Shown here: in pieces, positions 1-64,000 of the stretch
Layout of the letters: each line of letters begins with the position of its first letter
Position numbering within the stretch: the first letter of the stretch is position 1
Assembly (NCBI GenBank): GCA_037379345.1
Contig: CM074516.1
Span: 34,881,626-34,945,625 of the forward strand
Length of the DNA stretch: 64,000 nt
Direction of reading: 5' to 3'
Source of the DNA: Perna viridis
Taxonomy: Eukaryota
The notes under the pieces: generated by a model
Databases searched by the model: none
What the model was told of the DNA's origin: nothing
The model's input: only the letters and a program-made list of their open reading frames with translations
Made by a program: the position numbers and the translations under genes

Positions 1-156
1 TAGTTCTATGCAGGATACCCCAAGGAACATTCATAACAAGTTTCAAAAAATTGACTACAGATGATGAAGAACACCAAGAGCTGGCAATAAAAAAAATGGT
101 CACATCATAAATGTGATATAACATCATATAACAACCATAGTTTCAAAATTATTCAC

Positions 157-363
157 CATTAATCCAAACCGGTCTTTGTGAACCACATCTCCCTGTACCA
201 GTTGGAGAAGTAGCAAGACTGTAGTTTCCCTCAAATCTGTACCACCCCTTGCTATAACTGGTGGACTCACAGCTATGTGAAGTTATTGAGTAACTGTAGT
301 CAGAATGACGAGATTTGTCATACTCTATAGAAGTGTAATTACTACAGGGGTCTGCCTGGGCTT
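157..363 (-). CDS. Exon E70, D8C N-half (D35, partial domain)
   Basis: 207 nt, AG/GT; EAQADPCSNY...RPVWING. Confidence 0.9.
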
Positions 364-3300
364 CTGCAATTGAAAACAATTATTCATTAATATGAAACAT
401 TATCACTTTAATCTCTGTAAAATTACTACTAAGCCCTATTTGTTAAATACTAGTAAGTCTTAAAGTTGACATAATGCACCCTAGACAAAAGGTTTGAATT
501 CATCAAGCTAAACACACCCTCACTACTTTTCAGCTTACATGAAAAATTCAAAGTTACATGTACAATAAGTAGACATGCTTGGAACAGAAAGCTGCCAGAG
601 TAGAAGTTGAAAGGAATAACAGACAGATGAACAAGATTATTACAGTATTGCCCATTTGAAGAGTTTGGTAATAAACCATGCATGGTAAATAAATGTATGT
701 AATAGGATATAACAGGAACATCAAGAGAAAAGAGTTTTACAAACTAGACTTGATTGTAACCATGACAACTTACCTGTACAGTATCGACCACAACCACTAA
801 AATATGGTGTCAGATAGAAGGAGTTGTAACCATGGCAATGCATAACATAAACATCCCAGGATTGTCCACAGTTAGAATCATTCCCCACCTTACAGGCTTT
901 CATTACGGATGTCTCTCCATACTCTGTTGGGAAGGTACCTACAGACAAACAAAGCTTGTTGTCAAATACTTTATGCAAACTCATAAAAATACCAGTTTTA
1001 GCTTTTGACTGTGCACATGCAAAGGGAAAATGTAAGGTTAACTCCCTTTGCCACTATCTGAATGAAGTATTTTATTTTGACATATTAATGTAGTTCAATT
1101 ATCACACAAGTTCACCGCCAAATGTGCCACATATCATAATCATATGGTGCTTGATTCATGATAATCATATGATAATTTTGGCCTGAAAATATTGATAATC
1201 ATGTGATAATCATATGTAAACTGAAATTTTGTAAGGTAATGATGATTATATATCAGTTATATATCAATTCCCTATATGGCTGTTCAAAAGCTGAATGTAC
1301 ACCATTATAAAAAGTGAGTACAGTCCTTGAACCGATCCATGCAACGATTAGATGGATTGATGATCGTTGACTGATAGATTGCTGACGGAACCATGACCGA
1401 TGACCGGTGACCGATCTGATCGCAGTTTTGTTATGTAAAATGATGTCAGATCTGTTTGAAATAAAAGAAATGTAAAATAAAAGTATGATTTGATGTTTAA
1501 ATCTATTACATTATGTAAATATGTGTAAAATTGACAAAGAAGACAATAAAATCCGTAAAATACAGTAACCGCTTTGTGGTCATGTGATGCGACCACTGGT
1601 TTAATTGATCGGTTTGACGGATCGATGACTGACTGGAAACTGATTGGTGACTGATGACCGATCGCAATTTTTTGTTGCATGGATCGGTTCAGGTACTGTA
1701 ATAATCGAAGTTAAATTAATATAATTCATTGTTTAACTATGCTACTTTAAGAAATTATTATACTCAGCTGCCAAAAAAAAAATCAGAAATAAGCAATCCA
1801 AAGTGTTCAATACACTTAAAAATATGAGTTGTAACAGTACAATAGTGAATGAAAAAATCAGGTATTCTGTTTAAGAACAGATGATGGCAATTAATGAATT
1901 TAACAGTGTTTGTCATAATAGATATGATCAAGGTTCAGACTTTATTTTACATATTCAACTTGCTTTATTGAATATTGTAATCTTACATATATCCAATATT
2001 TTATTATCAATGGGAAGAAATTGTATTGTATGAAACATGTTATCAAACATCCTACCTTCAGCCCATATAGGATACCATGTCCCACACTGTCCTTGGTCTG
2101 GGGTTGAGGTCAGGAGATTTTCTTGGCTGCCAAATCTGTACCATTCTGTCATGTGAATACCATCCATGTTGTAACTATAGTAACCATCACATTTGCCATT
2201 ATCCCCTGGCTGTAACCTGTTATTGACCAATCGGTTGATGTTACTATTTAAAGATGAGTACGACCAACATGGTCTGGTCCAGGATCTTTCCCAGGTTGTA
2301 TTTAAAGCCTCTGTAAACAATAAATGATTAAAATTCTTAACTTTGAAAATTTATCAATAATTATTTGATATTTCCTATTGCTGACATTGTTTCCACCAAT
2401 ACAATGTACTATCCCTGTAACTTACAGATGGTTAATCTGTGGTCAATTGTGAAAGGTCAATATAGAAACTGGTATTAGTTTACCAGAAAAAACAATGGGA
2501 TAAGAAAAAGCAGCAACAGTATAGGTAAAAACCATACGTACTTTCTGTTAATCCCTTCAGAACGGACTTTTATTTCTTTTTCACTTGACACTCACACAAT
2601 ATCATACATTAAGGTTGTCAAAGGATAATTGTTACAATATTTCTGGAAGTGTACAATGAACTGATAAGGATAATATCAGATAAAAGACAAATAGGAAAAC
2701 AATCTCTGGTAAAAAAAACCCAAAAGATGCCATAAATCTGAATTAGTTTGGCTTAAAAGGAATCACTTACCTAGACAATATCTGCCGCACATTCCTTGTG
2801 GTTTAAGGTGCAGGATATTAAAGGAGTCACATTTCTTTACAGGAACAGTCCAGCTGTAAGAACAGGGGTTTGTGTTCCCACCTTGACAAGCTTTCATGTA
2901 GGTAATTTCTTGGTCCATCTCAGGTTGTTGTCCTATAATAGAGTGAGGAGAAAAGTAATTATATAAAATGCTCTGCGGGCTGCAGGTGGATACAACCACA
3001 GAGGTTGACCCCAAAAAGTTGATACTGTATTGACACAACATTTAAACTTGATATGGCTTCTAATTTGGATTATATTTAAATCTTTCACATGACTATGTCC
3101 AGATGGAAAGTGGTCAAAGAGCTGTGAAAATTTGCAATAAGACATAAGAAATAAGCAATTTATAAACAGTTGAAGAGATTGCCTACTTCTTACCACTCTT
3201 AAGCCCTTGATACCTAAAAGGTAAGATACATAACCCTTTAAATCCATAAAAAATACCTTTAGTGGTATAGAACTTAGTAGTATAATATCATGGAGATTAA

Positions 3301-6300
3301 AACATTTTTGTTCTAAGTATTGCTTGGAAACCAGACAAATGTTTGTTTTAGGTCCCTTTTGGTAGTAATAGAAGTCCAAGTAACTTAAACTTGAAGTATC
3401 ACATTTGTACCTGAATCCTTTTAAACAATGTATCTAAATTCACTAATTACAAACCTTTCATCCAGATTGGTTCAGAAGTACCACATTGTCCATTTCCTAC
3501 AGGTGTCATGGCTGGTTGGTAATCTCCCTCAAATCTGTACCATCCATCAGAGTAGGAATACGATTCACAGCCATACCCACCCATGTAGTTATAAAAGTCC
3601 ATGTGTCGGGTGTGATCATATTCTATCAGGGTATAATTATCACATGGATCCTGGGCTAGTTCTAAAAATGTATTAAAACATAATTTTAATCAACAAATGG
3701 ATGCAATGGGAATGCTGATGATGTCTTTATATTATAGGATCAACATGACATGGTGGCAAATTTCAATATTCAGAGTATTTACAGGCTACTGATAACTGTA
3801 TTCTTTCAAAAATTATTGTTTTGAATATACAATGTTGAAAATGAATGGAATAAAGAAGATAATACCTTTTTAAGTCTCTAAACGGCTCTATCTATTGTCC
3901 AAGTGATAGATTTTGTTTATGATATGTACATGGAATTTATACTGCTGTAAAAACTGTCACTGCTGAGGTCATAAAAGTTGAATAACCAATCATAATGCAC
4001 GAAAAAGTCATATGCTAATTAGATTGGAATTATTATAGTTTAACAAGGTTGATAGTCATATAACCTGCACTGCTGGTTAAATTTTACATAATAGAATGCT
4101 ATAGTTCTGTAACTCATTAAATTTGTGGTGATATGAAGTACGAATGGTATCAAACTAATCTAGAATAATTCAACAAAATCTGACAGCAACAACGTTAAAA
4201 CTGATATTAAATTTAAATTTCATAAGGATTTGAAAATACCCACCAGTGCAGTATTTGCCACAGGGTTCATAATAACTAGGAAATCTGAGTTGAGCTACAT
4301 TATAGTCCCCACAGTTCATTACAGGAACTGACCAGGTTTCATTACAGTTAGTATCATTTCCTACCATACAGGCTGTCAAGTTATACGTCTCTGCATACTC
4401 TGATGGGTACTGACCTGGAATAAACAAATATGTATACAAATTAAATTCAGTATATGTAGATATAACTACTTGTATGTCAAGACAGTTAAGTACACCTGTA
4501 TCACTGATACATTTGTAGCTTATAGTTGTGAAAGGCTGAATGCAACTGTCACAACCTGATACATGGAGATGTTTCTACACTTAACTGAAAAAAAAAAATT
4601 ACCTAAATTTATATTTTCATTGTTATAAATTATAAGTATCAGGAAAGAGCCTGAACATGATCTTCTAATAAAACTTCAGAACCTTCATTCTTAATTAATC
4701 TAAAGGAGATTTACATCACATACCAGTCACATAACACCAGATTTGAAGCTCATTCTATACAGAAACAGAAACACCTTAGTGGAAGTCTATTGAGATATTG
4801 AACAAATTAAACCAATCAAATGTCCCTGTACAATAAAGGCCATGAAACTGCATGAAAGAAAGTAAGTTGCTTCCCTTTGTTGGAACTTCACTATATCTGT
4901 GATTCTACTTCATCAGCTAATGTAATTTTTATTTGTTGGGAATGCTGGAAAGAAGGTATCTTCAAAAGTGCCTTAAGAATGTAGCTATTACTAAATCAAA
5001 CATCAAAACATCAAATTAAAAAAATATACTCACCATCCAGCCATATTGGTCTCCATGATCCACACTGTCTAGGTTCTGGTGGTGATGTTAGAATGTCACC
5101 ATCGCTAAATCTAAACCAGTTATCACTATACATGCTGCTATAAAGATAGTTCATGTTCCATTGTCTGTCACATTGTTCCATGTCACCATTCTGTAGGGTA
5201 TAGTTTACACTTCGTTCAAATCCACCCTTCAGAATATGGTGATGATGACATGGTACATCCCATGGGATATTTCCTTCCTCTGAAAAAAGATGAGATAATG
5301 ATTACTATACCATAGAATGGTGAACAAGAATTTGCGCTTACAAGGTTTTAGCTTGTAAAACCTGTAAGTTTGATTATCTCTCTATGCAGGCATCAGAAGT
5401 AACTTGACTCCTTTCAAGCAAATTTATATATGAGACAAAAACATCAATAAAATTTCTTCAAAATCCTTTGAGTGGTTCAGGAGGAGTTACACTTACAAGA
5501 TATGTGGACAGACAACTGGATGGACATGACAGACAGGCAGCCAGGAAATTCCGAAATAACCCCCCTCCCCCTCCTCCAAAAAAACCCCAAAACAAAACAA
5601 ACAAAATATTGTTTGCAGGGCTATTAAAAATACCAATTGAGAAGCCTTTTTTTAACAAAAGGATGACAATATGACTCTTAAGAGATTGTAAGAAATAATA
5701 ATCAGTAACCTTTTTACAGATAATTAGGACTCTAACCAAAGAAAATAAAATCTCTATATTTACCTAGACAGTACCGCCCACAGCTGCCTGATGACTGTAG
5801 ATGGTAAATATGATAGTCTCCACATTTCATTGTTGGTATATCCCAGGTATTGTAGCAATCCATATAAGAATACATGTCACTAGCTTCACAGGCCTTTACA
5901 TACTTTACTTCTCCATCTACTGTGGGGAGGGTGTCTGGAACAAAAAGAGGGACAATTATACACAGGTATAGTAGCAATACATATCAAAATAGAGTCAGAT
6001 TCACTGGATTACATATACTTACATACTGTAACTATACAGTGGGGGGATTATGAATGTTTATCTTCCTATCTGACCTAGCCTAAACATCGTCTGAATGTTA
6101 TTACCTCTTTTCTTTGCAGACAAAAATCACTGTATGTATGAAGGATGAACAACTAAATCTATAGAAATATCTGATATTCAGAAACAAATGATGGATGACC
6201 CACTGAAAAGTGTCACACATAGTTCCATCCGTCGTGCTGAAGCTACATACCAAACTTTAAGTTTTTTCTATAAAGATTGTCTATGTTTTGTGGCTGTACA

Positions 6301-9300
6301 AAGGTTACAGTATTGTCTAATACTAATTAATGACAGTAAACTAAATACCCCAGTAGCATTAAATCAGAGGAAAACATTGAACAACTTCATACCATTGATC
6401 CAAACAGGACTCTGTGAACCACATCTCCCTGAAGCTGTTGGTGAGGTAGCAAGACTGTAGTTTCCCTCAAATCTGTACCATCTTGAACTGAAGCTCATTG
6501 ATTCACAGCTATGTGAAGTTATTGAGTAACTGTAGTCAGAGTGACGAGATTTGTCATATTCTATAGATGTGTAATTATTACAGGGGTCTGCCTGGGCTTC
6601 TGCAATTAAAAACAATTATTCGTTAATAAAATATATTATCACTTCAATGTTTACTGTAAACTGCTCATAACCATCATTGCTGAATACCTGTTAGTCTTAA
6701 AGTTGTCATGTTAAGCATACTTCTACTCCAATTCAGTTAAGTATACTCTTACTCCTTATCAGCTAACTTGAAACTGTTTAAGTCATATGATAAACATCTT
6801 AAATAAAGAGCAAGTAAGAGATGTGCTGGGAACCCTTAAAGTGGAGATACAGCACATGTCATACAACACTACTCTGTAGAATGTGAGAAAGAATGACAGG
6901 ACCGACAAGATTATCAAAGTATAGCCCAATTCATATAACATTGCAGGGTTAATAAATGAAGGAAATTATAGAAAGCTGAATAATCAATAAAAAAATAAAT
7001 ACTAATTTTAACCATATCATTTTTACTTGCCTGTGCAGTATCGACCACAACCACTAAAATATGGTGTCAGATAGAAGGAGTTGTAACCATGGCAATGCAT
7101 AACATAAACATCCCAGGATTGTTCACAGTTAGAATCATTTCCCACCTTACAGGCTTTCATTACAGCTGTCTCTCCATACTCAGTGGGATAGGTACCTACA
7201 GAGACACAAAATAGTCAGAATCATTTCCCACCTTACAAGCTTTCATCAAAGCTGTCTCTCCATACTCATTGGGAAAGGTACCGTCAGAGAAACAAATTAA
7301 GTTTGAGTCAATCCCCACATTGTAGGCTGTCATCATAATTTGTTTTACCAATAAGCATAATAAGATGATAAAGCTCATATCATAAGGGAAAATTTCATCA
7401 AAATTTAAGGACTCATTAATAATAACTGCCTAACAATTTCAATTTCTATATAAATACATGTACAAGAGCTAAAATTCAATAATAACCCAGAAAATTCTTG
7501 CAAAAGGAAAACTTCTTATTCCATACTCAATTCACGTGAAGGAGAATTACAGATTAATTTAATAATTTCATTCCTCAATAATGCAAAAAAAAAATGTCTG
7601 TTTAGGGTTACATTCCTCCCAAAAATAGGGTAGGTCGGTCGGCATTTGCATTTTATTATTTTTTTTCATTTTATTTTTTCTCGACTAAAATTGAGCCTAT
7701 ATTTGTAAAATAGCATCATGTTTAAGTCATGAAAGTGTATGGTTTTAAGTAGAAAGTTTAATTTTTAACATACACACCTATTAATCATGTCTTTTATTAC
7801 AATACACTTATTTTTTGTAGAAATTTTGAACAAAATACAAGTACACTGTATTTACGCTTGGATTTACGTGATATAAATAAGTCTCCTATTCAAACGCTAT
7901 AGTGACCTGGTTTTTAACGTACTTTCGGTTTTACTGGAAATGATCCGTATTATATTTTGGAGAAAAAATGTATTAGGGTCTGGAGAAAAAATTAGGGTTG
8001 GTCCGGAAACCCGAAACAGACATATTTTTTTGCCCTAAGTATATAACTTACCATCGACCCATATGGGTGACCTTGACCCACACTGCAGTTGAGATGGTGA
8101 CCAAGTCAGCAAGTTTTCACTGGTACCAAATCTATACCATTGTTCCATATCAATATCATTCATGCCCATATAGTAACCATGGTAACTGTCACAGTATTCC
8201 TGTTCTCCAGGTTGGAGAGTATAGTTTACCAGTCTATTAATACTACTGGAGATGTAGTTGTAGGAATGACAGGGAGTTGTCCAACTTCTCTCCCAGGTTG
8301 TGTTCTGTGCTTCTGTAAAAAATGATAAGATTTACAGATGACAACAGTAAAGGCTAATTGAAACATTCATGTAGATATATCATCTCCACCTTTCTTGAGC
8401 ATTTGTTTTCACTACAAAGCAGCATTTCTACAAAATCACTTGAAGATAGTAAGGGCTGTTAAAAGTCTTTGAGTATTTTAGAAATTTTGTTACTGGATAA
8501 TTTAAACAGCTCTCTAGGTAGAAATCTGCCCTATATTATACCAAAGTGTCCTACTTATTTACCACTGAAAACCTTGTGATCTTTTGGACACTGTCTTTTA
8601 TATGTGAATAGCTGTCAATTATGTTGACCATAACCTCTCTATTGTATCATCCACAAGTATGATTGGGTAGCTTGTCCTCTACATTTAAATGATTTACTTG
8701 TTACTGATTGGATAACATTGTTTTTTCAAATTTAAATATTCATACTAATGGGTAAACAAAGGCTATTTTAAGATTTTAATTGAATGTTAGTTAAAAGTTC
8801 TTTTAAAAAAAATTATATGCACATTCATACTTGACATTCTAAAAATGTGTAAATTTTAAGTAATGCTGTGTGTAATAAATGTCTGAGATGGTCCCTAGGT
8901 GTTCACTAATCATTCAATTAATACAACTCACTGAGGCAACTCAAATCATTGCTAAACCATTTTGAGGCATCTCAAATATATTTTCACAGGAAACCAAAGA
9001 CAATAGAAAAAAATGAGATAAATTTCAAAGGATTTCTTTAGAAAATTTAAATGCATAATGGTTTTATATTTAGAAAGACATGTGCATTTTCCCCACTTAA
9101 AGGAAATTGCAAGTTGAAGACATGGCCATTTTGCAAAAGTGTGACAATGAGTAACTTATAGCTCTATTTTAAATTTAAAATTAAATTTAACAATGTATGT
9201 GCATCTAATTCTTTTTAATTGAAGTTTTCAGACTGTTTTGTTTAAGAATATTTCGATGAAATGAACAATACTATCCAATCAGAAATAAGTAAAACACTTA

Positions 9301-12300
9301 AATGTACAGTACAAGCTACCCAAACAAACTGGTGGTTGGTATAATATAGAGGTTAAAGTCATAATAATTGACAATTATAGACCGGTTTGTAGTAAGTTGG
9401 TTAGCATGCCCAATATATACTTCCACGAGGTAGAACTTGGGTAGAACAAAAGAATTTTCCTCGCGGAAGTGTATATAGAGCATGCTCTATGTATGCTCAT
9501 TGACTACCCCAACGTTAGCACAAAAGGGTCTATTCAAACTTCAACTACATTGTCCTTAAAATCACACAGGTGTTCTGTGGTATATAAGTATGAAACATTG
9601 GTATAATGCAGGGCAGATTTATACCTAAAGAGCTATTTAAATTATTCAATAACCTACATAGATTTGTATTGAAATTGGTACTGGTCTATTTCAACAAGCT
9701 GCAAACATACCTTAATTATATCTGCCAAACAATACCATGTGATTTTAGATACATGTAGATGTCAAACATACCTGTACAATATCTGCCACACATTCCATTA
9801 TTATTTATGTACATAATGTTATAGGATCCACATTTCTTGACAGGAACAGTCCAGCTGGAGGAACATGGTGATCCAGAATCAGATCCCTTACAGGCCTTCA
9901 CATATGATATTTCTCCATCAGTTACTGGTAATGATCCTGGAAGGACATATTAGTATTTAAACCACCCTGTGTCAACTCCTATATTCAGTTTAAAGACTGG
10001 CAGCATCTGATTGACTAAAATTTGTGAGAACCAGAAACAAACTTCATTATGATATATAATATCTCAAAGTAGAAACACTTCAAGCAAAAAAGACCCATAT
10101 TGAACATTCATTCTTTTGCAAACTTTCCATTCAACATCAACTGTATTTGAGAATCAATATACAAAACAAGCAATTCAAATGGCTTCACTAGACCACAAAG
10201 TTCATAACTTTTATTGGTCTTTAGAATAAATGTATCTAACCTTTCATCCAGATGGGATCACTAGACCCACACTGTCCATACCCCACTGGACTCATTGCTG
10301 GTCCATAGTCTCCATCAAACCTGTACCATCCTTTGGAGTAGTAATCACAATTAGAACCTCCCCAGTAGTTATAATAGTCCATGTGTCTGGTGGAGTCATA
10401 CTCTATCATGGTGTAGTTATTACATGGGTCCTCTTGTGGTTCTGTATGATGTAAAGTTAAGCAATCAGCAGTATACAATACTTGGATGAAGTATCTTTAG
10501 AAATAATAAATATAGAACAACAGCAATGTAAAACATAAAGCAATCCAAGTCATGTAACATGCCTGCATGACCTTGACCTTTGGACTACAACCTTAAAATT
10601 CAATAAGGTATTAGACTTTTATATTAAGTTAATTCAAAATTCATTCATGGATGTTGATGCTACCCTGTTTAAATGGTGTTAAGGTCAGTTGGAAAACTGT
10701 ACTACATCTCTGTGCTACATCATTAAGAAAAAATCAAGATACTATGACTAGAGGATGGTAAGGGTTATTTTTAGCAACATGTCTGGTCTTTTTATTCTCT
10801 GTTTGATTTTCAATTATCAATTCTTTATATATTTTGTGTTTACATGAAATTAAGTGACTCTGCATTTTTCTTAAAAGAAAAAGCTAATTCTTAAAATTTT
10901 ATTTTTCTCACTGATATATTGACATTGTTTCTTGCACTTCATAGATTTTTATTTTTCATGATATTTTTTGTAGATGTTTATTTCACATGATTCCATTTTA
11001 CAACCCATTTAAGGAATGCTTCTAATTTTTTAACAGGTTATATGAAAAAAAACTGTTACTTTGCAGTATATAAAAAGTGTAAACTGGCCCAAACCAGGTA
11101 ATTTCTTACAACCCATTAGCTTCACCATTAATAAAAAGTATACACTGGCCCAAATTAGGTTATATTTGTATAACCAGCTAAACAACTAAAAACATTCCAT
11201 ATTAAACTAATTTTTAATGGTTGATAGTCCAAATATTGAAAACTGTCCCATAATTTTGACATTATTTTGTTAAGGATTATTTGAATCATGGAGTGCGTCA
11301 AATTGACATTAATAACTTTTAAGTACCAAGCCAGTTTATACAAAATAACCTGGTTTGCTGAAAGAGAAGCCAGCAATCAGAAGGCACTTATCAAATTAAT
11401 TTTTAAACAAATACCTTATATTACCACTTAAAATTCCCTGGATTATACAGAATTCTTACCTGTACAATATTTGCCACAGCCTTGGAAGTATGGTGTCAGA
11501 TGAGCCACATTAAATCCATCACAATGCATGACATAGGTATCCCATTTATGTTCACAGTCGGAATCATTGCCAACCTTGCACACCCTCATGTGTGACATCT
11601 CAGCATATTCTGTGGGATAGGTACCTAGAAGGGAAATTTAACAGAATAATTGCTCATCTCACAAATCCTCATGTTGGACAGTTTAGCATACTCAGGGTAG
11701 GTACAAAATAAAATATTGTAATATGCATGAGGTCGCCTTGTTATTGTTAACGTGATAATATAATCTTAAATTTGGGAATAATTCAGGTTCATTCAAATAT
11801 GCCCCAAGCACAAGTCCAAAAAACACTATTTGTGATGTATATTTTTGGGGTTCTGCGTTAAGAAGAGTCATATTGCATGTGAAAAAACATTACCTATGAA
11901 GAGTACTGACAAGTTTGATTTATTATCCAAATGTCAAATATTGATTATAGTATATTTTTAACCAAGTAGCATGACACCGTTTTCAATGTTTATGAATGAT
12001 GTCATTTCAGGTTTTGACAATGGCATATCATAAGTTTTAAGGTTTAAGATATATGTTCACCTTGATATTGTTTAATGCAAATACTGACTTCTAGAATGAC
12101 AGCAGTTTTGATATTTATTCCGATATTTCAAACCTAAAAATGTTTGGGCCCATGGACTATTTGTAGTGATGTATCTCACCACTTCACATAGCAACAGCGT
12201 TAATGGAAACCCTAGCTGGTTAATTTAAACTTTATAGCACAAGAACAAGATCATGGAAGAGAAGCACAGGGATCGTTAAACAATTAGGCAATAACATCAG

Positions 12301-15300
12301 GGACATATTATGAGCCAAGGTTCCTTTCTTTGCTTATGTGTATGAATAATTTCAAAGGTATAAATACGGAGTAAATTTGCCAAAGATGGCAGATTGCATT
12401 TGGCTTCAGTGCTGTCAACATCATTTGAAATACAAGGAAACAGCCATGGGAGGACTTAATGCTGCAAGAAACCATCATTAATGCAATCTCCCACCACACA
12501 GATACTGTCGTTTGACATTTATTGCATTTTACAATATCATACAATATTTTCTGCCAATATAGGAGCACCACCGGAGGAATTTAATGGGAACCATACTGAG
12601 TGAAATACAAGCATTATTTATGGTGGATAAGAAATAAGAAGGGACTTCAGGATGCATGGTTAATATTTTTAAGGATTGTTTGATGTGGAAAAGGAACTAG
12701 GAACTATTAACTTTAGTTGGTGAATACCAGCGCTGAAAGCTAATTAGTATTATAATAGGACTAGGATGAGGCAACACAACAAGTCACATAAGGTGTACAT
12801 TTTATTAAAGACACAGATACTGCTATCACTAGGGGTCAATATCGTTATATATCCTGCTGAATAGAAAACACATTTATTGTAATAAATTTATCATTCATTT
12901 TTAATTGGTTTGTTCTACATGCAGATTCCTACAGTATACATTGAAACATAATATTTAAAACTGAGAGTCATCTTATCAATCGGACCACTCACCATACCTG
13001 TTACAATATAAAATAGAATCATTCCCCAATAGATTTAGATCTGCTTCATAATCATAGGTTTCAATGCCTGTTAATCAATATACCCATGGTAAAATCAGAA
13101 CATACTTACATACAACAATAACAAAACTTCCTGAATAAAAAAAAATTATTTGAGGGAAAGGTTTATATCTTCTAATTACCGTCAAACCAGATAGGATATA
13201 GGGATCCACAACTCAACTGTTCTGGAGGTCGATTCAGGACATTCTCATAATTCTCAAATCTGTACCAATTATCACTACTGATCTCCCCATTAGAGTAACC
13301 ATAGTAACCATAGTGATACCAATATTCATTGTCACATGATTCATACTCTCCTGATTGAAGGATATGATCTACTGTCCTCTCAAAACTACTGGGTACAACA
13401 TGGTGGTTGTGACAAGGGTAGTCCCATGATGACGAATTGGTTGTATTCCTGGACTCTGTAATTAAGAAAGATGATAAATAGATTATAGTATTATATAACC
13501 TCCCAAGCTTCACTGAGCAGGAAATCAAATACAAGGCCCAAATTACCATAGTGATAATATTCAAAGAAAAAAATTCATTAACCCAATGATAATGCAGCTG
13601 TAACCATATAATAATTGCATTAATGTAGATATCAAATAAAGAAAAAATGTCACTGATGCCTAAAGTTCAACCCCCTAAAGATACATCATCCCTACAAATA
13701 CAATAAAACTGACTTAGCATCCTTGCAGATGTACAAGCAAACCTAGACAGTATAAAATCCCTGCAGATGTACTAAAACCTAGACAGTATATCATCCATGC
13801 AGATGTACTCAAACCTAGACAGTATATCAGCCCTGCAGATATACTCAAACAAACTTAGACAGTATATGATCCCTTCGGACCTAAACAGAATATCATCCTT
13901 GCAGATGTACTTAAACAAACCTAGACAGTATATGATCCCTGCGGACCTAAACAGAATATCATCCCTGCTGATGTACTCAAACCTAGACAGTATATCAGCC
14001 CTGTAGATGTACTCAAACCTAAACAGAATATCATCCTTGCAGATGTACTTAAACAAACTTAGACAGTATATGATCCCTGCGGACCTAAACAGAATATCAT
14101 CCTTGCAGATGTACTTAAACAAACTTAGACAGTATATGATCCCTGCGGACCTAAACAGAATATCATCCTTGCAGATGTACTTAAACAAACCTAGACAGTA
14201 TATGATCCCTGCAGACCTAGACAGCATATCATCCACACAAATATACTCAAACAGACCTAGACAGTATATCATCCACACAGATATACTCAAACAGACTTAG
14301 ACAGTATATCATCACCGCAGACCTAGACAGTATATCATCCACACAGATATACTCAAACAGACCTAGACAGTATATCATCACCGCAGACCTAGACAGTGTA
14401 TCATCCACACAGATATACTCAAACAGACCTAGACAGTATATCATCTCCGCAGACCTAGACAGCATATCATCCACACAAATATACTCAAACAGACCTAGAT
14501 AGTATATCATCACCCCAGACCTAGACAGCATATCATCCACACAGATATACTCAAACAGACCTACACAGTATATCATCCACACAGATATACTCAAACAGAC
14601 CTAGACAGTATATCATCCACACAGATATACTCAAACAAACATATACAGTATATATCATCCCTATAAATATTATAAAACTGACCTAGACAGTATATCATCC
14701 ACACAGATATACTCAAACAAACATATACAGTATATATCATCCCTATAAATATTATAAAACTGACCTAGACAGTATATCATCCACACAGATATACTCAAAC
14801 AAACATATACAGTATATATCATCCCTATTATAAAACTGACCTAGACAGTATGTCCTCTCACACATGTCATCATTACGTAGATACATAATCTCCTCACTAC
14901 CACATTTCATCACTGGTACACTATAACTCCAGGAACAAGGGGAACTATCTGATGAATGACAAGCTCTGAGGTATGAAATTTCTCCATCAATTGTAGGGAG
15001 GCCTCCTGCAAAACAATAAAGTATATCTATGCAGTACTGGCAGCTACTATAGTTAAAGTTTTATAAATTAAAAATTGTGAACTCATATGCAAATTTTTGT
15101 TTTGTGTTTGCCTAATAATGCAGGGGAAATTCAGAATTAGTGAATTTTGAGGGGGGAGATTACTGTACAAGTATCAATTTTTGTAATAATTTTTTTGTAT
15201 TTTCTTGGTGAAGTAATAAGTGTAAATAGTAGTACCTGCCAATTGGATTATTAACACTATGAATTACTTATCATTATTCAAAACTGTGAAAACCGATACC

Positions 15301-18300
15301 TGTGAACATATTCACTAAACAAATCCATGATAAGAAGCAACCAATGAAGTTAATATATGTTTTCTAGTACATGACTTCCTGAAAATATTGAACAACATTC
15401 TATACCTGACATTGAATAGAAATCAGAAATATGTAATATTAATAAGTAAGAGTTACCTTTCAGCCAGAAAGGACTAGATGATCCACATTGTCCTGGACCT
15501 ACAGGAGTTGTGGCTAGTTTATAGTCTCCTTCCATACCATACCAGCCTTTAGGTCTATATGAATGGCAATAATCTGAGCTATAGGGATCATAATTATCTG
15601 CATGTGTTGTGTTGTCATATGGTATCACAGTATAGTTATCACACGGGTCCACAGCCAGCTCTACAATAAGGAGTCTTAATACAATTATCAAAGTTTTAAA
15701 CATTAAGAATCCTAACTACATGACATTGTAAAACATTAACCTATACATTTTATGGAAATCAAATAATCATTAAAAAGGTTATGTAAAGCATGGCATCCAT
15801 TAATCATGTGAACATTTTGTTCTGGGATCTTGACCTTTGACCTTGAACAAAGAGCAGTCACACCTCTCTTCAGAGACCTTCCAAGGGAAACAGGTGGTCT
15901 CCTTACACAGGTTCATAGACCTTTCTACAGAGACCTTTCAAGGGAGACAGTTGGTCTTCTTACACAGGTTAAAAGAACTATCCTCAGAGACCTTCCAAGG
16001 GAGACAGTTGGTCTTCTTACAGAGGTTAATTTTACATAAAAATGCACAACATAATGATACCAAAATTAATAAGGCACAAAACACTGCATTTCTTATATTT
16101 ACAACTGATAACTGTCTTGCCAAAAGAAAAGAACAAACACCTTTAAAAACCTTACCCATACAATAACGTCCACACTCGTTAATATCAGGAGTGAGGTATG
16201 CCACATTAGTGTCGTTACATTTCATGACGTAGACATCCCAGCTGTGTTCACATTCAGATGTATTAGTGTTCATACATGCCTGCATTAAATTCATTTCTCC
16301 GTATGAACTTGGATAGGTACCTAAAACAGTAAAAACATATTTTTTTATATTTTTACTGTAGAAGAAAAATTTAAGTTCTTTTTCTTTGTGGATTTTATGA
16401 GTGCGAAAACAAATCCCACAATACAACATCCCTATAGGAAGATTAATACAAAATATCAGCAACCTGTGAGTGACTCAGAAAAAATGTGACAAAAAGTTTG
16501 TATATTACCACTGTACAAGGAAAATTTAAATTTTTGGCAAACTGGAAATAGATGTCATACGAGTAGGAAAATGCATCCCACAATTCAGTATACACATACA
16601 TGTATAAAGCTTTGTCTGGATTATCAACACTCAGTAATTTACAGAAGCTGAGAATTTTGTTATGAAAAATGTGTTACTGAATGAGGGAATGACAGAATGA
16701 TACAGGTAAAACAGTATACCCCTCTTCCTAGGAAGCTTGGGAAAACAATATCAAACTATACATGTATAAGTGTTAGCACAAGTCTGCATCATCTTAATTT
16801 CTCCATAAGATCTTGAGTAAATACCTATAAAGTTTTCCTTGGATTTCAAAATGTTTGAAGTTTCATTCTGGTATTTGCATAATGTGAAAAAGTTTTGTTA
16901 GGATATGAAACTTTTTCCATGGTTTAAGGGTTTAACTTCTCAAATATTCAATTTCTTATACTGGACCTTTGAAGTTTTCAAATGATTATTAAAGATGACT
17001 CAAGAGTCATCTTGACTTATCTTCAGCTGTTTACTCACCATTGAACCAGATTGGATACCATGATCCGCAATCTCCTGGTTCAACTGACTCAGTCAGAAAA
17101 TTTTCACCATTACTAAATCTATACCATCCTTGTGTAGAAACTGTGTCAGAAGAACTGTAGCCATGGTTACTATCACAGTAGAACCAATCATCATACTGAA
17201 GTGTGTACTTAGAAGATCTCTCAAAACTACTGGGTATTTTTCTATAGTCGCTATACATGTTATCACTGTATCTATAATCATAGCAAGGAGTGTCCCAAGT
17301 CTGAGTCCAAACTGGTTCCTTGGGTTCTGTAAAAATATAATCAATAAATTAAAAAAGGTTTTTTGCTTTTAGGAAATACCTCCCTCTTTTTTAGAAACTA
17401 AGTGTTTACTTTTATAACAAAGACACCCTGTGATTAATAAAATGGCCTTTGAACCCTAAAACTATTTTTGAATGGCCTCATATAAAAAAATTGCTCATTT
17501 ATACTGTTAACAAACTTCTGGAATCTGCATGTCTTGTTTTGTTTTCACTTTCTGTTTACTTTTATATTGCCAGAGTATAGACTATTTTGCTCTGCCTGTG
17601 TACTATGTTGTTTTGCCGCCAGTTGCAGCCAGCCCTGTTGTGTGAGGGTTTCCTTGTCGTTCATTGAAGACCCATAAGTGGCCTTGAGCTGACATTTTTC
17701 ATCCCTGTGGGTTTTTTTTTCTTTAACATATTCACCATATCCACTCTCCTTATATTTATTACATTTTAAGTTAAAAATTAATTTTTGCAATTTTTGCAAA
17801 GACAAAACCCTTGCAAAAAAATCTGAAAACCCTTACCAATCAATGGTTTTAACCACTCGACTACAGGTAGATCTTAAAAAATAAATCTCAGCAAACTTAA
17901 ATTCAATCCTTATAAGACAAAATAGGCATATGTGGTTTACAATAGGAATTAAATACTTAAAGTACCTTAGTATCATAATTCAATACAACAGTACATACCC
18001 AGACAATATCTGCCACACATTCCTCTTTGTTTCAAGTAGAAGATGTCAAAATCTCCACACTTCATCACAGGGACACTCCAGTTATACTGACAAGGATTAG
18101 AACCGGATACTTCACAGGCAAACATATAGTCTATTGTATTCTCCTTGGTTGGGAAGTTTCCTGAAAAATGTATGTTTAGATTGTAATCATTCATGGAGAG
18201 AATGAAAGGATGACTTTTAATTTTCCTTAAGAAGTCTGAAATATTCCTGATGTCCTTGGATATCAATGTGTTCAGATGCCATTTGCCATCATCAGATACA

Positions 18301-21300
18301 ACTGTTACTAACTAGAACTGGTGATATCATTGATTGATACCTCTTACTTGCAAAACACTGACAATTGAAAACTCTGAAGTTGGAGCATCTTCCTTTGCAA
18401 GCATCTGGCAATAATTATCTTACTACATGCACATTTACATAAGACGCCTCAGTCTCTTGTAAAATTTCATGAAAATCTAAAGAATGATTTAGAAATTACA
18501 CTTATAAGTTACCTAGACAGATAACAATTCTTACATATCCTAAAAAAAACTGTTAGCAGGGCATAAAACTATAAACTTTGAGAAAATAAAATAATTTAAG
18601 GAACTTGGGAGCTTGGTTTTCTTTTCTGGATGTATCCAAATGATGGAACAACAGAAAAACAAATTTTAGACAAGTCTTCCCATGTATTTTCAATAGCAAC
18701 TTTAAGTGGTGAAAACCACCAAAGAGGCAACAACAAAAAAAAGCTTTCTGAGTAATCAAAAGACTTAAGTATTTACTATTTTGGATTTAAGTTATACTCT
18801 AGGGTATTTGTCACATTCCCCTGTATCAGTTCTTTTTTACATTGAAGATAGATTAACAGATAGACAGTGGTACACTCTACCTGTCAAAAGATGGGGATAA
18901 AAATACATCAATTCAGAATGCTTTGCATGTCACTATTATATCATGTCCTAACCATTGGTGAAAACAGTCTCTTACAGTTGTAACCTTATGTGACCTTAGG
19001 TCTCAATATATAACTGAAAAATAATTGACTGGAAACACACTGAAGCAAACATACTTAGTACACATGTCATCATCCAGTATGATATCCAATTTAATTCATG
19101 TGACAACAGCCTAACATACCTTTAACTAGATCAAACCATGGTAACTACAATGATTGCCACTCAGAAGTTTGCTTTCTACCCATGATGTAATTAATTACCT
19201 TTCATCCAGATAGGATTGTAGTAGCCACAATGATTTGGACCCAGTGGTTTGTTTTGTGGTCTATAGTCTCCTTCAAACTTATACCATCCATCATTTAACC
19301 AATCACAGCTGTACATGTACATGTAGTCTGTCACATTATCAGCATGTCGACTCTCATCGTAGTCAATAATGGTGAAGTTAGAACATGGATCAATGTCTTG
19401 TTCTAAAATATTAAGAAACAAGTTAATTACTTTTATCCTATGCTTTGCTTCACATCAAATAACATTTATTTTATATCTATTACTTGTTAAACTATGTTCA
19501 AACAATGACACTCCAACAGTATTATAAACAAAAGGTTAGTTACAAGCACTGACATACTTATAACACAATTTCATTCTGTAAGTTTGCATTTTACAGTATT
19601 CATACCTATACAATATCTGCCACAGTCATACTGGTATGGTACAGGTTTTAAATGAGCTACATTAAAATCACCACAATTCATGACAGAAACATTCCAGCTG
19701 TGATAACAGTCAGAATCATTGACCACCATACAGGCTGTCAGGTTAGATAACTCTGCGTACTGCGTAGGATAAACACCATCTGGAATGAAACAGAAATTAG
19801 AGTCAGAATCATTGACAATCATACTAGCTGTCAAGTTAGAAAACTCTCCATACTGAGTAGGATAAACAACACCTGGAATGAAATAAAAATTATACTCAGA
19901 ATCATTGACCACCATTCAGGCTGTTAAGTTAGATAACTCTTTGCACTGGATAGGATATTTACCACCTGGTATAAAATAGAAATAAAAGATAAAATTGTCA
20001 TAGTGGCTAAGTTGTGGAATTTGAATCAGATTGCCTGACACACCTATATCAGCTTTAGCCTTCCATATAAAATCTGAAAGATTTTCCATCAAGCAAAACT
20101 TGGCCTTCCTCCTCCTAAACCCGGTGAATATATTCAACCTTTAAAAATAAGCTAATTTCCCTACAAACACCATGATAAGAAGTATAATCACTATTAGTTT
20201 TTTTTATAGTTTGTTAATGACCCCTGCTGATCCATAAGTCATCGGGTGAGGCAGTATCTTGTACCCTACTGAACAAAAGTGGAGGGGGTCTATTAATTCA
20301 AACAGGAAATGAGTGACACAAATCTCCTAGTCTTCATCATTCTATGGTGAAATTATTTTCATAAAATAAGTTACATAGAATCCACTACACAAGGATGTTT
20401 TAAGAAATGTTACTTCTGAATACAGGTTAAGACATGTTTTACTGTAATGACATTCTACAACCCATGAAAAAACTGAATTTTTTTGTCACAACAAGACTTC
20501 ATCAGTTTAATAATAAGACTGTATTTTTCTTACCATCAAGCCATATTGGAGACATAGTCCCACAGTCTCCAGATTTGACCGGACGTGTGGGAATATCTTC
20601 TCCGCCATTAAATCTGTACCAATCTTCATAGTAAATATCATGATTATCTATATGGTTCCGATTATCACAGTATTGTCTGTCTCCATCCTGTCTGGTGTAG
20701 TTTACACTCCTCTCAAACTGGCTTGATACTACACGATGATTGTGACAAGGTACATCCCATGGGATATCTCCAGGTTCTGTAATTTAAAGATACTACCCAG
20801 TATATTTTTGAACTAGAGAATGTTGATTTGGTGATCAGAGATAACTGTCTATTTCAGTTTTTTTTTATGTGCAAAAGAGTAATTACCCCTAAATGATAAT
20901 TGTACCATACCACAGACCATAACCAAACTTAACTAGTATAATATAGTTCATTGTCTTGTGTTTTTTTTTTCTAATTGCATTGTCTGAAAATAAAAGTGAA
21001 ATGAAGAAATGATGAACACAAAAACAAGATGACCTTCATAAAAAATCTGACTTTTACAAAAATGTCTTAAAGTTTGGGCATGGAAATATCAGTATCTATG
21101 GTTACCTAGACAGTATCGTCCACAGTTGCCTGAGGATTGTAGATAATAAATGTTGTAGTCTCCACATTTCATTGTTGGTATGTCCCAGGTATAGTAACAA
21201 TGTGTATAAGAATACATTGAGTCTGACTCGCAGGCTTTCACATACTTTATCTCTTGATCAACTGTTGGTAGGGTGTCTGGAATAAAAAAAATATACTCAA

Positions 21301-24300
21301 TTTTGATAGTCTTGAAAAATGATTCAAGATGAAAAGAATCATCATAATTAATTTCTACTAAAAATGCTGCCTATGTGATACACAAATTTACACTATCATC
21401 TGTTGTATGCAGATGATAATGTTTAGAGTTTAAGCTAAACCAAATCTATATCATACCATTAATCCAGACAGTATTGTATGATCCACATGTTCCTGTACCA
21501 GTAGGAGAAGTAGCCAGGCTGTAGTTTCCTTCAAATTTATACCATCCAGGACTAAAACTTGTTGATTCACAGTGATGCGTTGTGGTTGTATAGCTGTAGT
21601 CGGAGTGACGAGATTTATCATATTCTATGGAGGTGTAGTTATAACATGGGTCAGCTTGTGGCTCTACAAAAAGTAAAGAACAATAGAAATGAATACTGGC
21701 CTTAGATTATTTACAAACCAGTGAACATGTTGAGCTGAAAATGATGCCTCCCTCAGCCTTACACAGTCAGATCATGACCAAAAAATGAGATGCACATTAC
21801 ATGGTTTAGGAATGTCAATTTAAAGTTGACCAATGAAAGTTGACAAATCACTAGCAATTGGTGCTTTTCCCTCAAACAAATTCAGAAGTAAAATTTTGTA
21901 TAGAATGATTCTGCAATATATTATTCCTGTCTAGTTAAAATTGGTCTAGTAGTTTTCATGAATTTTGCAAAATGTCAAAGCATACAGACAAAGACAGATG
22001 GTAAATACAAAATGTTGGCAAAAGCTCAGCCAAAATAAGGATAATTATAAGTATTTTTATGCTGTGATAAAATTTTTAACAGATCAAAACAAGAGCATGT
22101 AATACTAAGAACTATGAACACATACCTGTGCAATATCGTCCACATCCATTGATGTTTGGATTCAGGTAGAAAGTATTGTAACCATGGCAATGCATAACAT
22201 AAACATCCCAGGATTGTTCACAGTTAGAATCATTCCCCACCTTACAGGCTTTCATCACAGATGTCTCTCCATACTCAGTTGGATAGGTACCTACAGAGAA
22301 ACAAAATAGTTAGAATCATTCCCCACCTTACACGATTTCATCATAGACGTCTCTCCATATCAGTTGGATAGGTACCTACAAGTAAACAAAATTAAGTTAG
22401 AATCATTCCCCACCTTACAGGATTTCATCACAGATGTCTCTCCATACTCAGTGGGATAAGTACCTACAGAGACACAAAATAAAGTTAGAATCATTCCCCA
22501 CCTTACAGGCTTTCATCACAACTGTCTCTCCATACTTAATGGGATAGGTACCTAACGAAGGAAATGAAGACACCCTTACTAAGCATTGTTATAACTGCTG
22601 CTACTTGTATCACCAGAGAAATGAATTAAAATTTCATACTTTTATCATTAGCTCTTCCCTCCTACTTAAACTAAGAACACTTGACTAAAAGATTAGCTCA
22701 AGAGTGAATTCTGACTGACAAAAAAAGTTCCTCATTACCCAATCAAGTAGTTATGTTTTTGTCAGCATACTTCAAATTGTTAGATAGTTAATAAATTAAG
22801 GGCTTGAAAAACCTAATATTAAGAACTGCACACAGGTAAAGACAGAATTTGCCAATCCTACCTTCAGTCCATATAGGATACCATGTCCCACACTGTCCTT
22901 GGTCTGGGGTTGAGGTCAGGAGATTTTCATGGCTGCCAAATCTGTACCATTCTGTCATATGAATACCATCCATGTGGTAATTATAGTAACCATCACATTT
23001 GCCATTATCTCCTGGTTGAAGTCTATTATTGACCAATCGGTTGATATTACTATTTCTAGATGAGTATGACCAACATGGTCTGGTCCAGGATCTTTCCCAG
23101 GTTGTATTTAAAGCCTCTGTAAAAACAATAACTGGTTATAAGTAGCATTAATACAAATAAACTGATGGTTTGAAAAAAAAATCAATTAAAAACTGATTTT
23201 GTTCCACAAACCTCAATACCGTAATATTTACTATCAACCACTGACAGGGCTGGTTACATTATGTTGATATACAACAGAAGCCGAGTTGATAAAGTCATCA
23301 CAGAATGCAGTTAAAAGTGTTAGATCTATCCTCAATTATTTCCTTAGTTAATTGAAACATTAAATGTAGATTATTACAGGCATCCCTAACTTAGACATTC
23401 CTTGTGGATTCAGATGCTGGACACTACAGGCACCCCTAACTTAGACATTCCTTGTGGATTCAGAGGCTGGACACTACAGGCACCCCTAACTTAGACATTC
23501 CTTGTGGATTCAGATGCTGGACACTACAGGTATCCCTAACTTAGACATTCCTTGTGGATTCAGAGGCTGGACACTACAGGCACCCCTAACTTAGACATTC
23601 CTTGTGGATTCAGATGCTGGACACTACAGGTATCCCTAACTTAGACATTCCTTGTGGATTCAGATGCTGGACACTACAGGTATCCCTAACTTAGACATTC
23701 CTTGTGGATTCAGATGCTGGACACTACAGGCACCCCTAACTTAGACATTCCTTGTGGATTCAGATGCTGGACACTACAGGCACCCCTTATCTAAACAGTA
23801 TTTGCATCACAATCCATGAGGTTTATGATAATTAAGGCAACCTTACCTTGACAATATCTGCCACACATTCCTTGTGGTTTAAGGTGCATGATATTAAAGA
23901 AGCCACATTTCTTTACAGGAACAGTCCAGCTGTAAGAGCATGGGTTGATGTTTCCACCCTGACAGGCTTTCATGTAGGTAATTTCTTTGTCAGCCTCTGG
24001 TAAGTTTCCTAAAGAAATTAAAAAAATTCTTATTTCAGTTTATCCAACTACTAACCAGGAACAAAGGGGATGCAATAATCAAACAAAGAAACTGGGTTCA
24101 ACAGAATTAACAGCTGTAGAAGACATACAAATTTTCCTGCTGAAGCTTTGTATCAAATATAACGTTACCTGCTCAAAAGAAACTGAAAAGTACAACCAAA
24201 ATAAAAACTGATTTGTCCTTAAATAAACAATAAAAGGATGACAGGAACTAAATCGCTCAAAAAGACTTCTTCCTCCATGACAAGTACTGAACATTCTAAT

Positions 24301-27300
24301 TCTTTCTATGGGAGTTAAGGTTCTTTCCAAACATTATTTTACTGAATTCTTAATTTCATTGTTTCACAATAACCACAAAAACCAAAAATTTTGATACCTG
24401 AAGGAATAATAATGAAAGTACACCACAGTGGTTTAAACAAACCTTTCATCCAGATTGGTTCAGAAGTACCACATTGTCCATTTCCTACAGGTGTCATGGC
24501 TGGTTGGTAATCTCCCTCAAATCTGTACCATCCATCAGAGTAGGAATAAGATTCACAGCCATACCCACCCATGTAGTTATAAAAGTCCATGTGTCGGGTG
24601 TGGTCATATTCTATCAGGGTATAGTTATCACATGGGTCTGCTGCTGGTTCTGTTGGTACCAAAAAAATTACATTAGACTACATGAAATGTACTCAATGAA
24701 TACAAAGGCACCTGCAACTCTAAATTTCCAGGAAGTTTCAAATTCTCATTATACAGAAACTGCATATCAGAAATGAAATCATTCCCATGAATAAATTCCA
24801 AGTCCTTGCTTACAAAAATTATTTGGCAGACATCGATGCAGACACCCCTATATATTTATTATAAAGGTGGGGAAAATTCAACACAGTTCAACAATAACTA
24901 AAACTCACATCAATGTATTTTTTTTCAGTAACTGAGGTTTTTTCAATATTACATAAACCAAACACATTTTATTAAAAAAAGGTTAAGATGCAATAATAAA
25001 TTCACACAATAATTTTCTGAATCTTTTGAAAATACTCACCAGTACAATATTTGCCACAGGGTTCATAATAACTAGGAAATCTGAGTTGAGCTACATTATA
25101 GTCCCCACAGTTCATTACAGGAACTGACCAGGTTTCATTACAGTTAGTATCATTTCCTACCATACAGGCTGTCAAGTTATACGTCTCTGCATACTCTGAT
25201 GGGTACTGACCTGGAATAAACAAATATGTATACAAATTAAATTCAGTATATGTAGATATAACTACTTGTATGTCAAGACAGTTAAGTACACCTGTATCAC
25301 TGATACATTTGTAGCTTATAGTTGTGAAAGGCTGAATGCAACTGTCACAACCTGATACATGGAGATGTTTCTACACTTAACTGAAAAAAAAAAAATTTAC
25401 CTAAATTTATATTTTCATTGTTATAAATTATAAGTATCAGGAAAGAGCCTGAACATGATCTTCTAATAAAACTTCAGAACCTTCATTCTTAATTAATCTA
25501 AAGGAGATTTACATCACATACCAGTCACATAACACCAGATTTGAAGCTCATTCTATACAGAAACAGAAACACCTTAGTGGAAGTCTATTGAGATATTGAA
25601 CAAATTAAACCAATCAAATGTCCCTGTACAATAAAGGCCATGAAACTGCATGAAAGAAAGTAAGTTGCTTCCCTTTGTTGGAACTTCACTATATCTGTGA
25701 TTCTACTTCATCAGCTAATGTAATTTTTATTTGTTGGGAATGCTGGAAAGAAGGTATCTTCAAATGTGCCTTAAGAATGTAGCTATTGCTAAATCAAACA
25801 TCAAAACATCAAATTAAAAAAATATACTCACCATCCAGCCATATTGGTCTCCATGATCCACACTGTCTAGGTTCTGGTGGTGATGTTAGAATGTCACCAT
25901 CGCTAAATCTAAACCAGTTATCACTATACATGCTGCTATAAAGATAGTTCATGTTCCATTGTCTGTCACATTGTTCCATGTCACCATTCTGTAGGGTATA
26001 GTTTACACTTCGTTCAAATCCACCCTTCAGAATATGGTGATGATGACATGGTACATCCCATGGGATATTGCCTTCCTCTGAAAAAAGATGAGATAATGAT
26101 TACTATACCATAGAATGGTGAACAAGAATTTGCGCTTACAAGGTTTTAGCTTGTAAAACCTGTAAGATTGATTATCTCTCTATGCAGGCATCAGACAGTA
26201 ACTTGACTCCTTTCAAGCAAATTTATATATGAGACAAAAACATCAATAAAATTTCTTCAAAATCCTTTGAGTGGTTCAGGAGGAGTTACACTTACAAGAT
26301 ATGTGGACAGACAACTGGATGGACATGACAGACAGGCAGCCAGGAAATTCCGAAATAACCCCCCTCCCCCTCCTCCAAAAAAACCCCAAAACAAAACAAA
26401 CAAAATATTGTTTGCAGGGCTATTAAAAATACCAATTGAGAAGCCTTTTTTTAACAAAAGGATGAAACATGACTCTTAAGAGATTGTAAGAAATAATAAT
26501 CAGTAACCTTTTTACAGATAATTAGGATTCTAACCAAAGAAAATAAAATCTCTATATTTACCTAGACAGTACCGCCCACAGCTGCCTGATGACTGTAGAT
26601 GGTAAATATGATAGTCTCCACATTTCATTGTTGGTATATCCCAGGTATTGTAGCAATCCATATAAGAATACATGTCACTAGCTTCACAGGCCTTTACATA
26701 CTTTACTTCTCCATCTACTGTGGGGAGGGTGTCTGGAACAAAAAGAGGGACAATTATACACAGGTATAGTAGCAATACATATCAAAATAGAGTCAGATTC
26801 ACTGGATTACATATACTTACATACTGTAACTATACAGTGGGGGGATTATGAATGTTTATCTTCCTATCTGACCTAGCCTAAACATCGTCTGAATGTTGTT
26901 ACCTCTTTTCTTTGCAGACAAAAATCACTGTATGTATGAAGGATGAACAACTAAATCTATAAAAATATCTGATATTCAGAAACAAATGATGGATGACCCA
27001 CAGAAAAGTGTCACACATAGTTCCATCTGTCGTGCTGAAGCTACATACCAAACTTTAAGTTCTTTCTATAAAGATTGTCTATGTTTTGTGGCTGTACAAA
27101 GGTTACAGTATTGTCTAATACTAATTAATGACAGTAAACTAAATACCCCAGTAGCATTAAATCAGAGGAAAACATTGAACAACTTCATACCATTGATCCA
27201 AACAGGACTCTGTGAACCACATCTCCCTGAAGCTGTTGGTGAGGTAGCAAGACTGTAGTTTCCCTCAAATCTGTACCATCTTGAACTGAAGCTCATTGAT

Positions 27301-30300
27301 TCACAGCTATGTGAAGTTATTGAGTAACTGTAGTCAGAGTGACGAGATTTGTCATATTCTATAGATGTGTAATTATTACAGGGGTCTGCCTGGGCTTCTG
27401 CAATTAAAAACAATTATTCGTTAATAAAATATATTATCACTTCAATCTTTACTGTAAACTGCTCATAACCATCATTGCTGAATACCTGTTAGTCTTAAAG
27501 TTGTCATGTTAAGCATACTTCTACTCCAATTCAGTTAAGTATACTCTTACTCCTTATCAGCCAACTTGAAACTGTTTAAGTCATATGATAAACATCTTAA
27601 ATAAAGAGCAAGTAAGAGATGTGCTGGGAACCTTTAAAGTGGAGATACAGCACATGTCATATAACACTACTCTGTAGAATGTGAGAAAGAATGACAGGAC
27701 CGACAAGATTATCAAAGTATAGCCCAATTCATATAACATTGCAGGGTTAATAAATGAAGGAAATTATAGAAAGCTGAATAATCAATAAAAAAATAAATAC
27801 TAATTTTAACCATATCATTTTTACTTGCCTGTGCAGTATCGACCACAACCACTAAAATATGGTGTCAGATAGAAGGAGTTGTAACCATGGCAATGCATAA
27901 CATAAACATCCCAGGATTGTTCACAGTTAGAATCATTTCCCACCTTACAGGCTTTCATTACAGCTGTCTCTCCATACTCAGTGGGATAGGTACCTACAGA
28001 GACACAAAATAGTCAGAATCATTTCCCACCTTACAAGCTTTCATCAAAGCTGTCTCTCCATACTCATTGGGAAAGGTACCGTCAGAGAAACAAATTAAGT
28101 TTGAGTCAATCCCCACATTGTAGGCTGTCATCATAATTTGTTTTACCAATAAGCATAATAAGATGATAAAGCTCATATCATAAGGGAAAATTTCATCAAA
28201 ATTTAAGGACTCATTAATAATAACTTCCTAACAATTTCAATTTCTATATAAATACATGTACAAGAGCTAAAATTCAATAATAACCCAGAAAATTCTTGCA
28301 AAAGGAAAACTTCTTATTCCATACTCAATTCACGTGAAGGAGCATTACAGATTAATTTAATAATTTCATTCTTCAATAATGCCAAAAAAAAATGTCTGTT
28401 TAGGGTTACATTCCTCCCAAAAATAGGGTAGGTCGGTCGGCATTTGCATTTTATTATTTTTTTTTCATTTTATTTTTTCTCGACTAAAATTGAGCCTATA
28501 TTTGTAAAATAGCATCATGTTTAAGTCATGAAAGTGTATGGTTTTAAGTAGAAAGTGTTAATTTTTAACATACAAACCTATTAATCATGTCTTTTATTAC
28601 AATACACTTATTTTTTGTAGAAATTTTGAACAAAATACAAGTACACTGTATTTACGCTTGGATTTACGTGATATAAATAAGTCTCCTATTCAAATGCTAT
28701 AGTAACCTGGTTTTTAACGTACTTTCGGTTTTACTGGAAATGATCCGTATTATATTTTGGAGAAAAAATGTATTAGGGTCTGGAGAAAAAATTAGGGTTG
28801 GTCCGGAAACCCGAAACAGACATATTTTTTTGCCCTAAGTATATAACTTACCATCGACCCATATGGGTGACCTTGACCCACACTGCAGTTGAGATGGTGA
28901 CCAAGTCAGCAAGTTTTCACTGGTACCAAATCTATACCATTGTTCCATATCAATATCATTCATGCCCATATAGTAACCATGGTAACTGTCACAGTATTCC
29001 TGTTCTCCAGGTTGGAGAGTATAGTTTACCAGTCTATTAATACTACTGGAGATGTAGTTGTAGGAATGACAGGGAGCTGTCCAACTTCTCTCCCAGGTTG
29101 TGTTCTGTGCTTCTGTAAAGGTTAGATTCTCAGTTGTATTCAAGAGTGAATAATGAATTCACAGTCTACACATTGTCAAGTATCAACCTAAACATTAACT
29201 CTATCATAGACAAAGGTATTTCATTGCAACACAATTTGCCATTCCAGAAATGAAAATCAGTGAGTTTACAGATTGATTGATTGATTCTGGTTTTACGCAT
29301 TACGGCAGACATTTAATGCATTCAGGATGAGAACATTTAACAAATGAACACACCCTGCAGTGTCTGACACACTGAGCCATAAATTTATTTGCAGGTATGT
29401 ATGTCACTCTACTTGGTCCATTACTCTTACTCTGAGCTATCCAGTTGTCAATACCATATGCCACATTCTTGGTTAAGAAGCAGTGACAACATATTTTGAA
29501 GTCTTTAGTAGGATTCAACTAAGGGATTGAACCTAAAACCTTTCACTTAAGAGGTCTGCATGCAACCACAAGACCATAAAGGTGTTTCATGTTACCATGA
29601 CAGCCAACAGCTTACACCAAGGTGATAAAGAACTTTATCAAGCATTATGTCAAAAATTCTGTGTAAAGAATAATTCCAGTTTTGAAGGTTTAGAAAGAAA
29701 TCTTACCAATATCACAAATAAGACATGATATTGGTGATGCTTTCAATCAAAACGCTGTTAGTAGTCAAAACTGGCAATGTTGATAAGTTGAAAATTTTGC
29801 AAGAATGAGTTTAGTAGTTGTACAGTGTCTACAATACATCCCTAGAGTTTTAGATACCCATAGATGCATGATGTTAAAGCCACACCCCTTATATACAGAA
29901 AACTATCTGCACGATCCTTGTGAGATTAGTCACATTAACTTTACTTACCTAAACAATATCTGCCACACATTCCATTATAATTTAGGTACATGATGTTATA
30001 AGATCCACATTTCTTGACAGGAACAGTCCAGCTGGAGGAACATGGCGATCCAGAATCTGATCCCTTACAGGCCTTCACATATGATATTTCTCCATCAGTT
30101 ACTGGTAATGATCCTAAAATGGCACAAGTACAATATCACTTAACCATATGGTGAAAGAATTTAGTACTCTAAACTACCAATTAGACATATACAACAAGTG
30201 TCCTCATAATTTTATCCTTTAAAAAAGCAGTATTTGATGCAGTTGTCAATTAAGAAAAATAGGACTCCATGTTTTATTGTTACATTACATTATCATTTCA

Positions 30301-33300
30301 AACTTTTAACTTGATAAATCAACCAGACTCACATTGACCTTAACCAAATGAACCCATTGATCTAATACCAATGACTGAACTTATTACTGGTCCATAAATA
30401 ATTGAAATCATTACTGACATGTAAACAACTCAACTTATTACTGGTCCATTAATAATTGAAATTATTACTGGGCAATGAATAACTGAACTCACTACTGGTC
30501 AATAAATAACTCAACTTATTACTGGGCAATGAATAACTGAACTCACTACTGGTCAATAAATAACTCAACTTATTACTGGGCCATGAATAACTGAACACAT
30601 TACTGGTTCATTAACTGAACTTATTACCGGTTCATAAATTAATGAAATCATATCATAGTACATATTCATCACTAGCCTGTAGGCCTTAATAAATATTCAA
30701 ATGTATCTAACCTTTCATCCAGATGGGTTCACTAGACCCACACTGTCCATACCCAACTGGACTCATTGCTGGTTCATAGTCTCCATCAAATCTGTACCAT
30801 CCTTTGGAGTAGTAATCACAATTAGAACCTCCCCAGTACTTATAATAGTCCATGTGTCTTGTGGAGTCATACTCTATCATGGTGTAGTTATTACATGGGT
30901 CCTCTTGTGGTTCTGAAAAAAAAAAAAAAAAAAATGAGACGATAAGCCTAAAACTAGCTACACATAACATTTAAAATGTTCATGGATTTCTTTTATGAGA
31001 CTGAATTGATTCCTTTTTTTTGTGTTTATATGGTTTGTAACTCTCGTTCTAGTTTCATTTTCCTACCGGAAATTTCAATGTAAAACTTATACAAATCAGA
31101 AGACCAATCTGCATTTTATTCTTTACTTCCGATATCTCAAAACCCTGCATTACAATGCAATATCTTCTATATATTTTCTTTTCTTAACACTTTTATCATG
31201 TACAAACATATATTTGTAATTTTGATCTGTATTTTTGACATAAAGATTTTTTAAAATTCTTATACATAACTTAACGTCCTGTAAACGACAAACTTTCCAT
31301 GCATATGAATGGTAGATTAAGATCCATTCTCATTAAACCAAGGCGTCACCTGACAAGACCTACATACCCTATACTGTCATAATTTAAAGAGAAAACTTTT
31401 TTCATTTTCTTTGGAGCTCTTGTTAACAATACTTAAATAAAACAGAAATTAGATGAAACAAAAGAGCAACATTACTTATCATCTATATTGAATAAGTGCA
31501 ACTAAATTATTTCTAATCAATACCCTAATACTTGGCTAACAACACATTACTGTGAAAGTACTTTAATTCATGGATACCAACTTTCGTGGATCAGGAAAAA
31601 AAACATAAGTTCATGGATTTTGAATTTGTGGTTTCCAAGTTTCAGTATAGTCAATGGGAATCTACAATTCATTAAGAACCAAATTTCGTGGTTTGACCTA
31701 CCCATGAAATCACGAAAATTGGTACCCCATGAACAATAGTACTTTCACAGAATTAAGATACACAACTACAGTAAAAAAAACTATAATTTTCAAAATACAT
31801 GTAGTGGAGATGCAGATGATTACATTAAACTTAGAAATGTCGACACTGCAAGAAACTGATGGGTATTTTCAATCTCTTTGTCCCAGCTTCATAATGTGGT
31901 GATGCACAAATAAACTGATACCAGATGATGAGAACCAGTCTTTATTGAAAGCGTGCATACATTTTTGTACATTAATTCTGAAGAACTCCTACCTGTACAA
32001 TATTTGCCACAGCCTTGGAAGTATGGTGTCAGATGAGCCACATTAAATCCATCACAATGCATGACATAGGTGTCCCATTTGTGTTCACAGTCGGAATCAT
32101 TGCTCATCTTACAGACCCTCATATGTGTCATCTCAGCATACTCTGTGGGATAGGTACCTAAAGGAGAAATAAAAAGAATCATTTTCCACCTTACAGACCC
32201 TCATGTGTGACATCTCAGCATAATCAGTAGGATATGTACCTAAAGGGAACAAAATATTAATTCAATTCAAATACAAGTTTCCTGCATTAGTTAGATTTCA
32301 AGTTGTATTCACGACATATAATTTATTTATAGCTTATACTTTTAAGAGCCTTCTTTCCACTCTTATTCCAAAAATTGTACATACAAATGGCAATGTCATA
32401 AAATTTTCTGGTAGATTTTCAGAGGTATCATAAACAACCAAAATATTCCATACATATATAGGTAATACAGTAAGACTTGTCTAAACTGAACCCTAAATAA
32501 AGTTAAACCCTTTCTAAACCAGACACTTTTTTGATGTCCTTTCATGTACATTAAAGTTATGATGTTTTTTAACCAAACAAATTTTATAGAGTGAAAAGAG
32601 TTCAATTTTGACAGGTCTCACTGTATATTTACAGTTCTTGTCCCAATCAGTTTAGACATGTCTTACAGTATATTTACATTTCTTGTCCCAATCAGTTTAG
32701 ACATGTCTCACAGTATATTTACAGTTCTTGAACCATCAAGTTGAAATATTCATGGTAGCCATGATTGTGTATATATTTATTCCTGAGCTGGACCAATACC
32801 TTTAAAGAGTGGCCTGCTCACTATGGCTTAGAGTTCTATTTAATATCAATGTCCAGCTAAGATTAAACTGGTACCTAATTATGACTCTTGCTTAATTCAG
32901 TCCATCTTAGTGCTTTCCAAATTTTTTTAAATTTCTAATTTATACAAAAAACAAATTTATACCTACCATCAAACCAGATGGGATAAAGAGATCCACAACT
33001 CAACTGTTCTGGAGGTTGATTCACGACATTCTCATAGTTCTCAAATCTGTACCAGTTATCATTGCTGATCTCCCCATTAGAGTAACCATGGTAACCATAG
33101 TGGTACCAATATTTACTGTCACATGATTCAGACTCTCCTGGTTGAAGGATATGATCTACTGTCCTCTCAAAACTACTGGGTACAACATTGTGATTGTGAC
33201 AAGGGTAGTCCCATGAGGTGGTATTTGTGGTGTTTCTGGACTCTAAAATTCAGAAAGATAAAAATTTCAATACTGTCTTAAATCAATACATTAAAGGTTA

Positions 33301-36300
33301 TCATCCTATGACAGATATTCCCTGCATTTCAGAATGAACAATCTAACAGACCTGCTTTGTACTAGTCTGACACACTGAGCTGGACCGGTAAAACCAATTT
33401 GTTTGATAATGCAGTAAATGGCAAGAGGAATATCTAATTGTTCAAAAAGTTTATTTAAAAACATATGTAATTACTAACACTAATACTGATGGAATATTAC
33501 CACAACCAATAACCCACATTCATGTTATGTTATTTACTCAGCACAACTTCATTTAATTATCTTTCCTCTTTCTGACTCTACCATAATACCTTTGGGTAAG
33601 TCAGCAAGGGATTTTTCATAACAATTCAATACAATTTTACAATCAGAATCCGCATATTTGTGGTTGCTAATTATCATGGTTTCTGTACAGTGAACATATC
33701 TGCGGGTATTATTTTTTCCAGTTTAAAAAATAATGGTTAGTGTTACATATATAATGTTGGAAATCAATTTTGCAGGTACTATTTTTCTCCCTTCCAGTCA
33801 ACAGTGAAAATACTAAATATTGGTAACTGGAAAATTTACACATGATTTAACATGTTTACAGCAACACAAATCTTATATCATAGAAGATTTTAAAGACATT
33901 CCGCTGTTTGAGAAGTAGAAACTAATTAATCTAGCATCTTTTTGTATAATAAAACAATATAAAAACATAGGGCAGACACCTGATCGTCTAACCTCTAGGA
34001 TATGAAATTCTCACATAGACAGTTTAACTAACCTAAGCAGTATGTCCTCTCACAGGTATTATCACTGCGTATGTACAGAATCTCTGCATCACCACATTTC
34101 ATTACTGGTACATTATAACTCCAGGAACAAGGGGAATAGTCTGATGCACTACAAGCTCGCAGATATGATATTTCTCTATCAACTGTAGGGAGGCTTCCTG
34201 TAAATTGATAAAACACAATGGAACTAATGTTAACATTATATAACTCTTACAACCAGAAAATGATGTCTGATTGGTTGGCGGAATTAAAAGGCTACAAAAA
34301 AATGAAAGCATTAATTTCAGGATCACACAGGACTCTAGAATATGCAGTTGTCAGACAAGAATGGTCAAATATACCCTCAAAAATCATACTCAAAATTCAT
34401 GACCCTTGGAAGTAATCAGAAGCATTACTGACCCAATCTAGATGTCAACTGATAAGTAATAACTCCAGAAAAGTAAAAAGATTTGCTAGTATCAAAGCCA
34501 TTTAGGTAGTCATTATAACTTACCTTTCATCCAAAAAGGATCAGATGTCCCACATTGTCCTGGACCTACAGGAGTTGTGGCTAGTTTATAGTCCCCTTCT
34601 ATGCCATACCAACCCTTATGTCTATATGTATGACAATTGTCTGAGCTATAGGGATCATAATAATCTGCATGTGTCGAGTTGTCATATGGTATCACAGTAT
34701 AGTTATCACACGGGTCTACTGCCAGCTCTACAATAGCAAGTTTATTTGCAGTTGTTAAAGTTTAAAATTGTGATAATAGTAACCTCATGACATTGTAAAA
34801 TGTTAACTCTAATACAACATTTTAGGTCAACTCAAGATCATTTCAAAAGAAGAGCAAAATGATGAGCTGCATTTCTTTACCATGATGGAAAAAGTTCACA
34901 TCCTTCCATTCAACTAAAACAGGTGATCTTCATCAACAGTTAATTTAACATGGTATGTTCATAACAGGAATACCAAAATAATATGGACAGAGCATCAGTG
35001 GCATCCTATATATGTAGACAGATTGAAACACGAATGGGCAAAAATCATTCTGTTGGATGACTGATGGAACTTTCAATGCAGGTGTAGAGTGATTGTTTTT
35101 TGAAAGTCTTGCATAATTCCTATTGGTCAAGACATTACCCATAACAACAATTATAGCAGTGAATCACCAACAAGTAATTATCCAAGTACAATTAGTTCCA
35201 CCCTTCACAGGCAAAGCCTCAAACACTTTTTCCTAATAATTACTGAAAACAGGCAGTTGTATAGACAGGCTTGACAGTATGTGCCAAATTTTGTCAAAAT
35301 TGAATGAAGAATGTCGGTTACAGTGTTCACATAGAAATGGCAGTCATGTTTGATATTTAATCAACTTATGGCAACCAACACAAGTTTTGAAAAATATATA
35401 TCACTGATGTTATTTGCAAAATTTGTATTTGATCTGCTCATTCAGATTTTTTCTAAAAACGTACACAATGACATACATCAAAAGTTGACTGAACATCCAT
35501 GTGAGATAAAAAAAAAAAACAAAGACAAAATCTAAAATACAAATACAAGATAACCAACCATCATGAAAGAAAGTCATAATTTTGTTATGAATGTCCTGTA
35601 ATAAGTTCTTAATTTTGCAAAATACAAATATAGACAGTTTATATCTATCTAGTCAATACAACTGAACAAAAACCTTACCCATACAATAACGTCCACACTC
35701 GTTGATATCAGGAGTGAGGTATGCCACGTTAGTGTCATTACATTTCATAACGTAGACATCCCAGCTGTGTTCACATTCAGATGTATTAGTGTTCATACAT
35801 GCCTGCATCACATTCATTTCTCCATATAAACTTGGGTAGGTACCTTAAAACAGTAAAATATATTCAAAGTTTAATTGCTTTAAAATAAATCATTACTTGT
35901 ACAAATATTTTCTAATTTATTTTTCTTTCAGATGTACATACTGTAAAATTTATTTGCAAGATGAACTGTGTAATAGCAATGTTCTACCTTAAGCTTGACA
36001 CAGAGTGAATATGGGTAGTTGTGTGAATCAGATAAAATGTTCTAAAATCAAATTAATTACAACAGTAAAGCTGTTCATTGTATATGAATTTAAGACAGTT
36101 TGTTTTAGCACCATTTGTTATAGCACCTTCACAAGTAGATCCTACAATTACCATTGAACACATCATGTACTTCTGATACAAAAACTTATAACATGTTTTG
36201 CAATGTGCAGCTTGATACAACTATAGAGGTTGAACCCTGAATAGTCGAGGCAAGTATGAACACATTATTCATGCTTGATACAGCTCTGAATTTGATTGCA

Positions 36301-39300
36301 ATTAAATATTTAGAGAGTGTAACAAGACCACAAGTGGTCCCTTTTTGGACTCCATTTTTATAAATGGACCTAGTCACAAGCCACAAGATCAATCTTAGTC
36401 TTCCTTTGGGGGTATGGCACTTTGTGGAAAATTTCAGAGATACATTTATTTGTAGTCAAGTAATAATCTGGACATCATGAAAATGCTTGTTTCTGGCCCC
36501 TAATTCCTAAACCTTTCAAGTCAAACCCTTGAAAATCAATTCCTGCCTTTCTTTTTGTGATATATACCATCTTGATCTATACACCTACACTCAAGTTATT
36601 GTCCAGAAACAAAATGTCTACGGCCCACAACTTGATAACATTATATAACTGCATTTTTAACTTGTGGTTGTAAAAAAACAGACATATAAATATATATCAA
36701 CCCATGACATGTTTACTCACCATTGAACCAGATTGGATACCATGATCCACAATCTCCTGGTTCAACTGACTCTGTCAGAAAATTTTCACCATTACTGAAT
36801 CTATACCATCCTTGTCTAGAAACAGTGTCAGAATTATAGTAGTCATGGTTACCATCACAGTAGAACCAATCATCATACTGACGTGTGTACTTAGAAGATC
36901 TCTCAAAACTACTGGGTATTTTTCTATAGTCGCTATACATGTAATCACTGTATCTATAATCATAGCATGGAGCGTCCCAAGTCTGGGTCCAAACTGGTTC
37001 CTTGGGTTCTGAGAATGTAATAGAAAAATTATCAGAAAACCCTTTTAGCACCCCTTGTCTTATTCCACAACAAACATTTGATGAGAAATCAACTACAGCA
37101 GTGCCTTTTCATTTAATCACCCATTTTAAAACTGCTAACCCCCTTAATTACCACCAGTCCACATTTTAGGTTTTCTTTACATTGAAATTCCTTGTACCTA
37201 ATGCCTTCCTCCCAAAAACTCTGATTTAAGCATGGCAGTTTACTGTAGCATTATATATTTGTTATATATTATATATCAGTTCTCCTTTGCTTCATCTTTG
37301 CATATCTACGTCCAAATTAGTATGCAGTATAACATGGTATTTCTATATAACATGTCAATATAAAAATAGTTACTATTAAAAACTTTGTATTCTCTTTAAA
37401 AAAATGCTGTGCCCTGATTAAAACAAAATATTTAAAGCGCCTGAATATTATCATCTGATTACAACAGTACGTACCAAGACAATATCTACCACACATTCCT
37501 CTTTGTTTCAAGTAGAAGATGTCAAAACCTCCACACTTCATTACAGGAACACTCCAGTTATACTGACAAGGATTTGAACCGGATACTTCACAGGCAAACA
37601 TATAGTCTATTGTATTCTCCTTGGTTGGGAAGTTTCCTGCAAACAAAGGTTTGAACAAGTTCTGAATTTGTTATCTACAATTAATTCATTTACAGTTAAA
37701 AACAAATGAAAAATTATCTTTTCCAATGTAATTAAATATGCATGCAACTATATACTAAAATAATAGAGGAGTTCTTACTTTGTGAGGTATTTTCCCAAAT
37801 TTCACAGCTGAGTTTTCTACAAATTCCATTAGAGAAAGCTTCTTCAGCAAAAATCTTGACATATATCATTTCTTTAATTCTCTTTGATGATAAAATTTAG
37901 TTTTCAACATGCTCTTTAAGGCTTGCATGCTGAAAACCTTAATTTTACCATCTCCAGTCAAGACATAGTTTGATTTGAAATATCAAGACCTATTCCTTCA
38001 CTCTTATGAGGCTGACATAATAGCAGATCTTATCCAAAAACAACATCATTTAGCTAGATCCTTTAATCCCAGTTTCCTCTATTTAAAGATGACATATTTT
38101 TGTTAAACAATCCTAGCTTTGGGGATTTTATACATCCCATCTACCCAAAAAACTTGAGATAAAGGATACTACAGACACTGTGAATTCAGTCTCATATCTT
38201 GACCTACACTTAGAGATCCATGGTAAAGGAAAACTATTGGCCAAATTACATGACAAATGTGATGACTTTAAATTCCATATTGTCAACTTCCCTTTCATCA
38301 GTGGCAACATCACTTCAGCAACTGCCTATTGAGTTTTTGTATCACAACTCATACGTTATACAAAGGCTTGCCTTAACTACTCATACTTTTTGTACCATGC
38401 TAGACTTGTTACATTTAGGCTGCCAGAACATGTTTATGTTGCTACAAGATTAAAGTTGTCACTACAGAAGTTTTATGGTTGTTATCACGACCTCGTGGAT
38501 TGTTGCAGTGTGTATCTGAAAACCTTACCTAGAGTAATATAGGTTGTTTTATCTTTTTATTTTTAATACACTTCTATCAATTTATATTTCTATATTGTAG
38601 TAGATGCTCCTTATACACATATACTATGTTCCTGAGATTATTTATAAACCCACCTAAAGAGCAAAAATCTGACTGACAAGACTAATGTATTGATTGCAAT
38701 ATTTTCAGAAAGATTCTGATCCTTGAAACCAATTGCAACAGGAAATTTATCGAAATTTTTGTACTGATATCTTCTATCCGTCATGTGGTTACATACCTTT
38801 CATCCAGATAGGATTGTAGTAGCCACAATGGTTTGGACCCAGTGGTTTGTTTTGTGGTTTATAATCTCCTTCAAACTTATACCATCCATCATTTAACCAA
38901 TCACAGCTGTACATGTACATGTAGTCTGTCACATTATCAGCATGTCGACTCTCATCATAGTCAATAATGGTGAAGTTAGAACAAGGATCTATGTCTTGTT
39001 CTAAAAAAAAAAAAAAAACAGTAGCATTAGTAGTATTTTTTTTCTCTGTAATGTACAGAGAAAGGAGTAAAACACTAAAAATGTAACTGCAGAAAAAATG
39101 TCATTGAACTTTCAATCGTTTGTAAAGAATTTTTATAATGATATATGTGTCCATTAATTTATGTTTCATCCTCATACGCAAAGCTTTTAAAACTGCAAAC
39201 CTAAGTCAGCGGTATGAAGGACTGACAGTTATTACGGGAGTGTTCTAGCTTATTAAAGGTAATAATGACCTATAAAGGAAATTAATTATTTCTTGGCATT

Positions 39301-42300
39301 TACAGAATTCATACCTATACAATATCTGCCGCAATCATATTCTCGTGGTACTGGTTTTAAATGAGCCACATTAAAATCTCCACAATTCATAACTGAAACA
39401 TTCCAGCTGTGATAACAGTCAGAATCATTGACCACCATACAGGCTGTCAAGTTAGATAACTCTCCATACTGGGTAGGATAAATACCATCTGAAAAAATTA
39501 ATGTAGTTTTTGTTGAAAATAAAGCTCATTATTGAAAAAATACTTCAAACGTCATTTTAGCAATGACATTCTTTTAAAAGATAAGTCATATCATGACATT
39601 ACATTTGTCTTTCTTGAGACCTTTTATTCCAAGGATTAATGATGACTTTCTAGAACTGAAAAGACTGTGAGCACAGTTCCCTAAAAGAAAACCTCTGCTC
39701 TCAAATTTTATTGTCTATATTGTCAAAATATAAACAAAATTATCAAACTGGAAGTCGAATACCACTTATGGCATACCTAACTAAAGCTTCTGTTAAAATA
39801 TCAACTGTTTGTGATGAATTCCTGATAATTCCCCCATCTGCTTGTGGCTTATACTAAAATTTGACCGTGTATACTATACAAGTTAGCTGGGTCCTACTTT
39901 TCTAACCCGCAGTCAATAAATAAAAATTGTTTATATCAGTCTAAAATGATAATGTTCTTTTTTCCTTACCATCAAGCCATATTGGTGATGTTGTTCCACA
40001 TTGTCCAGATTTTACCGGACGTGTGGGAATATCTTCTCCGCCATTAAATCTGTACCAATATTCATAGTAAATGTCATGATTATCTATATGGTTCTGATTA
40101 TCACAGTATTGTCTGTCTCCATCCTGTCTGGTATAGTTAACACTCCTCTCAAACTGGCTCGATACTACTTGGTGATTGTGACAAGGTACATCCCATGGAA
40201 TATCACCAGGCTCTGTAATACAGAAAATAAAACTACATCACCATTTTGTCTGTTGTAGTTAATGCTCAAACTGCTTATTATTGACATGAAAAGTTAAATC
40301 CTTAAATTAATTGAATGGATTTTGGCTCAGTGGTCAACTTCAGATCCTCTATGATTTGGTTATTTTATCGACTTCTTGGGCGACTAGAAATTTTTTATAT
40401 CACATCATGTGATAATGTGATATAAAGAAGTAATATAAAAAAAATTGGCCATTGTGATTGGTTGTTGTGTGATTGTGTGGCATTGCCTATAAAATCTGAT
40501 TGATCAAATGCAATGTTGTTCTCCAGGAACGATTGGAGTGTCATAGACAGACGATTGATAGGACTCCTGCCATGACAGATGATCAATAAGACTCCTGCCA
40601 TGACAGACAATCATTAGGACTCCTGCTATGACAGATGACCAATAGGACTCCCGCCATGATAGACGATCGATAGGACTCCTGCCATGACAGATGCCCAATT
40701 ATTCCAATAGAATCTTAGACTTAAGTTATCACTACAGAAAGTTTATGGTTGTCATGAACTCGTGAATCGTTACCGTGTATCCATCTGCACCATGAGAACT
40801 GATTTGTTTAACATGTCATAGTTTTCCTTTCCTATTTTGTCTACCCCAGACTTGACTTGTTATGAGCAACTCGGCGGGTGTTTATAGAAAAGCAGAGAAT
40901 GCTTTCCCTACCAGTGCATCTGGTCCATGCTCCCAGTTTTTAGTGGAGTCCAAGTTGCTCTTTTAATTTTGTATCTTTGTACTTTGTACCTGCAAAGGTT
41001 TGTTGTGAGGATGTTGAAATTGAATAACTTGCGTTGATAATTTAGGATATTCAACTTTTACTGGTACTTGATATGAAACCTATAAATTCATTATTAACAC
41101 TTCGATGATTCATATCAAATATAATTTTACTAAAACAATGAAATAAATATAACATATTAGTTGAATCTGCAGTTAAGGTAAATGATTGATTCTCACTTCC
41201 GAAAAGGTATTTACCTAGACAGTATCGCCCACAGTTGCCTGATGATTGTAGATAATAAATGCTGTAGTCTCCACATTTCATTGTTGGTATATCCCAGGTA
41301 TAGTAACAATGTGTATAAGAATACATGTCACTAGATTCACAGGCCTTTACATACTTTAGTTCTCCATCTACTGAGGGGAGGGTGTCTGGAATAAAAAGAG
41401 GAACAATTATGGCCAGGTAGAGAATCAATAAATATTACAATACATAAGAGTCTAATTCACAGGCTTTTAATACTTCAACAGGGAAATAAGTGTTTCATAT
41501 TCTGTCAATTTACAATTATAATGTCTTTCAATAAGACAATTGTACTATATGAATGAAAGTCAATTTATTAACATTTTTTTGTACCAACTTTGTGAAACAC
41601 TCGTTGGTACCAATAATGTGCCAAACATCTGCCATCAGCAATACAATGTTACTTTAAACTTTGATGCAGTGTTATCTAACATAAATCTTGACACCTACAC
41701 TTGTAGTTAAGTAGCAATCCATCTAAGAATCATGCAAAATGTGATTCATGGTTAGAAAGCCTACATATTTTTATTTTTGATATTTTGTTTTGAATTTTAT
41801 AGTTAACAGAAATTAATATGTGGCTTTTCATATACTCCATGCTCTTGGGAGATAAAAATTATAGAGAACATACTGAAGAATTCAAAATTAAAGGAGATAA
41901 CTCTGTAAATGACGCTAAAATACAAGAGAAACTATTGGATTTTCAATGTGGATTATCTCTGAAGAGCAGACAGATTGGAATGTATGATAATACATTTCAT
42001 CATATAGATCCACAAAACAACTTAATATCAAAAATAAAAATGTAAAACTTTTTAGATGAATCACATATTACAGAATTCGCATGATTCTTACAAAGACTGC
42101 TACTTAAGAACAAAATTATTGGGTTTAATATGGCTTGGCTTCAGTGAGTGAAGTTACAAGCATTGTCTTCCTTGGCATACCCCCAACTGTACAGGAAGTT
42201 GATATCAGAAAACATGCCAAAAAGTTAACAACATATGCCCTTCTACAAATTTTAAAGCCAAACACCTAATTTGAAATTGATCCATCCATTGGGAGCTAAG

Positions 42301-45300
42301 ATCATTACAACAAAATTTTGAAGAACAGACAAGGTAATTCCAATATAGCACCTGCATACTGAATGGGGGTATGAGAATACATAGGTGGGTAATACAAAGC
42401 ATGGTATCAGTCTGTTGTTTAAAATATGACTCAGTCACATCAAAAGGCATAATGAGACATGAGTATGTATACACTTATAAAAAACTCCATTGCTGACTGT
42501 TTACTCCAGGTTTAACATCAAGGTTGTAAAGAAGAGTTATAACAACCTCCTTGGTGAGGATATAAATACAAAATAGTATCCATATCTTACCATTAATCCA
42601 GACAGTACTGTATGACCCACATGTTCCTGTACCAGTAGGAGAAGTAGCCAGACTGTAGTTTCCTTCAAATTTATACCATCCAGGACTAAAATTGGTAGAT
42701 TCACAGTGGTGTGATGTTATAGTATGAGCGTAATCTGAATGACGAGATTTGTCGTACTCTATTGAAGTGTAGTTATTACATGGGTCTGCCTGTGGCTCTA
42801 AAATTTAATAAGACCCTTTGCAGTTAGAAGAGTTGCCAGATGCTATATGATTAAGCCATTACTTTGTATTGATATAATACCAGTATAATTTAACTATTTG
42901 CATTACAAAAACAAAAGCAAACTAAGGAATGTTAAATATAGGTTATTTTTAGTACCCTTAGTTTAACACAAAGCCCATAACTAGTTCTTTCTTACGATGG
43001 TATTGAACTGCAGAAATATTATATAATGCATTTTTAAATGAAAATAGAAAAGTTGAAAAGTAAGCTTTTTACATAAAAGTCATTTAATAAAGCATAGAAA
43101 CCAAAAGTTACTTAAGTTCTAAAGTAGTTACCATGGAAACTTACCAGTGCAATAACGTCCACATCCACTGAAGTAGGAATTCAAATAAAAAGCATTGTAT
43201 CCATGGCAATTCATTACATATATATCCCAAGATTGTTCACAGTTAGAATCATTCCCCACCTTACAGGCTTTCATCACAGCTGTCTCTCCATACTCAGTGG
43301 GATAGGTACCTAAAGAGAAACAAAATAAAGTTAGAATCATTCCCCCCCTTCAGGTTTTCATCACAATTGTCTCTCCATACTCAGTGGGGTAGGTTCCTAC
43401 AGAGACACAAAATAAAGTTAGAATCATTTCCCACCTTACTGGCTTTCATTACAGCTGTCTCTCCATACTCAATGTGATAGGTCATACAGAGACACAAAAT
43501 AAAGTTAGAATCATTCCCAACATTATAGGCTTTCATCAAAGCTGTCTCTCCATACTTAGAGGGATAGGTACCTACAGAGAAACAAAATAAACCCCAAACA
43601 AAATTATGCCCAACTCTTTAGCGTTCCATGATGTTCGTGTTACTTACATATATTTAAGAAAAATATTACCTGTAATGCAAGATTTTTCAAAGATTATTTG
43701 ATGCAATTCAAAAATTATTCAAAAGAACAAAACGTCAAATCTTACCTTGAGCCCATATAGGATACCATGACCCACACTGTCCTTGATCTGGGGTTGAGGT
43801 CAGGAGATTTTCATGGCTGCCAAATCTGTACCATTGTGTCATGTCAATTTCAACCATGTAACCATTGTAATTATAGTAACCATCACATTTGCCATTATCC
43901 CCTTGCTGTAACCTATTATTGACCAATCGGTTGATGTTACTATTTAAAGTGGAGTATGACCAACATGGTGTGGTCCAGGATCTTTCCCAAGTTGTATTCA
44001 AAGCCTCTGTAATAATAAAACCAAAACTGTCTCTTTAAAAAAAATTTGGGGTGCTGTCGTCATCTGACCAATAGCCAGAAACAAAATTTTAATTCAGTCA
44101 TCAGACATTGTGCCCTATTTTGTTAAGTATATGAATTGAGTAATATTAATAATGGTAATAATAACCTATACAGTTGAACCTCTATGTGGCACTCGGAAGA
44201 GTCAAAATCTCAGATAACTCGAACTAGTTTCAAAGTCCAGCAAAACTCCTCTTTCTTTAATACAATTTTACCTTGGATGACTCAAACTCTTGGAAAACTC
44301 CAGGTTTTTAATCAGTATCCTTGATAGGACTTTGAGGTTAATTAATCCTGACCTCTTGACAAATAAGACAAATAATTAGTCAGCAAACTGATTGCTTTAT
44401 TAAAAACCATGATTGAAGTATCTTTCTACAATGATTAGCGTGGCTTTTGAAATTATTTGTTGACACTCTTTGATTTGTGTATTTAATTAATCAAAAATAG
44501 CGTGTGTAGTGAAAAGAAACCAATTTTATTAATCACATATCAAAATTCACACTATCGGTGATATTGGAGATTTTGGTAAAAATAAAAAGAAGATTACAGA
44601 TGAATTGTAATGGTATCTGAACATTTAATTAAACATCAAACAGTTGATAATAAGTGTATTTCAATGACTACATTCATTTCGCTAGTGAACCTGAAATTTA
44701 ATCAAAGTAATGTAAAGTATATGGTTTGGTGATACTCCTTATTGTGAGTCATACAAAATATGAACTATGTAGAAAAAATAGCAAGGATTTTTTCCTAAAA
44801 CACTTGGTGCATTCAGTACTTAAAACATGATATACAACACACAAAATATCTTCCGATACAGAATGCAAGCCATCACGAAGTACCCTATAAAATGAAGTAT
44901 GAGTACATGTGGAATGCAAGCCACCACGAAGTACCCTATAAAGTGAAGTATGAGTACATGTGGAGCGCAAGCCACCACAAAGTACCCAATAAAGTGAAAT
45001 ATGAGTACATGTGGAACGCAAGCCATCATGGAGTACCCTATAAAGTGAAGTATGAGTACATGTGGAGCGCAAGCCACCACGAAGTACCCTATAAAGTGCA
45101 GTATGAGTACATGTGGAACACAAGCCACCACGAAGTACCCTATAAAGTGAAGTATGAGTACTTGTGGAATGCAAGCCACCACATAGTACCCTATAAAGTG
45201 AAGTATGAGTACATGTGGAACACAAGCCACCACGAAGTACCCTATAAAGTGAAGTATGAGTACATGTACAAACATAACAAATGATGCAGAAACAATCATT

Positions 45301-48300
45301 GACCAAACTATTTCCAGGTTATGCTCGACCTCAGATGACTCGAACCTTGAATAACTGAAGCATTTTTGCTTGGTCCCTTTAATTTCAACTTAATGAGGTA
45401 TCTGCAACTCATCCCCTGAGGTTTACAATGAATTATGTTATAGGCACCCCTTACCTTGACAATATCTGCCGCACACCCCTGAGGTTTAAAATGCACTATG
45501 TCAAAGGCACCCCTTTCCTTGACAATATCTGCCACACATCACCTGAGGTTTAAGATGCATTATGTTAAAAGCACCCCTTACCTAGACAATATCTGCCACT
45601 CATTCCCTGAGGTTTACAATGCATTATGTTATAGGCACCCCTTACCTTGACAATATCTGCCACACATCCCCTGAGGTTTAAGATGCATTATGTTAAAGGC
45701 ACCCCTTATCTAGACAATATCTGCCACTCATTCCCTGAGGTTTACAATGCATTATGTTATAGGCACCCCTTACCTTGACAATATCTGCCACACATCCCCT
45801 GAGGTTTAAGATGCATGATGTTAAAGGAGCCACATTTCTTTACAGGAACAGTCCAGCTGTAAGAACAGGGGTTTGAGCTTCCACCCTGACAGGCTTTCAT
45901 GTATGTTATCTCTTGGTCTATGCCTGGTAAATGACCTGCAAACAATAAAATAAGAAGATATAATATTAGTAGAAATATAAAAAGTGTCCAAGTCCATACA
46001 GATATTTAGGTCAAAGGCCAATGTGCTGTAAGACCTTATAGATACATAGAACATACACATTTTTTTGCAGAATTTGTAAATAAACTCAAAATCATCAGAA
46101 ATAGATTGATTTTTACTTAAAAAAAATGGCATACAATTAAAAAATAATGTTGCATAAAAGACAATTTTAAAATATTTTAATTATTAATATTGATAGTATT
46201 GATTGCAAAAGTATAAAATATGCTTAAATATATTTTAATCTTGAATTAAAATCCTATTCAATTCCACGCTTTGTTACACCTATCTGATACCAAATTCTCA
46301 TGTTTAGATTCAGTAAACCAGTTTATACTTAGTGAGATTCTAAAGACCATATGGCTAACAGTAATGCAGTACAGGTCATTTTGAAACAGTAATCAAGGGA
46401 ACCAAGGTTTTAGCAGAAATCAGAAGAATGTAATCCAGGGACAAACACCAGACATGAAATATATACATATGTTCCTGACTATACAAGTACCAGCCAAATA
46501 CCTATACAGTATAAGAGTTCATATCATACCTCAGTATATAAACATCAATACAAAATTTTCTACAGTAAAATTGCTATTTTTCTCCTTTTTCATTGTTCGT
46601 CTATTGAGCAGTCCATAGTTTTCAGACTATTGACCGGCAATGTCAACTGCTTTCGTGGATTTTTCGTTCCGTCACCAGATTGGACTAAAGTTCTATGTTT
46701 ATTCGGAACACTGACTTCACCCTCTCTTAATGAAAACCCCGAAATTATCTTGCACTTTAACACAGATGAAGTTGAATGTTTGCTAGACAATATTCAAATG
46801 TGTACATTGTTGCTGTTCTTTATCTTACAGACACCATGTAATTGATGTTGAAGGCTGCAAATTCAAATTCCTATGAATTACTGGTGAAAAGGTCAATGAG
46901 ACAACATTCAGATCAAAATATTGCCAAAAGATGCATGGTTTTCTGGGTTTTAAACATTTTGAGGTGATGAGGGGAAAATATCAGTGACATTCAAATTGAA
47001 AATATTGTAAAAAACGTTTTTCTGGGTTATCATTTTGAGATGATCATTCAACTATGAACAATGGAGGGACATGGAGTAAACGTATTACAAGTCTAATGTT
47101 TTCGGTATAATAAAATACTTAAAGACTGGGTATTCAGGAAATAGGAAGTTTATATTTATATAAATATATCAAATCACACTTCTTCTATAAATAACCTAAA
47201 GGTTACATAAAAACAACCAACAATGATACCAAAATGATTTAATGATTTTAGTACCCTCACCACTGGACAAAATTTTAGGCTGAATGATACTACTACACAA
47301 AAATCCGGAAAACTGGTTGTTATACAGAATAATGGAAGGACAGACTGATGACCAAGAGTGAAACTATATGCCCTGACCACTTCATGGCAAGGGCATAAAA
47401 AAGAAACCAAACTCTCTAAACCTTAACAACACTCCAAGAATTAAAAAAAATTACAACCTTGTAATATATTTTTGAATCCGCTTCTGACTATGAGGCTACA
47501 TCAAAACAACCAGAAGGGAATTTTAAGCTGAATGATAACAGTACACAAAAAAACTTGGATTGAAAGAGTGCAAGTCTTGAGTTTTACCAAAAGGTTCACA
47601 CATTCTTTTAAACAGTTGAATCTTTAAGCATTGATTTATCTTCTGTTACTGTAAACATATCAATATTTTTAGCAATGATTTCAGGTATTCTTCATAACCC
47701 ATAATAGTTGGTCACAAACCTTTCATCCAGATAGGTTCAGATGTACCACACTGTCCATTTCCTACAGGTGTCATGGCTGGTTGGTAATCTCCCTCAAATC
47801 TGTACCATCCATCAGAGTAGGAATACGATTCACAGCCATACCCACCCATGTAATTATAGAAGTCCATGTGTCGGGTGTGGTCATATTCTATCAGGGTATA
47901 GTTATCACATGGATCCTCTGCTGGTTCTAAAAATGCAGCAAGTAAATTAACAATTATAGCAATAAAATTTGGAAAAAAATTACTTATACATGTCTCTTTC
48001 CTTTATGGTCCTACAGACCACTAATTATAAAACTGTTTATAGAGGACAAGTCCACATACAAGTAATCAATAAGAATTTGACCTCTGACCTAAGAAGCAGC
48101 CAGAGCCTGATTTTAGTTTGACAGGAACTGTTACTGTTTCACAGAGTAAGGATCTTTACTAGTGTCATATTTTTTTAACAAAAACAAAATAGTTATCAGT
48201 TTACAACTCACATCTTAAAGGTTTGTAAATTTATGAAGAAAAATAAATTCTAGTTGATGTAAAACTGTAAAAGGCATAATTATTCATAAAAATATCAGTA

Positions 48301-51300
48301 TATTCAACTTTGTCATCTTACAGATTAGATCTGCATCATATTACTATAGTATTTTTTTCTATATGAGAATAGAATATGAGTTCTAATTAACACAGATGTT
48401 ATATAATTTGTTTCAGAAAGAGTGTTATGTGGAATATCAAACTCTCTCATTAGAATTATCAAGATATTCAACATAATGTATTTACTATCAAATTCCTATG
48501 TAGAAATTATTCCAAGGGTGATATAGGAAAATCATAACTGGAGAAATGTTGAATACTGCCATAAATATCAATGCTGAAAATAGAAGAAATGATGTGTCCA
48601 CAGGACATAGATGCCCCAGCCATCACTAAAAATTCAAGGAATATCAACAGGAGGTAGATGCGGCAATGAGCTCACCCACAACACAATTAATCATACTGAA
48701 GCTTTAGAACAAATCTGAGAACTTTGAAAGTTTTTGCAAAACTGAACCTAATAGCTTACATATTGAACAATGATGCACACCAAATCCTCAACCATTCACA
48801 GGAAAGGTTTCTCAGTTTTATGGGATGAAAATTTTTGAAATCCTTATATACAGCAACAAAAAAACTTACAGCAAACAAAAACTTGATGTATCCATCACTG
48901 AGCTTAAAAAGTTTACCAACTCTACAACCCATTAAGCTGAAGCAATAAACCAAATCCAAATCATTTCCACGAAGAGCTGCCAATTTTCATGCAACAAAAG
49001 TTATGGGGAAAAACTGACAAGTCAGGGATATAAAAAAACCCATTACAGTTATTTTTGGAAATGAAAAACTAACCAGTTCAAAGCATTGTATTTATACATC
49101 AATAAACAGAAAAACATGAACCCAAATATTTCTGAATTTACTGTCCACTTTTTCTAAGAATACTCACTAGTACAATATTTGCCACAGGGTTCATAATAAT
49201 CTAAGAATCTGAGTTGAGCCACATTATAATCCCCACAATTCATTACAGGCACTGACCAGGTTTCATTACAGTTAGTATCATTTCCAACCATACAGGCTGT
49301 CAAGTTATACTTCTCTGCATACTCAGTGGGGTACTGACCTGGAATAGTTAAATATATCCATTATTATAGTAACTACATGCACTCCATCAAGATGCCACCC
49401 ACAATACTATTTAATACTCAATATCCAGGCATTTTTGTTCCAATGATGTAAGAATGTTACCTTCAATATATTAGAAATAATGAATAGCTTTGCCAAGAGC
49501 AGCATAGTACAACTGCAGCATATTGAACTCTGTTCATTTGGGGAAAGTGTCAATACAAATTAAGTTTTGACACACAGAAACATAGTGACTTACAGTTCAT
49601 TATGGACACAAAAACTGGTTTGGACAAAATACTGCACAAAATGTGAACTTCAATTAAGGAGGTAGACCAAGGGTAAGAAACATAACTCTTGAAATCAGCG
49701 ATATATTTGTATAATATTCAATTTCACCAAGGCCTGTCAAGCTTTCATGTGAAAAAGAATGAAATCTGTCCATGTTACTTTGATGCTTACAGGAGACTGA
49801 TATAAAATGCTGAATACAAACATTCCAATGATTTGAAAGAGTTGTGTCCCTTACCATAGATCTACATCCTTAAGTTGAAAGAAATTCTGCTTTATGGGTG
49901 TTCATCAAAGTCCTTTGCTTTCAATCCCTATAATTTTGAAAACTGTAAGAAATATCTGAAATCTCACCGAAAAAACACAGGCAGGGATTTTCATAAGGAA
50001 TCTAATGACCAATATTAAAAATTTTCAAAATCAGACCAAAAACAAAAAACTTTATTTTTTGGGTGAATCCCACCCCCACTCTGACAACTTACTACCATAA
50101 GAGACAACTGAAATTTGAATGAAAAATGCAGGCAGAGATTTTCATGAGTCATCTAATATCTAAATTTTAACTAAATCAGACCTCAAATAAAAAAGTTGAT
50201 TTTTTGGGATACAGCCTGTATTGTACCCTTACAACTTTGAAACTGTAAAAGATACGACTATTCTATAAGAAAAAACTCTTATAACAGAATTTCAAAAAGA
50301 ATTACATTGTCGACAGAATAATAAAGAAAACAATAAACTATTTCTAGCCATTCTAATTAAAACACATATTTCTCCTTTAACCCCTTATTTTCAAAGGAGA
50401 TAAGGCAAAAGGCTAAAAATAACTATCTGTCCCTCCTCCATGTCCCTAGGAACAATGTATATAAATTTCAAAAACAGTTGATAAGTTTTACTCAAGTTAT
50501 CATAAAAAGACACAGATGACAAAGATGTCCTTAAAATTTCTCTATGTTGTATAAAAAGATCAAATTCATTTCTATACAGTTTTCTTTATAGTCCAATGAA
50601 CAGATCTGATATAAGACCCATGACTATTCCTTAATTTTGTGTTACATACAACAAGAAATTTCATAATCAATGTTACTTAGTTACAAACTGACTGGGGCAA
50701 TTATAAGATTTGCATACTGTAAACTCAAGCATGACAGCCGAGAGATGTATGTCAGGATAATTACTTAACTTATATTTTTGTTGTAGCTATATAAATAATG
50801 GTTTATTTTCCTTTCCATTCTGAAGAAGCCTTAGGCATAAATTGATACCTCATAAAGAACACAAGACGGGAATAATCAAGGTGTCTAATATATACATGTA
50901 TATATCTTCACAACAGCTCGATAAACTTGGTAGTTTATTGCTCTGTGGTGTCGAAGTCAGGGTCCTTGTTCTTGGTAAGTATACTTCTGTATGAATTAAG
51001 AATCATCCACCCCTTACCTCTTTCTCATCAGATATATAAAATGAAACATAAGTGCTATGATACCTATTTATTAACTACAAACTATCAAATCATTTATGTA
51101 CATTAGAATAACTTGGGACTACAAGCTGCATAAACTAATAAAAACCAAACAAGAGATACCCCCTTTTTCCATGAACTAACCAATCAAAGATCAAAACTTG
51201 AGGGATGAGATAAAAATGGGTATGAAAATATACACTTTTTATTGAGAAAGTCCAAAGTTATAGAGAATAATATAAGAAAATCATAAAAATAAGTAGAAAT

Positions 51301-54300
51301 ATGAATTGATTAATAATTTCTCATGACTGCTCTTCGTTGTCAACAACGTAATCAATTTGAACTTTGAATAAAGCAAATAAAAATATTCGAAAAGAGGTTC
51401 AAGTAGAGAAAAAACCATACGTTTGCAATGTAGGAATTAAAGATAACTCTTACATTATAACTATTACATTATCATACGTCAGTATGGGAAAAGAAAATCC
51501 ATATGTCGGCATGGTAAGAATTGAAAAAAACCCATGCTTCAGCATGATTAGAGAAATCATACGTTAGTATGGTAAGAATTAAAAATAACTCATACGTCAG
51601 CATGAGTAGAGAAAAAACACCGTGCGTAAGCATGATTAGAATTAAAAGTAAACCCATGGGTCAGAATGAGTAGAGATAGAGTAATCAAGGGAACCAAGGT
51701 TATAGCGGTAATCAAAAGAATGAAATCCAGGGACAAAGACCAGACATGGAAAACAGACATACACAACAAAGAACATAAAGTAACTAAAATCATACACACA
51801 AAGTAACAAAAGCAAATGAGCAACTCGGAAACCATATGTTAGCATGGTAAGAATTTAAATTAACTCATACATCAGCATGAGTAGAGAAACCATACATTAG
51901 CATGGTAAGAATTAAAATTAACTCATACATCAGAATGAGTAGCGAAACCTATTGAAAGCCTGATTAAATATCTACTTTTTCACTGCCATGAGATGAAAAT
52001 TCTGTATGTAAGTATGTAAAAAATAAGTTATAATACTACAAAAATATAAAACAAAAATCAAAATACTAGAAATTATATAAAACAAGAATCACATTTAACT
52101 TCAAGTACTAAATACACAAAATTAAGAAGCTATAAGTACTAAATACACAATATTAAGAAAATATATGTACTAAAATCACAATACTAATTAATCTCCAGAG
52201 GCATTAACAACTAAGAAGAGAAGTGGGGATGGTGGTGGTTTTTTCTATCTCAATAAACCAAAGCTTGAATATTGATCTGACTGCCCTAATTATCAAATCG
52301 AAAAAGAGGCTAACATGTGCAAAAAGAGGCTGTTTGAGGTTCTTGTAAGGGGGTTTATCTTAGATCCAATACAAGTAAAGCTGCTTAATAGTAAATAAAT
52401 TGATATTCCTTTACTAGGTAATATGCTCAATTAAAATAAACTACAATTATTATAGTTGAGAAGTTATGGTCCAATACTGAAAATATCACAGTCATTGATA
52501 AAAAATGAACCACATACTGGACTCTATGTCAGCAGCAGCACATCCAATATAGGGTTTAAAGTGCAATTTAGAATCATTCAATATTATCATTTATTGTACA
52601 GAAACTTGTATAAGGGCTAATATATTAAAACATATGAGGTACACAAAGCAATTTTAAATTTATACATAGGTTGTTGTGAAAACTGTTGATATATAGACTT
52701 AGCTTAACATTGCTGCTATGAGTGAGTTCACTGGAGAAAGACCTTATATTTAAGGAGTGACTGTTATATTTTTTCAGTCAATAAGGAAATAACCTCAACC
52801 ACGTGGTGCACAATAAATGACCTGCGTAGCAGGTTATTTTCAAGTGTGCACCATGGGCATAGAGGTTATTTGAAACAGACCGAAAAAATATACCAGTCAT
52901 TTCTTATAATTTAATGTTAGTATCTAAATATATGGAGTAAATCAGCAAAAATGGTTGATGACATCACCATGCAGCCATATTGGTCTCCATGACCCAGACT
53001 GTCTAGGTTCTGGTGGTGATGTTAGAATGTCACCATCACTAAATCAGACACCAAGACAGATAAAATTTAATACATATACTCACCATCAAGCCATATTGGT
53101 CTCCATGATCCACACCATCTAGGTTCTGGTGGTGATGTCAGAATGTCACCATCACTAAATCAGACACCAAGACAGATAAAATTGAATACATATACTCACC
53201 ATCAAGCCATATTGGTCTCCATGATCCACATTGTCTAGGTTCTGGTGGTGATGTTAGAATTTCACCATCACTAAATCTAAACCAGTTATCACTAGACATG
53301 CTGTTATAAAGATAGTTCATGTTCCATTGTCTGTCACATTGTTCCATGTCACTATTCTGTAGGGTATAGTTTATACTTCGTTCAAATCCACCCTTCAGAA
53401 TATGGTGATGATGACAGGGTACATCCCATGGGATATTACCTTCCTCTGAAATGTATAATGTATTGAGTAAAGATGACAAATATTATAAAGTTTGAGCAGG
53501 AGATATCTCCATATAAGGGTACACAATTATGTAGGAAAGAAATGATAAAACACATCAATATTAATTATAAAATGATAATGGCAGCTAGAATCAGTAGACA
53601 GGTCATTACAGATATATCTCAGGTCAAGCTGACTTACCTAGACAGCATCAACCACAAATCACAGAGGACTGTAGGTAAAATGCATGGTAATCAGGAAAAG
53701 TCATTAGAGATAGTACTGACCAAACATCCCTGAGAACTGTAGGTAAAACACATGATAATTGGGACAGGACATTAGAAATACATCTCAGGCCATGCTGACT
53801 TACCTAGACAGTACCGTCCACACATCCCTGAGGACTGTAGGTAGAATACATGATAATCAGGACAGGTCATCACGGGTATATCCCAGCTGTAGGTGCAGTA
53901 TGTACCATAATGCATAGAGTCTGCTTCACAAGCTTTAACATGATGTAACTGGCCCATGGTTGTTGGGTAGGTGTCTACAAGATAATGTAATGTAATTTAG
54001 TACATGTACAATTACTTTACATTAAAATTTAATTAGCTTGTTTGATGATTTTACCCCATGTTTTCACTACATAATAATTACTTTTCCTTCAATCTGTTAA
54101 TTTTGATTTTTTTTATTTTGATTTTAAATTTGTTTCATGCATATCTCAATAACTATATACAATTTTAACTATGACATCCAACTTAAAAGAACTGTTTCAG
54201 CTACAATCAATTATTGTTTTGTATTTTCAAATTTTTGTACAAGCTTCATTAACACTGATGCTTAAACTGTGACCTAAATGAAAATGTTTAATATGCAATT

Positions 54301-57300
54301 TTTATATTAGGTTCTGTGTGTCCCAAACATGTTTTAATTGACCTGACCTGATTAAATTAACTGATTATTATATATCTTAATTTTCTGCCATTGATAGTTA
54401 AACATGACAAAAATAAAACAAATAAAGAAATTGTCCAAGTTACATGAATCAGGACCAACACCACAACATTATAAACCAAATAACACTGACCATTAATCCA
54501 TACAGTAGAGTATGAGCCACACTGTTCATAATCTGTTGGTTTAGTGGCTAGTTTGTACTCTCCCTCAAATCTATACCACCCTGACTTCATGTTCGTTGAT
54601 TCGCAGTTAGATGTTGTAACCGTATGGTTGTAATCAGAATGACGAGATTTATCATACTCTATACTAGTGTAGTTATAACATGGATCTTCTTGGAATTCTA
54701 GAAATTTACAACAATGTTATCAATTACAAGGTCAGACTTTATGTGTTAATATTGGTACATTCCATTTAAAGATAAAACAAGACTGTGGTTAAAAGACTAA
54801 AACCAATACAGACGCTTGCCCAGCAGGTGTCAAATATACCATACATACATTGAAAGGATTTCAAATCAAAGGTTGATTAACTCTGATAAACAGTTAGTCA
54901 TGTTAGTATTGTAACAGTAGTACTCTTTCACCTCAATTGGTAGAGGTATGACCAAGAGGGTAGCTATAGATACAAACCTACCAACACTATTTGTGAATCT
55001 TGCACACTGCATGGTACTTACTCTCAGTTGGCATCAAAGTAAAGAACAAACTGTATTACTATGGTCAAAATGCTTATTTTTGGCTTTCAAGGTAAATGGA
55101 CATATAGCTTCATAGGTAGATTTAAACATTATGCTTCATCAACTGTTCTAGAGGAGTACTCCTTTAGCTGGGGTGATGGAGCATCAGCAAACAACAATGG
55201 TTCATATGTTTAGCTAGATAATAAACCTTATACCGTCTGTACTGTTACAGAATATACCTGTACAATATCTTCCACACCCTTCAAATGGAGATTTAAGATA
55301 AAAAGTGTTGTAACCATGGCAATGCATAACATAAATATCCCAGGATTGTTCACAGTTAGAATCATTCCCCACCTTACAGGCTTTCATCACTGCTGTCTCT
55401 CCATACTCAGTGGGATAGGTACCTACAGAGACACAAAATAAAGTTAGAATCATTTCCCACCTTACAAGCTTTCATCAAAGCTGTCTCTCCATACTCAGTG
55501 GGAAAGGTACCTGTAAAAAGAGAGTATTGTAGATGTACATATTGATGGAATAGAGAATATGGACATTATACAATTATCTTAAGGTATGAAATATCCCAGA
55601 AATACTGAGCTCTGCATACTGGACAGTCAAGAAATATCATTAAGGAGAAAAAACTATAAAAAGAAACTCCTAACGAATGAAAAAAGAGCAAAATATATCA
55701 AATTTAACAAAACACCAATTAAGTGTGCAAAAGTAGATAGGATTGAATGAAAATCAGGAAGGAAATGGCACAACTTACTGATCCAACCAATAATGTGACA
55801 ATAGTAAATCCTACCTTGAGCCCATATGGGATACCATGTTCTACACATTCTCTGCTCTGATGGCCATGTTGGAATGTTTTCATTATTACTGAATCTGTAC
55901 CATTGTTCCATGTCTATGTAATTCATGCTAGAGTAGTAACCATGGTAACCATCACATCTCTCTTGTTCTTCTGGCCTCATTGTGTAGTTAACCAGTCTGT
56001 CAAACTCACTGTTTAATGTGTTGTAGGAATAACATGGAGAATCCCAAAACCTGTCCCATGTGGTGTTAAGTGCCTCTGTCAAAATGTGAAATCATATAAA
56101 GAATTACATAAGAATCTTACACTTTAAACTGTAAGGTCAACAATAGACTTGTTTTTTTAACTTAATTTGACAGGTCTCATTCTTTTGTGACTTTGACATT
56201 ATGTTTGATTAAGTATGAATATGATAATATTAAAACTGGTATGGCTTCAGAACATTAGGAAAAGTACAGTGTTCAATAAATGAAGTTAAAGTCAAATGTT
56301 AAAATTCCTGTAATAAGTCAGCAGGCCAGTTTTATATCCACAACATTAACTCTGTAACTCACCAAGATACACTTATATATCAAATATCAGCACTAGCATA
56401 AATTATTTCGGTAAGATGTCATTTATTAAAAATAAAATCAACTTGCAAAGAGGAACAAGATGTAAATTGTCGGTATATAACCATTTTAAAACAGTCACTG
56501 AAACAAAAGCAGCTCATTTCATGCAAGTGATAAAAAGATGTCCATAAAACTGGACAAACATATGATAACTAATGACAAAATGATGAACAATATTAAAATC
56601 ATAGCAAACTTTTTGGTAAATAATAAACCCAATACCTAGACAATATCTGCCACACATCCCCTTCGGTTTGAGATACATTATATCAAAGGATCCACATTTC
56701 ATCACAGGAACTGTCCAGTTGTAGACACAGGGTGATAAATTTGATCCCTGACAGGCTGTCATATAAGATATCTCTCTGTCAGTCTCTGGCAAATGTCCTG
56801 ATAAAATAGGTGGCATTTAAAAAATCCTAGCATTTTCTTAAATGACATTTAATTAAATATCATTATGTGTAAATTTCGATTGCAATTTTGAGCATTGTTT
56901 TTATTGTCCCTATGGACTGAAGATTATTTTTTCTATGCAGTAGAGTGAGAGTAGAAATAATCAACAGAAACTAAAAAACTACATCATTGTCTATGTTGAC
57001 ATTAAAAACAGAGCAATATACAAATTTGCATTCAGCTATTTCACCAACTCAACAGTTTGAGAGACCATGTCATTCCAACATGAATTTACTCTAATTTTAA
57101 TCTTGAAAAAGAATGTAAGGCAATGATGCTGGTGGTTTGTTAATTCATTGACTTCTTTTAATAGTCTCACAAGAATGTTGAGTCAAACAATATACTAATA
57201 GGATAATGAATTGGTAAGAGTGAATAATCAAAATATTATCACAAGAGCTTAAGAAAACCTAGATTTAATAAGTATGTGGAACATGTTCCAAGCACAAGTT

Positions 57301-60300
57301 CAATCATAATGTGATCTTCCCATGAGTAATTATATTTTCGTTTTCCATGATATTAACCATTTGATTATCCTATCTATTCACAGATTTTCTCAATAATTTA
57401 TTGCAATTGTCAACATAAATTTTAAATCTTATGATCAATAGATTGTAACTTTTTGGTGGGAGAAAGTCTGAGAGTGAAATTACCAAATTTGTTTCACAGT
57501 GTGAATTACTGATTTTTTTTTTGTTGCACAGGAAACATATGATAAATCACTGCTTTCTTTATAATACATCTTTTCCTATACCTTTCATCCAGATAGGTTC
57601 TGATGATCCACACTGCCCTTCTCCTACAGGGGTCATTGCTGGCCTGTAGTCACCTTCCATTCTATACCATCCATACCCCAATGATGAGGACTCACAGTTA
57701 TAGTTCATTCCCATTGGATGATAATAGTCCATGTGACGGGTGTGGTCATAGTCCAACAAGGTGTAATTAGAGCAAGGGTCTACTGCTGGTTCTGTAATAT
57801 AAAGTATATTAAAGGTGACAACTGCAGAGACACATCAGAATATATCATTATTTAAGTACCATTACCATCAGAGTTGGAGTTAATTTTTTTGTGTATACCA
57901 AGTGATTTACTGTGTGTTTATTTGTAGCAGTTTTGAATTTGAGTTGTAATTACAAATAAATTAATATTGACAGAGGAATGGATCTTCTACTCCTCAGCCA
58001 AAGTATCCTAGTTGTCAGGGAACTTTAAATGTGTGTATTAATGTTCACAGTTTTGTTTTCAATATGACTATCAGTAATTTGCAGTAAGAACAGCTATGTT
58101 TTAAACAGAAAATTTATATTTTTTTAACTAGAACTCTTCATATCAACTCAAGGAAACCACAGAACTGATACCAAACTATAAATATCTCAGACAGTACCAG
58201 TACAATATCTGCCACATTCCTTGTTATAATCCAAAGATTTGAGCTCTGCCACATTGAAGTCTGTACAGTGCATTACAGTAACATTCCAGTTGTGGTAGCA
58301 GTCTGTATCATTCACTACCATACAGGCTGTTAAGTTGGCTATCTCTCCATACTGTGTTGGGTACTGGCCTGTAATGAAACAATGCAAACTAAGTATATTA
58401 TTGAACCATAAAATCAGTCAAAATCATTAAGTCAGTCTAAGGATATGAACAGGGCTACTATAATTTTGGCACAATTTTTTTGACATATAATATGGCAAGA
58501 AACTATGAAACCATGAACATTGACAATTTGGGCTTAGAAGCATTCATGAATAGACTGCTAATAGTAAAGTTTATATATTGTAACATTATTATGTAATAGT
58601 TTTTGTACAGAATCAGCAGCAAAAATGCGAAAGTTTGAATTATGAAGCTGTAAAACATATTAAAGTCATGGCAAACTGGTATACAAACCTACCATCTAGC
58701 CAGATTGGAGACTGTGTTCCACATTGTCCTGGTTTTGGTGGAGATGTTGGAATGTCCTCTCCCTCACTAAATCTGGCCCATCCATCATGATATATACCAA
58801 AGCTATCATAAGTCCAGTATCTGTCACAATACTGGGCATCCCCTTCCTGGTAAGTGTAGTTTACACTCCTCTCAAAGTCACTCTGTACAACACGATGTTG
58901 GTGACATGGAACATCCCATGGTATGTTGCCTGGCTCTGTGTAACCAATTGTATTAGTATGTATCAAGAAGACAAAAGGCCAACAATGTTAAAGTAATTCA
59001 ATTTTATAAAGATAAATGCCAAAGAAATGCATTAGCCTGTTGTGAAAATACTTTAATTTGTGGATACTAATTTTCATGGATTAAAGAAAATACACAAATT
59101 CATTGATTCTTGAATTCATGGTTTTGAGGTTTTCAGCACACACATCAATGAAAATCTGCTTTTCGTTGAGAACCAAATTTCGTGGTCTGGCTCAACCACA
59201 AAAAAACACGAAAATTGGTACCCCATGAACAGTAGTACTTTCACAGTATGCATTTTGTACATGCATGTCAATGAATCAGTTCTATTTCAAGTACAGTGCA
59301 CATCGAAACCTATCTAATCTGAACCATGTTTAGTTTAGGCAGTTATTCAGTTTATACAGGTTTAAAATGCATTGAAAATGATGTAAAAGAGACTTCACAA
59401 GATTATATACAGAGGTTTCCAGTTGATGATGGGTTTAGCAGCACTTAACATGCAAATCCAAATCAATTCAAGTTCTTCATGCATTTATTGTTTAGAATCA
59501 AATGTCTAGTTTTAATATAACAGATTACAGGATCTTAGAAAGGGTACAGTAGCCCATGATAGCTTATGTTTTTTATTTACATGTAAAATGACTTTATTTT
59601 TATATAAAAAGGACACTTCAGTACTCAAAACTTAGCACTAACATTAGTAAAATCTTGAAGAATTTTTCATTTAACCCCAACAAAAGAATACTGAGGCATA
59701 ATCAAACACAATGAGACACCAACATATGAAAAGATAATTTCAGGACATTGAATGTATATTACCTAGACAATATCTTCCACACATGCCTGAGGACTGTAGG
59801 TAATAGATGTTATAGGAAGGACACTTCATTACAGGTATATCCCAGTTATAGGAACACCAATCTGAGGACATAGAGTCCATTTCACAAGCCCTGACATTAC
59901 TGATGGTACCTTCCATCTCAGGGAAAGTCCCTGGAATTGTTTATCAAAAGAACAATTATAAATTTATGCTGATGATAGTAAAATTTTCTACTGCTTAATA
60001 AATCAAGGTTCTTTTACATGTTATAATGTCTGATAAACACTTTTCCAAAATAAATACTAATAACATTTTTGCCTTCAATTGTGTTTATGAATTAGCATCG
60101 AAATAAATATGCAACTAATACTGCACATACTAATGAAAGAGTAAATAAGTATACCATGAGTTACACTAAAATTCAAGAATTCTACATAAAGAATATTGTT
60201 TTAAGAATGCTACTCACCATTAACCCATACTGTTGAGTAAGCCCCACAATGTCCATACACAGTAGGAGAGGTAGCAAGCTCAAAATCGCCTTCAAATCTA

Positions 60301-63300
60301 TACCATCTTTGATAAAAACTGGTGGATTCACAGTTATGTGTGGTAGTAGTATGACTATAGTCAGAATGACGCGACTCATCATAAGGTATACTGGTGTAAT
60401 TATTGCATGGGTCAACCTGAGGCTCTGCAATAACAATGTAATGCAATTTTAATTTAAATTGATGTTTTTACAACCTCTACCACTTCCTTTCTAAAAGATA
60501 AGAACTCCTTCAAGTTTTTCAACGAAGACAAATCAAGTAAGGAATGAAAGACACTAAAACTCATTAAGGAATGAAAGACACTGTAACAAAACTTCAGATT
60601 TTTTAGCCCTAACATAAAGCTCAGAATCAAACATTCTAATAAATAAAATCATGAACTTAAGTTTCTTTAGAAGTTGTAACAAAAGAATATTTAAAAATAA
60701 AACTTGTTCCTTACAATTCATATTGCAAGCATGATTATCTCCCTTTCATCAAGTTTAAACTAAGAACATACCTGCACAATACTTTCCACAGCCATAATAT
60801 ATAGGCGTCAAGTAGAATGAGTTATAACCATGGCAACGCATGACATAAACATCCCATGATTGTTCACAGTTAGAATCATTCCCAACCTTACAGGCTTTCA
60901 TTACTGCCATTTCAGCATACTCTGTTGGATAGGTACCTGCAGTTTAGAACAGCAAAAATATAAATGGGGATTAAAGTAATATCATTTGATTATTTGCAAT
61001 CACATTTCGTTAACCTTTTCATCCAGCAGAGGTTCTCTCTTACTGGTGTCTATCTGTTTTTTTTTCCAATTTTGAGTTATAACACATTATCCATATGGAT
61101 TATAAAAAAGCAAACAATGCATGTGTTCAAGAAGTTTTTAAACAACTTTAAATGAGTATAATTGCAGACTTACTTATGCTAAATAAAGATTTTATTGGGA
61201 CTGAACCCTTATACATTATTTTCATCTTCAAAGCAGCCATTTTGTTGTATAGTCTTTTATAAGGATAATTGTAAATGAAATTAGTGGTATCTGACATATA
61301 ATAACAGAGTAGAATTTTTTTGGTAAAAAGATGGTAGATGACATCAGATACCAGACATTCCAAGCGAAATGATGACATAGGTTCACAATGAAACTACTGA
61401 TCAGATCTAGATTTCTGTGATTATCTATGGCAACAAATAGAAATTGAATTAGTAGAGTAATTTAGAGGAGAAGAGCATATTCATATTCACAAATCCCAAT
61501 ACATCTATCAGCCTACCTTCCAACCAAACAGGATTCCTTGACCCACAAGATAGCTGTTCAGGTGCAGTGGTCGGTATGTTTTCATTGTTACCAAATCTGT
61601 ACCAGTCTGTACTGGTAATACCCTGCATACCACTATAGTAGTATCCATAGTAATTGTCACATGATTCTGATTCTCCAGGCTGAAGCTGATAGTTTACCCA
61701 TCTTTCAACATTTCCTGGCATTATACTAGGTGAGTAACATGGACTGTCCCACTGCATGGTCCATGTATCATTCTGGGCCTCTATAAAAAACAGTAACTAA
61801 CATAGATGAATAAAGGATGAGGGAAGTTTGATATTATAGGATGAGAGAAGTTTGATATTATAGGATGATGGAAGTTTGATATTATAGGATGGGGGAGTTT
61901 GATATTATAGGATGAGGAAGTCTGATATTATAGGATGAGGGAAGTTTGATATTATAGGATGAGGAAGTTTCATATTATAGGATGGGGAAGTTTGATATTA
62001 TAGGATGGGGGAAGTTTGATATTATAGGATGGGGGAAGTCTGATATTATAGGATGAGGGAGTTTGATATTATAGGATGTGGAAGTTTGATATTATAGGAT
62101 GTGGGGAGTTTGATATTATAGGATGAGGGAAGTTTGATATTATAGGATGAGGAAGTTTGATATTATAGGATGGGGAAGTTTGATATTATAGGATGGAGGA
62201 GTTGGATATTATAGGATGAGGGAAGTTTGATATTATAGGATGGGGGAGTTTGATATTATAGGATGAGGGAAGTTTGATATTATAGGATGGGGGAAGTTTG
62301 ATATTATAGGATGAGGAAGTTTGATATTATAGGATGAGGGAAGTTTGAGTGTTGTTTTGGCAGTTGTTTGCCAAATGTTTGTCCAGAGGATAAAAATTGG
62401 TTTACAAGAAGTGAAAAAAGACATGTTTGAAAACCTCATTAAAACCTTAATTGAAACTTCGTTTTAAAATGAAAAAATTGCAATGTTTTGCTATTTCTTT
62501 TTAGAAAAATTTAAAAATGTTTTTAGACACTTCATTAGGCTGTAAACACTGATGTTTATACAGATTTGTAACATACCTAAACAGTATCGCTTAATACACA
62601 TAGACATATCATCTCGTCTTAAATACATGATATCAAAGGAGCCACACTTCATCATCGGCACAGTCCAACTGCTAGAACAGGGGGAATAACTTGATGATTG
62701 ACAGGCTTTCACGTAAGAAGTTTCTCTATCAACCTCTGGTAATGATCCTAAAATGTATAAAAAGGGTGTCTAATTATTCAACTGATACAAGTTAAAACAC
62801 AAAGAACTTTTTGTTTTTGCTGCCTTTCAGAGCTCACTTAAAGGTGTGTTTACACTTGTTGAAGACCTTGAATATTTTGGATATGCTGGAACATTTGTTG
62901 TGTTACATTATATCTGTTCTTTATTCCATTTTAAAATAGTTATCAGAAAATCCTCGTGTTCTACCTAAATCATTCATTAACCAAAGCAATTCTATCTCAT
63001 TTCAAATATAAAACTGTAACTTTTATCAAGACAGGTTTATAAGGTCCACAATGTTTTGGAAACCTTACCTTTTATCCTAACATGCACATAGGACCCACAA
63101 CAGTCTGGGTTCAAAGGTGCCAGTCTATAGTCCTTCTATGAATCTTACCTTTTATCCAGACAGGTCTATAAGACCCACAATGACCTGGTCCTACAGGAGT
63201 TGTAGCCAGTCTATAGTCCCCTTCAATCCTATACCACCCAGTGGACCACACAGAAGACAGACAGGTTGTCATACTATTAGGGTTGTAGTAGTCAGCATGG

Positions 63301-63744
63301 AAGCTATCATCATATGATATGGTGCTGTAGTTATCACAAGGGTGTTGTTCTAGCTCTGTAAAATAAATCAATATCATAAAAACGTGCTTTCGTACTTTTT
63401 TTTGTGTAACTAAAATGCTTATTTTTTCATGGCAATCTAGTATATCTATAGTTTCATGATGAGTTTACATCATTTTCAATACAAAAGAGCATGAACATTA
63501 TTCTACTTCAGAAGATAAAACCCAAGCATTCATAAGCCCCCCGACATCTAGAGAATTACAATCAGTGACTTACCCATACAGTAACGTCCACAATTCTCTG
63601 ATCCCTTATTAGGCTCTAGGAAAGCTATATTAGAGTCATTACATTTCATCACATAGACATCCCAGCTTCTGTCACAATTAGAATCATTGCTGGCCATACA
63701 AGCTTCAACTGTTGTCATCTCTCCATAAAAATTTGGATATGACC
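157..63744 (-). CDS. Giant multi-exon gene (partial, open at both ends) encoding a tandem array of UMOD/GP2/OIT3-like D8C cysteine-rich domains; 70 exons, ~4,654 aa in window
   Basis: 70 exons with AG acceptors and GT/GC donors, all phase 1-1 with lengths divisible by 3, in strict N-half/C-half alternation. The joined pair has 8 Cys with WYRF, CG..x.P.W..G, AC and CGRYC motifs typical of the uromodulin/GP2/OIT3 D8C domain. Family assignment is from motif recognition, not a database search. Confidence 0.9.
774..938 (-). CDS. Exon E69, D8C C-half (D34)
   Basis: 165 nt, AG/GT; TFPTEYGE...CGRYCT. Confidence 0.9.
1321..1698. mobile_element. MITE (Tc1/mariner-type non-autonomous DNA transposon)
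   Basis: ~25-bp TIRs cagtccttgaaccgatccatgcaac / gttgcatggatcggttcaggtactg flanked by TA on both sides. Confidence 0.8.
2056..2310 (-). CDS. Exon E68, D8C N-half (D34)
   Basis: 255 nt; EALNTTWERSWTRPC...YPIWAE. Confidence 0.9.
2771..2932 (-). CDS. Exon E67, D8C C-half (D33)
   Basis: 162 nt; QQPEMDQE...CGRYCL. Confidence 0.9.
2965..3075. repeat. Dispersed repeat fragment, related copy at ~36190-36305
   Basis: gcaggtggatacaaccacagaggttgaccc resembles gcagcttgatacaactatagaggttgaaccc in a non-homologous intron. Confidence 0.5.
3455..3661 (-). CDS. Exon E66, D8C N-half (D33)
   Basis: 207 nt; ELAQDPCDNY...PIWMK. Confidence 0.9.
4244..4414 (-). CDS. Exon E65, D8C C-half (D32)
   Basis: 171 nt; QYPSEYAE...CGKYCT. 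Confidence 0.9.
5034..5279 (-). CDS. Exon E64, D8C N-half (D32; start of third higher-order repeat)
   Basis: 246 nt; EEGNIPWDVPC...RPIWLD. Confidence 0.9.
5764..5934 (-). CDS. Exon E63, D8C C-half (D31)
   Basis: 171 nt; DTLPTVDGE...CGRYCL. Confidence 0.9.
6393..6599 (-). CDS. Exon E62, D8C N-half (D31)
   Basis: 207 nt; EAQADPCNNY...SPVWING. Confidence 0.9.
7031..7195 (-). CDS. Exon E61, D8C C-half (D30), GC donor
   Basis: 165 nt; TYPTEYGE...CGRYCT; donor AG|GCAAGT. Confidence 0.85.
7583..8034. mobile_element. MITE with imperfect TIRs (copy at 28381-28834)
   Basis: gc(a)n tgtctgtttagggttac ... gaaacccgaaacagacata(t)n gcc. Confidence 0.65.
8052..8312 (-). CDS. Exon E60, D8C N-half (D30)
   Basis: 261 nt; EAQNTTWERSWTTPC...SPIWVD. 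Confidence 0.9.
8489..9653. mobile_element. Foldback-like element with ~250-bp degenerate inverted arms and a nested insertion
   Basis: 8489-8745 is the reverse complement of 9245-9376 plus 9534-9653 (e.g. gattgggtagcttgt/acaagctacccaaac; aaatctgccct/agggcagattt). Confidence 0.75.
9377..9533. mobile_element. Small MITE nested in the right arm of the foldback element
   Basis: Termini atagacc...ggtctat; interrupts the inverted-arm alignment. Confidence 0.55.
9772..9936 (-). CDS. Exon E59, D8C C-half (D29)
   Basis: 165 nt; SLPVTDGE...CGRYCT. Confidence 0.9.
10241..10441 (-). CDS. Exon E58, D8C N-half (D29)
   Basis: 201 nt; EPQEDPCNNY...DPIWMK. Confidence 0.9.
11460..11624 (-). CDS. Exon E57, D8C C-half (D28)
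   Basis: 165 nt; TYPTEYAEMSHMRVC...CGKYCT. Confidence 0.9.
13180..13455 (-). CDS. Exon E56, D8C N-half (D28)
   Basis: 276 nt; ESRNTTNSSSWDYPC...YPIWFD. Confidence 0.9.
13680..14840. repeat. Compound minisatellite (core acctagacagtatatcatcc) derived from the E55 donor end
   Basis: ~29/37/66-bp units; the core matches the exon end and donor at 14836-14851 (ctgacctagacagtat). Confidence 0.9.
14841..15005 (-). CDS. Exon E55, D8C C-half (D27)
   Basis: 165 nt; GLPTIDGE...CERTYCL. Confidence 0.88.
15457..15660 (-). CDS. Exon E54, D8C N-half (D27)
   Basis: 204 nt; ELAVDPCDNY...PFWLK. Confidence 0.9.
15868..16028. repeat. 57-bp tandem repeat, about 3 copies
   Basis: cagagacctt(c/t)caaggga(a/g)acag(g/t)tggtct(c/t)cttaca(c/g)aggtt at 15871, 15928, 15985. 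Confidence 0.85.
16156..16320 (-). CDS. Exon E53, D8C C-half (D26)
   Basis: 165 nt; TYPSSYGE...CGRYCM. Confidence 0.9.
17039..17326 (-). CDS. Exon E52, D8C N-half (D26)
   Basis: 288 nt; EPKEPVWTQTWDTPC...YPIWFN. Confidence 0.9.
17999..18160 (-). CDS. Exon E51, D8C C-half (D25)
   Basis: 162 nt; NFPTKENT...CGRYCL. Confidence 0.9.
19199..19402 (-). CDS. Exon E50, D8C N-half (D25)
   Basis: 204 nt; EQDIDPCSNF...NPIWMK. Confidence 0.9.
19606..19779 (-). CDS. Exon E49, D8C C-half (D24); possible in-frame alternative acceptor at 19872
   Basis: 174 nt; DGVYPTQYAE...CGRYCI. Confidence 0.85.
20534..20776 (-). CDS. Exon E48, D8C N-half (D24)
   Basis: 243 nt; EPGDIPWDVPC...PIWLD. Confidence 0.9.
21106..21276 (-). 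CDS. Exon E47, D8C C-half (D23)
   Basis: 171 nt; DTLPTVDQE...CGRYCL. Confidence 0.9.
21457..21663 (-). CDS. Exon E46, D8C N-half (D23)
   Basis: 207 nt; EPQADPCYNY...TVWIN. Confidence 0.9.
22126..22290 (-). CDS. Exon E45, D8C C-half (D22)
   Basis: 165 nt; TYPTEYGETSV...CGRYCT. Confidence 0.88.
22291..22555 (-). repeat. Three tandem echo copies (85-88 bp) of the E45 acceptor plus exon 5' end
   Basis: Extra AG|GTAC sites at 22375, 22463 and 22551. Confidence 0.9.
22862..23116 (-). CDS. Exon E44, D8C N-half (D22)
   Basis: 255 nt; EALNTTWERSW...YPIWTE. Confidence 0.9.
23381..23790. repeat. 50-bp minisatellite x8 related to the E43/E19 3' end and donor
   Basis: cacccctaacttagacattccttgtggattcagatgctggacactacagg units every 50 bp. 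Confidence 0.95.
23847..24008 (-). CDS. Exon E43, D8C C-half (D21)
   Basis: 162 nt; NLPEADKE...CGRYCQ. Confidence 0.9.
24443..24649 (-). CDS. Exon E42, D8C N-half (D21)
   Basis: 207 nt; EPAADPCDNY...EPIWMK. Confidence 0.9.
25040..25210 (-). CDS. Exon E41, D8C C-half (D20)
   Basis: 171 nt; QYPSEYAE...CGKYCT. Confidence 0.9.
25832..26077 (-). CDS. Exon E40, D8C N-half (D20; start of second higher-order repeat)
   Basis: 246 nt; EEGNIPWDVPC...RPIWLD. Confidence 0.9.
26562..26732 (-). CDS. Exon E39, D8C C-half (D19)
   Basis: 171 nt; DTLPTVDGE...CGRYCL. Confidence 0.9.
27191..27397 (-). CDS. Exon E38, D8C N-half (D19)
   Basis: 207 nt; EAQADPCNNY...SPVWING. Confidence 0.9.
27829..27993 (-). CDS. 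Exon E37, D8C C-half (D18), GC donor
   Basis: 165 nt; TYPTEYGE...CGRYCT; donor AG|GCAAGT. Confidence 0.85.
28381..28834. mobile_element. MITE, duplicate of 7583-8034
   Basis: Same TIRs; lies inside the 4-kb duplicated block. Confidence 0.65.
28852..29112 (-). CDS. Exon E36, D8C N-half (D18)
   Basis: 261 nt; EAQNTTWERSWTAPC...SPIWVD. Confidence 0.9.
29271..29577 (-). mobile_element. Decayed tRNA-derived SINE
   Basis: Minus strand shows an A-box-like tggtcttgtgg, a B-box ggttcaatccc, a taaagacttcaaaat core and an (aatc)n tail (plus-strand gattgattgattgatt). Confidence 0.6.
29949..30113 (-). CDS. Exon E35, D8C C-half (D17)
   Basis: 165 nt; SLPVTDGE...CGRYCL. Confidence 0.9.
30370..30645. repeat. 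Degenerate ~27-bp minisatellite
   Basis: Repeated aact(g/c)aact(t/c)a(t/c)tactgg. Confidence 0.8.
30712..30912 (-). CDS. Exon E34, D8C N-half (D17)
   Basis: 201 nt; EPQEDPCNNY...EPIWMK. Confidence 0.9.
31550..31750. mobile_element. MITE (second copy at 59041-59246)
   Basis: TIR ctgtgaaagtac/gtactttcacag with internal tttcgtgg and cacgaaaattggtacccc motifs. Confidence 0.75.
31993..32157 (-). CDS. Exon E33, D8C C-half (D16)
   Basis: 165 nt; TYPTEYAEMTH...CGKYCT. Confidence 0.9.
32967..33242 (-). CDS. Exon E32, D8C N-half (D16)
   Basis: 276 nt; ESRNTTNTTSWDYPC...YPIWFD. Confidence 0.9.
34033..34197 (-). CDS. Exon E31, D8C C-half (D15)
   Basis: 165 nt; SLPTVDRE...CERTYCL. Confidence 0.9.
34524..34727 (-). 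CDS. Exon E30, D8C N-half (D15)
   Basis: 204 nt; ELAVDPCDNY...PFWMK. Confidence 0.9.
35679..35843 (-). CDS. Exon E29, D8C C-half (D14)
   Basis: 165 nt; TYPSLYGE...CGRYCM; acceptor ttttaag. Confidence 0.88.
36721..37008 (-). CDS. Exon E28, D8C N-half (D14)
   Basis: 288 nt; EPKEPVWTQTWDAPC...YPIWFN. Confidence 0.9.
37475..37636 (-). CDS. Exon E27, D8C C-half (D13)
   Basis: 162 nt; NFPTKENT...CGRYCL. Confidence 0.9.
37987..38517 (+). mobile_element. Decayed Penelope-like retroelement reverse transcriptase fragment
   Basis: Manual translation with frameshifts and a stop: DLFLHSYEAD...SFLY/xDDIFLLNN...IYPK/LEIKDTTDTVNSVSYLDLHLEI...KLHDKCDDFKFHIVNFPF.SGNI...AY*VFVSQLIRYTKAC, matching the PLE RT Y-x-DD region and thumb. 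Confidence 0.8.
38797..39000 (-). CDS. Exon E26, D8C N-half (D13)
   Basis: 204 nt; EQDIDPCSNF...NPIWMK. Confidence 0.9.
39315..39488 (-). CDS. Exon E25, D8C C-half (D12)
   Basis: 174 nt; DGIYPTQYGE...CGRYCI. Confidence 0.9.
39970..40212 (-). CDS. Exon E24, D8C N-half (D12)
   Basis: 243 nt; EPGDIPWDVPC...PIWLD. Confidence 0.9.
40545..40695. repeat. ~29-bp tandem repeat x5
   Basis: ataggactcctgccatgacaga units. Confidence 0.85.
40718..40990 (+). mobile_element. 3' end fragment of the same Penelope-like family
   Basis: The start matches 38448-38515 (ttaagtt(a/g)tcactacagaa...ttatggttgt); inverted repeat gagcaact(cg)...(ca)agttgctc. Confidence 0.65.
41215..41385 (-). CDS. Exon E23, D8C C-half (D11), mosaic exon
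   Basis: 171 nt; DTLPSVDGE...CGRYCL. Confidence 0.9.
42591..42797 (-). CDS. Exon E22, D8C N-half (D11)
   Basis: 207 nt; EPQADPCNNY...TVWIN. Confidence 0.9.
43145..43309 (-). CDS. Exon E21, D8C C-half (D10)
   Basis: 165 nt; TYPTEYGE...CGRYCT. Confidence 0.88.
43310..43590 (-). repeat. Three tandem ~88-bp echo copies of the E21 acceptor plus exon 5' end
   Basis: Repeated caaaataaagttagaatcatt...gtctctccatact. Confidence 0.9.
43746..44006 (-). CDS. Exon E20, D8C N-half (D10)
   Basis: 261 nt; EALNTTWERSWTTPC...YPIWAQ. Confidence 0.9.
44861..45268. repeat. 51-bp minisatellite, about 8 copies
   Basis: caagccaccacgaagtaccctataaagtgaagtatgagtacatgtggaa units; 17-aa periodicity in the spurious ORFs. 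Confidence 0.95.
45405..45773 (-). repeat. ~64-bp tandem echoes (5-6 copies) of the E19 3' end plus donor site
   Basis: ggcaccccttaccttgacaatatctgcc...ctgaggttta at 45443, 45506, 45570, 45634, 45698. Confidence 0.92.
45774..45935 (-). CDS. Exon E19, D8C C-half (D9)
   Basis: 162 nt; HLPGIDQE...CGRYCQ. Confidence 0.9.
47720..47926 (-). CDS. Exon E18, D8C N-half (D9)
   Basis: 207 nt; PAEDPCDNY...EPIWMK. Confidence 0.9.
49168..49338 (-). CDS. Exon E17, D8C C-half (D8)
   Basis: 171 nt; QYPTEYAEKYNLTAC...CGKYCT. Confidence 0.9.
49658..49869. mobile_element. Non-autonomous DNA transposon with TTAA target duplication (Kolobok-like); inverted copy at 63802-64000
   Basis: ttaa|ggaggtagaccaagggtaag ... 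cttaccatagatctacatcc|ttaa. Confidence 0.75.
51410..51950. repeat. Degenerate tandem repeat (catacgttagcatggtaagaatt / catcagcatgagtagaga) interrupted by a dispersed repeat at ~51682-51830
   Basis: The insert shares aatcaagggaaccaaggtt...tccagggacaaa.accagacatg with 46390-46457 and gagcaactcgg with 40864. Confidence 0.7.
52751..52906. mobile_element. Palindromic MITE
   Basis: taaggagtgactgttatattttttcagtc / gaccgaaaaaatataccagtcatttctta, with nested internal inverted repeats. Confidence 0.75.
52964..53199 (-). repeat. Two ~117-bp echoes of the E16 3' end plus donor
   Basis: caccatc(a)agccatattggtctccatga...ctaggttctggtggtgatgt repeated at ~52965 and ~53081. Confidence 0.9.
53200..53445 (-). 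CDS. Exon E16, D8C N-half (D8; start of first higher-order repeat)
   Basis: 246 nt; EEGNIPWDVPC...RPIWLD. Confidence 0.9.
53804..53974 (-). CDS. Exon E15, D8C C-half (D7)
   Basis: 171 nt; DTYPTTMGQ...CGRYCL. Confidence 0.9.
54491..54697 (-). CDS. Exon E14, D8C N-half (D7)
   Basis: 207 nt; EFQEDPCYNY...TVWIN. Confidence 0.9.
55258..55422 (-). CDS. Exon E13, D8C C-half (D6)
   Basis: 165 nt; TYPTEYGE...CGRYCT. Confidence 0.88.
55815..56075 (-). CDS. Exon E12, D8C N-half (D6)
   Basis: 261 nt; EALNTTWDRFWDSPC...YPIWAQ. Confidence 0.9.
56636..56797 (-). CDS. Exon E11, D8C C-half (D5)
   Basis: 162 nt; HLPETDRE...CGRYCL. Confidence 0.9.
57582..57791 (-). CDS. Exon E10, D8C N-half (D5)
   Basis: 210 nt; EPAVDPCSNY...EPIWMK. 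Confidence 0.9.
58198..58368 (-). CDS. Exon E9, D8C C-half (D4)
   Basis: 171 nt; QYPTQYGE...CGRYCT. Confidence 0.9.
58693..58935 (-). CDS. Exon E8, D8C N-half (D4)
   Basis: 243 nt; EPGNIPWDVPC...SPIWLD. Confidence 0.9.
59041..59246. mobile_element. MITE, same family as 31550-31750
   Basis: tgtgaaaatac...gtactttcacagta, with shared internal motifs. Confidence 0.7.
59763..59930 (-). CDS. Exon E7, D8C C-half (D3)
   Basis: 168 nt; TFPEMEGT...CGRYCL. Confidence 0.9.
60218..60424 (-). CDS. Exon E6, D8C N-half (D3)
   Basis: 207 nt; EPQVDPCNNY...TVWVN. Confidence 0.9.
60772..60936 (-). CDS. Exon E5, D8C C-half (D2)
   Basis: 165 nt; TYPTEYAEMAV...CGKYCA. Confidence 0.9.
61517..61780 (-). CDS. Exon E4, D8C N-half (D2)
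   Basis: 264 nt; EAQNDTWTMQWDSPC...NPVWLE. Confidence 0.9.
61814..62348. repeat. ~24-bp minisatellite, about 22 copies
   Basis: gaagtttgatattataggatg(a/g)gg units. Confidence 0.95.
62577..62747 (-). CDS. Exon E3, D8C C-half (D1)
   Basis: 171 nt; SLPEVDRE...CIKRYCL. Confidence 0.9.
63149..63355 (-). CDS. Exon E2, D8C N-half (D1)
   Basis: 207 nt; ELEQHPCDNY...RPVWIK. Confidence 0.9.
63574..63744 (-). CDS. Exon E1, D8C C-half (D0; its N-half lies outside the window)
   Basis: 171 nt; SYPNFYGE...CGRYCM. Confidence 0.88.
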
Positions 63745-63801
63745 CTATAATAGAACAATTACCCTACTTACCTTCAATGTACATGAATTGTATGCATTTA
63801 A

Positions 63802-64000
63802 GGAGGTAGACCTAGGGTAAGGGACACAACTCTTACAAACCATTGGAATGTTTGTATTCAGCATTTTACATCCATCTCATGTAAGCACCAAAGTAACTTG
63901 GACTAGTTTCATTCTCTTTCAAAGGGAAGCTTGAAAGGCTTTGGTGAAATTGAATATGATACAAACATAACACTGATTTCAAGAGTTATGCCCCTTACCA
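63802..64000. mobile_element. TTAA-flanked MITE, inverted copy of 49658-49869 (truncated by the window end)
   Basis: ttaa|ggaggtagacctagggtaagggacacaactct; the body is the reverse complement of 49670-49860. Confidence 0.75.

Follow-up and report, generated by a model that had tools for sequence, protein, structure and literature searches.

A predicted mussel gene with 48 tandem D8C/D10C domains, a serine-rich stalk and a VWD-containing, membrane-anchored C-terminal cassette

The stretch of Perna viridis DNA analysed here (hereafter the window, 64 kb in full) carries on its minus strand 70 full exons of two kinds, 35 "A" and 35 "B", in strict alternation, starting with the B exon at 63574-63744 and ending with the A exon at 157-363 (iterated HMM search, six-frame open reading frames; Table 1). 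Each A exon encodes a half-domain with three cysteines and each B exon a half-domain with five, and the 70 exons of this array (157-63744) make up 34 whole and two half domains. All of them are in phase 1/1, have a length that is a multiple of three and are free of in-frame stops. AG acceptors (predicted positions in the case of the A exons) and GT donors are found in phase 1 at conserved positions, with the exception of three donor variants, namely a GC donor in two exons (46 and 70) and the context A/GTGAG rather than G/GT in exon 26. A preliminary description of the window had reported the same frame-compatible exons and the same number of domains, and the HMM search returned identical limits; the total of 13,938 nt or 4,646 aa falls marginally short of the >4,650 aa given there. 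The observation that the 64 kb hold neither the start nor the end of a gene, and no second domain type, also stands for the window. As 70 open exons with eight conserved cysteine positions per pair occur in a genome of 33% G+C, a chance origin is ruled out.

Table 1. Exons of the array in the window (window positions), based on iterated HMM matches, phase-1 splice sites, cysteine pattern and typing as A or B and long or short
Exon	Position	Strand	Half	Domain	Type	Remarks
10	63574..63744	-	B	5		matching A half outside window
11	63149..63349	-	A	6	short	PC-x-N-x-S/T sequon
12	62577..62747	-	B	6		
13	61517..61780	-	A	7	long	
14	60772..60936	-	B	7		
15	60218..60424	-	A	8	short	
16	59763..59930	-	B	8		
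17	58693..58929	-	A	9	long	
18	58198..58368	-	B	9		
19	57582..57791	-	A	10	short	
20	56636..56797	-	B	10		
21	55815..56075	-	A	11	long	
22	55258..55422	-	B	11		
23	54491..54688	-	A	12	short	
24	53804..53974	-	B	12		
25	53200..53445	-	A	13	long	
26	49168..49338	-	B	13		donor context A/GTGAG
27	47720..47926	-	A	14	short	
28	45774..45935	-	B	14		
29	43746..44006	-	A	15	long	
30	43145..43309	-	B	15		
31	42591..42797	-	A	16	short	
32	41215..41385	-	B	16		
33	39970..40212	-	A	17	long	
34	39315..39488	-	B	17		
35	38797..39000	-	A	18	short	
36	37475..37636	-	B	18		
37	36721..37008	-	A	19	long	
38	35679..35843	-	B	19		
39	34524..34727	-	A	20	short	
40	34033..34197	-	B	20		
41	32967..33242	-	A	21	long	
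42	31993..32157	-	B	21		
43	30712..30912	-	A	22	short	
44	29949..30113	-	B	22		
45	28852..29109	-	A	23	long	
46	27829..27993	-	B	23		GC donor, GCAAGT
47	27191..27397	-	A	24	short	
48	26562..26732	-	B	24		
49	25832..26077	-	A	25	long	
50	25040..25210	-	B	25		
51	24443..24649	-	A	26	short	
52	23847..24008	-	B	26		
53	22862..23116	-	A	27	long	
54	22126..22290	-	B	27		
55	21457..21663	-	A	28	short	
56	21106..21276	-	B	28		
57	20534..20776	-	A	29	long	
58	19606..19779	-	B	29		
59	19199..19402	-	A	30	short	
60	17999..18160	-	B	30		
61	17039..17326	-	A	31	long	
62	16156..16320	-	B	31		
63	15457..15660	-	A	32	short	
64	14841..15005	-	B	32		
65	13180..13455	-	A	33	long	
66	11460..11624	-	B	33		
67	10241..10441	-	A	34	short	
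68	9772..9936	-	B	34		
69	8052..8312	-	A	35	long	
70	7031..7195	-	B	35		GC donor, GCAAGT
71	6393..6599	-	A	36	short	
72	5764..5934	-	B	36		
73	5034..5279	-	A	37	long	
74	4244..4414	-	B	37		
75	3455..3661	-	A	38	short	
76	2771..2932	-	B	38		
77	2056..2310	-	A	39	long	
78	774..938	-	B	39		
79	157..363	-	A	40	short	matching B half outside window

Exons in the flanks bring the array to 96, that is 48 domains or ~6,395 aa, and the earlier count of at least 36 domains holds as a lower bound. Each domain measures ~133 aa and is encoded by two symmetric phase-1 exons; two domain subtypes, long and short, alternate strictly through the array. None of the 96 exons contains a stop, and the phase-1 splice sites and all eight cysteine positions are kept throughout. 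The window very probably corresponds to exons 10-79 of a single intact minus-strand gene, which would span ~34.845-34.958 Mb (G000:C6), or at least 115 kb. The opposite view, that the locus is not one functional gene but a decaying array, a set of separate short genes or a shorter array inflated by misassembly, could draw on the presence of a very recent 4-kb tract that is 99% identical to another, on exon fragments duplicated within several introns and on a gene model that is based on genomic sequence and predicted splicing. We regard it as highly improbable. Besides the open frames, splice sites and cysteines of all 96 exons, and the lack of any start or terminal exon within the array, exon copies show a dN/dS of ~0.2 in each divergence class, with pN<pS in 256 of 257 same-type exon pairs. 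Judged by these substitution patterns the exon copies are under purifying selection, which makes a pseudogene, an alternative that the preliminary description had left standing, unlikely. Between copies of the higher-order repeats, exons are 87-97% identical while introns can no longer be aligned; as the introns of most copies have fully diverged, the repeats do not represent collapsed or duplicated reads. In addition, 2.3 kb of the locus is found with 100% identity in a public contig that derives from a separate data set. The open frames and splice sites, together with dN/dS and intron divergence, led us to reject both a pseudogene and an artefact of assembly. A search of the protein collections with a 145-aa exon ORF recovered no spliced product of this species, the same-species entries being single-exon ORFs called on unspliced contigs.

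What kind of domain is encoded was addressed using profiles and a predicted fold. The A-exon profile matches residues 33-95 of GP2 (7p6r, E=2.2e-6) and the B-exon profile residues 95-150 (E=1.7e-3); the two matches are adjacent and colinear, GP2 is the top match of both profiles, and together they tile all 17 Pfam D8C_UMOD domains of the protein P0003. The fold comparison was made on the nearest multi-domain Mytilus homologue (P0002), standing in for a window domain. All 12 Foldseek matches of its AlphaFold2 model (pLDDT 81.9) at E<=1e-3 are to GP2 or UMOD (TM 0.78-0.86, rmsd 2.1-2.2 Å), with TM 0.78-0.79 and rmsd 2.2 Å for GP2 7p6r and TM 0.86 for UMOD 9nu1_S, whereas the best unrelated match has E=0.04. 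The D8C identity first proposed from the sequence, and the structural match by which it was to be checked, are borne out by these results, and at the level of profile and predicted fold the array is made of homologues of the D8C/D10C domain found in the decoy module of GP2 and UMOD (PDB 7P6R/7P6S/7P6T, 7PFP; PMC8930769). The repeated D8C HMM hits that had been expected for the spliced exons did not appear in scans of single ones: ten single exons gave no match to Pfam PF23283 (D8C_UMOD) at E<=1, and even for the nearest Mytilus homologues the scores lie at 16.9-20.6 bits, below the gathering score of 27. Since each exon scanned covers part of the D8C_UMOD model, we ascribe this sub-threshold outcome to half-domains and divergence, rather than to absence of the domain.

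The reference D10C domain has ten cysteines that form five disulfides, C1-C8, C2-C9, C3-C6, C4-C10 and C5-C7 (PMC8930769). Eight of the ten GP2 cysteines (C1, C2, C4, C5, C7, C8, C9 and C10) align with the mussel domain, in which both C3 and C6 are missing; as these two are paired in GP2, one disulfide would be lost and four of the five are expected to be kept. The 3+5 cysteine pattern is found in all 48 domains, exon 1 having one additional cysteine. GP2, UMOD and the mussel domains share the framework DPC...CD...GWYRF...CG..P.W..G...AC...C...C...C..YC. Differently from GP2 and UMOD, an intron divides every mussel domain at the W-x-x-G/T-x-P junction.

Downstream of the array, the gene continues in the order Ser-rich repeat exon, VWD-containing cassette, EGF-like exons, dibasic sites, transmembrane helix and short tail. 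The Ser-rich exon (~350 aa) has a 14-residue repeat, in agreement with a 42-nt repeat present in 25 copies at L017:6404-7439 that encodes SSSDWTMTSSS-like units. In Pfam scans of the C-terminal and N-terminal exons, VWD alone exceeds the threshold (PF00094, 30.6 bits versus a cut-off of 22.9, exon L018:8639-8863(-)); other matches are weak or spurious, and one or two EGF-like exons stay sub-threshold (EGF_TEN 17.4 bits, EGF_alliinase 15.1 bits). None of the exons downstream of the array matches a ZP module in Pfam, and SEA, NIDO and AMOP were likewise not detected there; a 150-aa exon preceding VWD gave no usable match in the protein atlas. Two dibasic R-x-K-R sites are conserved with Mytilus, and the transmembrane helix MWIIGVITAGLLLIIIVILLV, followed by KCCFKKR, can be read directly from the sequence. 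The region from the end of the array through this helix is colinear with M. galloprovincialis P0160 (tblastn), including the entire VWD region, which corresponds to residues 976-1128 of that protein. At the other end of the gene, a heuristic scan identified a candidate signal-peptide exon at L008:4322-4382(-), MNAMKVHVLLLSFIKLLIGS, with the donor CAG/GT in phase 1; an exon-1-like ORF from another data set (P0028) is 84% identical, and its contig ends before any upstream exon. The predicted product would be a type-I membrane protein of ~7,700 aa. Extension into the flanks, suggested in the preliminary description as a way to find both termini, has therefore yielded a transmembrane helix, no ZP module and one candidate signal-peptide exon. 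The statement that the protein consists of D8C domains only applies inside the window and not to the gene as a whole, where the array gives way to the Ser-rich stalk, then VWD, EGF-like exons and the anchor in the membrane; the gene is in consequence VWDE-like and membrane-tethered. The product was first taken to be secreted or mucosal, and the predicted helix and short tail argue for tethering instead. We have high confidence in this predicted architecture of 48 domains, stalk and VWD/transmembrane cassette.

The 48-domain array holds 114 N-glycosylation sequons, at least one per domain. In GP2 and UMOD, a high-mannose N-glycan at GP2 N65 or UMOD N275 binds FimH (PMC8930769), in agreement with what the preliminary description had stated of these proteins. 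At the position of GP2 N65 (DPC-x-N-Y-T), a PC-x-N-x-[ST] sequon is retained in alternate mussel domains, namely in 24 of the 48, which is every short domain; it occurs in 26% of the domains of the family and may simply have been inherited by one subtype. The position that corresponds to UMOD N275 does not form a sequon, according to our reading of the alignment. The proposal of a highly multivalent glycoprotein is plausible in view of the 114 predicted sequons and the N65-type sequon in alternate domains, while the type of glycan and lectin binding cannot be inferred from them, as there is no counterpart of the β-hairpin that forms the glycan groove of GP2 and UMOD.

Several known proteins resemble parts of this predicted gene. 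GP2 and UMOD carry one copy of the domain and the mussel gene 48, without the β-hairpin partner, the flanking EGF I-III or the ZP polymerisation module, and with a transmembrane helix at the membrane end where GP2 and UMOD have a GPI anchor. In VWDE, too, D10C occurs together with VWD and EGF-like regions (PMC8930769, Extended Data Fig. 1 legend), and a VWD following a D10C-type array, a VWDE-like order, is present in the mussel gene. Mytilus homologues of the C-terminal cassette have precomputed matches to Pfam "Vwde" (PF26129), a model that did not appear in our Pfam scans and is possibly missing from the library used. VWDE is composed of a single D10C with numerous EGF repeats, in contrast to the 48 D10C-type domains, Ser-rich stalk, few EGF-like units and transmembrane helix found here; differently from the mussel gene, it is not known to have a membrane anchor. 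Membrane-tethered mucins such as MUC4 share the overall layout of a long repetitive glycosylated ectodomain, VWD, EGF-like parts, one transmembrane segment, a short tail and possibly a cleavage site close to the membrane. Contrary to MUC4, the mussel repeats are folded, disulfide-bonded and predicted to be N-glycosylated, not an unstructured PTS region; the Ser-rich part alone measures ~350 aa, and NIDO, AMOP and SEA were not detected. The gene does have the Ser/Thr-rich tandem repeat and membrane anchor by which membrane-tethered mucins are defined, and the lack of SEA, NIDO or AMOP places it outside any named mucin family.

The closest relatives are uncharacterised Mytilus proteins of the same subfamily, M. 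trossulus XP_063404491.1 (1,551 aa, 10 domains, "hypothetical") and M. galloprovincialis VDI75281.1/VDI75282.1 and VDI67677.1 (VWFD domain-containing). They share alternating long and short domains, VWD, EGF-like exons, a dibasic site and the transmembrane segment, with identities of up to 68% for single D8C exons and of 35-80% across the C-terminal cassette, but their arrays are far shorter (4-10 domains in gene models); the putative orthologous Mytilus locus has ~7 domains, a number that is uncertain as the assembly has gaps. Head-to-tail arrays are also found in the loach Paramisgurnus dabryanus (XP_065098668.1, 17 D8C and ZP) and the coral Montipora capricornis (XP_068722945.1, 11 D8C and ZP-N). 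Both uncharacterised proteins match Pfam D8C_UMOD strongly, reach at most one third of the mussel length and end in a ZP module like UMOD and GP2, as opposed to the VWD/transmembrane cassette in mussel. The earlier statement that UMOD, GP2 and OIT3 each carry a single such domain does not extend to all vertebrate proteins, as the loach protein shows, and VWDE is a further carrier of the domain. By predicted sequence, the mussel array is far longer than any other that we found in public predictions, and given the shorter arrays of loach (17), coral (11) and M. trossulus (10), it represents the extreme of an existing architecture. Our literature search yielded no publication that deals with D8C/D10C tandem arrays or with mollusc members of the family.

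Taken as a whole, an intact giant D10C gene encoding a membrane-anchored glycan-display or capture protein is the explanation that we favour, with some reserve. The product could form a beads-on-a-string rod of, as a rough estimate, 150-200 nm that would carry more than 100 N-glycans, mounted on a stalk bearing O-glycans at the surface of an epithelium, e.g., of gill, mantle or gut, from which cleavage at the dibasic sites could free it. At the cell surface or in mucus, it may present many glycans at once and in this way capture and aggregate microbes or particles that bear lectins, as a greatly multiplied counterpart of the GP2/UMOD decoy. This decoy or capture function, proposed by analogy, is itself tentative and somewhat short of an even chance. 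In the gill of Mytilus, bathing with Vibrio strongly modulates transcripts that are annotated as uromodulin and GP2 (PMC7772429). It is also conceivable, although rather speculative, that D10C arose before the vertebrates as a module that offers a protected N-glycan to lectins of microbes, and that it was multiplied into a mussel "super-decoy" with 24 GP2-N65-type sites and a cleavable membrane stalk on a filter-feeding epithelium; the long partner domain may then stand in for the missing β-hairpin. With each of the 96 exons in phase 1/1, length and valency of such a protein could also be tuned via skipping of exon pairs.

Mussels produce many giant repetitive secreted structural proteins, and the gene could instead encode a structural or adhesive component of the extracellular matrix, i.e., not a microbial decoy but a long modular scaffold that serves cell-matrix adhesion, morphogenesis of tissues or regeneration, as has been proposed of VWDE, or a constituent of shell matrix, periostracum or byssus. 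Cleavage at the dibasic sites would set it free, and its VWD and EGF parts would cross-link it. Cassettes of VWD and EGF-like units are characteristic of proteins that build matrices or gels, and vertebrate VWDE, which unites D10C, VWD and EGF (PMC8930769), is required for blastema-based regeneration (PMC7390686). However, a membrane anchor with a short tail suits a cell-surface protein better than bulk secreted material, the dense N-sequons and Ser-rich stalk are mucin-like, and our literature search turned up no D8C arrays from byssus or shell; we give this possibility about one chance in four. Much less probable is a role in recognition, either between gametes (on the egg coat or the sperm) or of self and non-self, with repeat number and higher-order repeats in concerted evolution like those of other reproductive proteins with tandem domains. 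Fast copy-number change is suggested by the ~7 copies of the gapped Mytilus assembly, where the number is uncertain, the higher-order repeats include the very recent 99% identical tract, and homogenisation of exons relative to introns could reflect gene conversion; yet the dN/dS of ~0.2 gives no signal of positive selection, and neither ZP nor another known gamete-recognition domain was detected with Pfam.

The D8C/D10C domain is of medical importance, as UMOD kidney-disease mutations cluster there and it acts as the decoy for FimH in GP2 and UMOD; studies to date have dealt solely with vertebrate proteins that have one copy of it. An invertebrate array of 48 copies that selection has maintained, with the GP2-type sequon in alternate domains, would make it possible to ask in a natural setting whether this fold originally served to present glycans. 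Its 48 paralogous sequences would map the changes that the fold can accommodate, among them the missing C3-C6 disulfide. In a filter feeder that lives alongside Vibrio, the gene product is a candidate for mucosal defence or for the capture of particles. In related mussel genomes, gene models probably split or truncate members of this D8C-array family.

Translation of the window in six frames, followed by an iterated HMM search seeded with one exon per kind, yielded 35 full A exons (half-domains with three cysteines each, ~70-95 aa) and as many full B exons (half-domains with five, ~55 aa). They alternate strictly on the minus strand throughout, with a combined length of 13,938 nt (4,646 aa). 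The series of open exons that the preliminary description had placed in the window was thus reproduced exactly at its outer coordinates, 157 and 63744. The source assembly comprises 723 Mb in 46 contigs, and the G+C content of the window is ~33% throughout. A exons end with ...P-x-W-x-x-G, the donor following base 1 of the Gly codon, and B exons with ...Y-C-x-G, with the donor in the same relative place. Counting those in the flanks (see below), the array has 96 exons, all of a length divisible by three, free of stops and preceded by an in-phase AG acceptor after a pyrimidine tract (predicted in the case of A exons). Their donors are GT except for three GCAAGT sites, two of them within the window, and one window exon has the donor context A|GTGAG, not G|GT. 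GC-AG introns are a known minor class. The three GC donors (G|GCAAGT) belong to B exons, two of which sit inside the 99% identical tract described below.

Pfam gave no match to single window exons. The best PDB match of both A1 and A2, the profiles of the 35 A and 35 B exons, respectively, was the solved human GP2 decoy module (7p6r_A), with adjoining and colinear matches at residues 33-95 (A1, E=2.2e-6) and 95-150 (A2, E=1.7e-3). In the numbering of PMC8930769, the eight cysteines of the array domain correspond to GP2 C1, C2, C4, C5, C7, C8, C9 and C10. Since the absent C3 and C6 are the two partners of one GP2 disulfide (PMC8930769), the array domain would be the D10C fold minus exactly one bridge, and its cysteine set would differ from the historical 'D8C' set. 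The window sequence was searched one exon at a time, and the fold was tested on P0002, the nearest multi-domain homologue (M. galloprovincialis, four domains). With the AlphaFold2 model of P0002 (pLDDT 81.9), a structure search at E<=1e-3 returned GP2 and UMOD structures only (GP2 7p6r, TM 0.78-0.79, rmsd 2.2 Å; UMOD 9nu1_S, TM 0.86). These profile and fold matches bear out the D8C identity first read from the sequence. The mytilid subfamily scores below the Pfam threshold (16.9-20.6 bits vs 27) and is a divergent branch of the D8C/D10C family.

In the 80 kb examined on each side of the window, the array runs on past both edges to a total of 48 domains (6,395 aa), and a genome-wide search recovers the same 48 A exons with stops in 0/48. 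The window array, initially described as at least 36 domains, is therefore only part of a longer one. The description of the protein as built only of D8C domains is correct within the window but not for the gene, as a Ser-rich exon, a VWD cassette, EGF-like exons and a transmembrane helix follow downstream (Table). Beyond the transmembrane exon lie unrelated ORFs, by eye fatty-acid-hydroxylase-like, Ras-like and CTP-synthase-like. Because the first A exon carries an acceptor but lacks a Met, at least one 5' exon is missing; a candidate, MNAMKVHVLLLSFIKLLIGS, with a phase-1 CAG|GT donor, is found 1.5 kb upstream. Farther upstream are transposon remnants and then a gene read as acyl-CoA-dehydrogenase-like. 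The remnants (L008/L009) contain, by reading, one reverse-transcriptase C-terminal-like and two transposase-like ORFs. We estimate the full-length protein at ~7,700 aa. Because VWDE is listed among D10C proteins (PMC8930769), the gene is read as VWDE-like, with a predicted membrane anchor. It very probably encodes, judging from its sequence, a giant type-I membrane protein in which 48 folded beads of the D10C type are joined to a Ser-rich stalk and a VWD cassette, with conserved dibasic sites.

Table. Positions of features of the array, its gene and related loci (contig, CM074516.1)
Feature	Position	Details
Full array	contig 34,860,920-34,958,502	96 exons
Short Ser/Thr-rich exon	downstream of array (lower coordinates)	
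Ser-rich exon	after short Ser/Thr-rich exon	~350 aa, 25 copies of 42-nt unit (SSSDWTMTSSS...)
Exons colinear with P0160 (M. galloprovincialis 'VWFD domain-containing protein')	after Ser-rich exon	C-terminal 870 aa, 35-80% identity
VWD domain	inside P0160-colinear stretch	Pfam 30.6 bits vs cut-off 22.9
EGF-like exons	inside P0160-colinear stretch	
Two R-x-K-R sites	downstream cassette	common to both species: RGKRS/RSKRS, RRKRS/RKKRS
IPT/TIG-like exon	downstream cassette	weak match
Transmembrane helix	last of the downstream features	then KCCFKKR
Transposon remnants (L008/L009)	contig ~34,963,500-34,967,800	between first array exon and next gene
GC donors	window 7031 (exon 70), 27829 (exon 46); contig ~34,869,707	
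99% identical tract	window 4230-8319 vs ~25030-29120	
Duplicated 5' parts of B exons	window 7127-7296, 19710-19983, 22222-22554, 27925-28094, 32094-32246, 43241-43591	
Duplicated 3' part of B exon	window 45399-45827	
Duplicated 3' part of A exon	window 52964-53277	
Intronic minisatellite	window 13718-14864	period 36-66 nt
Intronic minisatellite	window 23375-23787	period 50 nt
Intronic minisatellite	window 44861-45267	period 51 nt
Intronic minisatellite	window 61814-62348	period 47 nt
~200 bp element	window 63797-64000	right window end
Second D8C-type array	contig 22,045,263-22,064,633	outside window
M. galloprovincialis locus (L026)	UYJE01009653.1:192362-223455	

Long-type (W-D-x-P-C-H... plus insert) and short-type (E-P-x-x-D-P-C-x-N-Y-T...) A exons alternate with zero exceptions, and from domain 9 onward four-domain units build a 12-domain higher-order repeat. 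Between same-type exon copies dN/dS is ~0.2 in all divergence classes, and pN < pS in 256 of 257 pairs, which are non-independent. Copies of the higher-order repeat have exons 87-97% identical and introns past alignment, a pattern that reflects purifying selection, perhaps with exon-biased conversion in addition. A non-functional or multi-gene locus is consequently a highly improbable reading: conserved exons and dN/dS ~0.2 argue against a pseudogene, and introns too diverged to align speak against an artefact of assembly. Over 2.3 kb, the locus is 100% identical to a public contig that comes from a separate data set. The one exception to the intron divergence is a ~4 kb tract (domains 35-37 vs 23-25), 99% identical introns included, which points to very recent duplication or conversion, or to local assembly duplication.

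Tandem duplications with a period of 64-116 nt cross several exon edges, each copying a splice site and part of an exon and leaving 1-5 surplus exon fragments in the neighbouring intron. As these extra copies have lost conserved cysteines (e.g. KAC to KAY or KAS), they look like decaying pseudo-exons, which could compete for splicing.

The array exons hold 114 N-x-S/T sequons, at least one per domain. P-C-x-N-x-[ST] is present in 24/24 short-type and in no long-type domains, and aligns to GP2 D61-P62-C63-Q-N65-Y-T, where the N65 oligomannose glycan is needed for FimH binding (PMC8930769). Only 55 of 214 domains family-wide have this motif, which is a subtype feature and not universal. Differently from GP2 and UMOD, where a beta-hairpin shapes the glycan groove, the array domains are without this hairpin. 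The product may be a cell-surface or shed mucosal molecule with heavy N- and O-glycosylation, which would display many glycans in a regular array. It would then act like the GP2/UMOD decoy many times over, trapping microbes or particles that bear lectins or making them aggregate. We propose this capture/decoy function tentatively; a matrix or adhesion scaffold seems rather unlikely, and a recognition molecule improbable. By way of background, in Mytilus gill subjected to a Vibrio splendidus bath, uromodulin- and GP2-annotated transcripts were among the most down-regulated (PMC7772429).

Searching 1.84 billion representative proteins with A1 gave 422 proteins at E<=1e-3. Tandem D8C arrays, all uncharacterised, occur in public predictions from the loach Paramisgurnus dabryanus (17 matched stretches; 17 Pfam D8C_UMOD domains and a ZP module), the coral Montipora capricornis (11 stretches; 11 such domains and ZP-N) and the mussel Mytilus trossulus (10 domains). 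In the loach and coral proteins, matches to the A and B profiles lie on either side of the Pfam domain and cover it. None of the best 150 of the 422 matches has more than 17 matched stretches, and we found no literature report on such arrays. The 48-domain array is thus an extreme variant of arrays already on record. Mytilus also has the D8C, VWD and transmembrane cassette, and the putative M. galloprovincialis orthologous locus has ~7 domains in a gapped assembly. At this locus (L026), the D8C array and the VWD cassette are annotated as two genes 6.5 kb apart, which are probably a single gene that the annotation of the gapped assembly has divided. Note also that the same P. viridis chromosome carries a second D8C-type array of at least 13 A exons, partly with a 3,756-nt period, and that ~25 more A-exon copies of this type are scattered on other chromosomes.

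The intronic minisatellites of the window give rise to long spurious minus-strand open frames (e.g. ...ICVDDILSRS... repeats). The element at the right window end, with >40 copies of 90-95% identity on many chromosomes and, at one of its ends, a short match in inverted orientation, appears SINE- or MITE-like, and window positions 1-43 match many loci at 100%.

Follow-up and report, generated by a model that had tools for sequence, protein, structure and literature searches.

The 64,000-nucleotide stretch of Perna viridis DNA analysed here (the window) is the central part of a single minus-strand, spliced and expressed gene with a VWDE-like layout, for which the RNA evidence consists of short reads. 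We consider it probable that the product of the gene carries 48 alternating 8-cysteine domains related to D10C, together with a Ser-rich stalk, a VWD/EGF-like region and a predicted anchor, and that a 12-domain block within the array likely arose by unequal crossing-over and has likely been held uniform by gene conversion of exon size. Each domain is encoded by two exons, the first domain being odd and the last even. The gene extends past both window ends: repeat exons run from +76877 to -20705, and 3' of them Ser-rich, VWD/EGF-like and transmembrane exons reach about -36800 (window coordinates). The part of the array lying in the window is:

157..63744, minus strand: 70 of the 96 repeat exons (D5C to D40N) of the 48-domain D10C/D8C-like gene, from exon recovery, domain profiles and RNA splicing

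All 70 exons are stop-free and in phase 1, with lengths that are multiples of 3 and AG..GT/GC borders; the acceptor of E59 was placed at 9936, and E16, E40 and E64 lie at 53445-53200, 26077-25832 and 5279-5034, respectively. On the exons we found 241 RNA reads, again in minus-strand orientation, and five introns were supported by CT..AC joints. Because read mapping covered window positions 20400-26300, splicing outside this segment was inferred from copy-specific joint letters. The exon starts of D38, D42 and D44 were recognised by eye among these letters, and the recombinant four-domain unit described below is expressed. An apparent backward joint from 26077 to 21106 probably comes from reads of other copies and not from exon scrambling. 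In the tail, 11 tblastn segments matched the Mytilus VWFD protein VDI67677 (33-80% identity), whose region 714-1534 mapped to the downstream exons in order; the VWD match reached 38 bits in isoform P0005, and EGF gave a single weak EGF_TEN match of 17 bits. The transmembrane segment is a predicted membrane anchor. The scan for a signal-peptide exon gave three candidates, none of them confirmed, nor was a start exon. VWDE-like proteins such as VDI67677 likewise carry D10C-like domains followed by VWD and an EGF-like region. They differ from this gene in domain number, about 5 against 48 here, and in the 12-domain unit of the present array.

The identity of the domains was approached through exon profiles and a structure model. 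N-exon and C-exon profiles matched adjoining parts of GP2 7P6R, 34-94 and 98-150 (E 2e-5 and 0.012, respectively), and an odd-even pair from a Mytilus relative, modelled in place of the Perna viridis protein (pLDDT 89, pTM 0.76), matched GP2/UMOD (Foldseek E 4e-10; Z 18.9, rmsd 2.8-3.0 over 130 residues). Judged from these profiles and this model, the domains have the D10C fold and are related to the D10C domain of GP2/uromodulin, with one disulfide fewer and eight cysteines. Eight cysteines were present in 47/48 domains, in place of the ten cysteines and five disulfides of D10C. Those missing relative to GP2 are C3 and C6, which in GP2/UMOD D10C form one whole disulfide, according to PMC8930769. 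The fold, the cysteine framework and, in the even domains, the sequon at the N65 position are thus shared with GP2/uromodulin (7P6R; PMC8930769), whereas the C3-C6 bond, the beta-hairpin and the ZP module are absent, there are 48 copies instead of one, and scores fall below the Pfam cut-off. No extra cysteines were found before C1 in D2-D48, as the disulfide-bonded beta-hairpin of GP2 would need, and the tail matches a VWD-type protein instead of a ZP module. When the half-domain exons alone were scanned with Pfam PF23283 (D8C_UMOD), 0/23 N and 0/21 C exons matched; full-length Mytilus relatives scored 17-21 bits against a cut-off of 27. An Atlas search returned D8C clusters (0.86-0.87), which we treat as no more than a lead, and a word-index search with one exon as query, which is weak evidence, found no longer proteins. 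It was also observed that the GP2 superposition spans model residues 24 (in the odd domain) to 262 against GP2 42-181, about 12-16 residues beyond D10C-only matches, no more than a hint at the odd-even decoy module considered at the end.

The array is divided into the following segments:

59763..63744, minus strand: D5C-D8, diverged upstream domains (identity and trees)
53804..58935, minus strand: D9-D12, older four-domain unit A1-B1-A2-B2 (identity, pS)
26562..53445, minus strand: first full 12-domain unit, D13-D24 (E16-E39), 4806 coding nt (exon lengths, identity)
5764..26077, minus strand: second full 12-domain unit, D25-D36 (E40-E63), 4800 coding nt (exon lengths, identity)
157..5279, minus strand: D37-D40N, recombinant four-domain unit a, b, c(N)/k(C), l (identity, trees, site tests)
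774..2310, minus strand: D39, with an N exon of type c and a C exon of type k (site test, trees)

A sequence-only reading of this DNA had described a hierarchy of strictly alternating subtypes, a sub-period of about four domains and a 12-domain repeat, and its core holds. The 12 N-terminal labels recur in the same order at E16-E39 and E40-E63, and exon lengths are equal for 23/24 exons, the exception being E20/E44 (261/255). Between the two units amino acid identity is 81-100% per domain with a mean of 93% (12 pairs, D13-24/D25-36). Trees that failed to group copies 12 positions apart were to count against this scheme; among the window domains, however, the nearest exon was 12 or 24 positions off in 24/24 N exons and 22/24 C exons of D13-D36, and when the comparison was widened to all 48 domains the nearest exon lay 12 away in 19/24 and 20/24 cases, respectively. 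Mean identity over all 48 domains rose from 31% at lag 1 to 45% at lag 2, 57% at lag 4 and 69% at lag 12. Lag 12 beat 5000/5000 parity-preserving shuffles (null 52 +/- 2%), with p = 0.004 for lag 4 and p = 0.08 for lag 8. The unit is therefore a tandem multi-domain repeat whose copies are closer to each other than neighbours are, as in CR1 and NBPF. The four-domain period is patchy. It stands over the whole array, but inside D13-36 lag 4 reaches 51% against 47% at lag 2, 57% at lag 8 and 93% at lag 12 (other lags 31-57%), which excludes a strict period of four. The older upstream four-domain unit (D4-D7 in that reading, D9-D12 here) is present, its domains being 59-73% identical to members of the 12-mer with synonymous sites close to saturation (pS 0.65). 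Further upstream, D5 and D6 show an old relationship to 12-mer positions g and h, as does D4, beyond the window, to f, at 54-62% identity. The claimed restart at E64 was borne out for a, b and c(N); the unit then switches to k(C) and l, so a third full 12-mer is excluded. In the site test D39 gave 80 against 3 at N sites and 3 against 15 at C sites, and on this pattern it is an 8-domain register jump. Outside the window the array restarts again with a-h, a decaying terminal 8-mer.

The same reading had likened the repeat to titin super-repeats and treated it as a code. A selected ruler of the titin/nebulin kind, matching a periodic partner, could explain why two full copies and part of a third hold twelve position types, all distinct and under purifying selection. 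However, the full copies are only two, the expressed four-domain recombinant breaks the register at D39, and periods of 1, 2 and 3 occur in relatives, so that a code finds no support and we regard a ruler as very unlikely. Specifically, the period is 2 in VDI75281, 3 plus a spacer in XP_063404491, 1 in a coral protein and 3 in a paralogue from the same genome, indicating that 12 is probably historical. The number 12 itself is probably without function. Titin and nebulin, like multi-domain duplication in general, gain several domains at once in mid-array, as here, and a two-domain unit is overall the commonest (PMC1553488, PMC10665226). Here, unlike in titin/nebulin, there is no sign of a conserved period or of partner matching.

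Exons and introns of the repeat behave differently. At the DNA level matching exons share 82-97% identity, but their introns are unalignable, excepting a single 4.1 kb tract (99%):

25025..29119, no strand assigned: tract copy 1, D23N-D25C with introns (self-comparison)
4229..8319, no strand assigned: tract copy 2, D35N-D37C with introns (self-comparison)

These copies are 99.2% identical and offset by 20.8 kb, that is, 12 domains. Such identity might suggest that the duplication is an assembly artefact. However, beyond the tract the exons of the two copies diverge by 3-18% and their introns are unrelated, the RNA joints carry copy-specific letters, and a DNA run from another study gave a depth of 113 on the tract against 51-66 elsewhere, about double though not to be read as a copy number, with a contig crossing the tract end. 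The artefact is thereby largely refuted, and we discarded it as having a negligible probability. For 20 exon pairs pS was 0.25 (0.09-0.44) and dN/dS 0.15. Introns could be aligned over 30% in 1/20 pairs, against 13-20/20 in simple simulations at d 0.3; intron ends scored like unrelated introns, equivalent to a d of 0.6 or more, and identity was down to background by about 25 nt from the splice sites.

Without any gene conversion, the same contrast would require a single old 12-domain duplication with purifying selection on exons, including their synonymous sites, and introns rewritten by indels and transposons. The low dN/dS agrees with this, intron lengths vary up to sixfold with retroelement and minisatellite inserts, and alignability was likewise lost when a d of 0.45 was simulated together with many indels. 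Nevertheless, we think it unlikely. Synonymous sites of the older pairs drift freely to the pS of 0.65 given above, introns are unalignable even beside exons with pS of about 0.1, and in the recent tract synonymous sites are no slower than introns (pS 0.013 against 22/2870 intron changes, both small numbers). Furthermore, synonymous differences are in excess at exon edges (61/331 against 98/774, p 0.015; second set p 0.012), an excess absent from old exon pairs (p 0.62); a test for clustering gave a marginal p of 0.038, and heterogeneity was modest (p 0.02). Triplet tests (n = 11, p values without multiple-test correction) gave N/C discordance for D39, D17 and D16 (p < 0.005), two marginal results (p 0.035-0.04) and five without discordance, and this conflict between N-exon and C-exon trees suggests exon-limited gene conversion. 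Non-coding copies of exon edges point the same way: one shows 95.5% identity between D11 and D35, while the N exons of these two domains are just 67% identical. Such copies accompany 13/96 exons, for example:

53037..53159, minus strand: non-coding tandem copies of the D13N exon edge in the next intron (self-comparison)
22291..22554, minus strand: tandem copies of the D27C exon start in the upstream intron (self-comparison)

The D27C-type tandem unit also precedes D11C, D15C, D23C and D35C (82-96% identity). Within-genome patterns thus make it likely that exon-sized gene conversion keeps the 12-domain copies alike, and fast intron turnover could contribute to the contrast. No signal of biased conversion appeared in GC3 of the homogenised zone (0.36, against 0.37-0.41 upstream). 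The resemblance to satellites proposed earlier holds for the outline, a homogeneous middle with decayed ends, but not for the introns: 4.1 of about 21 kb is repeated as a whole genomic unit, and the other 19/20 intron pairs are unalignable.

The array belongs with higher-order domain repeats of the CR1, titin and NBPF type, and the hierarchy itself is ordinary among repeat proteins. Complement receptor 1 (PMC2189104) is a type I membrane protein with multi-domain repeats (4 x 7 SCR) and mosaic inter-repeat identity, as here; the domain differs, and our array has two full copies of 12 two-exon domains and no known ligand. NBPF/Olduvai triplets and spider MaSp2 ensemble repeats (PMC9779670) are also higher-order repeats of exon-delimited coding units. 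However, MaSp2 introns are homogenised (97.6%; PMC9779670), whereas ours are unalignable outside one tract. In a literature search that covered subscription journals thinly, we found no clear account of exon-only homogenisation in an intragenic repeat and no study on invertebrate tandem D8C/D10C arrays. The gene therefore offers a clean natural case of a repeat-domain gene staying homogeneous after intron divergence, in which 20 exon pairs and one recent whole-tract exchange form an internal clock.

Alternation of odd and even domains is unbroken over 48 domains and also present in Mytilus VDI75281. The two subtypes were correctly separated from the sequence: even domains form one clade with support 100 in both the N-exon and the C-exon tree, but the even C-half motif is looser than had been stated (L in 15/24, D in 18/24). 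The proposal that a domain dimer is the functional unit agrees with the sequence evidence, but recombination of like with like would suffice to preserve alternation without function. Alternation could accordingly be a frozen accident, a two-domain cassette having been amplified with only like exons recombining and with neither pair structure nor division of labour. Odd and even domains are just 31% identical and their introns unalignable, so homologous exchange alters domain number by even numbers, and arrays without alternation exist in the same-genome paralogue and two Mytilus proteins. We see this as a serious alternative, though somewhat improbable. Against it, all 24 odd-to-even linkers, and that of VDI75281, have 7 residues, whereas even-to-odd linkers measure 11, 15 or 20; class-specific residues are fixed in 23-24/24 although lineages are only about 45% identical; a sequon at GP2 N65, the FimH-decoy glycan position, occurs in 24/24 even and 0/24 odd domains; and the array begins odd and finishes even. 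Alternation, linker and sequon are common to this array and two-domain-period VDI75281, and together they are consistent with a covalent pair as the unit. When the odd and the even Mytilus domain were entered as two chains, complex prediction without alignments scored 0.21 and 0.02 against a mark of 0.34, evidence neither way; a five-domain model (pTM 0.40, one domain poorly built) likewise weighs neither way on rigid pairs with flexible joints.

On our preferred reading, a two-domain cassette shared with Mytilus would have given four-domain units and then, by unequal crossing-over, an ordinary duplication, the 12-domain block. Crossovers and conversions would pair only like exons, so that parity is kept while the register is 12, sometimes 8, 4 or 16. 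The product would be a heavily N-glycosylated cell-surface or shed antenna of an estimated 7,700 residues or so, with 24 covalent odd-even pairs whose even domains, judging by the sequon, may each display a glycan at the decoy position of GP2. To our knowledge, the sole established role of the D10C-like domain is that of a pathogen decoy in mammals. By analogy and from the one conserved sequon, the protein would most likely serve as a multivalent glycan decoy, or as a barrier, against microbial lectins. A more specific and rather doubtful idea is that each odd-even pair reconstructs the GP2 decoy module in covalent form, with the odd domain taking the beta-hairpin's place and shielding the even-domain high-mannose glycan, which would make a 24-valent membrane-anchored microbial decoy whose N- and C-half variants are shuffled among positions by exon-by-exon gene conversion. 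Among the best 150 relatives this is the longest D10C-like array (48 domains against 17 or fewer), and as the longest listed array of a domain with a mammalian decoy role it is a testable candidate for invertebrate mucosal defence.

Six-frame translation and splice-site scanning revealed 70 minus-strand exons within the window, in which N-half and C-half exons alternated; all were phase 1, with lengths in multiples of 3, AG and GT/GC ends and zero stops. With the genomic flanks added, the total reached 96 exons, 48 domains and 19,224 coding nt. The two-exon domains were numbered D1-D48, of which D5C-D40N fall within the window (N and C denote the half; exon E16 of the sequence-only reading is D13N). 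GC-AG donors occurred at D23C (window 27829), D35C (window 7031) and D44C, and intronic minisatellites at window 13715-14864, 23375-23787, 44750-45390 and 61811-62348. Downstream of the repeats lay an exon rich in Ser (173 of about 395 residues), a set of exons that match the Mytilus VWFD-domain protein VDI67677 in order over residues 714-1534, and a hydrophobic segment with basic residues after it. RGKR and RRKR motifs in this tail are possible furin sites. Among the named relatives, Mytilus proteins were closest, which makes a bivalve the likely source.

An assembly artefact was ruled out as the origin of the array by independent DNA depth and by RNA joints with copy-specific letters. A DNA run from a separate study gave reads in 30/30 bins of window 20400-26300 and about double depth over a 4.1 kb tract present twice (D23N-D25C, 25025-29119, and D35N-D37C, 4229-8319), the end of which is spanned by a contig. 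A raw RNA run on window 20400-26300 yielded 241 reads, nearly all exonic and oriented consistently with minus-strand RNA. Among the RNA joints listed, 5/8 introns of this interval had CT..AC joints, and the letters flanking some joints, read by eye, were the exon starts of D38, D42 and D44.

The repeat domain is a D10C-like variant whose full-length Mytilus relatives stayed under the Pfam cut-off (D10C, or D8C, is the decoy domain of GP2 and uromodulin). Profiles from 23 N and 21 C exons matched neighbouring parts of the decoy module in human GP2 (E 2e-5 and 0.012, respectively). When an odd-even pair of Mytilus VDI75282 was modelled (pLDDT 89, pTM 0.76), its structural matches were GP2 and uromodulin and none other. 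Eight cysteines were found in 47/48 domains; those absent align with GP2 C3 and C6, described as joined in one disulfide (PMC8930769).

Odd/even alternation was uninterrupted through 48 domains (lag 1 identity 31%; even clade support 100). Identity at lag 12 exceeded 5000/5000 parity-preserving shuffles, and D13-24 and D25-36 shared 93% on average, confirming the two classes and the 12-domain repeat that had been read from the sequence alone. By best matches, the unit (positions a-l; A odd, B even lineages) reads A1 B1 A2 B2 / A1 B3 A3 B4 / A2' B1 A2 B2, so the proposed 4-domain sub-period is only partial: it held for b-j, c-k and d-l (71-81%), but not for a-e (<=55%) or f-i, which stand apart. 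The restart claimed at E64 does begin with a and b, but no third full unit follows since the register jumps by 8 inside D39 (D37-40 are a, b, c(N)/k(C), l). D41-48 are a-h, with identity dropping from 88-94% to 56-61% toward the array end, and D1-12, at 44-73%, are older. Unequal crossing-over is expected to leave such an array, uniform in its middle and decayed at its ends. Duplication of several domains at once, in mid-array, is described as the norm in repeat proteins (PMC1553488), and CR1 long homologous repeats (as outlined in PMC2189104) and NBPF triplets, as far as described, have a similar build.

Related arrays use periods of their own: the repeat unit is 2 domains in VDI75281 (Mytilus), 3 plus a spacer in XP_063404491 and a single domain in a coral protein, and another array gene of the same genome has a period of 3:

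Contig C6, minus strand, 22,044,600-22,064,700: D10C-like array gene with 13 domains

The 12-domain period is therefore most likely historical, and the suggested likeness to a titin-type ruler was not upheld; on present evidence the array differs from such a ruler as outlined in PMC10665226. In the C6 gene the 3755 bp unit occurs in three copies, 98-99% identical even across their introns, and odd/even alternation is absent. Eight more weak D10C-like exon matches lay on contigs C1, C5, C7, C10 and C14. Tandem D8C also occurs in loach (17 copies plus ZP-C), coral (11 plus ZP-N) and tilapia (5 plus SRCR) proteins, and alongside kringle/WSC/lectin domains.

In 20 exon pairs (D13-22 vs D25-34), DNA identity was 82-97%, with pS 0.25 and dN/dS 0.15, while only 1/20 matching intron pairs aligned over >30%, and that one via exon-edge copies. 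In simulations, which treat intron divergence simply, introns at d 0.3 were alignable in 13-20/20 cases. With exon-edge-copy pairs omitted, 17 intron pairs scored as 51 unrelated pairs, which fits d of at least 0.6; identity was at background within about 25 nt of splice sites. The outer 10 codons were enriched in synonymous differences (p 0.015; second set p 0.012), though not in old pairs. Nearest relatives of N and C exons differed in D39, D17 and D16, and 5/11 triplets tested had no such conflict. The 4.1 kb tract was 99.2% identical, introns included (26 substitutions, 5 indels). The simplest reading of these within-genome patterns of one species is that an old duplication would have come first, followed by repeated short conversions with both ends inside exons, plus one recent long exchange over the 4.1 kb tract. 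Conversion can stay limited to exons after introns diverge. However, the clustering test was marginal (p 0.038), which counts against conversion, and a GC3 rise, sought as its sign, was absent. Spider MaSp2, as far as PMC9779670 describes it, has the opposite pattern, and concerted evolution in domain repeats is reported as rare and often tied to host-pathogen roles (PMC5100051).

Non-coding tandem copies of an exon's own edge were present in the adjoining intron for 13/96 exons and are nearly the sole intron DNA common to repeats. They could serve as decoy splice sites. Examples, among others, are:

Window 53037-53159: exon-edge copies in intron
Window 45400-45710: exon-edge copies in intron
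Window 43390-43570: exon-edge copies in intron
Window 22291-22554: exon-edge copies in intron

Alternation could persist without selection, given that like-with-like exchange preserves parity alone, and non-alternating arrays exist. However, the odd-to-even linker is fixed at 7 residues in 24/24 cases and in Mytilus (even-to-odd, 11, 15 or 20), and a sequon at the GP2 N65 position is present in 24/24 even and 0/24 odd domains. Class-specific residues are fixed and, as a weaker point, the VDI75282 two-domain model reaches pTM 0.76 and superposes part of its odd domain onto the GP2 hairpin region. We thus rather favour the odd-even pair as a structural unit; the earlier idea of a functional dimer agrees with linker and sequon, but not uniquely with parity.

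The repeat exons hold 114 sequons. By analogy with GP2 and uromodulin, we tentatively suggest that the protein might be a very long membrane-anchored, maybe shed, glycoprotein acting as a multivalent glycan decoy or barrier. The main alternative is a matrix or adhesion role as described for VWDE (PMC7390686), which is counted among D10C proteins (PMC8930769).

Introns (window -2247 to -2894, -5000 to -7400) and the upstream region (81880-86160) carry broken frames, which we take to be retroelement- and transposase-like. Plus-strand neighbour exons at window -41200 to -48300 presumably have a Ly6/three-finger, Thr-rich and C-type lectin character.

Follow-up and report, generated by a model that had tools for sequence, protein, structure and literature searches.

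Tandem acceptor duplications in a giant VWDE-type gene of Perna viridis and the likely spread of one of them between paralogous exons

Upstream of several exons of a giant VWDE-type gene in Perna viridis, the intron carries extra copies of the acceptor together with the first part of the exon, here called echoes. These echoes are mirages, a kind of duplication already known from lancelets (amphioxus). Our preferred explanation, which we regard as reasonably probable, is that they are tandem duplications of a sort found also in unrelated genes, that those at NDS codons have two or three origins, and that one of these spread as an acceptor cassette whose branch point is likely derived from the exon.

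The host gene and its acceptor echoes

The window (the whole 64,000-nucleotide stretch analysed) holds 70 of the 96 phase-1 exons of the gene (157..63744, minus strand), which extends beyond both window ends and whose first exon was not located. Exon numbers are identical to those of the initial annotation, and all features given below lie on the minus strand. The exons alternate between the N-half and the C-half of a GP2/uromodulin-like decoy module, with intron positions identical across all modules, and the gene comprises 48 such tandem modules in a single open frame of 6,408 aa. Profiles of the N-half and C-half exons matched adjoining stretches of GP2 (residues 33-94, E 8.5e-6, and 98-150, E 0.007), which places a D10C/D8C decoy module in this VWDE-type gene; VWDE is named among the D10C carriers in the available text of PMC8930769. 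A VWD domain (PF00094, E 5e-7, above the cut-off) is encoded on the same strand some 10 kb downstream of the array and is putatively part of the same gene, and two EGF-like matches (E 0.0035 and 0.032) were both below the cut-off. This giant, repeat-rich gene is predicted to encode a surface protein of the VWDE type, with 48 tandem modules against one in the matched GP2 chains. None of eight single half-exons matched Pfam, and none of the exons of this array was among the matches listed in a genome search with PF23283, the decoy domain being split by an intron; one N-half exon compared with longer proteins gave no homologue at E<=0.001. A 4.1-kb segment is present twice with 99.2% identity (4229-8319, holding E61, and 25025-29119, holding E37). 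The exon end of E37 is a GC donor.

Echoes were present upstream of all eight C-half exons for which the initial annotation had listed them. Their units are arranged head-to-tail and measure 80-93 nt, made up of 64-72 nt of exon and 17-23 nt of intron. Seven echoes aligned with scores of 78-123, where shuffled sequences reached maxima of 21-29; E57 scored 35, with a shuffled maximum of 28. The echo of E13 (55423..55529) consists of one unit, a 69-nt exon copy (55442-55510) with a 19-nt linker, and that of E33 (32158..32257) of one 82-nt unit (copy 32176-32239). E21 (43310..43590) and E45 (22291..22568) each have three units, of 87-88 nt (copies 43329-43571) and 85-88 nt (copies 22308-22551), respectively, and E49 (19780..19986) has two 93-nt units (copies 19801-19965). 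E37 (27994..28147) and E61 (7196..7349) are the same, with one unit (28011-28079 and 7213-7281, respectively) and a decayed outer unit, and E57 (11625..11704) has one decayed unit (11644-11704). The common break point also stood up, as the break of all eight echoes lies inside the AATGATTC(T) codons or directly behind them. A ninth NDS echo, absent from the earlier list, lies at E81 outside the window; nine of the 15 AATGATTC exons have an echo breaking there, against none of the 33 other C-half exons. Suspected decayed echoes of E69 and E77 were discounted, their scores (28 and 34.5) being inside the control range of 20-40. The E33 echo is not an assembly artefact, since one contig from another DNA run crosses it with three differences and one gap. 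No length variants of the echoes were among the matches listed for three DNA runs.

Echoes at other boundaries and candidate branch points

Further echoes, missed by the initial annotation, occur in the same gene beyond the NDS codons. Three older acceptor echoes break near exon nt 92, namely those of E23 (41386..41475), a non-NDS exon that keeps an intron-derived TAAT at -22, of E39 (26733..26818), which has the same origin as E23, and of E63 (5935..6020), a duplicate of E39. Donor-side echoes were found at E2 (approximately 63019..63148), E15 (approximately 53639..53803), E16 (52964..53199, period 116 nt), E19 (45399..45773, period 64 nt, about six copies) and E55 (13738..14840), the last grown into a 1.1-kb compound array. 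Decayed ones lie at E35 (29818..29948, best matching an E19-type exon end), E43 (23375..23846, continuing into a 50-nt array) and E59 (9702..9771).

Unrelated dynein and myosin genes carried echoes at 6 of 618 acceptors and 19 of 596 donors, whereas shuffled pairings from these controls gave none at 595 acceptors and 569 donors. The locus thereby adds a genome-wide background rate of about 1% for acceptors and about 3% for donors. The control exons behind these counts were predicted by paralog matching and splice-site matrices rather than from RNA, 362 of 1071 candidates were removed as repeat-like ahead of counting, and in a preliminary control screen 4 of 16 matches were judged false by eye. 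Arrays spanning a donor were about six-fold above the intron-interior expectation, and a paralogous gene at G000:C6:22.04-22.07 Mb had no echo at 52 boundaries. Three clean control donor echoes showed a junction overlap of about 1-3 nt, as read by eye; apparent microhomology at two control echoes (D12 and L014) was set aside, as the outer flank there resembles an older decayed echo. The intron parts of 12 acceptor echo origins measured 14-29 nt. Reverse transcription of a lariat intermediate, suggested by these lengths, was rejected: it leaves the donor echoes unexplained, and the unit at E23, E39 and E63 includes the branch motif.

With regard to the branch point, the initial annotation had proposed that exon codons place a CTAAC/CTGAC consensus about 20 nt from the AG. 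This applied to six of the eight acceptors, with the A at -20 to -24. The candidate branch A is at 55444 in E13 (CTAAC, -22), 43331 in E21, 28013 in E37 (CTGAC) and 22310 in E45; E61 also has the motif, and E49 has CTGAC at -24 (A at 19803) plus an intron-derived CTAAT at -18, a TAAT that E81 carries as well. It did not apply to E33, which is without CTRAC and has ATGAT with the A at 32179 (-22), or to E57, which has only ATTAT at -23. Seven of the eight used acceptors have an exon-derived TRAY at -20 to -24. Among 494 control acceptors the A of TRAY is most frequent at -21 to -25 (139 cases, against about 66 for a 5-nt bin), and the closeness of the exon-derived TRAY to this peak argues for an exon-derived branch point. 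The nearest upstream AG is 28-44 nt away at the eight used acceptors, so the branch point probably lies inside the exon-derived sequence. Motif position and AG-free zone together make an exon-derived branch point of the echo acceptors likely.

CTRAC is not the usual branch motif of this organism, as it occurs in 2 of 80 ordinary acceptors, which is the background level; TRACT at -19 to -25 was seen in one of 80 ordinary acceptors of the gene. Nor is TRAY a requirement, and the filter that it sets is soft: only 204 of 494 ordinary control acceptors have it at -18 to -28, and the eight short-linker echo origins have an exon-derived TRAY in four cases against 1.9 expected (P=0.085). Echoes can form without NDS codons and without a branch motif, since they occur also at donors and in unrelated genes, and six of seven further control acceptor echoes are without TRAY at -18 to -28. 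In the exons of E13, E21, E37, E45 and E61 (family A), a 19-nt linker yields an exon-derived YTRAY only for breaks at nt 67-79; the observed break is at 69.

Origins and spread of the echoes

Family A is likely to represent one cassette spread by duplication and conversion, because junction, linker and derived substitutions are shared. The used acceptors of E13, E21, E37 and E45 have 13-15 of 15 positions in common; exons outside the family reach 4-9, apart from E69 with 11-12. The echoes of E13 and E37/E61 have two substitutions in common that occur in none of ten related exons aligned (FastTree support 0.96), and the decayed outer unit of E37 has its best match in echo 3 of E21. The introns upstream of the arrays gave no mutual alignment. 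The outer echoes of E13 and E45 match their exons at 93% identity, and the outer acceptor agrees with the linker at 7 of 17 and 6 of 15 positions, respectively, no better than unrelated acceptors do; an imported cassette has likely displaced the own acceptors of these two exons. Conversion is read here from the sequence pattern in one assembly.

E49 and E81 (family C) stand apart in sequence comparison as a second, separate origin, their echoes being 80-89% identical to the best exon of their own family against 52-65% to others, with a linker of their own. E33 and E57 (family B) are a probable third origin. The linkers of the three families are alike at 5-9 of 15 positions, no more than unrelated acceptors, and A and C, though their linkers are unrelated, have their break at one and the same homologous nucleotide. 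For 15 AATGATTC exons, two or three origins are more than a background of 1-2% would give (P ~0.01-0.035 for two and 0.0004-0.003 for three). Given this excess and the break shared by A and C, the filter alone explains the pattern poorly. The earlier description of the events as recurrent is an overstatement: two or more independent junctions do coincide in one homologous nucleotide, but five of the eight echoes share junction, linker and partly derived sites and trace to one event. A single ancestral event spread by conversion, which the initial annotation had set against its own reading, covers those five, with two or three origins in all.

That annotation had invoked a mutational hotspot, in which microhomology between the NDS codons and the branch zone repeatedly directs slippage and at the same time restores the branch point. 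We consider this unlikely, although the concentration of echoes in the NDS exons, the break nucleotide common to A and C and the excess of origins over background all agree with it. The NDSN string is also in the top 2.5% of exon 13-mers for branch-zone likeness, and about 10% of ordinary acceptors have at least 6 nt in common with it at the appropriate distance, whereas random exon 19-mers reach a median of 5.8%. However, this excess is less than twofold and is equalled by 12-15% of random exon strings, and the NDSD strings of families B and C reach only the 53rd and 84th percentile. The NDTN string ranks higher (99th percentile), yet none of the six NDT exons, which represent few lineages, has an echo. 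The rarity of TRACT in ordinary acceptors of the gene and the short overlaps at the clean control donor echoes point in the same direction. No pre-duplication acceptor that could reveal microhomology was identified, and echoes occur also at donors and in unrelated genes; slippage driven by microhomology was not supported.

A single ancient echo, present already in the common ancestor of the NDS exons, since homogenised with each exon and lost from E1, E5, E25, E69, E77 and E85, is highly improbable. The nine NDS echoes are indeed confined to one half of the exon tree, which is well supported. The E33 echo is like family A at its 3' end, and two derived sites are common to the exon of E33 and the echo of E57; the last two likenesses indicate that units exchange between paralogs. 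Such an origin would, however, require many losses, the linkers of the three families resemble each other only as unrelated acceptors do, and the echoes are nearest to the exons of their own subfamily.

Under the preferred explanation of tandem duplication followed by spread of a cassette, a copied unit with only 17-21 nt of intron would leave the original branch point upstream. Such a copy would be tolerated best when the unit's exon end gave a TRAY some 20-25 nt from the AG and the interval held no further AG, and the NDS(N/D) codons would offer such an AG-free TRAY stretch. The start of the unit, exon-like over about 69 nt, could permit misaligned recombination with the start of a paralogous exon. 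This would move junction, linker and AG into a new exon and turn the native acceptor into a decoy (E13, E45). Block duplication would have copied the remaining cases (E37/E61), unequal exchange would have altered the unit number, which ranges from one to three among paralogous echoes, and the decoys would be tolerated by-products. The signs of wholesale acceptor replacement through recombination between paralogous exons, if true, would explain the turnover of intron 3' ends alongside exon homogenisation in repeat genes. As a doubtful extension, splice junctions might be hotspots of tandem duplication at which, on the acceptor side, conserved glycosylation-sequon codons resemble the branch zone, initiate the break and end up as the branch point. 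A portable cassette would then invade paralogous exons by recombination, replace native 3' splice sites and trade coding variants, with protein constraint shaping intron signals.

Choice of acceptor and comparison with known systems

Runs X11, X12, X13, X16 and X17 were taken as transcript-like, the kind of run being guessed, because GT-AG or GC-AG joints occur in them and are absent from the DNA runs. In their spliced contigs the exon-proximal AG was used at all four echoes tested, with joints 32157/32967 (E33) and 27993/28852 (E37, indistinguishable from E61 in these contigs) in three runs each, and 19779/20534 (E49) and 22290/22862 (E45) in two runs each; the DNA runs had none of the four. 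No joint to a decoy acceptor was among the joints listed for the five runs, in which contigs drop rare forms. The depth of the echo bins was 7.27/8.18 for E49 and 5.7/6.5/9.1 for E33, against 7.3/8.2 and 6.0/6.8/9.5 predicted from the exon share alone, a measure that cannot exclude rare decoy use. Use of the proximal acceptor, as read by the initial annotation, was supported at the four echoes tested. If used, 12 of 13 outer units would lead to a premature stop, by frameshift or in frame. We give very little credence to the decoys as functional alternative acceptors, for nonsense-mediated decay or for 31 extra residues at E49: the AG is kept in 9 of 13 outer units examined and the inner E49 decoy is in frame, stop-free and would add 31 aa, but the AG has gone from E37, E61, E57 and a single E21 unit, the corresponding decoy of E81 contains a stop, the joints listed go to the proximal AG in all five runs, and the distribution over sister exons is patchy. 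Nothing points to a function of the decoys. The echoes mislead gene prediction and read mapping, and sister exons with and without an echo form a natural series in which tandem-acceptor choice and branch-point position are directly testable.

Amphioxus mirages were reportedly described in Canestro et al. 2002. In the available text of two reports (PMC3087553, PMC3902484) they affect Adh3, the globins BflGb6 and BflGb9, troponin C and PGBD5, as head-to-tail copies across the exon-intron boundary at both 5' and 3' exon ends. The P. viridis units likewise cross this boundary, at acceptors as well as donors. The amphioxus units range from tens of nucleotides up to about 160 nt, AG or GT is retained in many copies though not in all, the authentic unit is used in normal splicing, as is the authentic terminal unit at the four tested of our eight echoes (contigs), and the arrays evolve in concert, according to the same texts. 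Unlike those mirages, the present ones lie in a non-chordate genome with a measured background rate, have a unit too short for the old branch point and hence a candidate exon-derived branch motif, and share one junction among several paralogous exons; neither of the last two features is mentioned in the available text of these reports. The mechanism is there called unclear, and genes are described one by one (PMC3087553). Searches of the openly accessible literature, covering listings for most of the matches, revealed neither exon-derived branch points in such repeats nor mirages in molluscs.

In the 37-bp VNTR of human F7 intron 7, the first unit spans the exon-intron boundary and silent pseudo-sites are left, as far as the available text states (PMC1557585). 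There too the site adjoining the exon is the one used, but that array is on the donor side, involves no branch point and is described for one locus. Intron gain through the tandem duplication of proto-splice sites, reportedly the subject of Rogers 1989 and of Gao and Lynch 2009, is similar in that internal duplication multiplies splice signals. In contrast to such gain, no new intron or exon lies between the copies in P. viridis; the joints listed skip all units, and the existing acceptor is replaced or multiplied.

Acceptor echoes in a gene of tandem decoy modules

In the host genome (723 Mb, 46 contigs), the minus strand of the window (G000:C6:34881626-34945625) carries at 157-63744 70 phase-1 exons of a single gene, in which two cysteine-rich halves alternate; with the flanks there are 96 exons (E-8 to E87), which when joined form a stop-free frame of 6,408 aa. 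Profiles of the two half-exons matched neighbouring parts of human GP2 (residues 33-94, E 8.5e-6, and 98-150, E 0.007), and thus each exon pair represents one GP2/uromodulin-type decoy module, 48 of which lie in tandem in this frame. A PC-x-N-x-S/T sequon is found in 24 of the 48 N-halves, at the position equivalent to GP2 N65, described in the available part of PMC8930769 as the FimH-binding glycan site; the protein could possibly act as a decoy that binds bacterial adhesins multivalently. The region 3' of the array contains a frame rich in Ser and Thr, a VWD domain (E 5e-7), weak EGF-like matches and a hydrophobic segment. VWDE is among the D10C carriers in the same part of PMC8930769, and with its putative downstream tail the gene would be named VWDE-type. 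A paralogous gene (G000:C6:22.04-22.07 Mb) has 13 modules of similar type, arranged in triplet blocks that are almost identical.

The initial annotation described eight acceptor echoes, i.e. head-to-tail copies of an intron end plus the following exon start. All eight were present close to where it had placed them, with scores above shuffled, and all break within or just after AATGATTC(T), as it had claimed. The unit consists of 64-72 nt of exon start and 17-23 nt of intron end in one to three copies, and a contig of a second DNA run spans the E33 echo. Further echoes were absent from that annotation: one at E81 (outside the window) with the same break, those of E23, E39 and E63, which break near exon nt 92 and retain some 28 nt of the intron, and echoes on the donor side at E2, 15, 16, 19, 35, 43, 55, 59, 72 and 75. 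No echo was found at 52 boundaries of the paralogous gene. At 16761-16815, about 440 nt upstream of the E53 acceptor, the start of the E53 exon recurs as a decayed copy (score 43 versus 28). In one contig of DNA run X4, 186 letters before position 20000, adjoining the E49 echo array, have no shown alignment, a possible structural polymorphism.

The echoes meet the description of amphioxus mirages in the available parts of PMC3087553 and PMC3902484, and mirror the F7 VNTR as presented in that of PMC1557585. In mirages, neither branch motifs derived from the exon nor a spread from one paralogous exon to another was described in the main texts of the literature searched. The echoes are mirages, a known kind, in a variant that would differ by these two features. 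The observation in the initial annotation is confirmed and its interpretation partly supported.

Number of origins and probable spread between exons

E13, E21, E37 and E45 have a common junction, and their used acceptors are identical to one another at 13-15 of 15 positions; the introns upstream of these arrays did not align with one another. Two substitutions are common to the E13 and E37/E61 echoes and were absent from all 10 related exons in the alignment. One of the two is also present in E21 echo 3, which is the best match of the decayed outer unit of E37, and E37 and E61 both lie within a 99.2% duplicate. Together, these features indicate that five of the eight echoes (E13, E21, E37, E45 and E61, family A) stem from one event, so that the proposed recurrence shrinks to this event, a second origin and a probable third. 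The second is represented by E49/E81, since these echoes are 80-89% identical to the best exon of their own family and have their own linker (intron part), with the break at the same homologous nucleotide as in family A. E33/E57 is probably the third, although at its 3' end the E33 echo is like family A. Echoes were sought at the sister exons E5, E25, E69 and E77 and none was found.

The outer echo of E13 and E45 is 93% like the exon and the acceptor before it is unrelated to the linker; the cassette may have entered both by recombination through the exon-like part, demoting the native acceptor. The E33 exon (31993-32157) and the E57 echo (11644-11704) have two derived non-synonymous sites in common (KMSN versus KVGN), suggesting that echo copies and coding exons exchange sequence. 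The decayed donor echoes of E35 (29818-29948) and E59 (9702-9771) are nearer to an E19-type exon end than to their own, and a donor-side cassette may also be common to these paralogs. The duplicate is a 4.1-kb segment including introns (4229-8319 and 25025-29119, 20.8 kb apart), apparently a very recent conversion or duplication, or possibly an assembly error.

Background duplication and the NDS codons

Control exons were predicted in 20 dynein and 20 myosin loci from matches to paralogs; of 1071 candidates, 362 were removed as repeat-like. Echoes occurred at 6/618 acceptors and 19/596 donors (shuffled pairings, 0/595 and 0/569); donors were affected about three times as often (P=0.008), although detection may favour conserved exon copies. 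In these loci Tandem Repeats Finder gave 13 donor-spanning and 3 acceptor-spanning arrays, where the density inside introns predicts about 2.3 for each side; the former exceed expectation about 6-fold (P=1e-6, or 0.001 with the expectation doubled), the latter are not raised. The same echo test on the repeat array gave 12/95 acceptors and 7/95 donors, the acceptors, counted as four origins, showing a modest excess over controls (P=0.03). Since control acceptors and donors both carry echoes, the duplication process is general and does not need NDS codons. The intron part measured 14-29 nt in all 12 independent acceptor echoes from window and controls, a small sample, and about 2 to 74 nt in donor echoes, besides one doubtful match at 154.

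The initial annotation had instead let microhomology at the NDS(N/D) codons direct slippage. The NDSN string indeed ranks in the top 2.5% for likeness to the branch zone and has at least 6 nt in common with about 10% of acceptors, versus 5.8% for random exon strings. However, the score is no lower for NDT exons, which have no echo, and no pre-duplication acceptor was identifiable among this gene's acceptors; that of E69 resembles the linker over the last 15 nt, with an overlap of at most about 3 nt. Such a mutational hotspot is unlikely, but it keeps a real chance because the two to three origins counted for the 15 AATGATTC exons, of which two coincide to the nucleotide, exceed background.

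Acceptor choice and the branch point

Contigs of runs taken to be RNA showed spliced joints for E48-E49 and E44-E45 (2 runs each) and for E32-E33 and E36-E37 (3 runs each), where the shorter flank measured 113 and 26 nt, respectively. The exon-proximal AG was used in every joint at E33, E37, E45 and E49, with the proviso that the RNA nature is presumed and close paralogs may align to the same site at 92-93% identity; the joints were absent from DNA runs. None of the joints listed led to a decoy AG, in contigs, which lose rare forms. A premature stop would follow use of 12 of the 13 outer units; the inner E49 unit (19780-19872), alone in frame and open, would add 31 residues and was not used among these joints. 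Three introns are GC-AG (donors of E37 at 27829, E61 at 7031, and E79 in the flank), and two of the three runs covering E36-E37 confirm the E37 GC donor.

In 494 control acceptors the A of TRAY is most frequent at -21 to -25. The distance to the next AG upstream is 28-44 nt for the eight echo acceptors, and all of them except E57, which has only TTAT, have a TRAY of exon origin at -20 to -24; E49 has an intron TAAT at -18 besides. The first AG downstream of the branch point is usually chosen, and the branch point of these acceptors is therefore likely exon-derived. Among this gene's 80 ordinary acceptors YTRAY is enriched (31/80 versus 23%), but CTRAC, the fuller motif originally proposed some 20 nt from the AG, is not (2/80). 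With the 19-nt linker of family A, YTRAY arises only if the break falls at nt 67-79. Just 204/494 ordinary control acceptors have TRAY at -18 to -28, which counts against a required motif. Exon-derived TRAY was found in four of eight short-linker origins versus 1.9 expected (P=0.085), or P=0.034, post hoc, for the three origins in this gene alone. One independent dynein echo shows the same pattern, with CTGAC at -21.

Follow-up and report, generated by a model that had tools for sequence, protein, structure and literature searches.

How do exons of a single gene come to be near-identical when the introns between them can no longer be aligned? The question is raised by the window, i.e. the whole 64,000-nucleotide stretch of Perna viridis DNA analysed here, in which exon copies 20–50 kb apart can be 94–100% alike; some 40 pairs of graded identity (81–100%) show the pattern. 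Our analysis indicates that the exons were probably re-homogenised by DNA-level ectopic (non-allelic, intragenic) gene conversion anchored in exons. The case for conversion is clear, but the process is of a kind already known.

Gene architecture

An independent exon model yielded a minus-strand gene with 70 exons at positions 157–63744 of the window and reproduced the exon numbering of the original prediction; all features discussed below lie on the same strand. The exons are uniformly of phase 1-1 with lengths that are multiples of three, and their joined frame runs through 4,653 codons with zero stops. Exon model, open frame and cysteine pattern identify one giant gene, whose exons in the window correspond to 35 tandem UMOD/GP2-type D8C domains. 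Each domain is split over two exons, the first half being of type A (201–210 nt) or C (243–288 nt) and the second of type B (162–174 nt). All 34 complete domains of the window show a 3+5 arrangement of cysteines, matching the eight cysteines of the UMOD/GP2 D8C (D10C) domain. One first-half exon can be aligned with GP2 (7p6r, E = 7e-6) and with the D8C region of uromodulin, and a mussel homologue, P0002, has Pfam PF23283 on record. The gene extends beyond the window at both ends, with about 26 further exons in the flanks. Over the 98 kb examined it comprises at least 48 D8C domains and at least 96 exons, and no other domain kind was seen there. Vertebrate UMOD/GP2-type proteins carry a single D8C beside EGF and ZP modules, whereas the mussel gene strings at least 48 in series. 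A higher-order repeat of 24 exons (~20 kb) runs through the gene.

Near-identical exons between unalignable introns

E26 (38797–39000) and E50 (19199–19402), both 204 nt long, have 6 differences over 201 in-frame sites, five of them synonymous and one nonsynonymous (Ks 0.166, Ka 0.006). The 162-nt exons E27 (37475–37636) and E51 (17999–18160) differ at 6 of 159, again with 5 synonymous changes and 1 nonsynonymous (Ks 0.195). The numbers of differences are those given in the original prediction, which had also put the identity of the 288-nt exons E28 (36721–37008) and E52 (17039–17326) at ~94%, here measured as 94.4% (Ks 0.128). E28 and E52 were the only two matches in a genome search. A third copy of E26 and E50, E82, differs from either at 24–26 of 201 sites. 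Still closer in Ks are E34 (30712–30912) and E58 (10241–10441), with 6 of 198 sites (Ks 0.092), and E35 (29949–30113) and E59 (9772–9936), with 8 of 162 (Ks 0.122). Pooled Ks is 0.156 (95% CI 0.09–0.26) for E26–E28 and 0.107 for E34–E35. For the 24 exon pairs outside a 4.1-kb tract (see below), pooled Ks amounts to 0.30 (range 0.09–0.67) at a Ka/Ks of 0.15, and Ks among older paralogues of the gene is saturated. A signature of GC-biased conversion was not found, GC3 being 0.375 against 0.316 in introns and uncorrelated with pS.

The introns behave differently. A blastn search (word size 7) of the 25 homologous intron pairs outside the tract gave 0–27% cover, nearly all of it at splice sites; the exception, I20/I44 (65%), is due solely to exon-echo repeats. 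In the E26–E28 and E34–E35 groups cover is 0–11%, with 0% for I34/I58. Sharing was predicted to be confined to ~10–30 nt beside the splice sites; it is indeed confined there, albeit over a measured extent of 0–80 nt. Intron interiors obtained the same Smith–Waterman scores as non-homologous intron pairs, and the lengths of homologous introns are uncorrelated (rho 0.11). The proposed comparison of Ks with intron alignability accordingly sets a pooled Ks of 0.30 against introns devoid of detectable interior homology, and this divergence pattern is established.

I26 (37637–38796, 1160 nt) and its positional homologue I50 (18161–19198, 1038 nt) are a case in point, with 0% cover and a Smith–Waterman score ranking 19th of 24 among non-homologous controls. 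An interspersed repeat occupies nt 281–810 of I26 (~530 nt), and I50 holds two short repeat pieces only. TE load is not the explanation of their failure to align, because the starts of both introns (nt 1–280 of I26, nt 1–348 of I50), which are single-copy in the 723-Mb genome, are mutually unalignable as well.

The same introns bear on the notion that the exons are simply young, i.e. that portions of the repeat arose by several recent duplications of differing date, after which TE insertions, expanding minisatellites and deletions quickly replaced their introns except for the splice flanks. The interspersed repeats and many exon-echo minisatellites in the introns, the uncorrelated lengths and a homology that often ends abruptly 10–60 nt from the donor would agree with such turnover. 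Nevertheless we regard it as very improbable: it would demand complete replacement of all 25 introns within Ks 0.1–0.3, and it conflicts with the several hundred nucleotides of single-copy intron beside E26 and E50.

Sensitivity of the intron search and selection on synonymous sites

The search recovered 98% of simulated introns at d = 0.2, 87% at d = 0.3 and 11% at d = 0.5; hence divergences up to d = 0.3 are detected and sensitivity fades at about d = 0.5. As a real positive control, I69 (364–773) aligned with I61 (6600–7030) at 65–68% identity over about 330 nt, equivalent to d of about 0.45. The exon pair flanking these alignable introns, E70/E62, has a pS of 0.39.

These limits matter for an account without any conversion outside the tract, in which the duplication is old (neutral d of about 0.5–0.7) and the exons were held together by purifying selection acting on the protein and, in part, on synonymous sites through splicing enhancers and codon use; the variation in Ks would then be sampling noise, each exon offering 30–50 synonymous sites. 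Unalignable introns then need just d ≥ 0.5, where the search is insensitive; the top exon Ks values are 0.6–0.67, and the Ka/Ks of 0.15 signifies strong protein constraint. Against it, Ks differs among exon pairs beyond sampling noise (chi2 55.3, df 23, p = 2e-4; within A/C exons p = 0.004), pS rises with pN (rho 0.70, p = 1e-4), and older paralogues reach saturation. Likewise, synonymous sites do not appear strongly held back, since E70/E62 shows a pS of 0.39 beside introns at d of about 0.45. Taken with the mosaics described below, this makes selection alone quite improbable. Divergence also depends on exon length, in support of conversion: synonymous divergence is higher in the short B exons (0.305) than in the A/C exons (0.206, p = 8e-4).

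A 4.1-kb tract that includes introns

The exon restriction claimed in the original prediction holds elsewhere but fails in one region. Positions 4229–8319 (E60–E65 with the introns between them) and 25025–29119 (E36–E41 with five introns) are 99% identical: excluding places 26372–26408, there are 4 differences in 1221 exon sites and 22 in 2829 intron sites. The pattern is not exon-restricted everywhere, therefore, as this established tract carries five introns that are 99% identical, and it demonstrates a DNA template at least once. Near the tract ends, differences occur only within the terminal exons (two in E41, at 25044 and 25047, and one in E36, at 29077), and both copies lie in register within two different sets of flanking introns. 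Because intron divergence inside the tract is 0.8% at a Ks of 0.013, the introns of this locus change no faster than its synonymous sites. Small indels are rare, about 5 against 22 substitutions, which argues against the rapid replacement of introns considered above.

Mosaic exons and changes of nearest paralogue

The identity of the nearest paralogue changes between adjacent exons: E24 and E26 group as a-b, but E25 as a-c (Fisher p = 7e-5). E25 (39315–39488) is close to E81, which lies 53 kb away outside the window (L005:5969–6142), with 6 of 171 sites differing (pS 0.11), and distant from E49 (19606–19779), with 17 of 171 (pS 0.34). Conversely, pS is 0.15 for E26–E50 and 0.34 for E26–E82. 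A constraint on synonymous sites peculiar to each exon cannot produce this, because members of one exon family are close in one pairing and distant in another. Nor can staggered duplications of young exons set the nearest copy of E25 apart from those of E24 and E26.

Within this exon, the first ~120 nt of E25 are identical to E81 except for base 1, and E25 and E81 agree at 8 successive informative sites at which E49 is different. The upstream intron groups E49 with E81, exon nt 6–110 group E25 with E81, and the downstream intron groups E25 with E49. E25, E49 and E81 constitute a three-way mosaic within 400 nt, established by the alignments, with E49 as the odd one out in the exon; the contradiction between intron flanks and exon is not expected of selection alone. 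Incongruent topologies were also found for the four copies of E16–E21. E69 (774–938) is a chimeric exon, the last 55 nt of which are of the E61/E37 type (1 difference), compared to 15–17 differing sites vs. E45/E77. The suggested GENECONV check, run as a GENECONV-style permutation, was less decisive: outside the tract the longest difference-free runs are borderline (p = 0.085), a result in keeping with selection alone.

Re-homogenisation after an old duplication, as originally proposed, is borne out by the Ks heterogeneity, the correlation of pS with pN, the paralogue switches, the mosaics and the unalignable introns. The conversion tracts are not short throughout, one of them measuring 4.1 kb.

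Splice-site flanks and the template of the probable conversion

At both junctions, ungapped identity drops from ~0.9 to a background of 0.3 within ~20 nt. On the acceptor side, identity ends at the junction and reaches no further than splice signals alone predict. On the donor side, 49 nt after E27/E51 align at about 78% before homology ends; the motif caacagtac(a/g)tac quoted in the original prediction corresponds, on the plus strand, to the 13 bases with which these introns begin. Perfect intron extensions follow E34/E58 (13 identical bases, then none homologous) and E28/E52 (11 nt), where the null maximum is 8. The plot of identity against distance, intended to reveal a cDNA template by a sharp drop, is split between sharp acceptors and some extended donors. 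Spill-over into introns had been offered as an argument for a DNA template. It is weak on its own, because most of it represents splice signal or older homology, and the intron-carrying tract is the stronger argument.

Alternatively, the exon-only events could have been templated by the gene's own spliced RNA or cDNA, the 4.1-kb tract being a separate DNA-level event. Such a spliced molecule would pair with a series of adjacent exons at once and correct these, the introns remaining untouched. Identity ending at the acceptor junctions would fit, although a sharp junction is equally expected of a DNA template once introns are non-homologous. A Ks far below intron divergence is the criterion for cDNA donors in PMC6993855. 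Neighbouring exons are similar in Ks across unalignable introns (0.17, 0.20 and 0.13 for E26–E28; 0.09 and 0.12 for E34–E35), and their pS values correlate after centring by exon type (lag-1 r = 0.50, p = 0.007), which also counts against independent DNA events unless some regions convert more often than others. Without centring, however, the lag-1 correlation falls short of significance (p = 0.19), and the alternating Ks of E42, E43, E44 and E45 (0.17, 0.42, 0.18, 0.59) does not resemble a contiguous spliced tract; neither does the exon-by-exon change of nearest paralogue over E24–E26. Some expression, as required, is hinted at by RNA-like runs containing 12–16% of sampled words. Recombination with cDNA is a classic path to intron loss, and zero introns have been lost in at least 96 exons. 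Furthermore, the perfect extensions of 11–13 nt lie past two recently homogenised exons, and the sole event with a readable template includes introns. A spliced template is rather unlikely on this balance, and for the exon-only events we infer a DNA template.

Gene conversion at the DNA level, anchored in exons, could have proceeded as follows. A 24-exon block (~20 kb) of the D8C array would have been duplicated long ago, earlier than ~0.45 substitutions per site, where the control intron pair is still alignable, and intron similarity would since have been lost to detection. Exons, kept indel-free by selection, would be the last stretches where copies can pair; as the sole remaining pairing homology, they would be where conversion begins and ends. 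Breaks may have been repaired from a paralogous exon, probably by synthesis-dependent strand annealing; both this pathway and the direction assigned to each event are tentative. Short repair synthesis would overwrite one exon or part of it, and synthesis continuing to the next exons would bring the donor introns along, as in the 99% identical tract. Repeated events would leave exon pairs of unequal "ages" (Ks 0 to 0.67) amid unalignable introns. Exon pairs at Ks 0.4–0.67 require no conversion since the duplication, and about half of the pairs (Ks 0.3–0.67) are compatible with none.

Walsh (1987) and Teshima and Innan (2004) reportedly developed a theory of sequence-dependent conversion with a minimal homology length for recombination. 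It is said to predict that, as neutral DNA drifts and is broken by indels, conversion persists in a self-maintaining manner only in constrained islands. The roughly 40 exon islands of the mussel locus, which fall into three length classes, would illustrate this theory in nature with unusual clarity.

Comparison with known systems

Homogenised coding sequence with divergent introns and flanks is known from duplicated ribosomal-protein genes of fungi (Mullis et al., Mol Biol Evol 2020, PMC6993855, citing Evangelisti and Conant 2010). As in the mussel, paralogue dS is far below intron divergence, homogenisation ends at coding or exon limits, and conversion recurs over long periods. The fungal cases, for which the authors inferred a cDNA donor, are dispersed two-copy genes with 0–2 introns in yeasts and moulds (PMC6993855); the mussel partners, in contrast, are dozens of tandem exons of one animal gene, 20–53 kb apart, and one tract clearly includes introns. 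Intragenic concerted exon–intron units have been described for the Schistosoma SmPoMuc exon-2 repeats, Coccidioides SOWgp and spider Flag silk (reviewed in PMC2576457). There too, the repeated protein modules of one gene are encoded by tandem exons whose similarity is maintained by conversion or unequal crossing-over, but the whole genomic unit is homogenised and introns are at least as similar as exons, which in the mussel applies to the 4.1-kb tract only, the other introns being unalignable. The mammalian pairs BMP8A/B, DDX19A/B and TUBG1/2, examples of long-lasting interlocus gene conversion (PMC2720389), are likewise old duplicates with mosaic high-identity regions, analysed with GENECONV-type tests. 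They were chosen for at least one homogenised intron and have raised GC3, unlike the mussel gene, in which homogenised introns are the minority and a GC signature was not detected.

Independent sequence data

An assembly or polishing artefact, with reads of paralogous exons mixed in the consensus and the tract as a mis-placed second haplotype, was considered in view of the tract divergence of 0.8%, which is close to the roughly 1% that separates individuals. An independent ENA contig from another individual (L003) matches E28 with 330 nt of each flank at 98.7% identity and retains 15 of 16 E28-specific bases. DNA runs from at least 3 studies contain 45–88% of the words sampled from positions 36400–39300. 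Polishing would not make the mosaics found among the ~40 graded exon pairs, and the tract lies in register inside two distinct sets of flanking introns. An artefact is extremely improbable on these grounds. In L003, E28 has a single exon SNP, at position 36882, where the contig shows the base of E52 (probability by chance about 0.02), an observation in favour of conversion. In RNA-like runs, 12–16% of the words of a stretch with about 20% exon were present; this share hints at expression of the gene.

Architecture of the D8C array

The minus-strand part of the gene in the window comprises 70 exons (E1–E70; each intron, I, bears the number of the exon before it), every one of phase 1-1 and of a length divisible by three, and their joined frame runs through 4,653 codons with no stop. 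The exons were found by tblastn with peptides from the window itself, followed by splice-site placement. Two kinds alternate: each first-half exon, of type A (201–210 nt) or type C (243–288 nt), precedes a second-half exon of type B (162–174 nt), and the two together make one D8C domain of the UMOD/GP2 type, Pfam PF23283. Three cysteines in the first exon and five in the second, i.e. eight per domain, are found in 34 of 34 complete domains. Homology searches used single exons. The first-half exon matched the D8C region of GP2 (7p6r) at E = 7e-6 and uromodulin at 0.05, the second-half exon searched alone gave no PDB match, and Pfam scans exon by exon were blank. In the fetched flanks the array extends beyond the window on both sides, to at least 96 exons, ~48 domains and ~98 kb, in a genome assembly of 723 Mb and 46 contigs.

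Exon k pairs with exon k+24 for k = 16–45, at an offset of ~20 kb. Further along the gene, over window 157–2310 and the flanking loci L004–L006 (-1104 to -20705 in window coordinates), the eight exons and four domains of E62–E69 recur as a second copy, E70–E77, and the E46-type series resumes at E78. E69 is a chimera whose last 55 nt are E61-type. The arrangement looks like a four-domain duplication or conversion whose junction falls within an exon. Instead of GT-AG, the introns after E37 (27827–27828, minus strand), E61 (7029–7030, minus strand) and E79 (in the flanking locus L005) are GC-AG, with donor gcaagt.

Discordant divergence of exons and introns

An independent exon model reproduced exactly the exon numbering and the counts of the original prediction for the partner exons E26/E50, E27/E51 and E28/E52. 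The first pair differs at 6 of 201 in-frame sites and the second at 6 of 159, with five synonymous differences and one non-synonymous difference in each; E28/E52 are 94.4% identical. With each exon's Ks based on 30–50 synonymous sites, pooled Ks is 0.156 for E26–28 (95% CI 0.09–0.26), 0.107 for E34–35 and 0.176 for E42 and E44, and that of E16 is 0.122.

The introns between these exons behave differently, as 25 of 30 homologous pairs are unalignable and introns as alike as exons, the mark of whole-unit homogenisation, are not what is seen. Under permissive blastn settings (word size 7, +1/-1) these 25 pairs, all outside a 4.1-kb tract described below, are covered to 0–27%, nearly all of it within tens of bases of the intron ends; the cover of I20/I44 is higher only through tandem echoes of the exon start in both introns. 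Local-alignment scores of the interiors do not exceed the scores obtained for non-homologous intron pairs, and the lengths of homologous introns show no correlation (rho 0.11). At 3.9 kb, I16 (49339–53199) is several-fold longer than the other array introns, its homologue I40 measuring 621 nt. Identity anchored at the junctions drops from ~0.9 to the 0.3 background within ~20 nt. At acceptors, the similarity matches what splice signals produce when unrelated junctions of one exon type are compared. At donors, 14 of the 25 junctions lie above the null, with extensions of 11–60 nt that are mostly 72–78% identical; two are perfect, over 13 nt and 11 nt.

Transposable elements were considered as a reason why the introns fail to align. 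I26 does contain a ~530-nt interspersed repeat (37987–38516, intron nt 281–810) that I50 lacks. Still, sequence that is single-copy genome-wide follows both exons, 280 nt of it at E26 and 348 nt at E50, yet these two stretches are mutually unalignable, and transposable elements are therefore rejected as the cause of the failed alignment. The repeat itself has more than 8,000 candidate genomic copies at ~83% identity.

Three calibrations show that the exon–intron mismatch is real; introns as old as the low-Ks exons suggest would be obvious. The restriction of similarity to exons, noted for 9772–49338, holds at the 25 intron pairs and breaks down in one tract, where 4229–8319 (E60–E65) and 25025–29119 (E36–E41) are 99% identical including five introns. 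Within it, with 26372–26408 of intron I39 and its twin 5576–5612 omitted, introns differ at 22 of 2829 positions (0.8%) and exons at 4 of 1221 (Ks 0.013). Introns at this locus thus show no faster evolution than synonymous sites. Indels in the tract are small and about one quarter as frequent as substitutions. When real introns were evolved in simulation with this indel ratio, the recovered share of an intron was 98% (d = 0.2), 87% (d = 0.3) and 11% (d = 0.5); hence the unalignable introns imply d from about 0.5 upward but need not be saturated. As a real positive control, I69 and I61 align at 65–68% over ~330 nt beside the exon pair E70/E62, whose synonymous divergence (pS) is 0.39. Exon pairs at Ks 0.4–0.67 are in no conflict with their introns and may hold the true duplication age.

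Heterogeneity among exon pairs

Over the 24 non-tract pairs, synonymous differences are heterogeneous (chi2 55.3, df 23, p = 2e-4), and remain so when the A and C exons are taken by themselves (p = 0.004). Moreover, pS correlates with its non-synonymous counterpart pN across exon pairs (rho 0.70, p = 1e-4), as expected if the time since the last homogenisation varies from pair to pair. B exons, the shortest class, are the most diverged (pS 0.305 vs 0.206 for A/C, p = 8e-4), a prediction of a minimal-homology requirement; the inverse relation of exon length to pS is suggestive only (rho = -0.37, p = 0.07). Synonymous differences are slightly more frequent in the outer sixths of exons (0.156 and 0.133 vs ~0.10 mid-exon), but not significantly so in a six-bin test (p = 0.24) picked post hoc, after data inspection.

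Mosaic relationships point to ectopic conversion

Comparison of exon Ks with intron alignability gave Ks of 0.09–0.3 beside introns with no detectable homology. Exons more alike than their neutral flanks, the feature on which ectopic conversion had been proposed, are thus present. The flanks supply a third copy (E78–E87) and a fourth (E70–E77), and with these the closest copy is seen to differ between successive exons. With a, b and c denoting the copies of one exon (e.g. E25, E49 and E81), the closest copies are a and b for E24 (19 differences vs 30 and 30), a and c for E25 (E25–E81 6/171 vs E25–E49 17/171), and again a and b for E26 (6 differences vs 26 and 24); the switch from E25 to E26 is significant (Fisher p = 7e-5). 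For E25, E49 and E81 with their flanks, three groupings occur within 400 nt: E49 with E81 in the upstream intron, E25 with E81 over exon bases 6–110 (eight consecutive informative sites), and E25 with E49 in the downstream intron. Four-copy topologies are likewise incongruent. Exon-specific synonymous constraint is excluded as a source of the low Ks, since one and the same family of exons is close in some pairs but distant in others.

A contig from another individual (L003; ENA ERZ13706909, an invertebrate gut metagenome with host DNA of the locus) is 98.7% identical to E28 with both flanks. Its single exon SNP, at 36882, falls on one of the 16 positions separating E28 from E52 and carries the E52 base, a coincidence with a chance of ~0.02. 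In an in-house GENECONV-type permutation of run lengths on third codon positions, the 4.1-kb tract gave p < 0.0005 and the longest other run p = 0.085. No GC bias was detected in the converted regions (GC3 0.375 vs 0.316 in introns; GC3 vs pS, rho -0.09). A GC-biased signature is common in gene conversion but is not a requirement. We consider that the low-Ks exons were probably converted at the DNA level.

DNA or RNA as template

A sharp drop of identity at the splice site had been put forward as a sign of a cDNA template. Plotted against splice-site distance, identity does fall within ~20 nt, but a sharp drop does not discriminate: a heteroduplex with a DNA partner must halt at the exon edge because the introns share nothing, and a DNA template gives the same drop once introns are non-homologous. 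The sharp junction is accordingly rejected as proof of cDNA.

The one event with a readable template is the 4.1-kb tract, and it carried its five introns along, against what a spliced template (RNA or cDNA) would leave. The sole differences near the tract ends sit in the end exons (25044 and 25047 in E41, 29077 in E36), as expected if repair synthesis began in one exon and re-annealed in another. The perfect 11–13-nt intron extensions, which follow two recently homogenised exons, also speak against a spliced template, and we regard a contribution of such a template to exon-only homogenisation as unlikely. In its detailed form this reading holds that part of the exon-only homogenisation comes from germline RNA- or cDNA-templated repair off the gene's own spliced transcript, which would correct runs of neighbouring exons in one step and leave introns untouched. 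Each of the runs E26–E28 and E34–E35 could indeed be one event, and neighbouring exons are similar in pS once exon type is removed (lag-1 correlation r = 0.50, p = 0.007 after exon-type centring, raw p = 0.19, in an autocorrelation test that was also chosen post hoc). Against one-step correction, Ks alternates, being low in E42 and E44 and high in E43 between them and in E45 after them, and the donor shifts exon by exon across E24–E26. No intron loss was found in at least 96 exons. Multi-exon correction from a spliced transcript appears improbable, and DNA-level conversion remains the preferred account. The observation that homogenisation is not confined to exons applies to the whole locus and not to each event; individual exon-only events may use RNA.

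Relation to known systems

In fungal ribosomal-protein paralogues, dS far below intron divergence served as the criterion for conversion, and a cDNA donor was proposed (PMC6993855). Most described intragenic exon–intron repeats, such as SmPoMuc, SOWgp and spider Flag silk, have introns homogenised with or beyond the exons (PMC2576457). In whole-unit homogenisation by unequal crossing-over, of the SmPoMuc or Flag silk kind, introns are as alike as exons, whereas the majority of intron pairs here do not align. Mammalian long-term cases were chosen for homogenised introns and show raised GC (PMC2720389), unlike the present locus with its lack of a GC signature. The array is a new, unusually rich example of a known process and not a new kind; the phenomenon is the expected outcome of known conversion biology and not a new mechanism.

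One gene here offers ~40 exon "homology islands", falling into three length classes, between introns that share nothing, and the fresh 4.1-kb tract alongside them makes it a natural experiment on the homology required by ectopic repair, on the start and stop points of conversion tracts, and on spliced RNA as a template in the animal germline. If spliced transcripts do act as templates, the locus would be the first animal gene with a clear multi-exon footprint of transcript-templated conversion. In such arrays, exon-based Ks gives duplication dates that are far too young, and domain trees mislead. In bivalves, giant repeat genes of this type also pose difficulties for assembly and annotation.

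Exon-wise protein searches returned one same-species ENA contig or nothing, the representative library held no close orthologue (best match 41% identical), and a scan of metagenome contigs found no orthologue. A candidate from another mussel genome (P0002, locus L010; GCA_036588685.2, CM071711.1:47418491-47521801) was rejected as orthologue, being a different, 11-domain D8C gene. That gene adjoins a VWD gene and contains a 1.2-kb tandem duplicate of one domain, with exons at 83652/84110 and 84857/85307.

Echoes and minisatellites at exon borders

Several type-B exons are preceded by tandem intronic echoes of 86–88 bp (7127–7371, 22222–22553, 27925–28169, 43241–43661 and 55354–55512), which set up as many as four consecutive decoy acceptors. 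Each echo unit runs from ~20 bases before the intron end through the acceptor to ~68 bases into the exon. Minisatellites begin right after exon donors (45412–45908, 52963–53161, 23275–23874, 44814–45369 and 13744–14828, with units of 64, 116, 50, 51 and 66/40/26 bp), and tblastn shows that the 3' end of the exon itself is repeated in at least two, those following E19 and E16.
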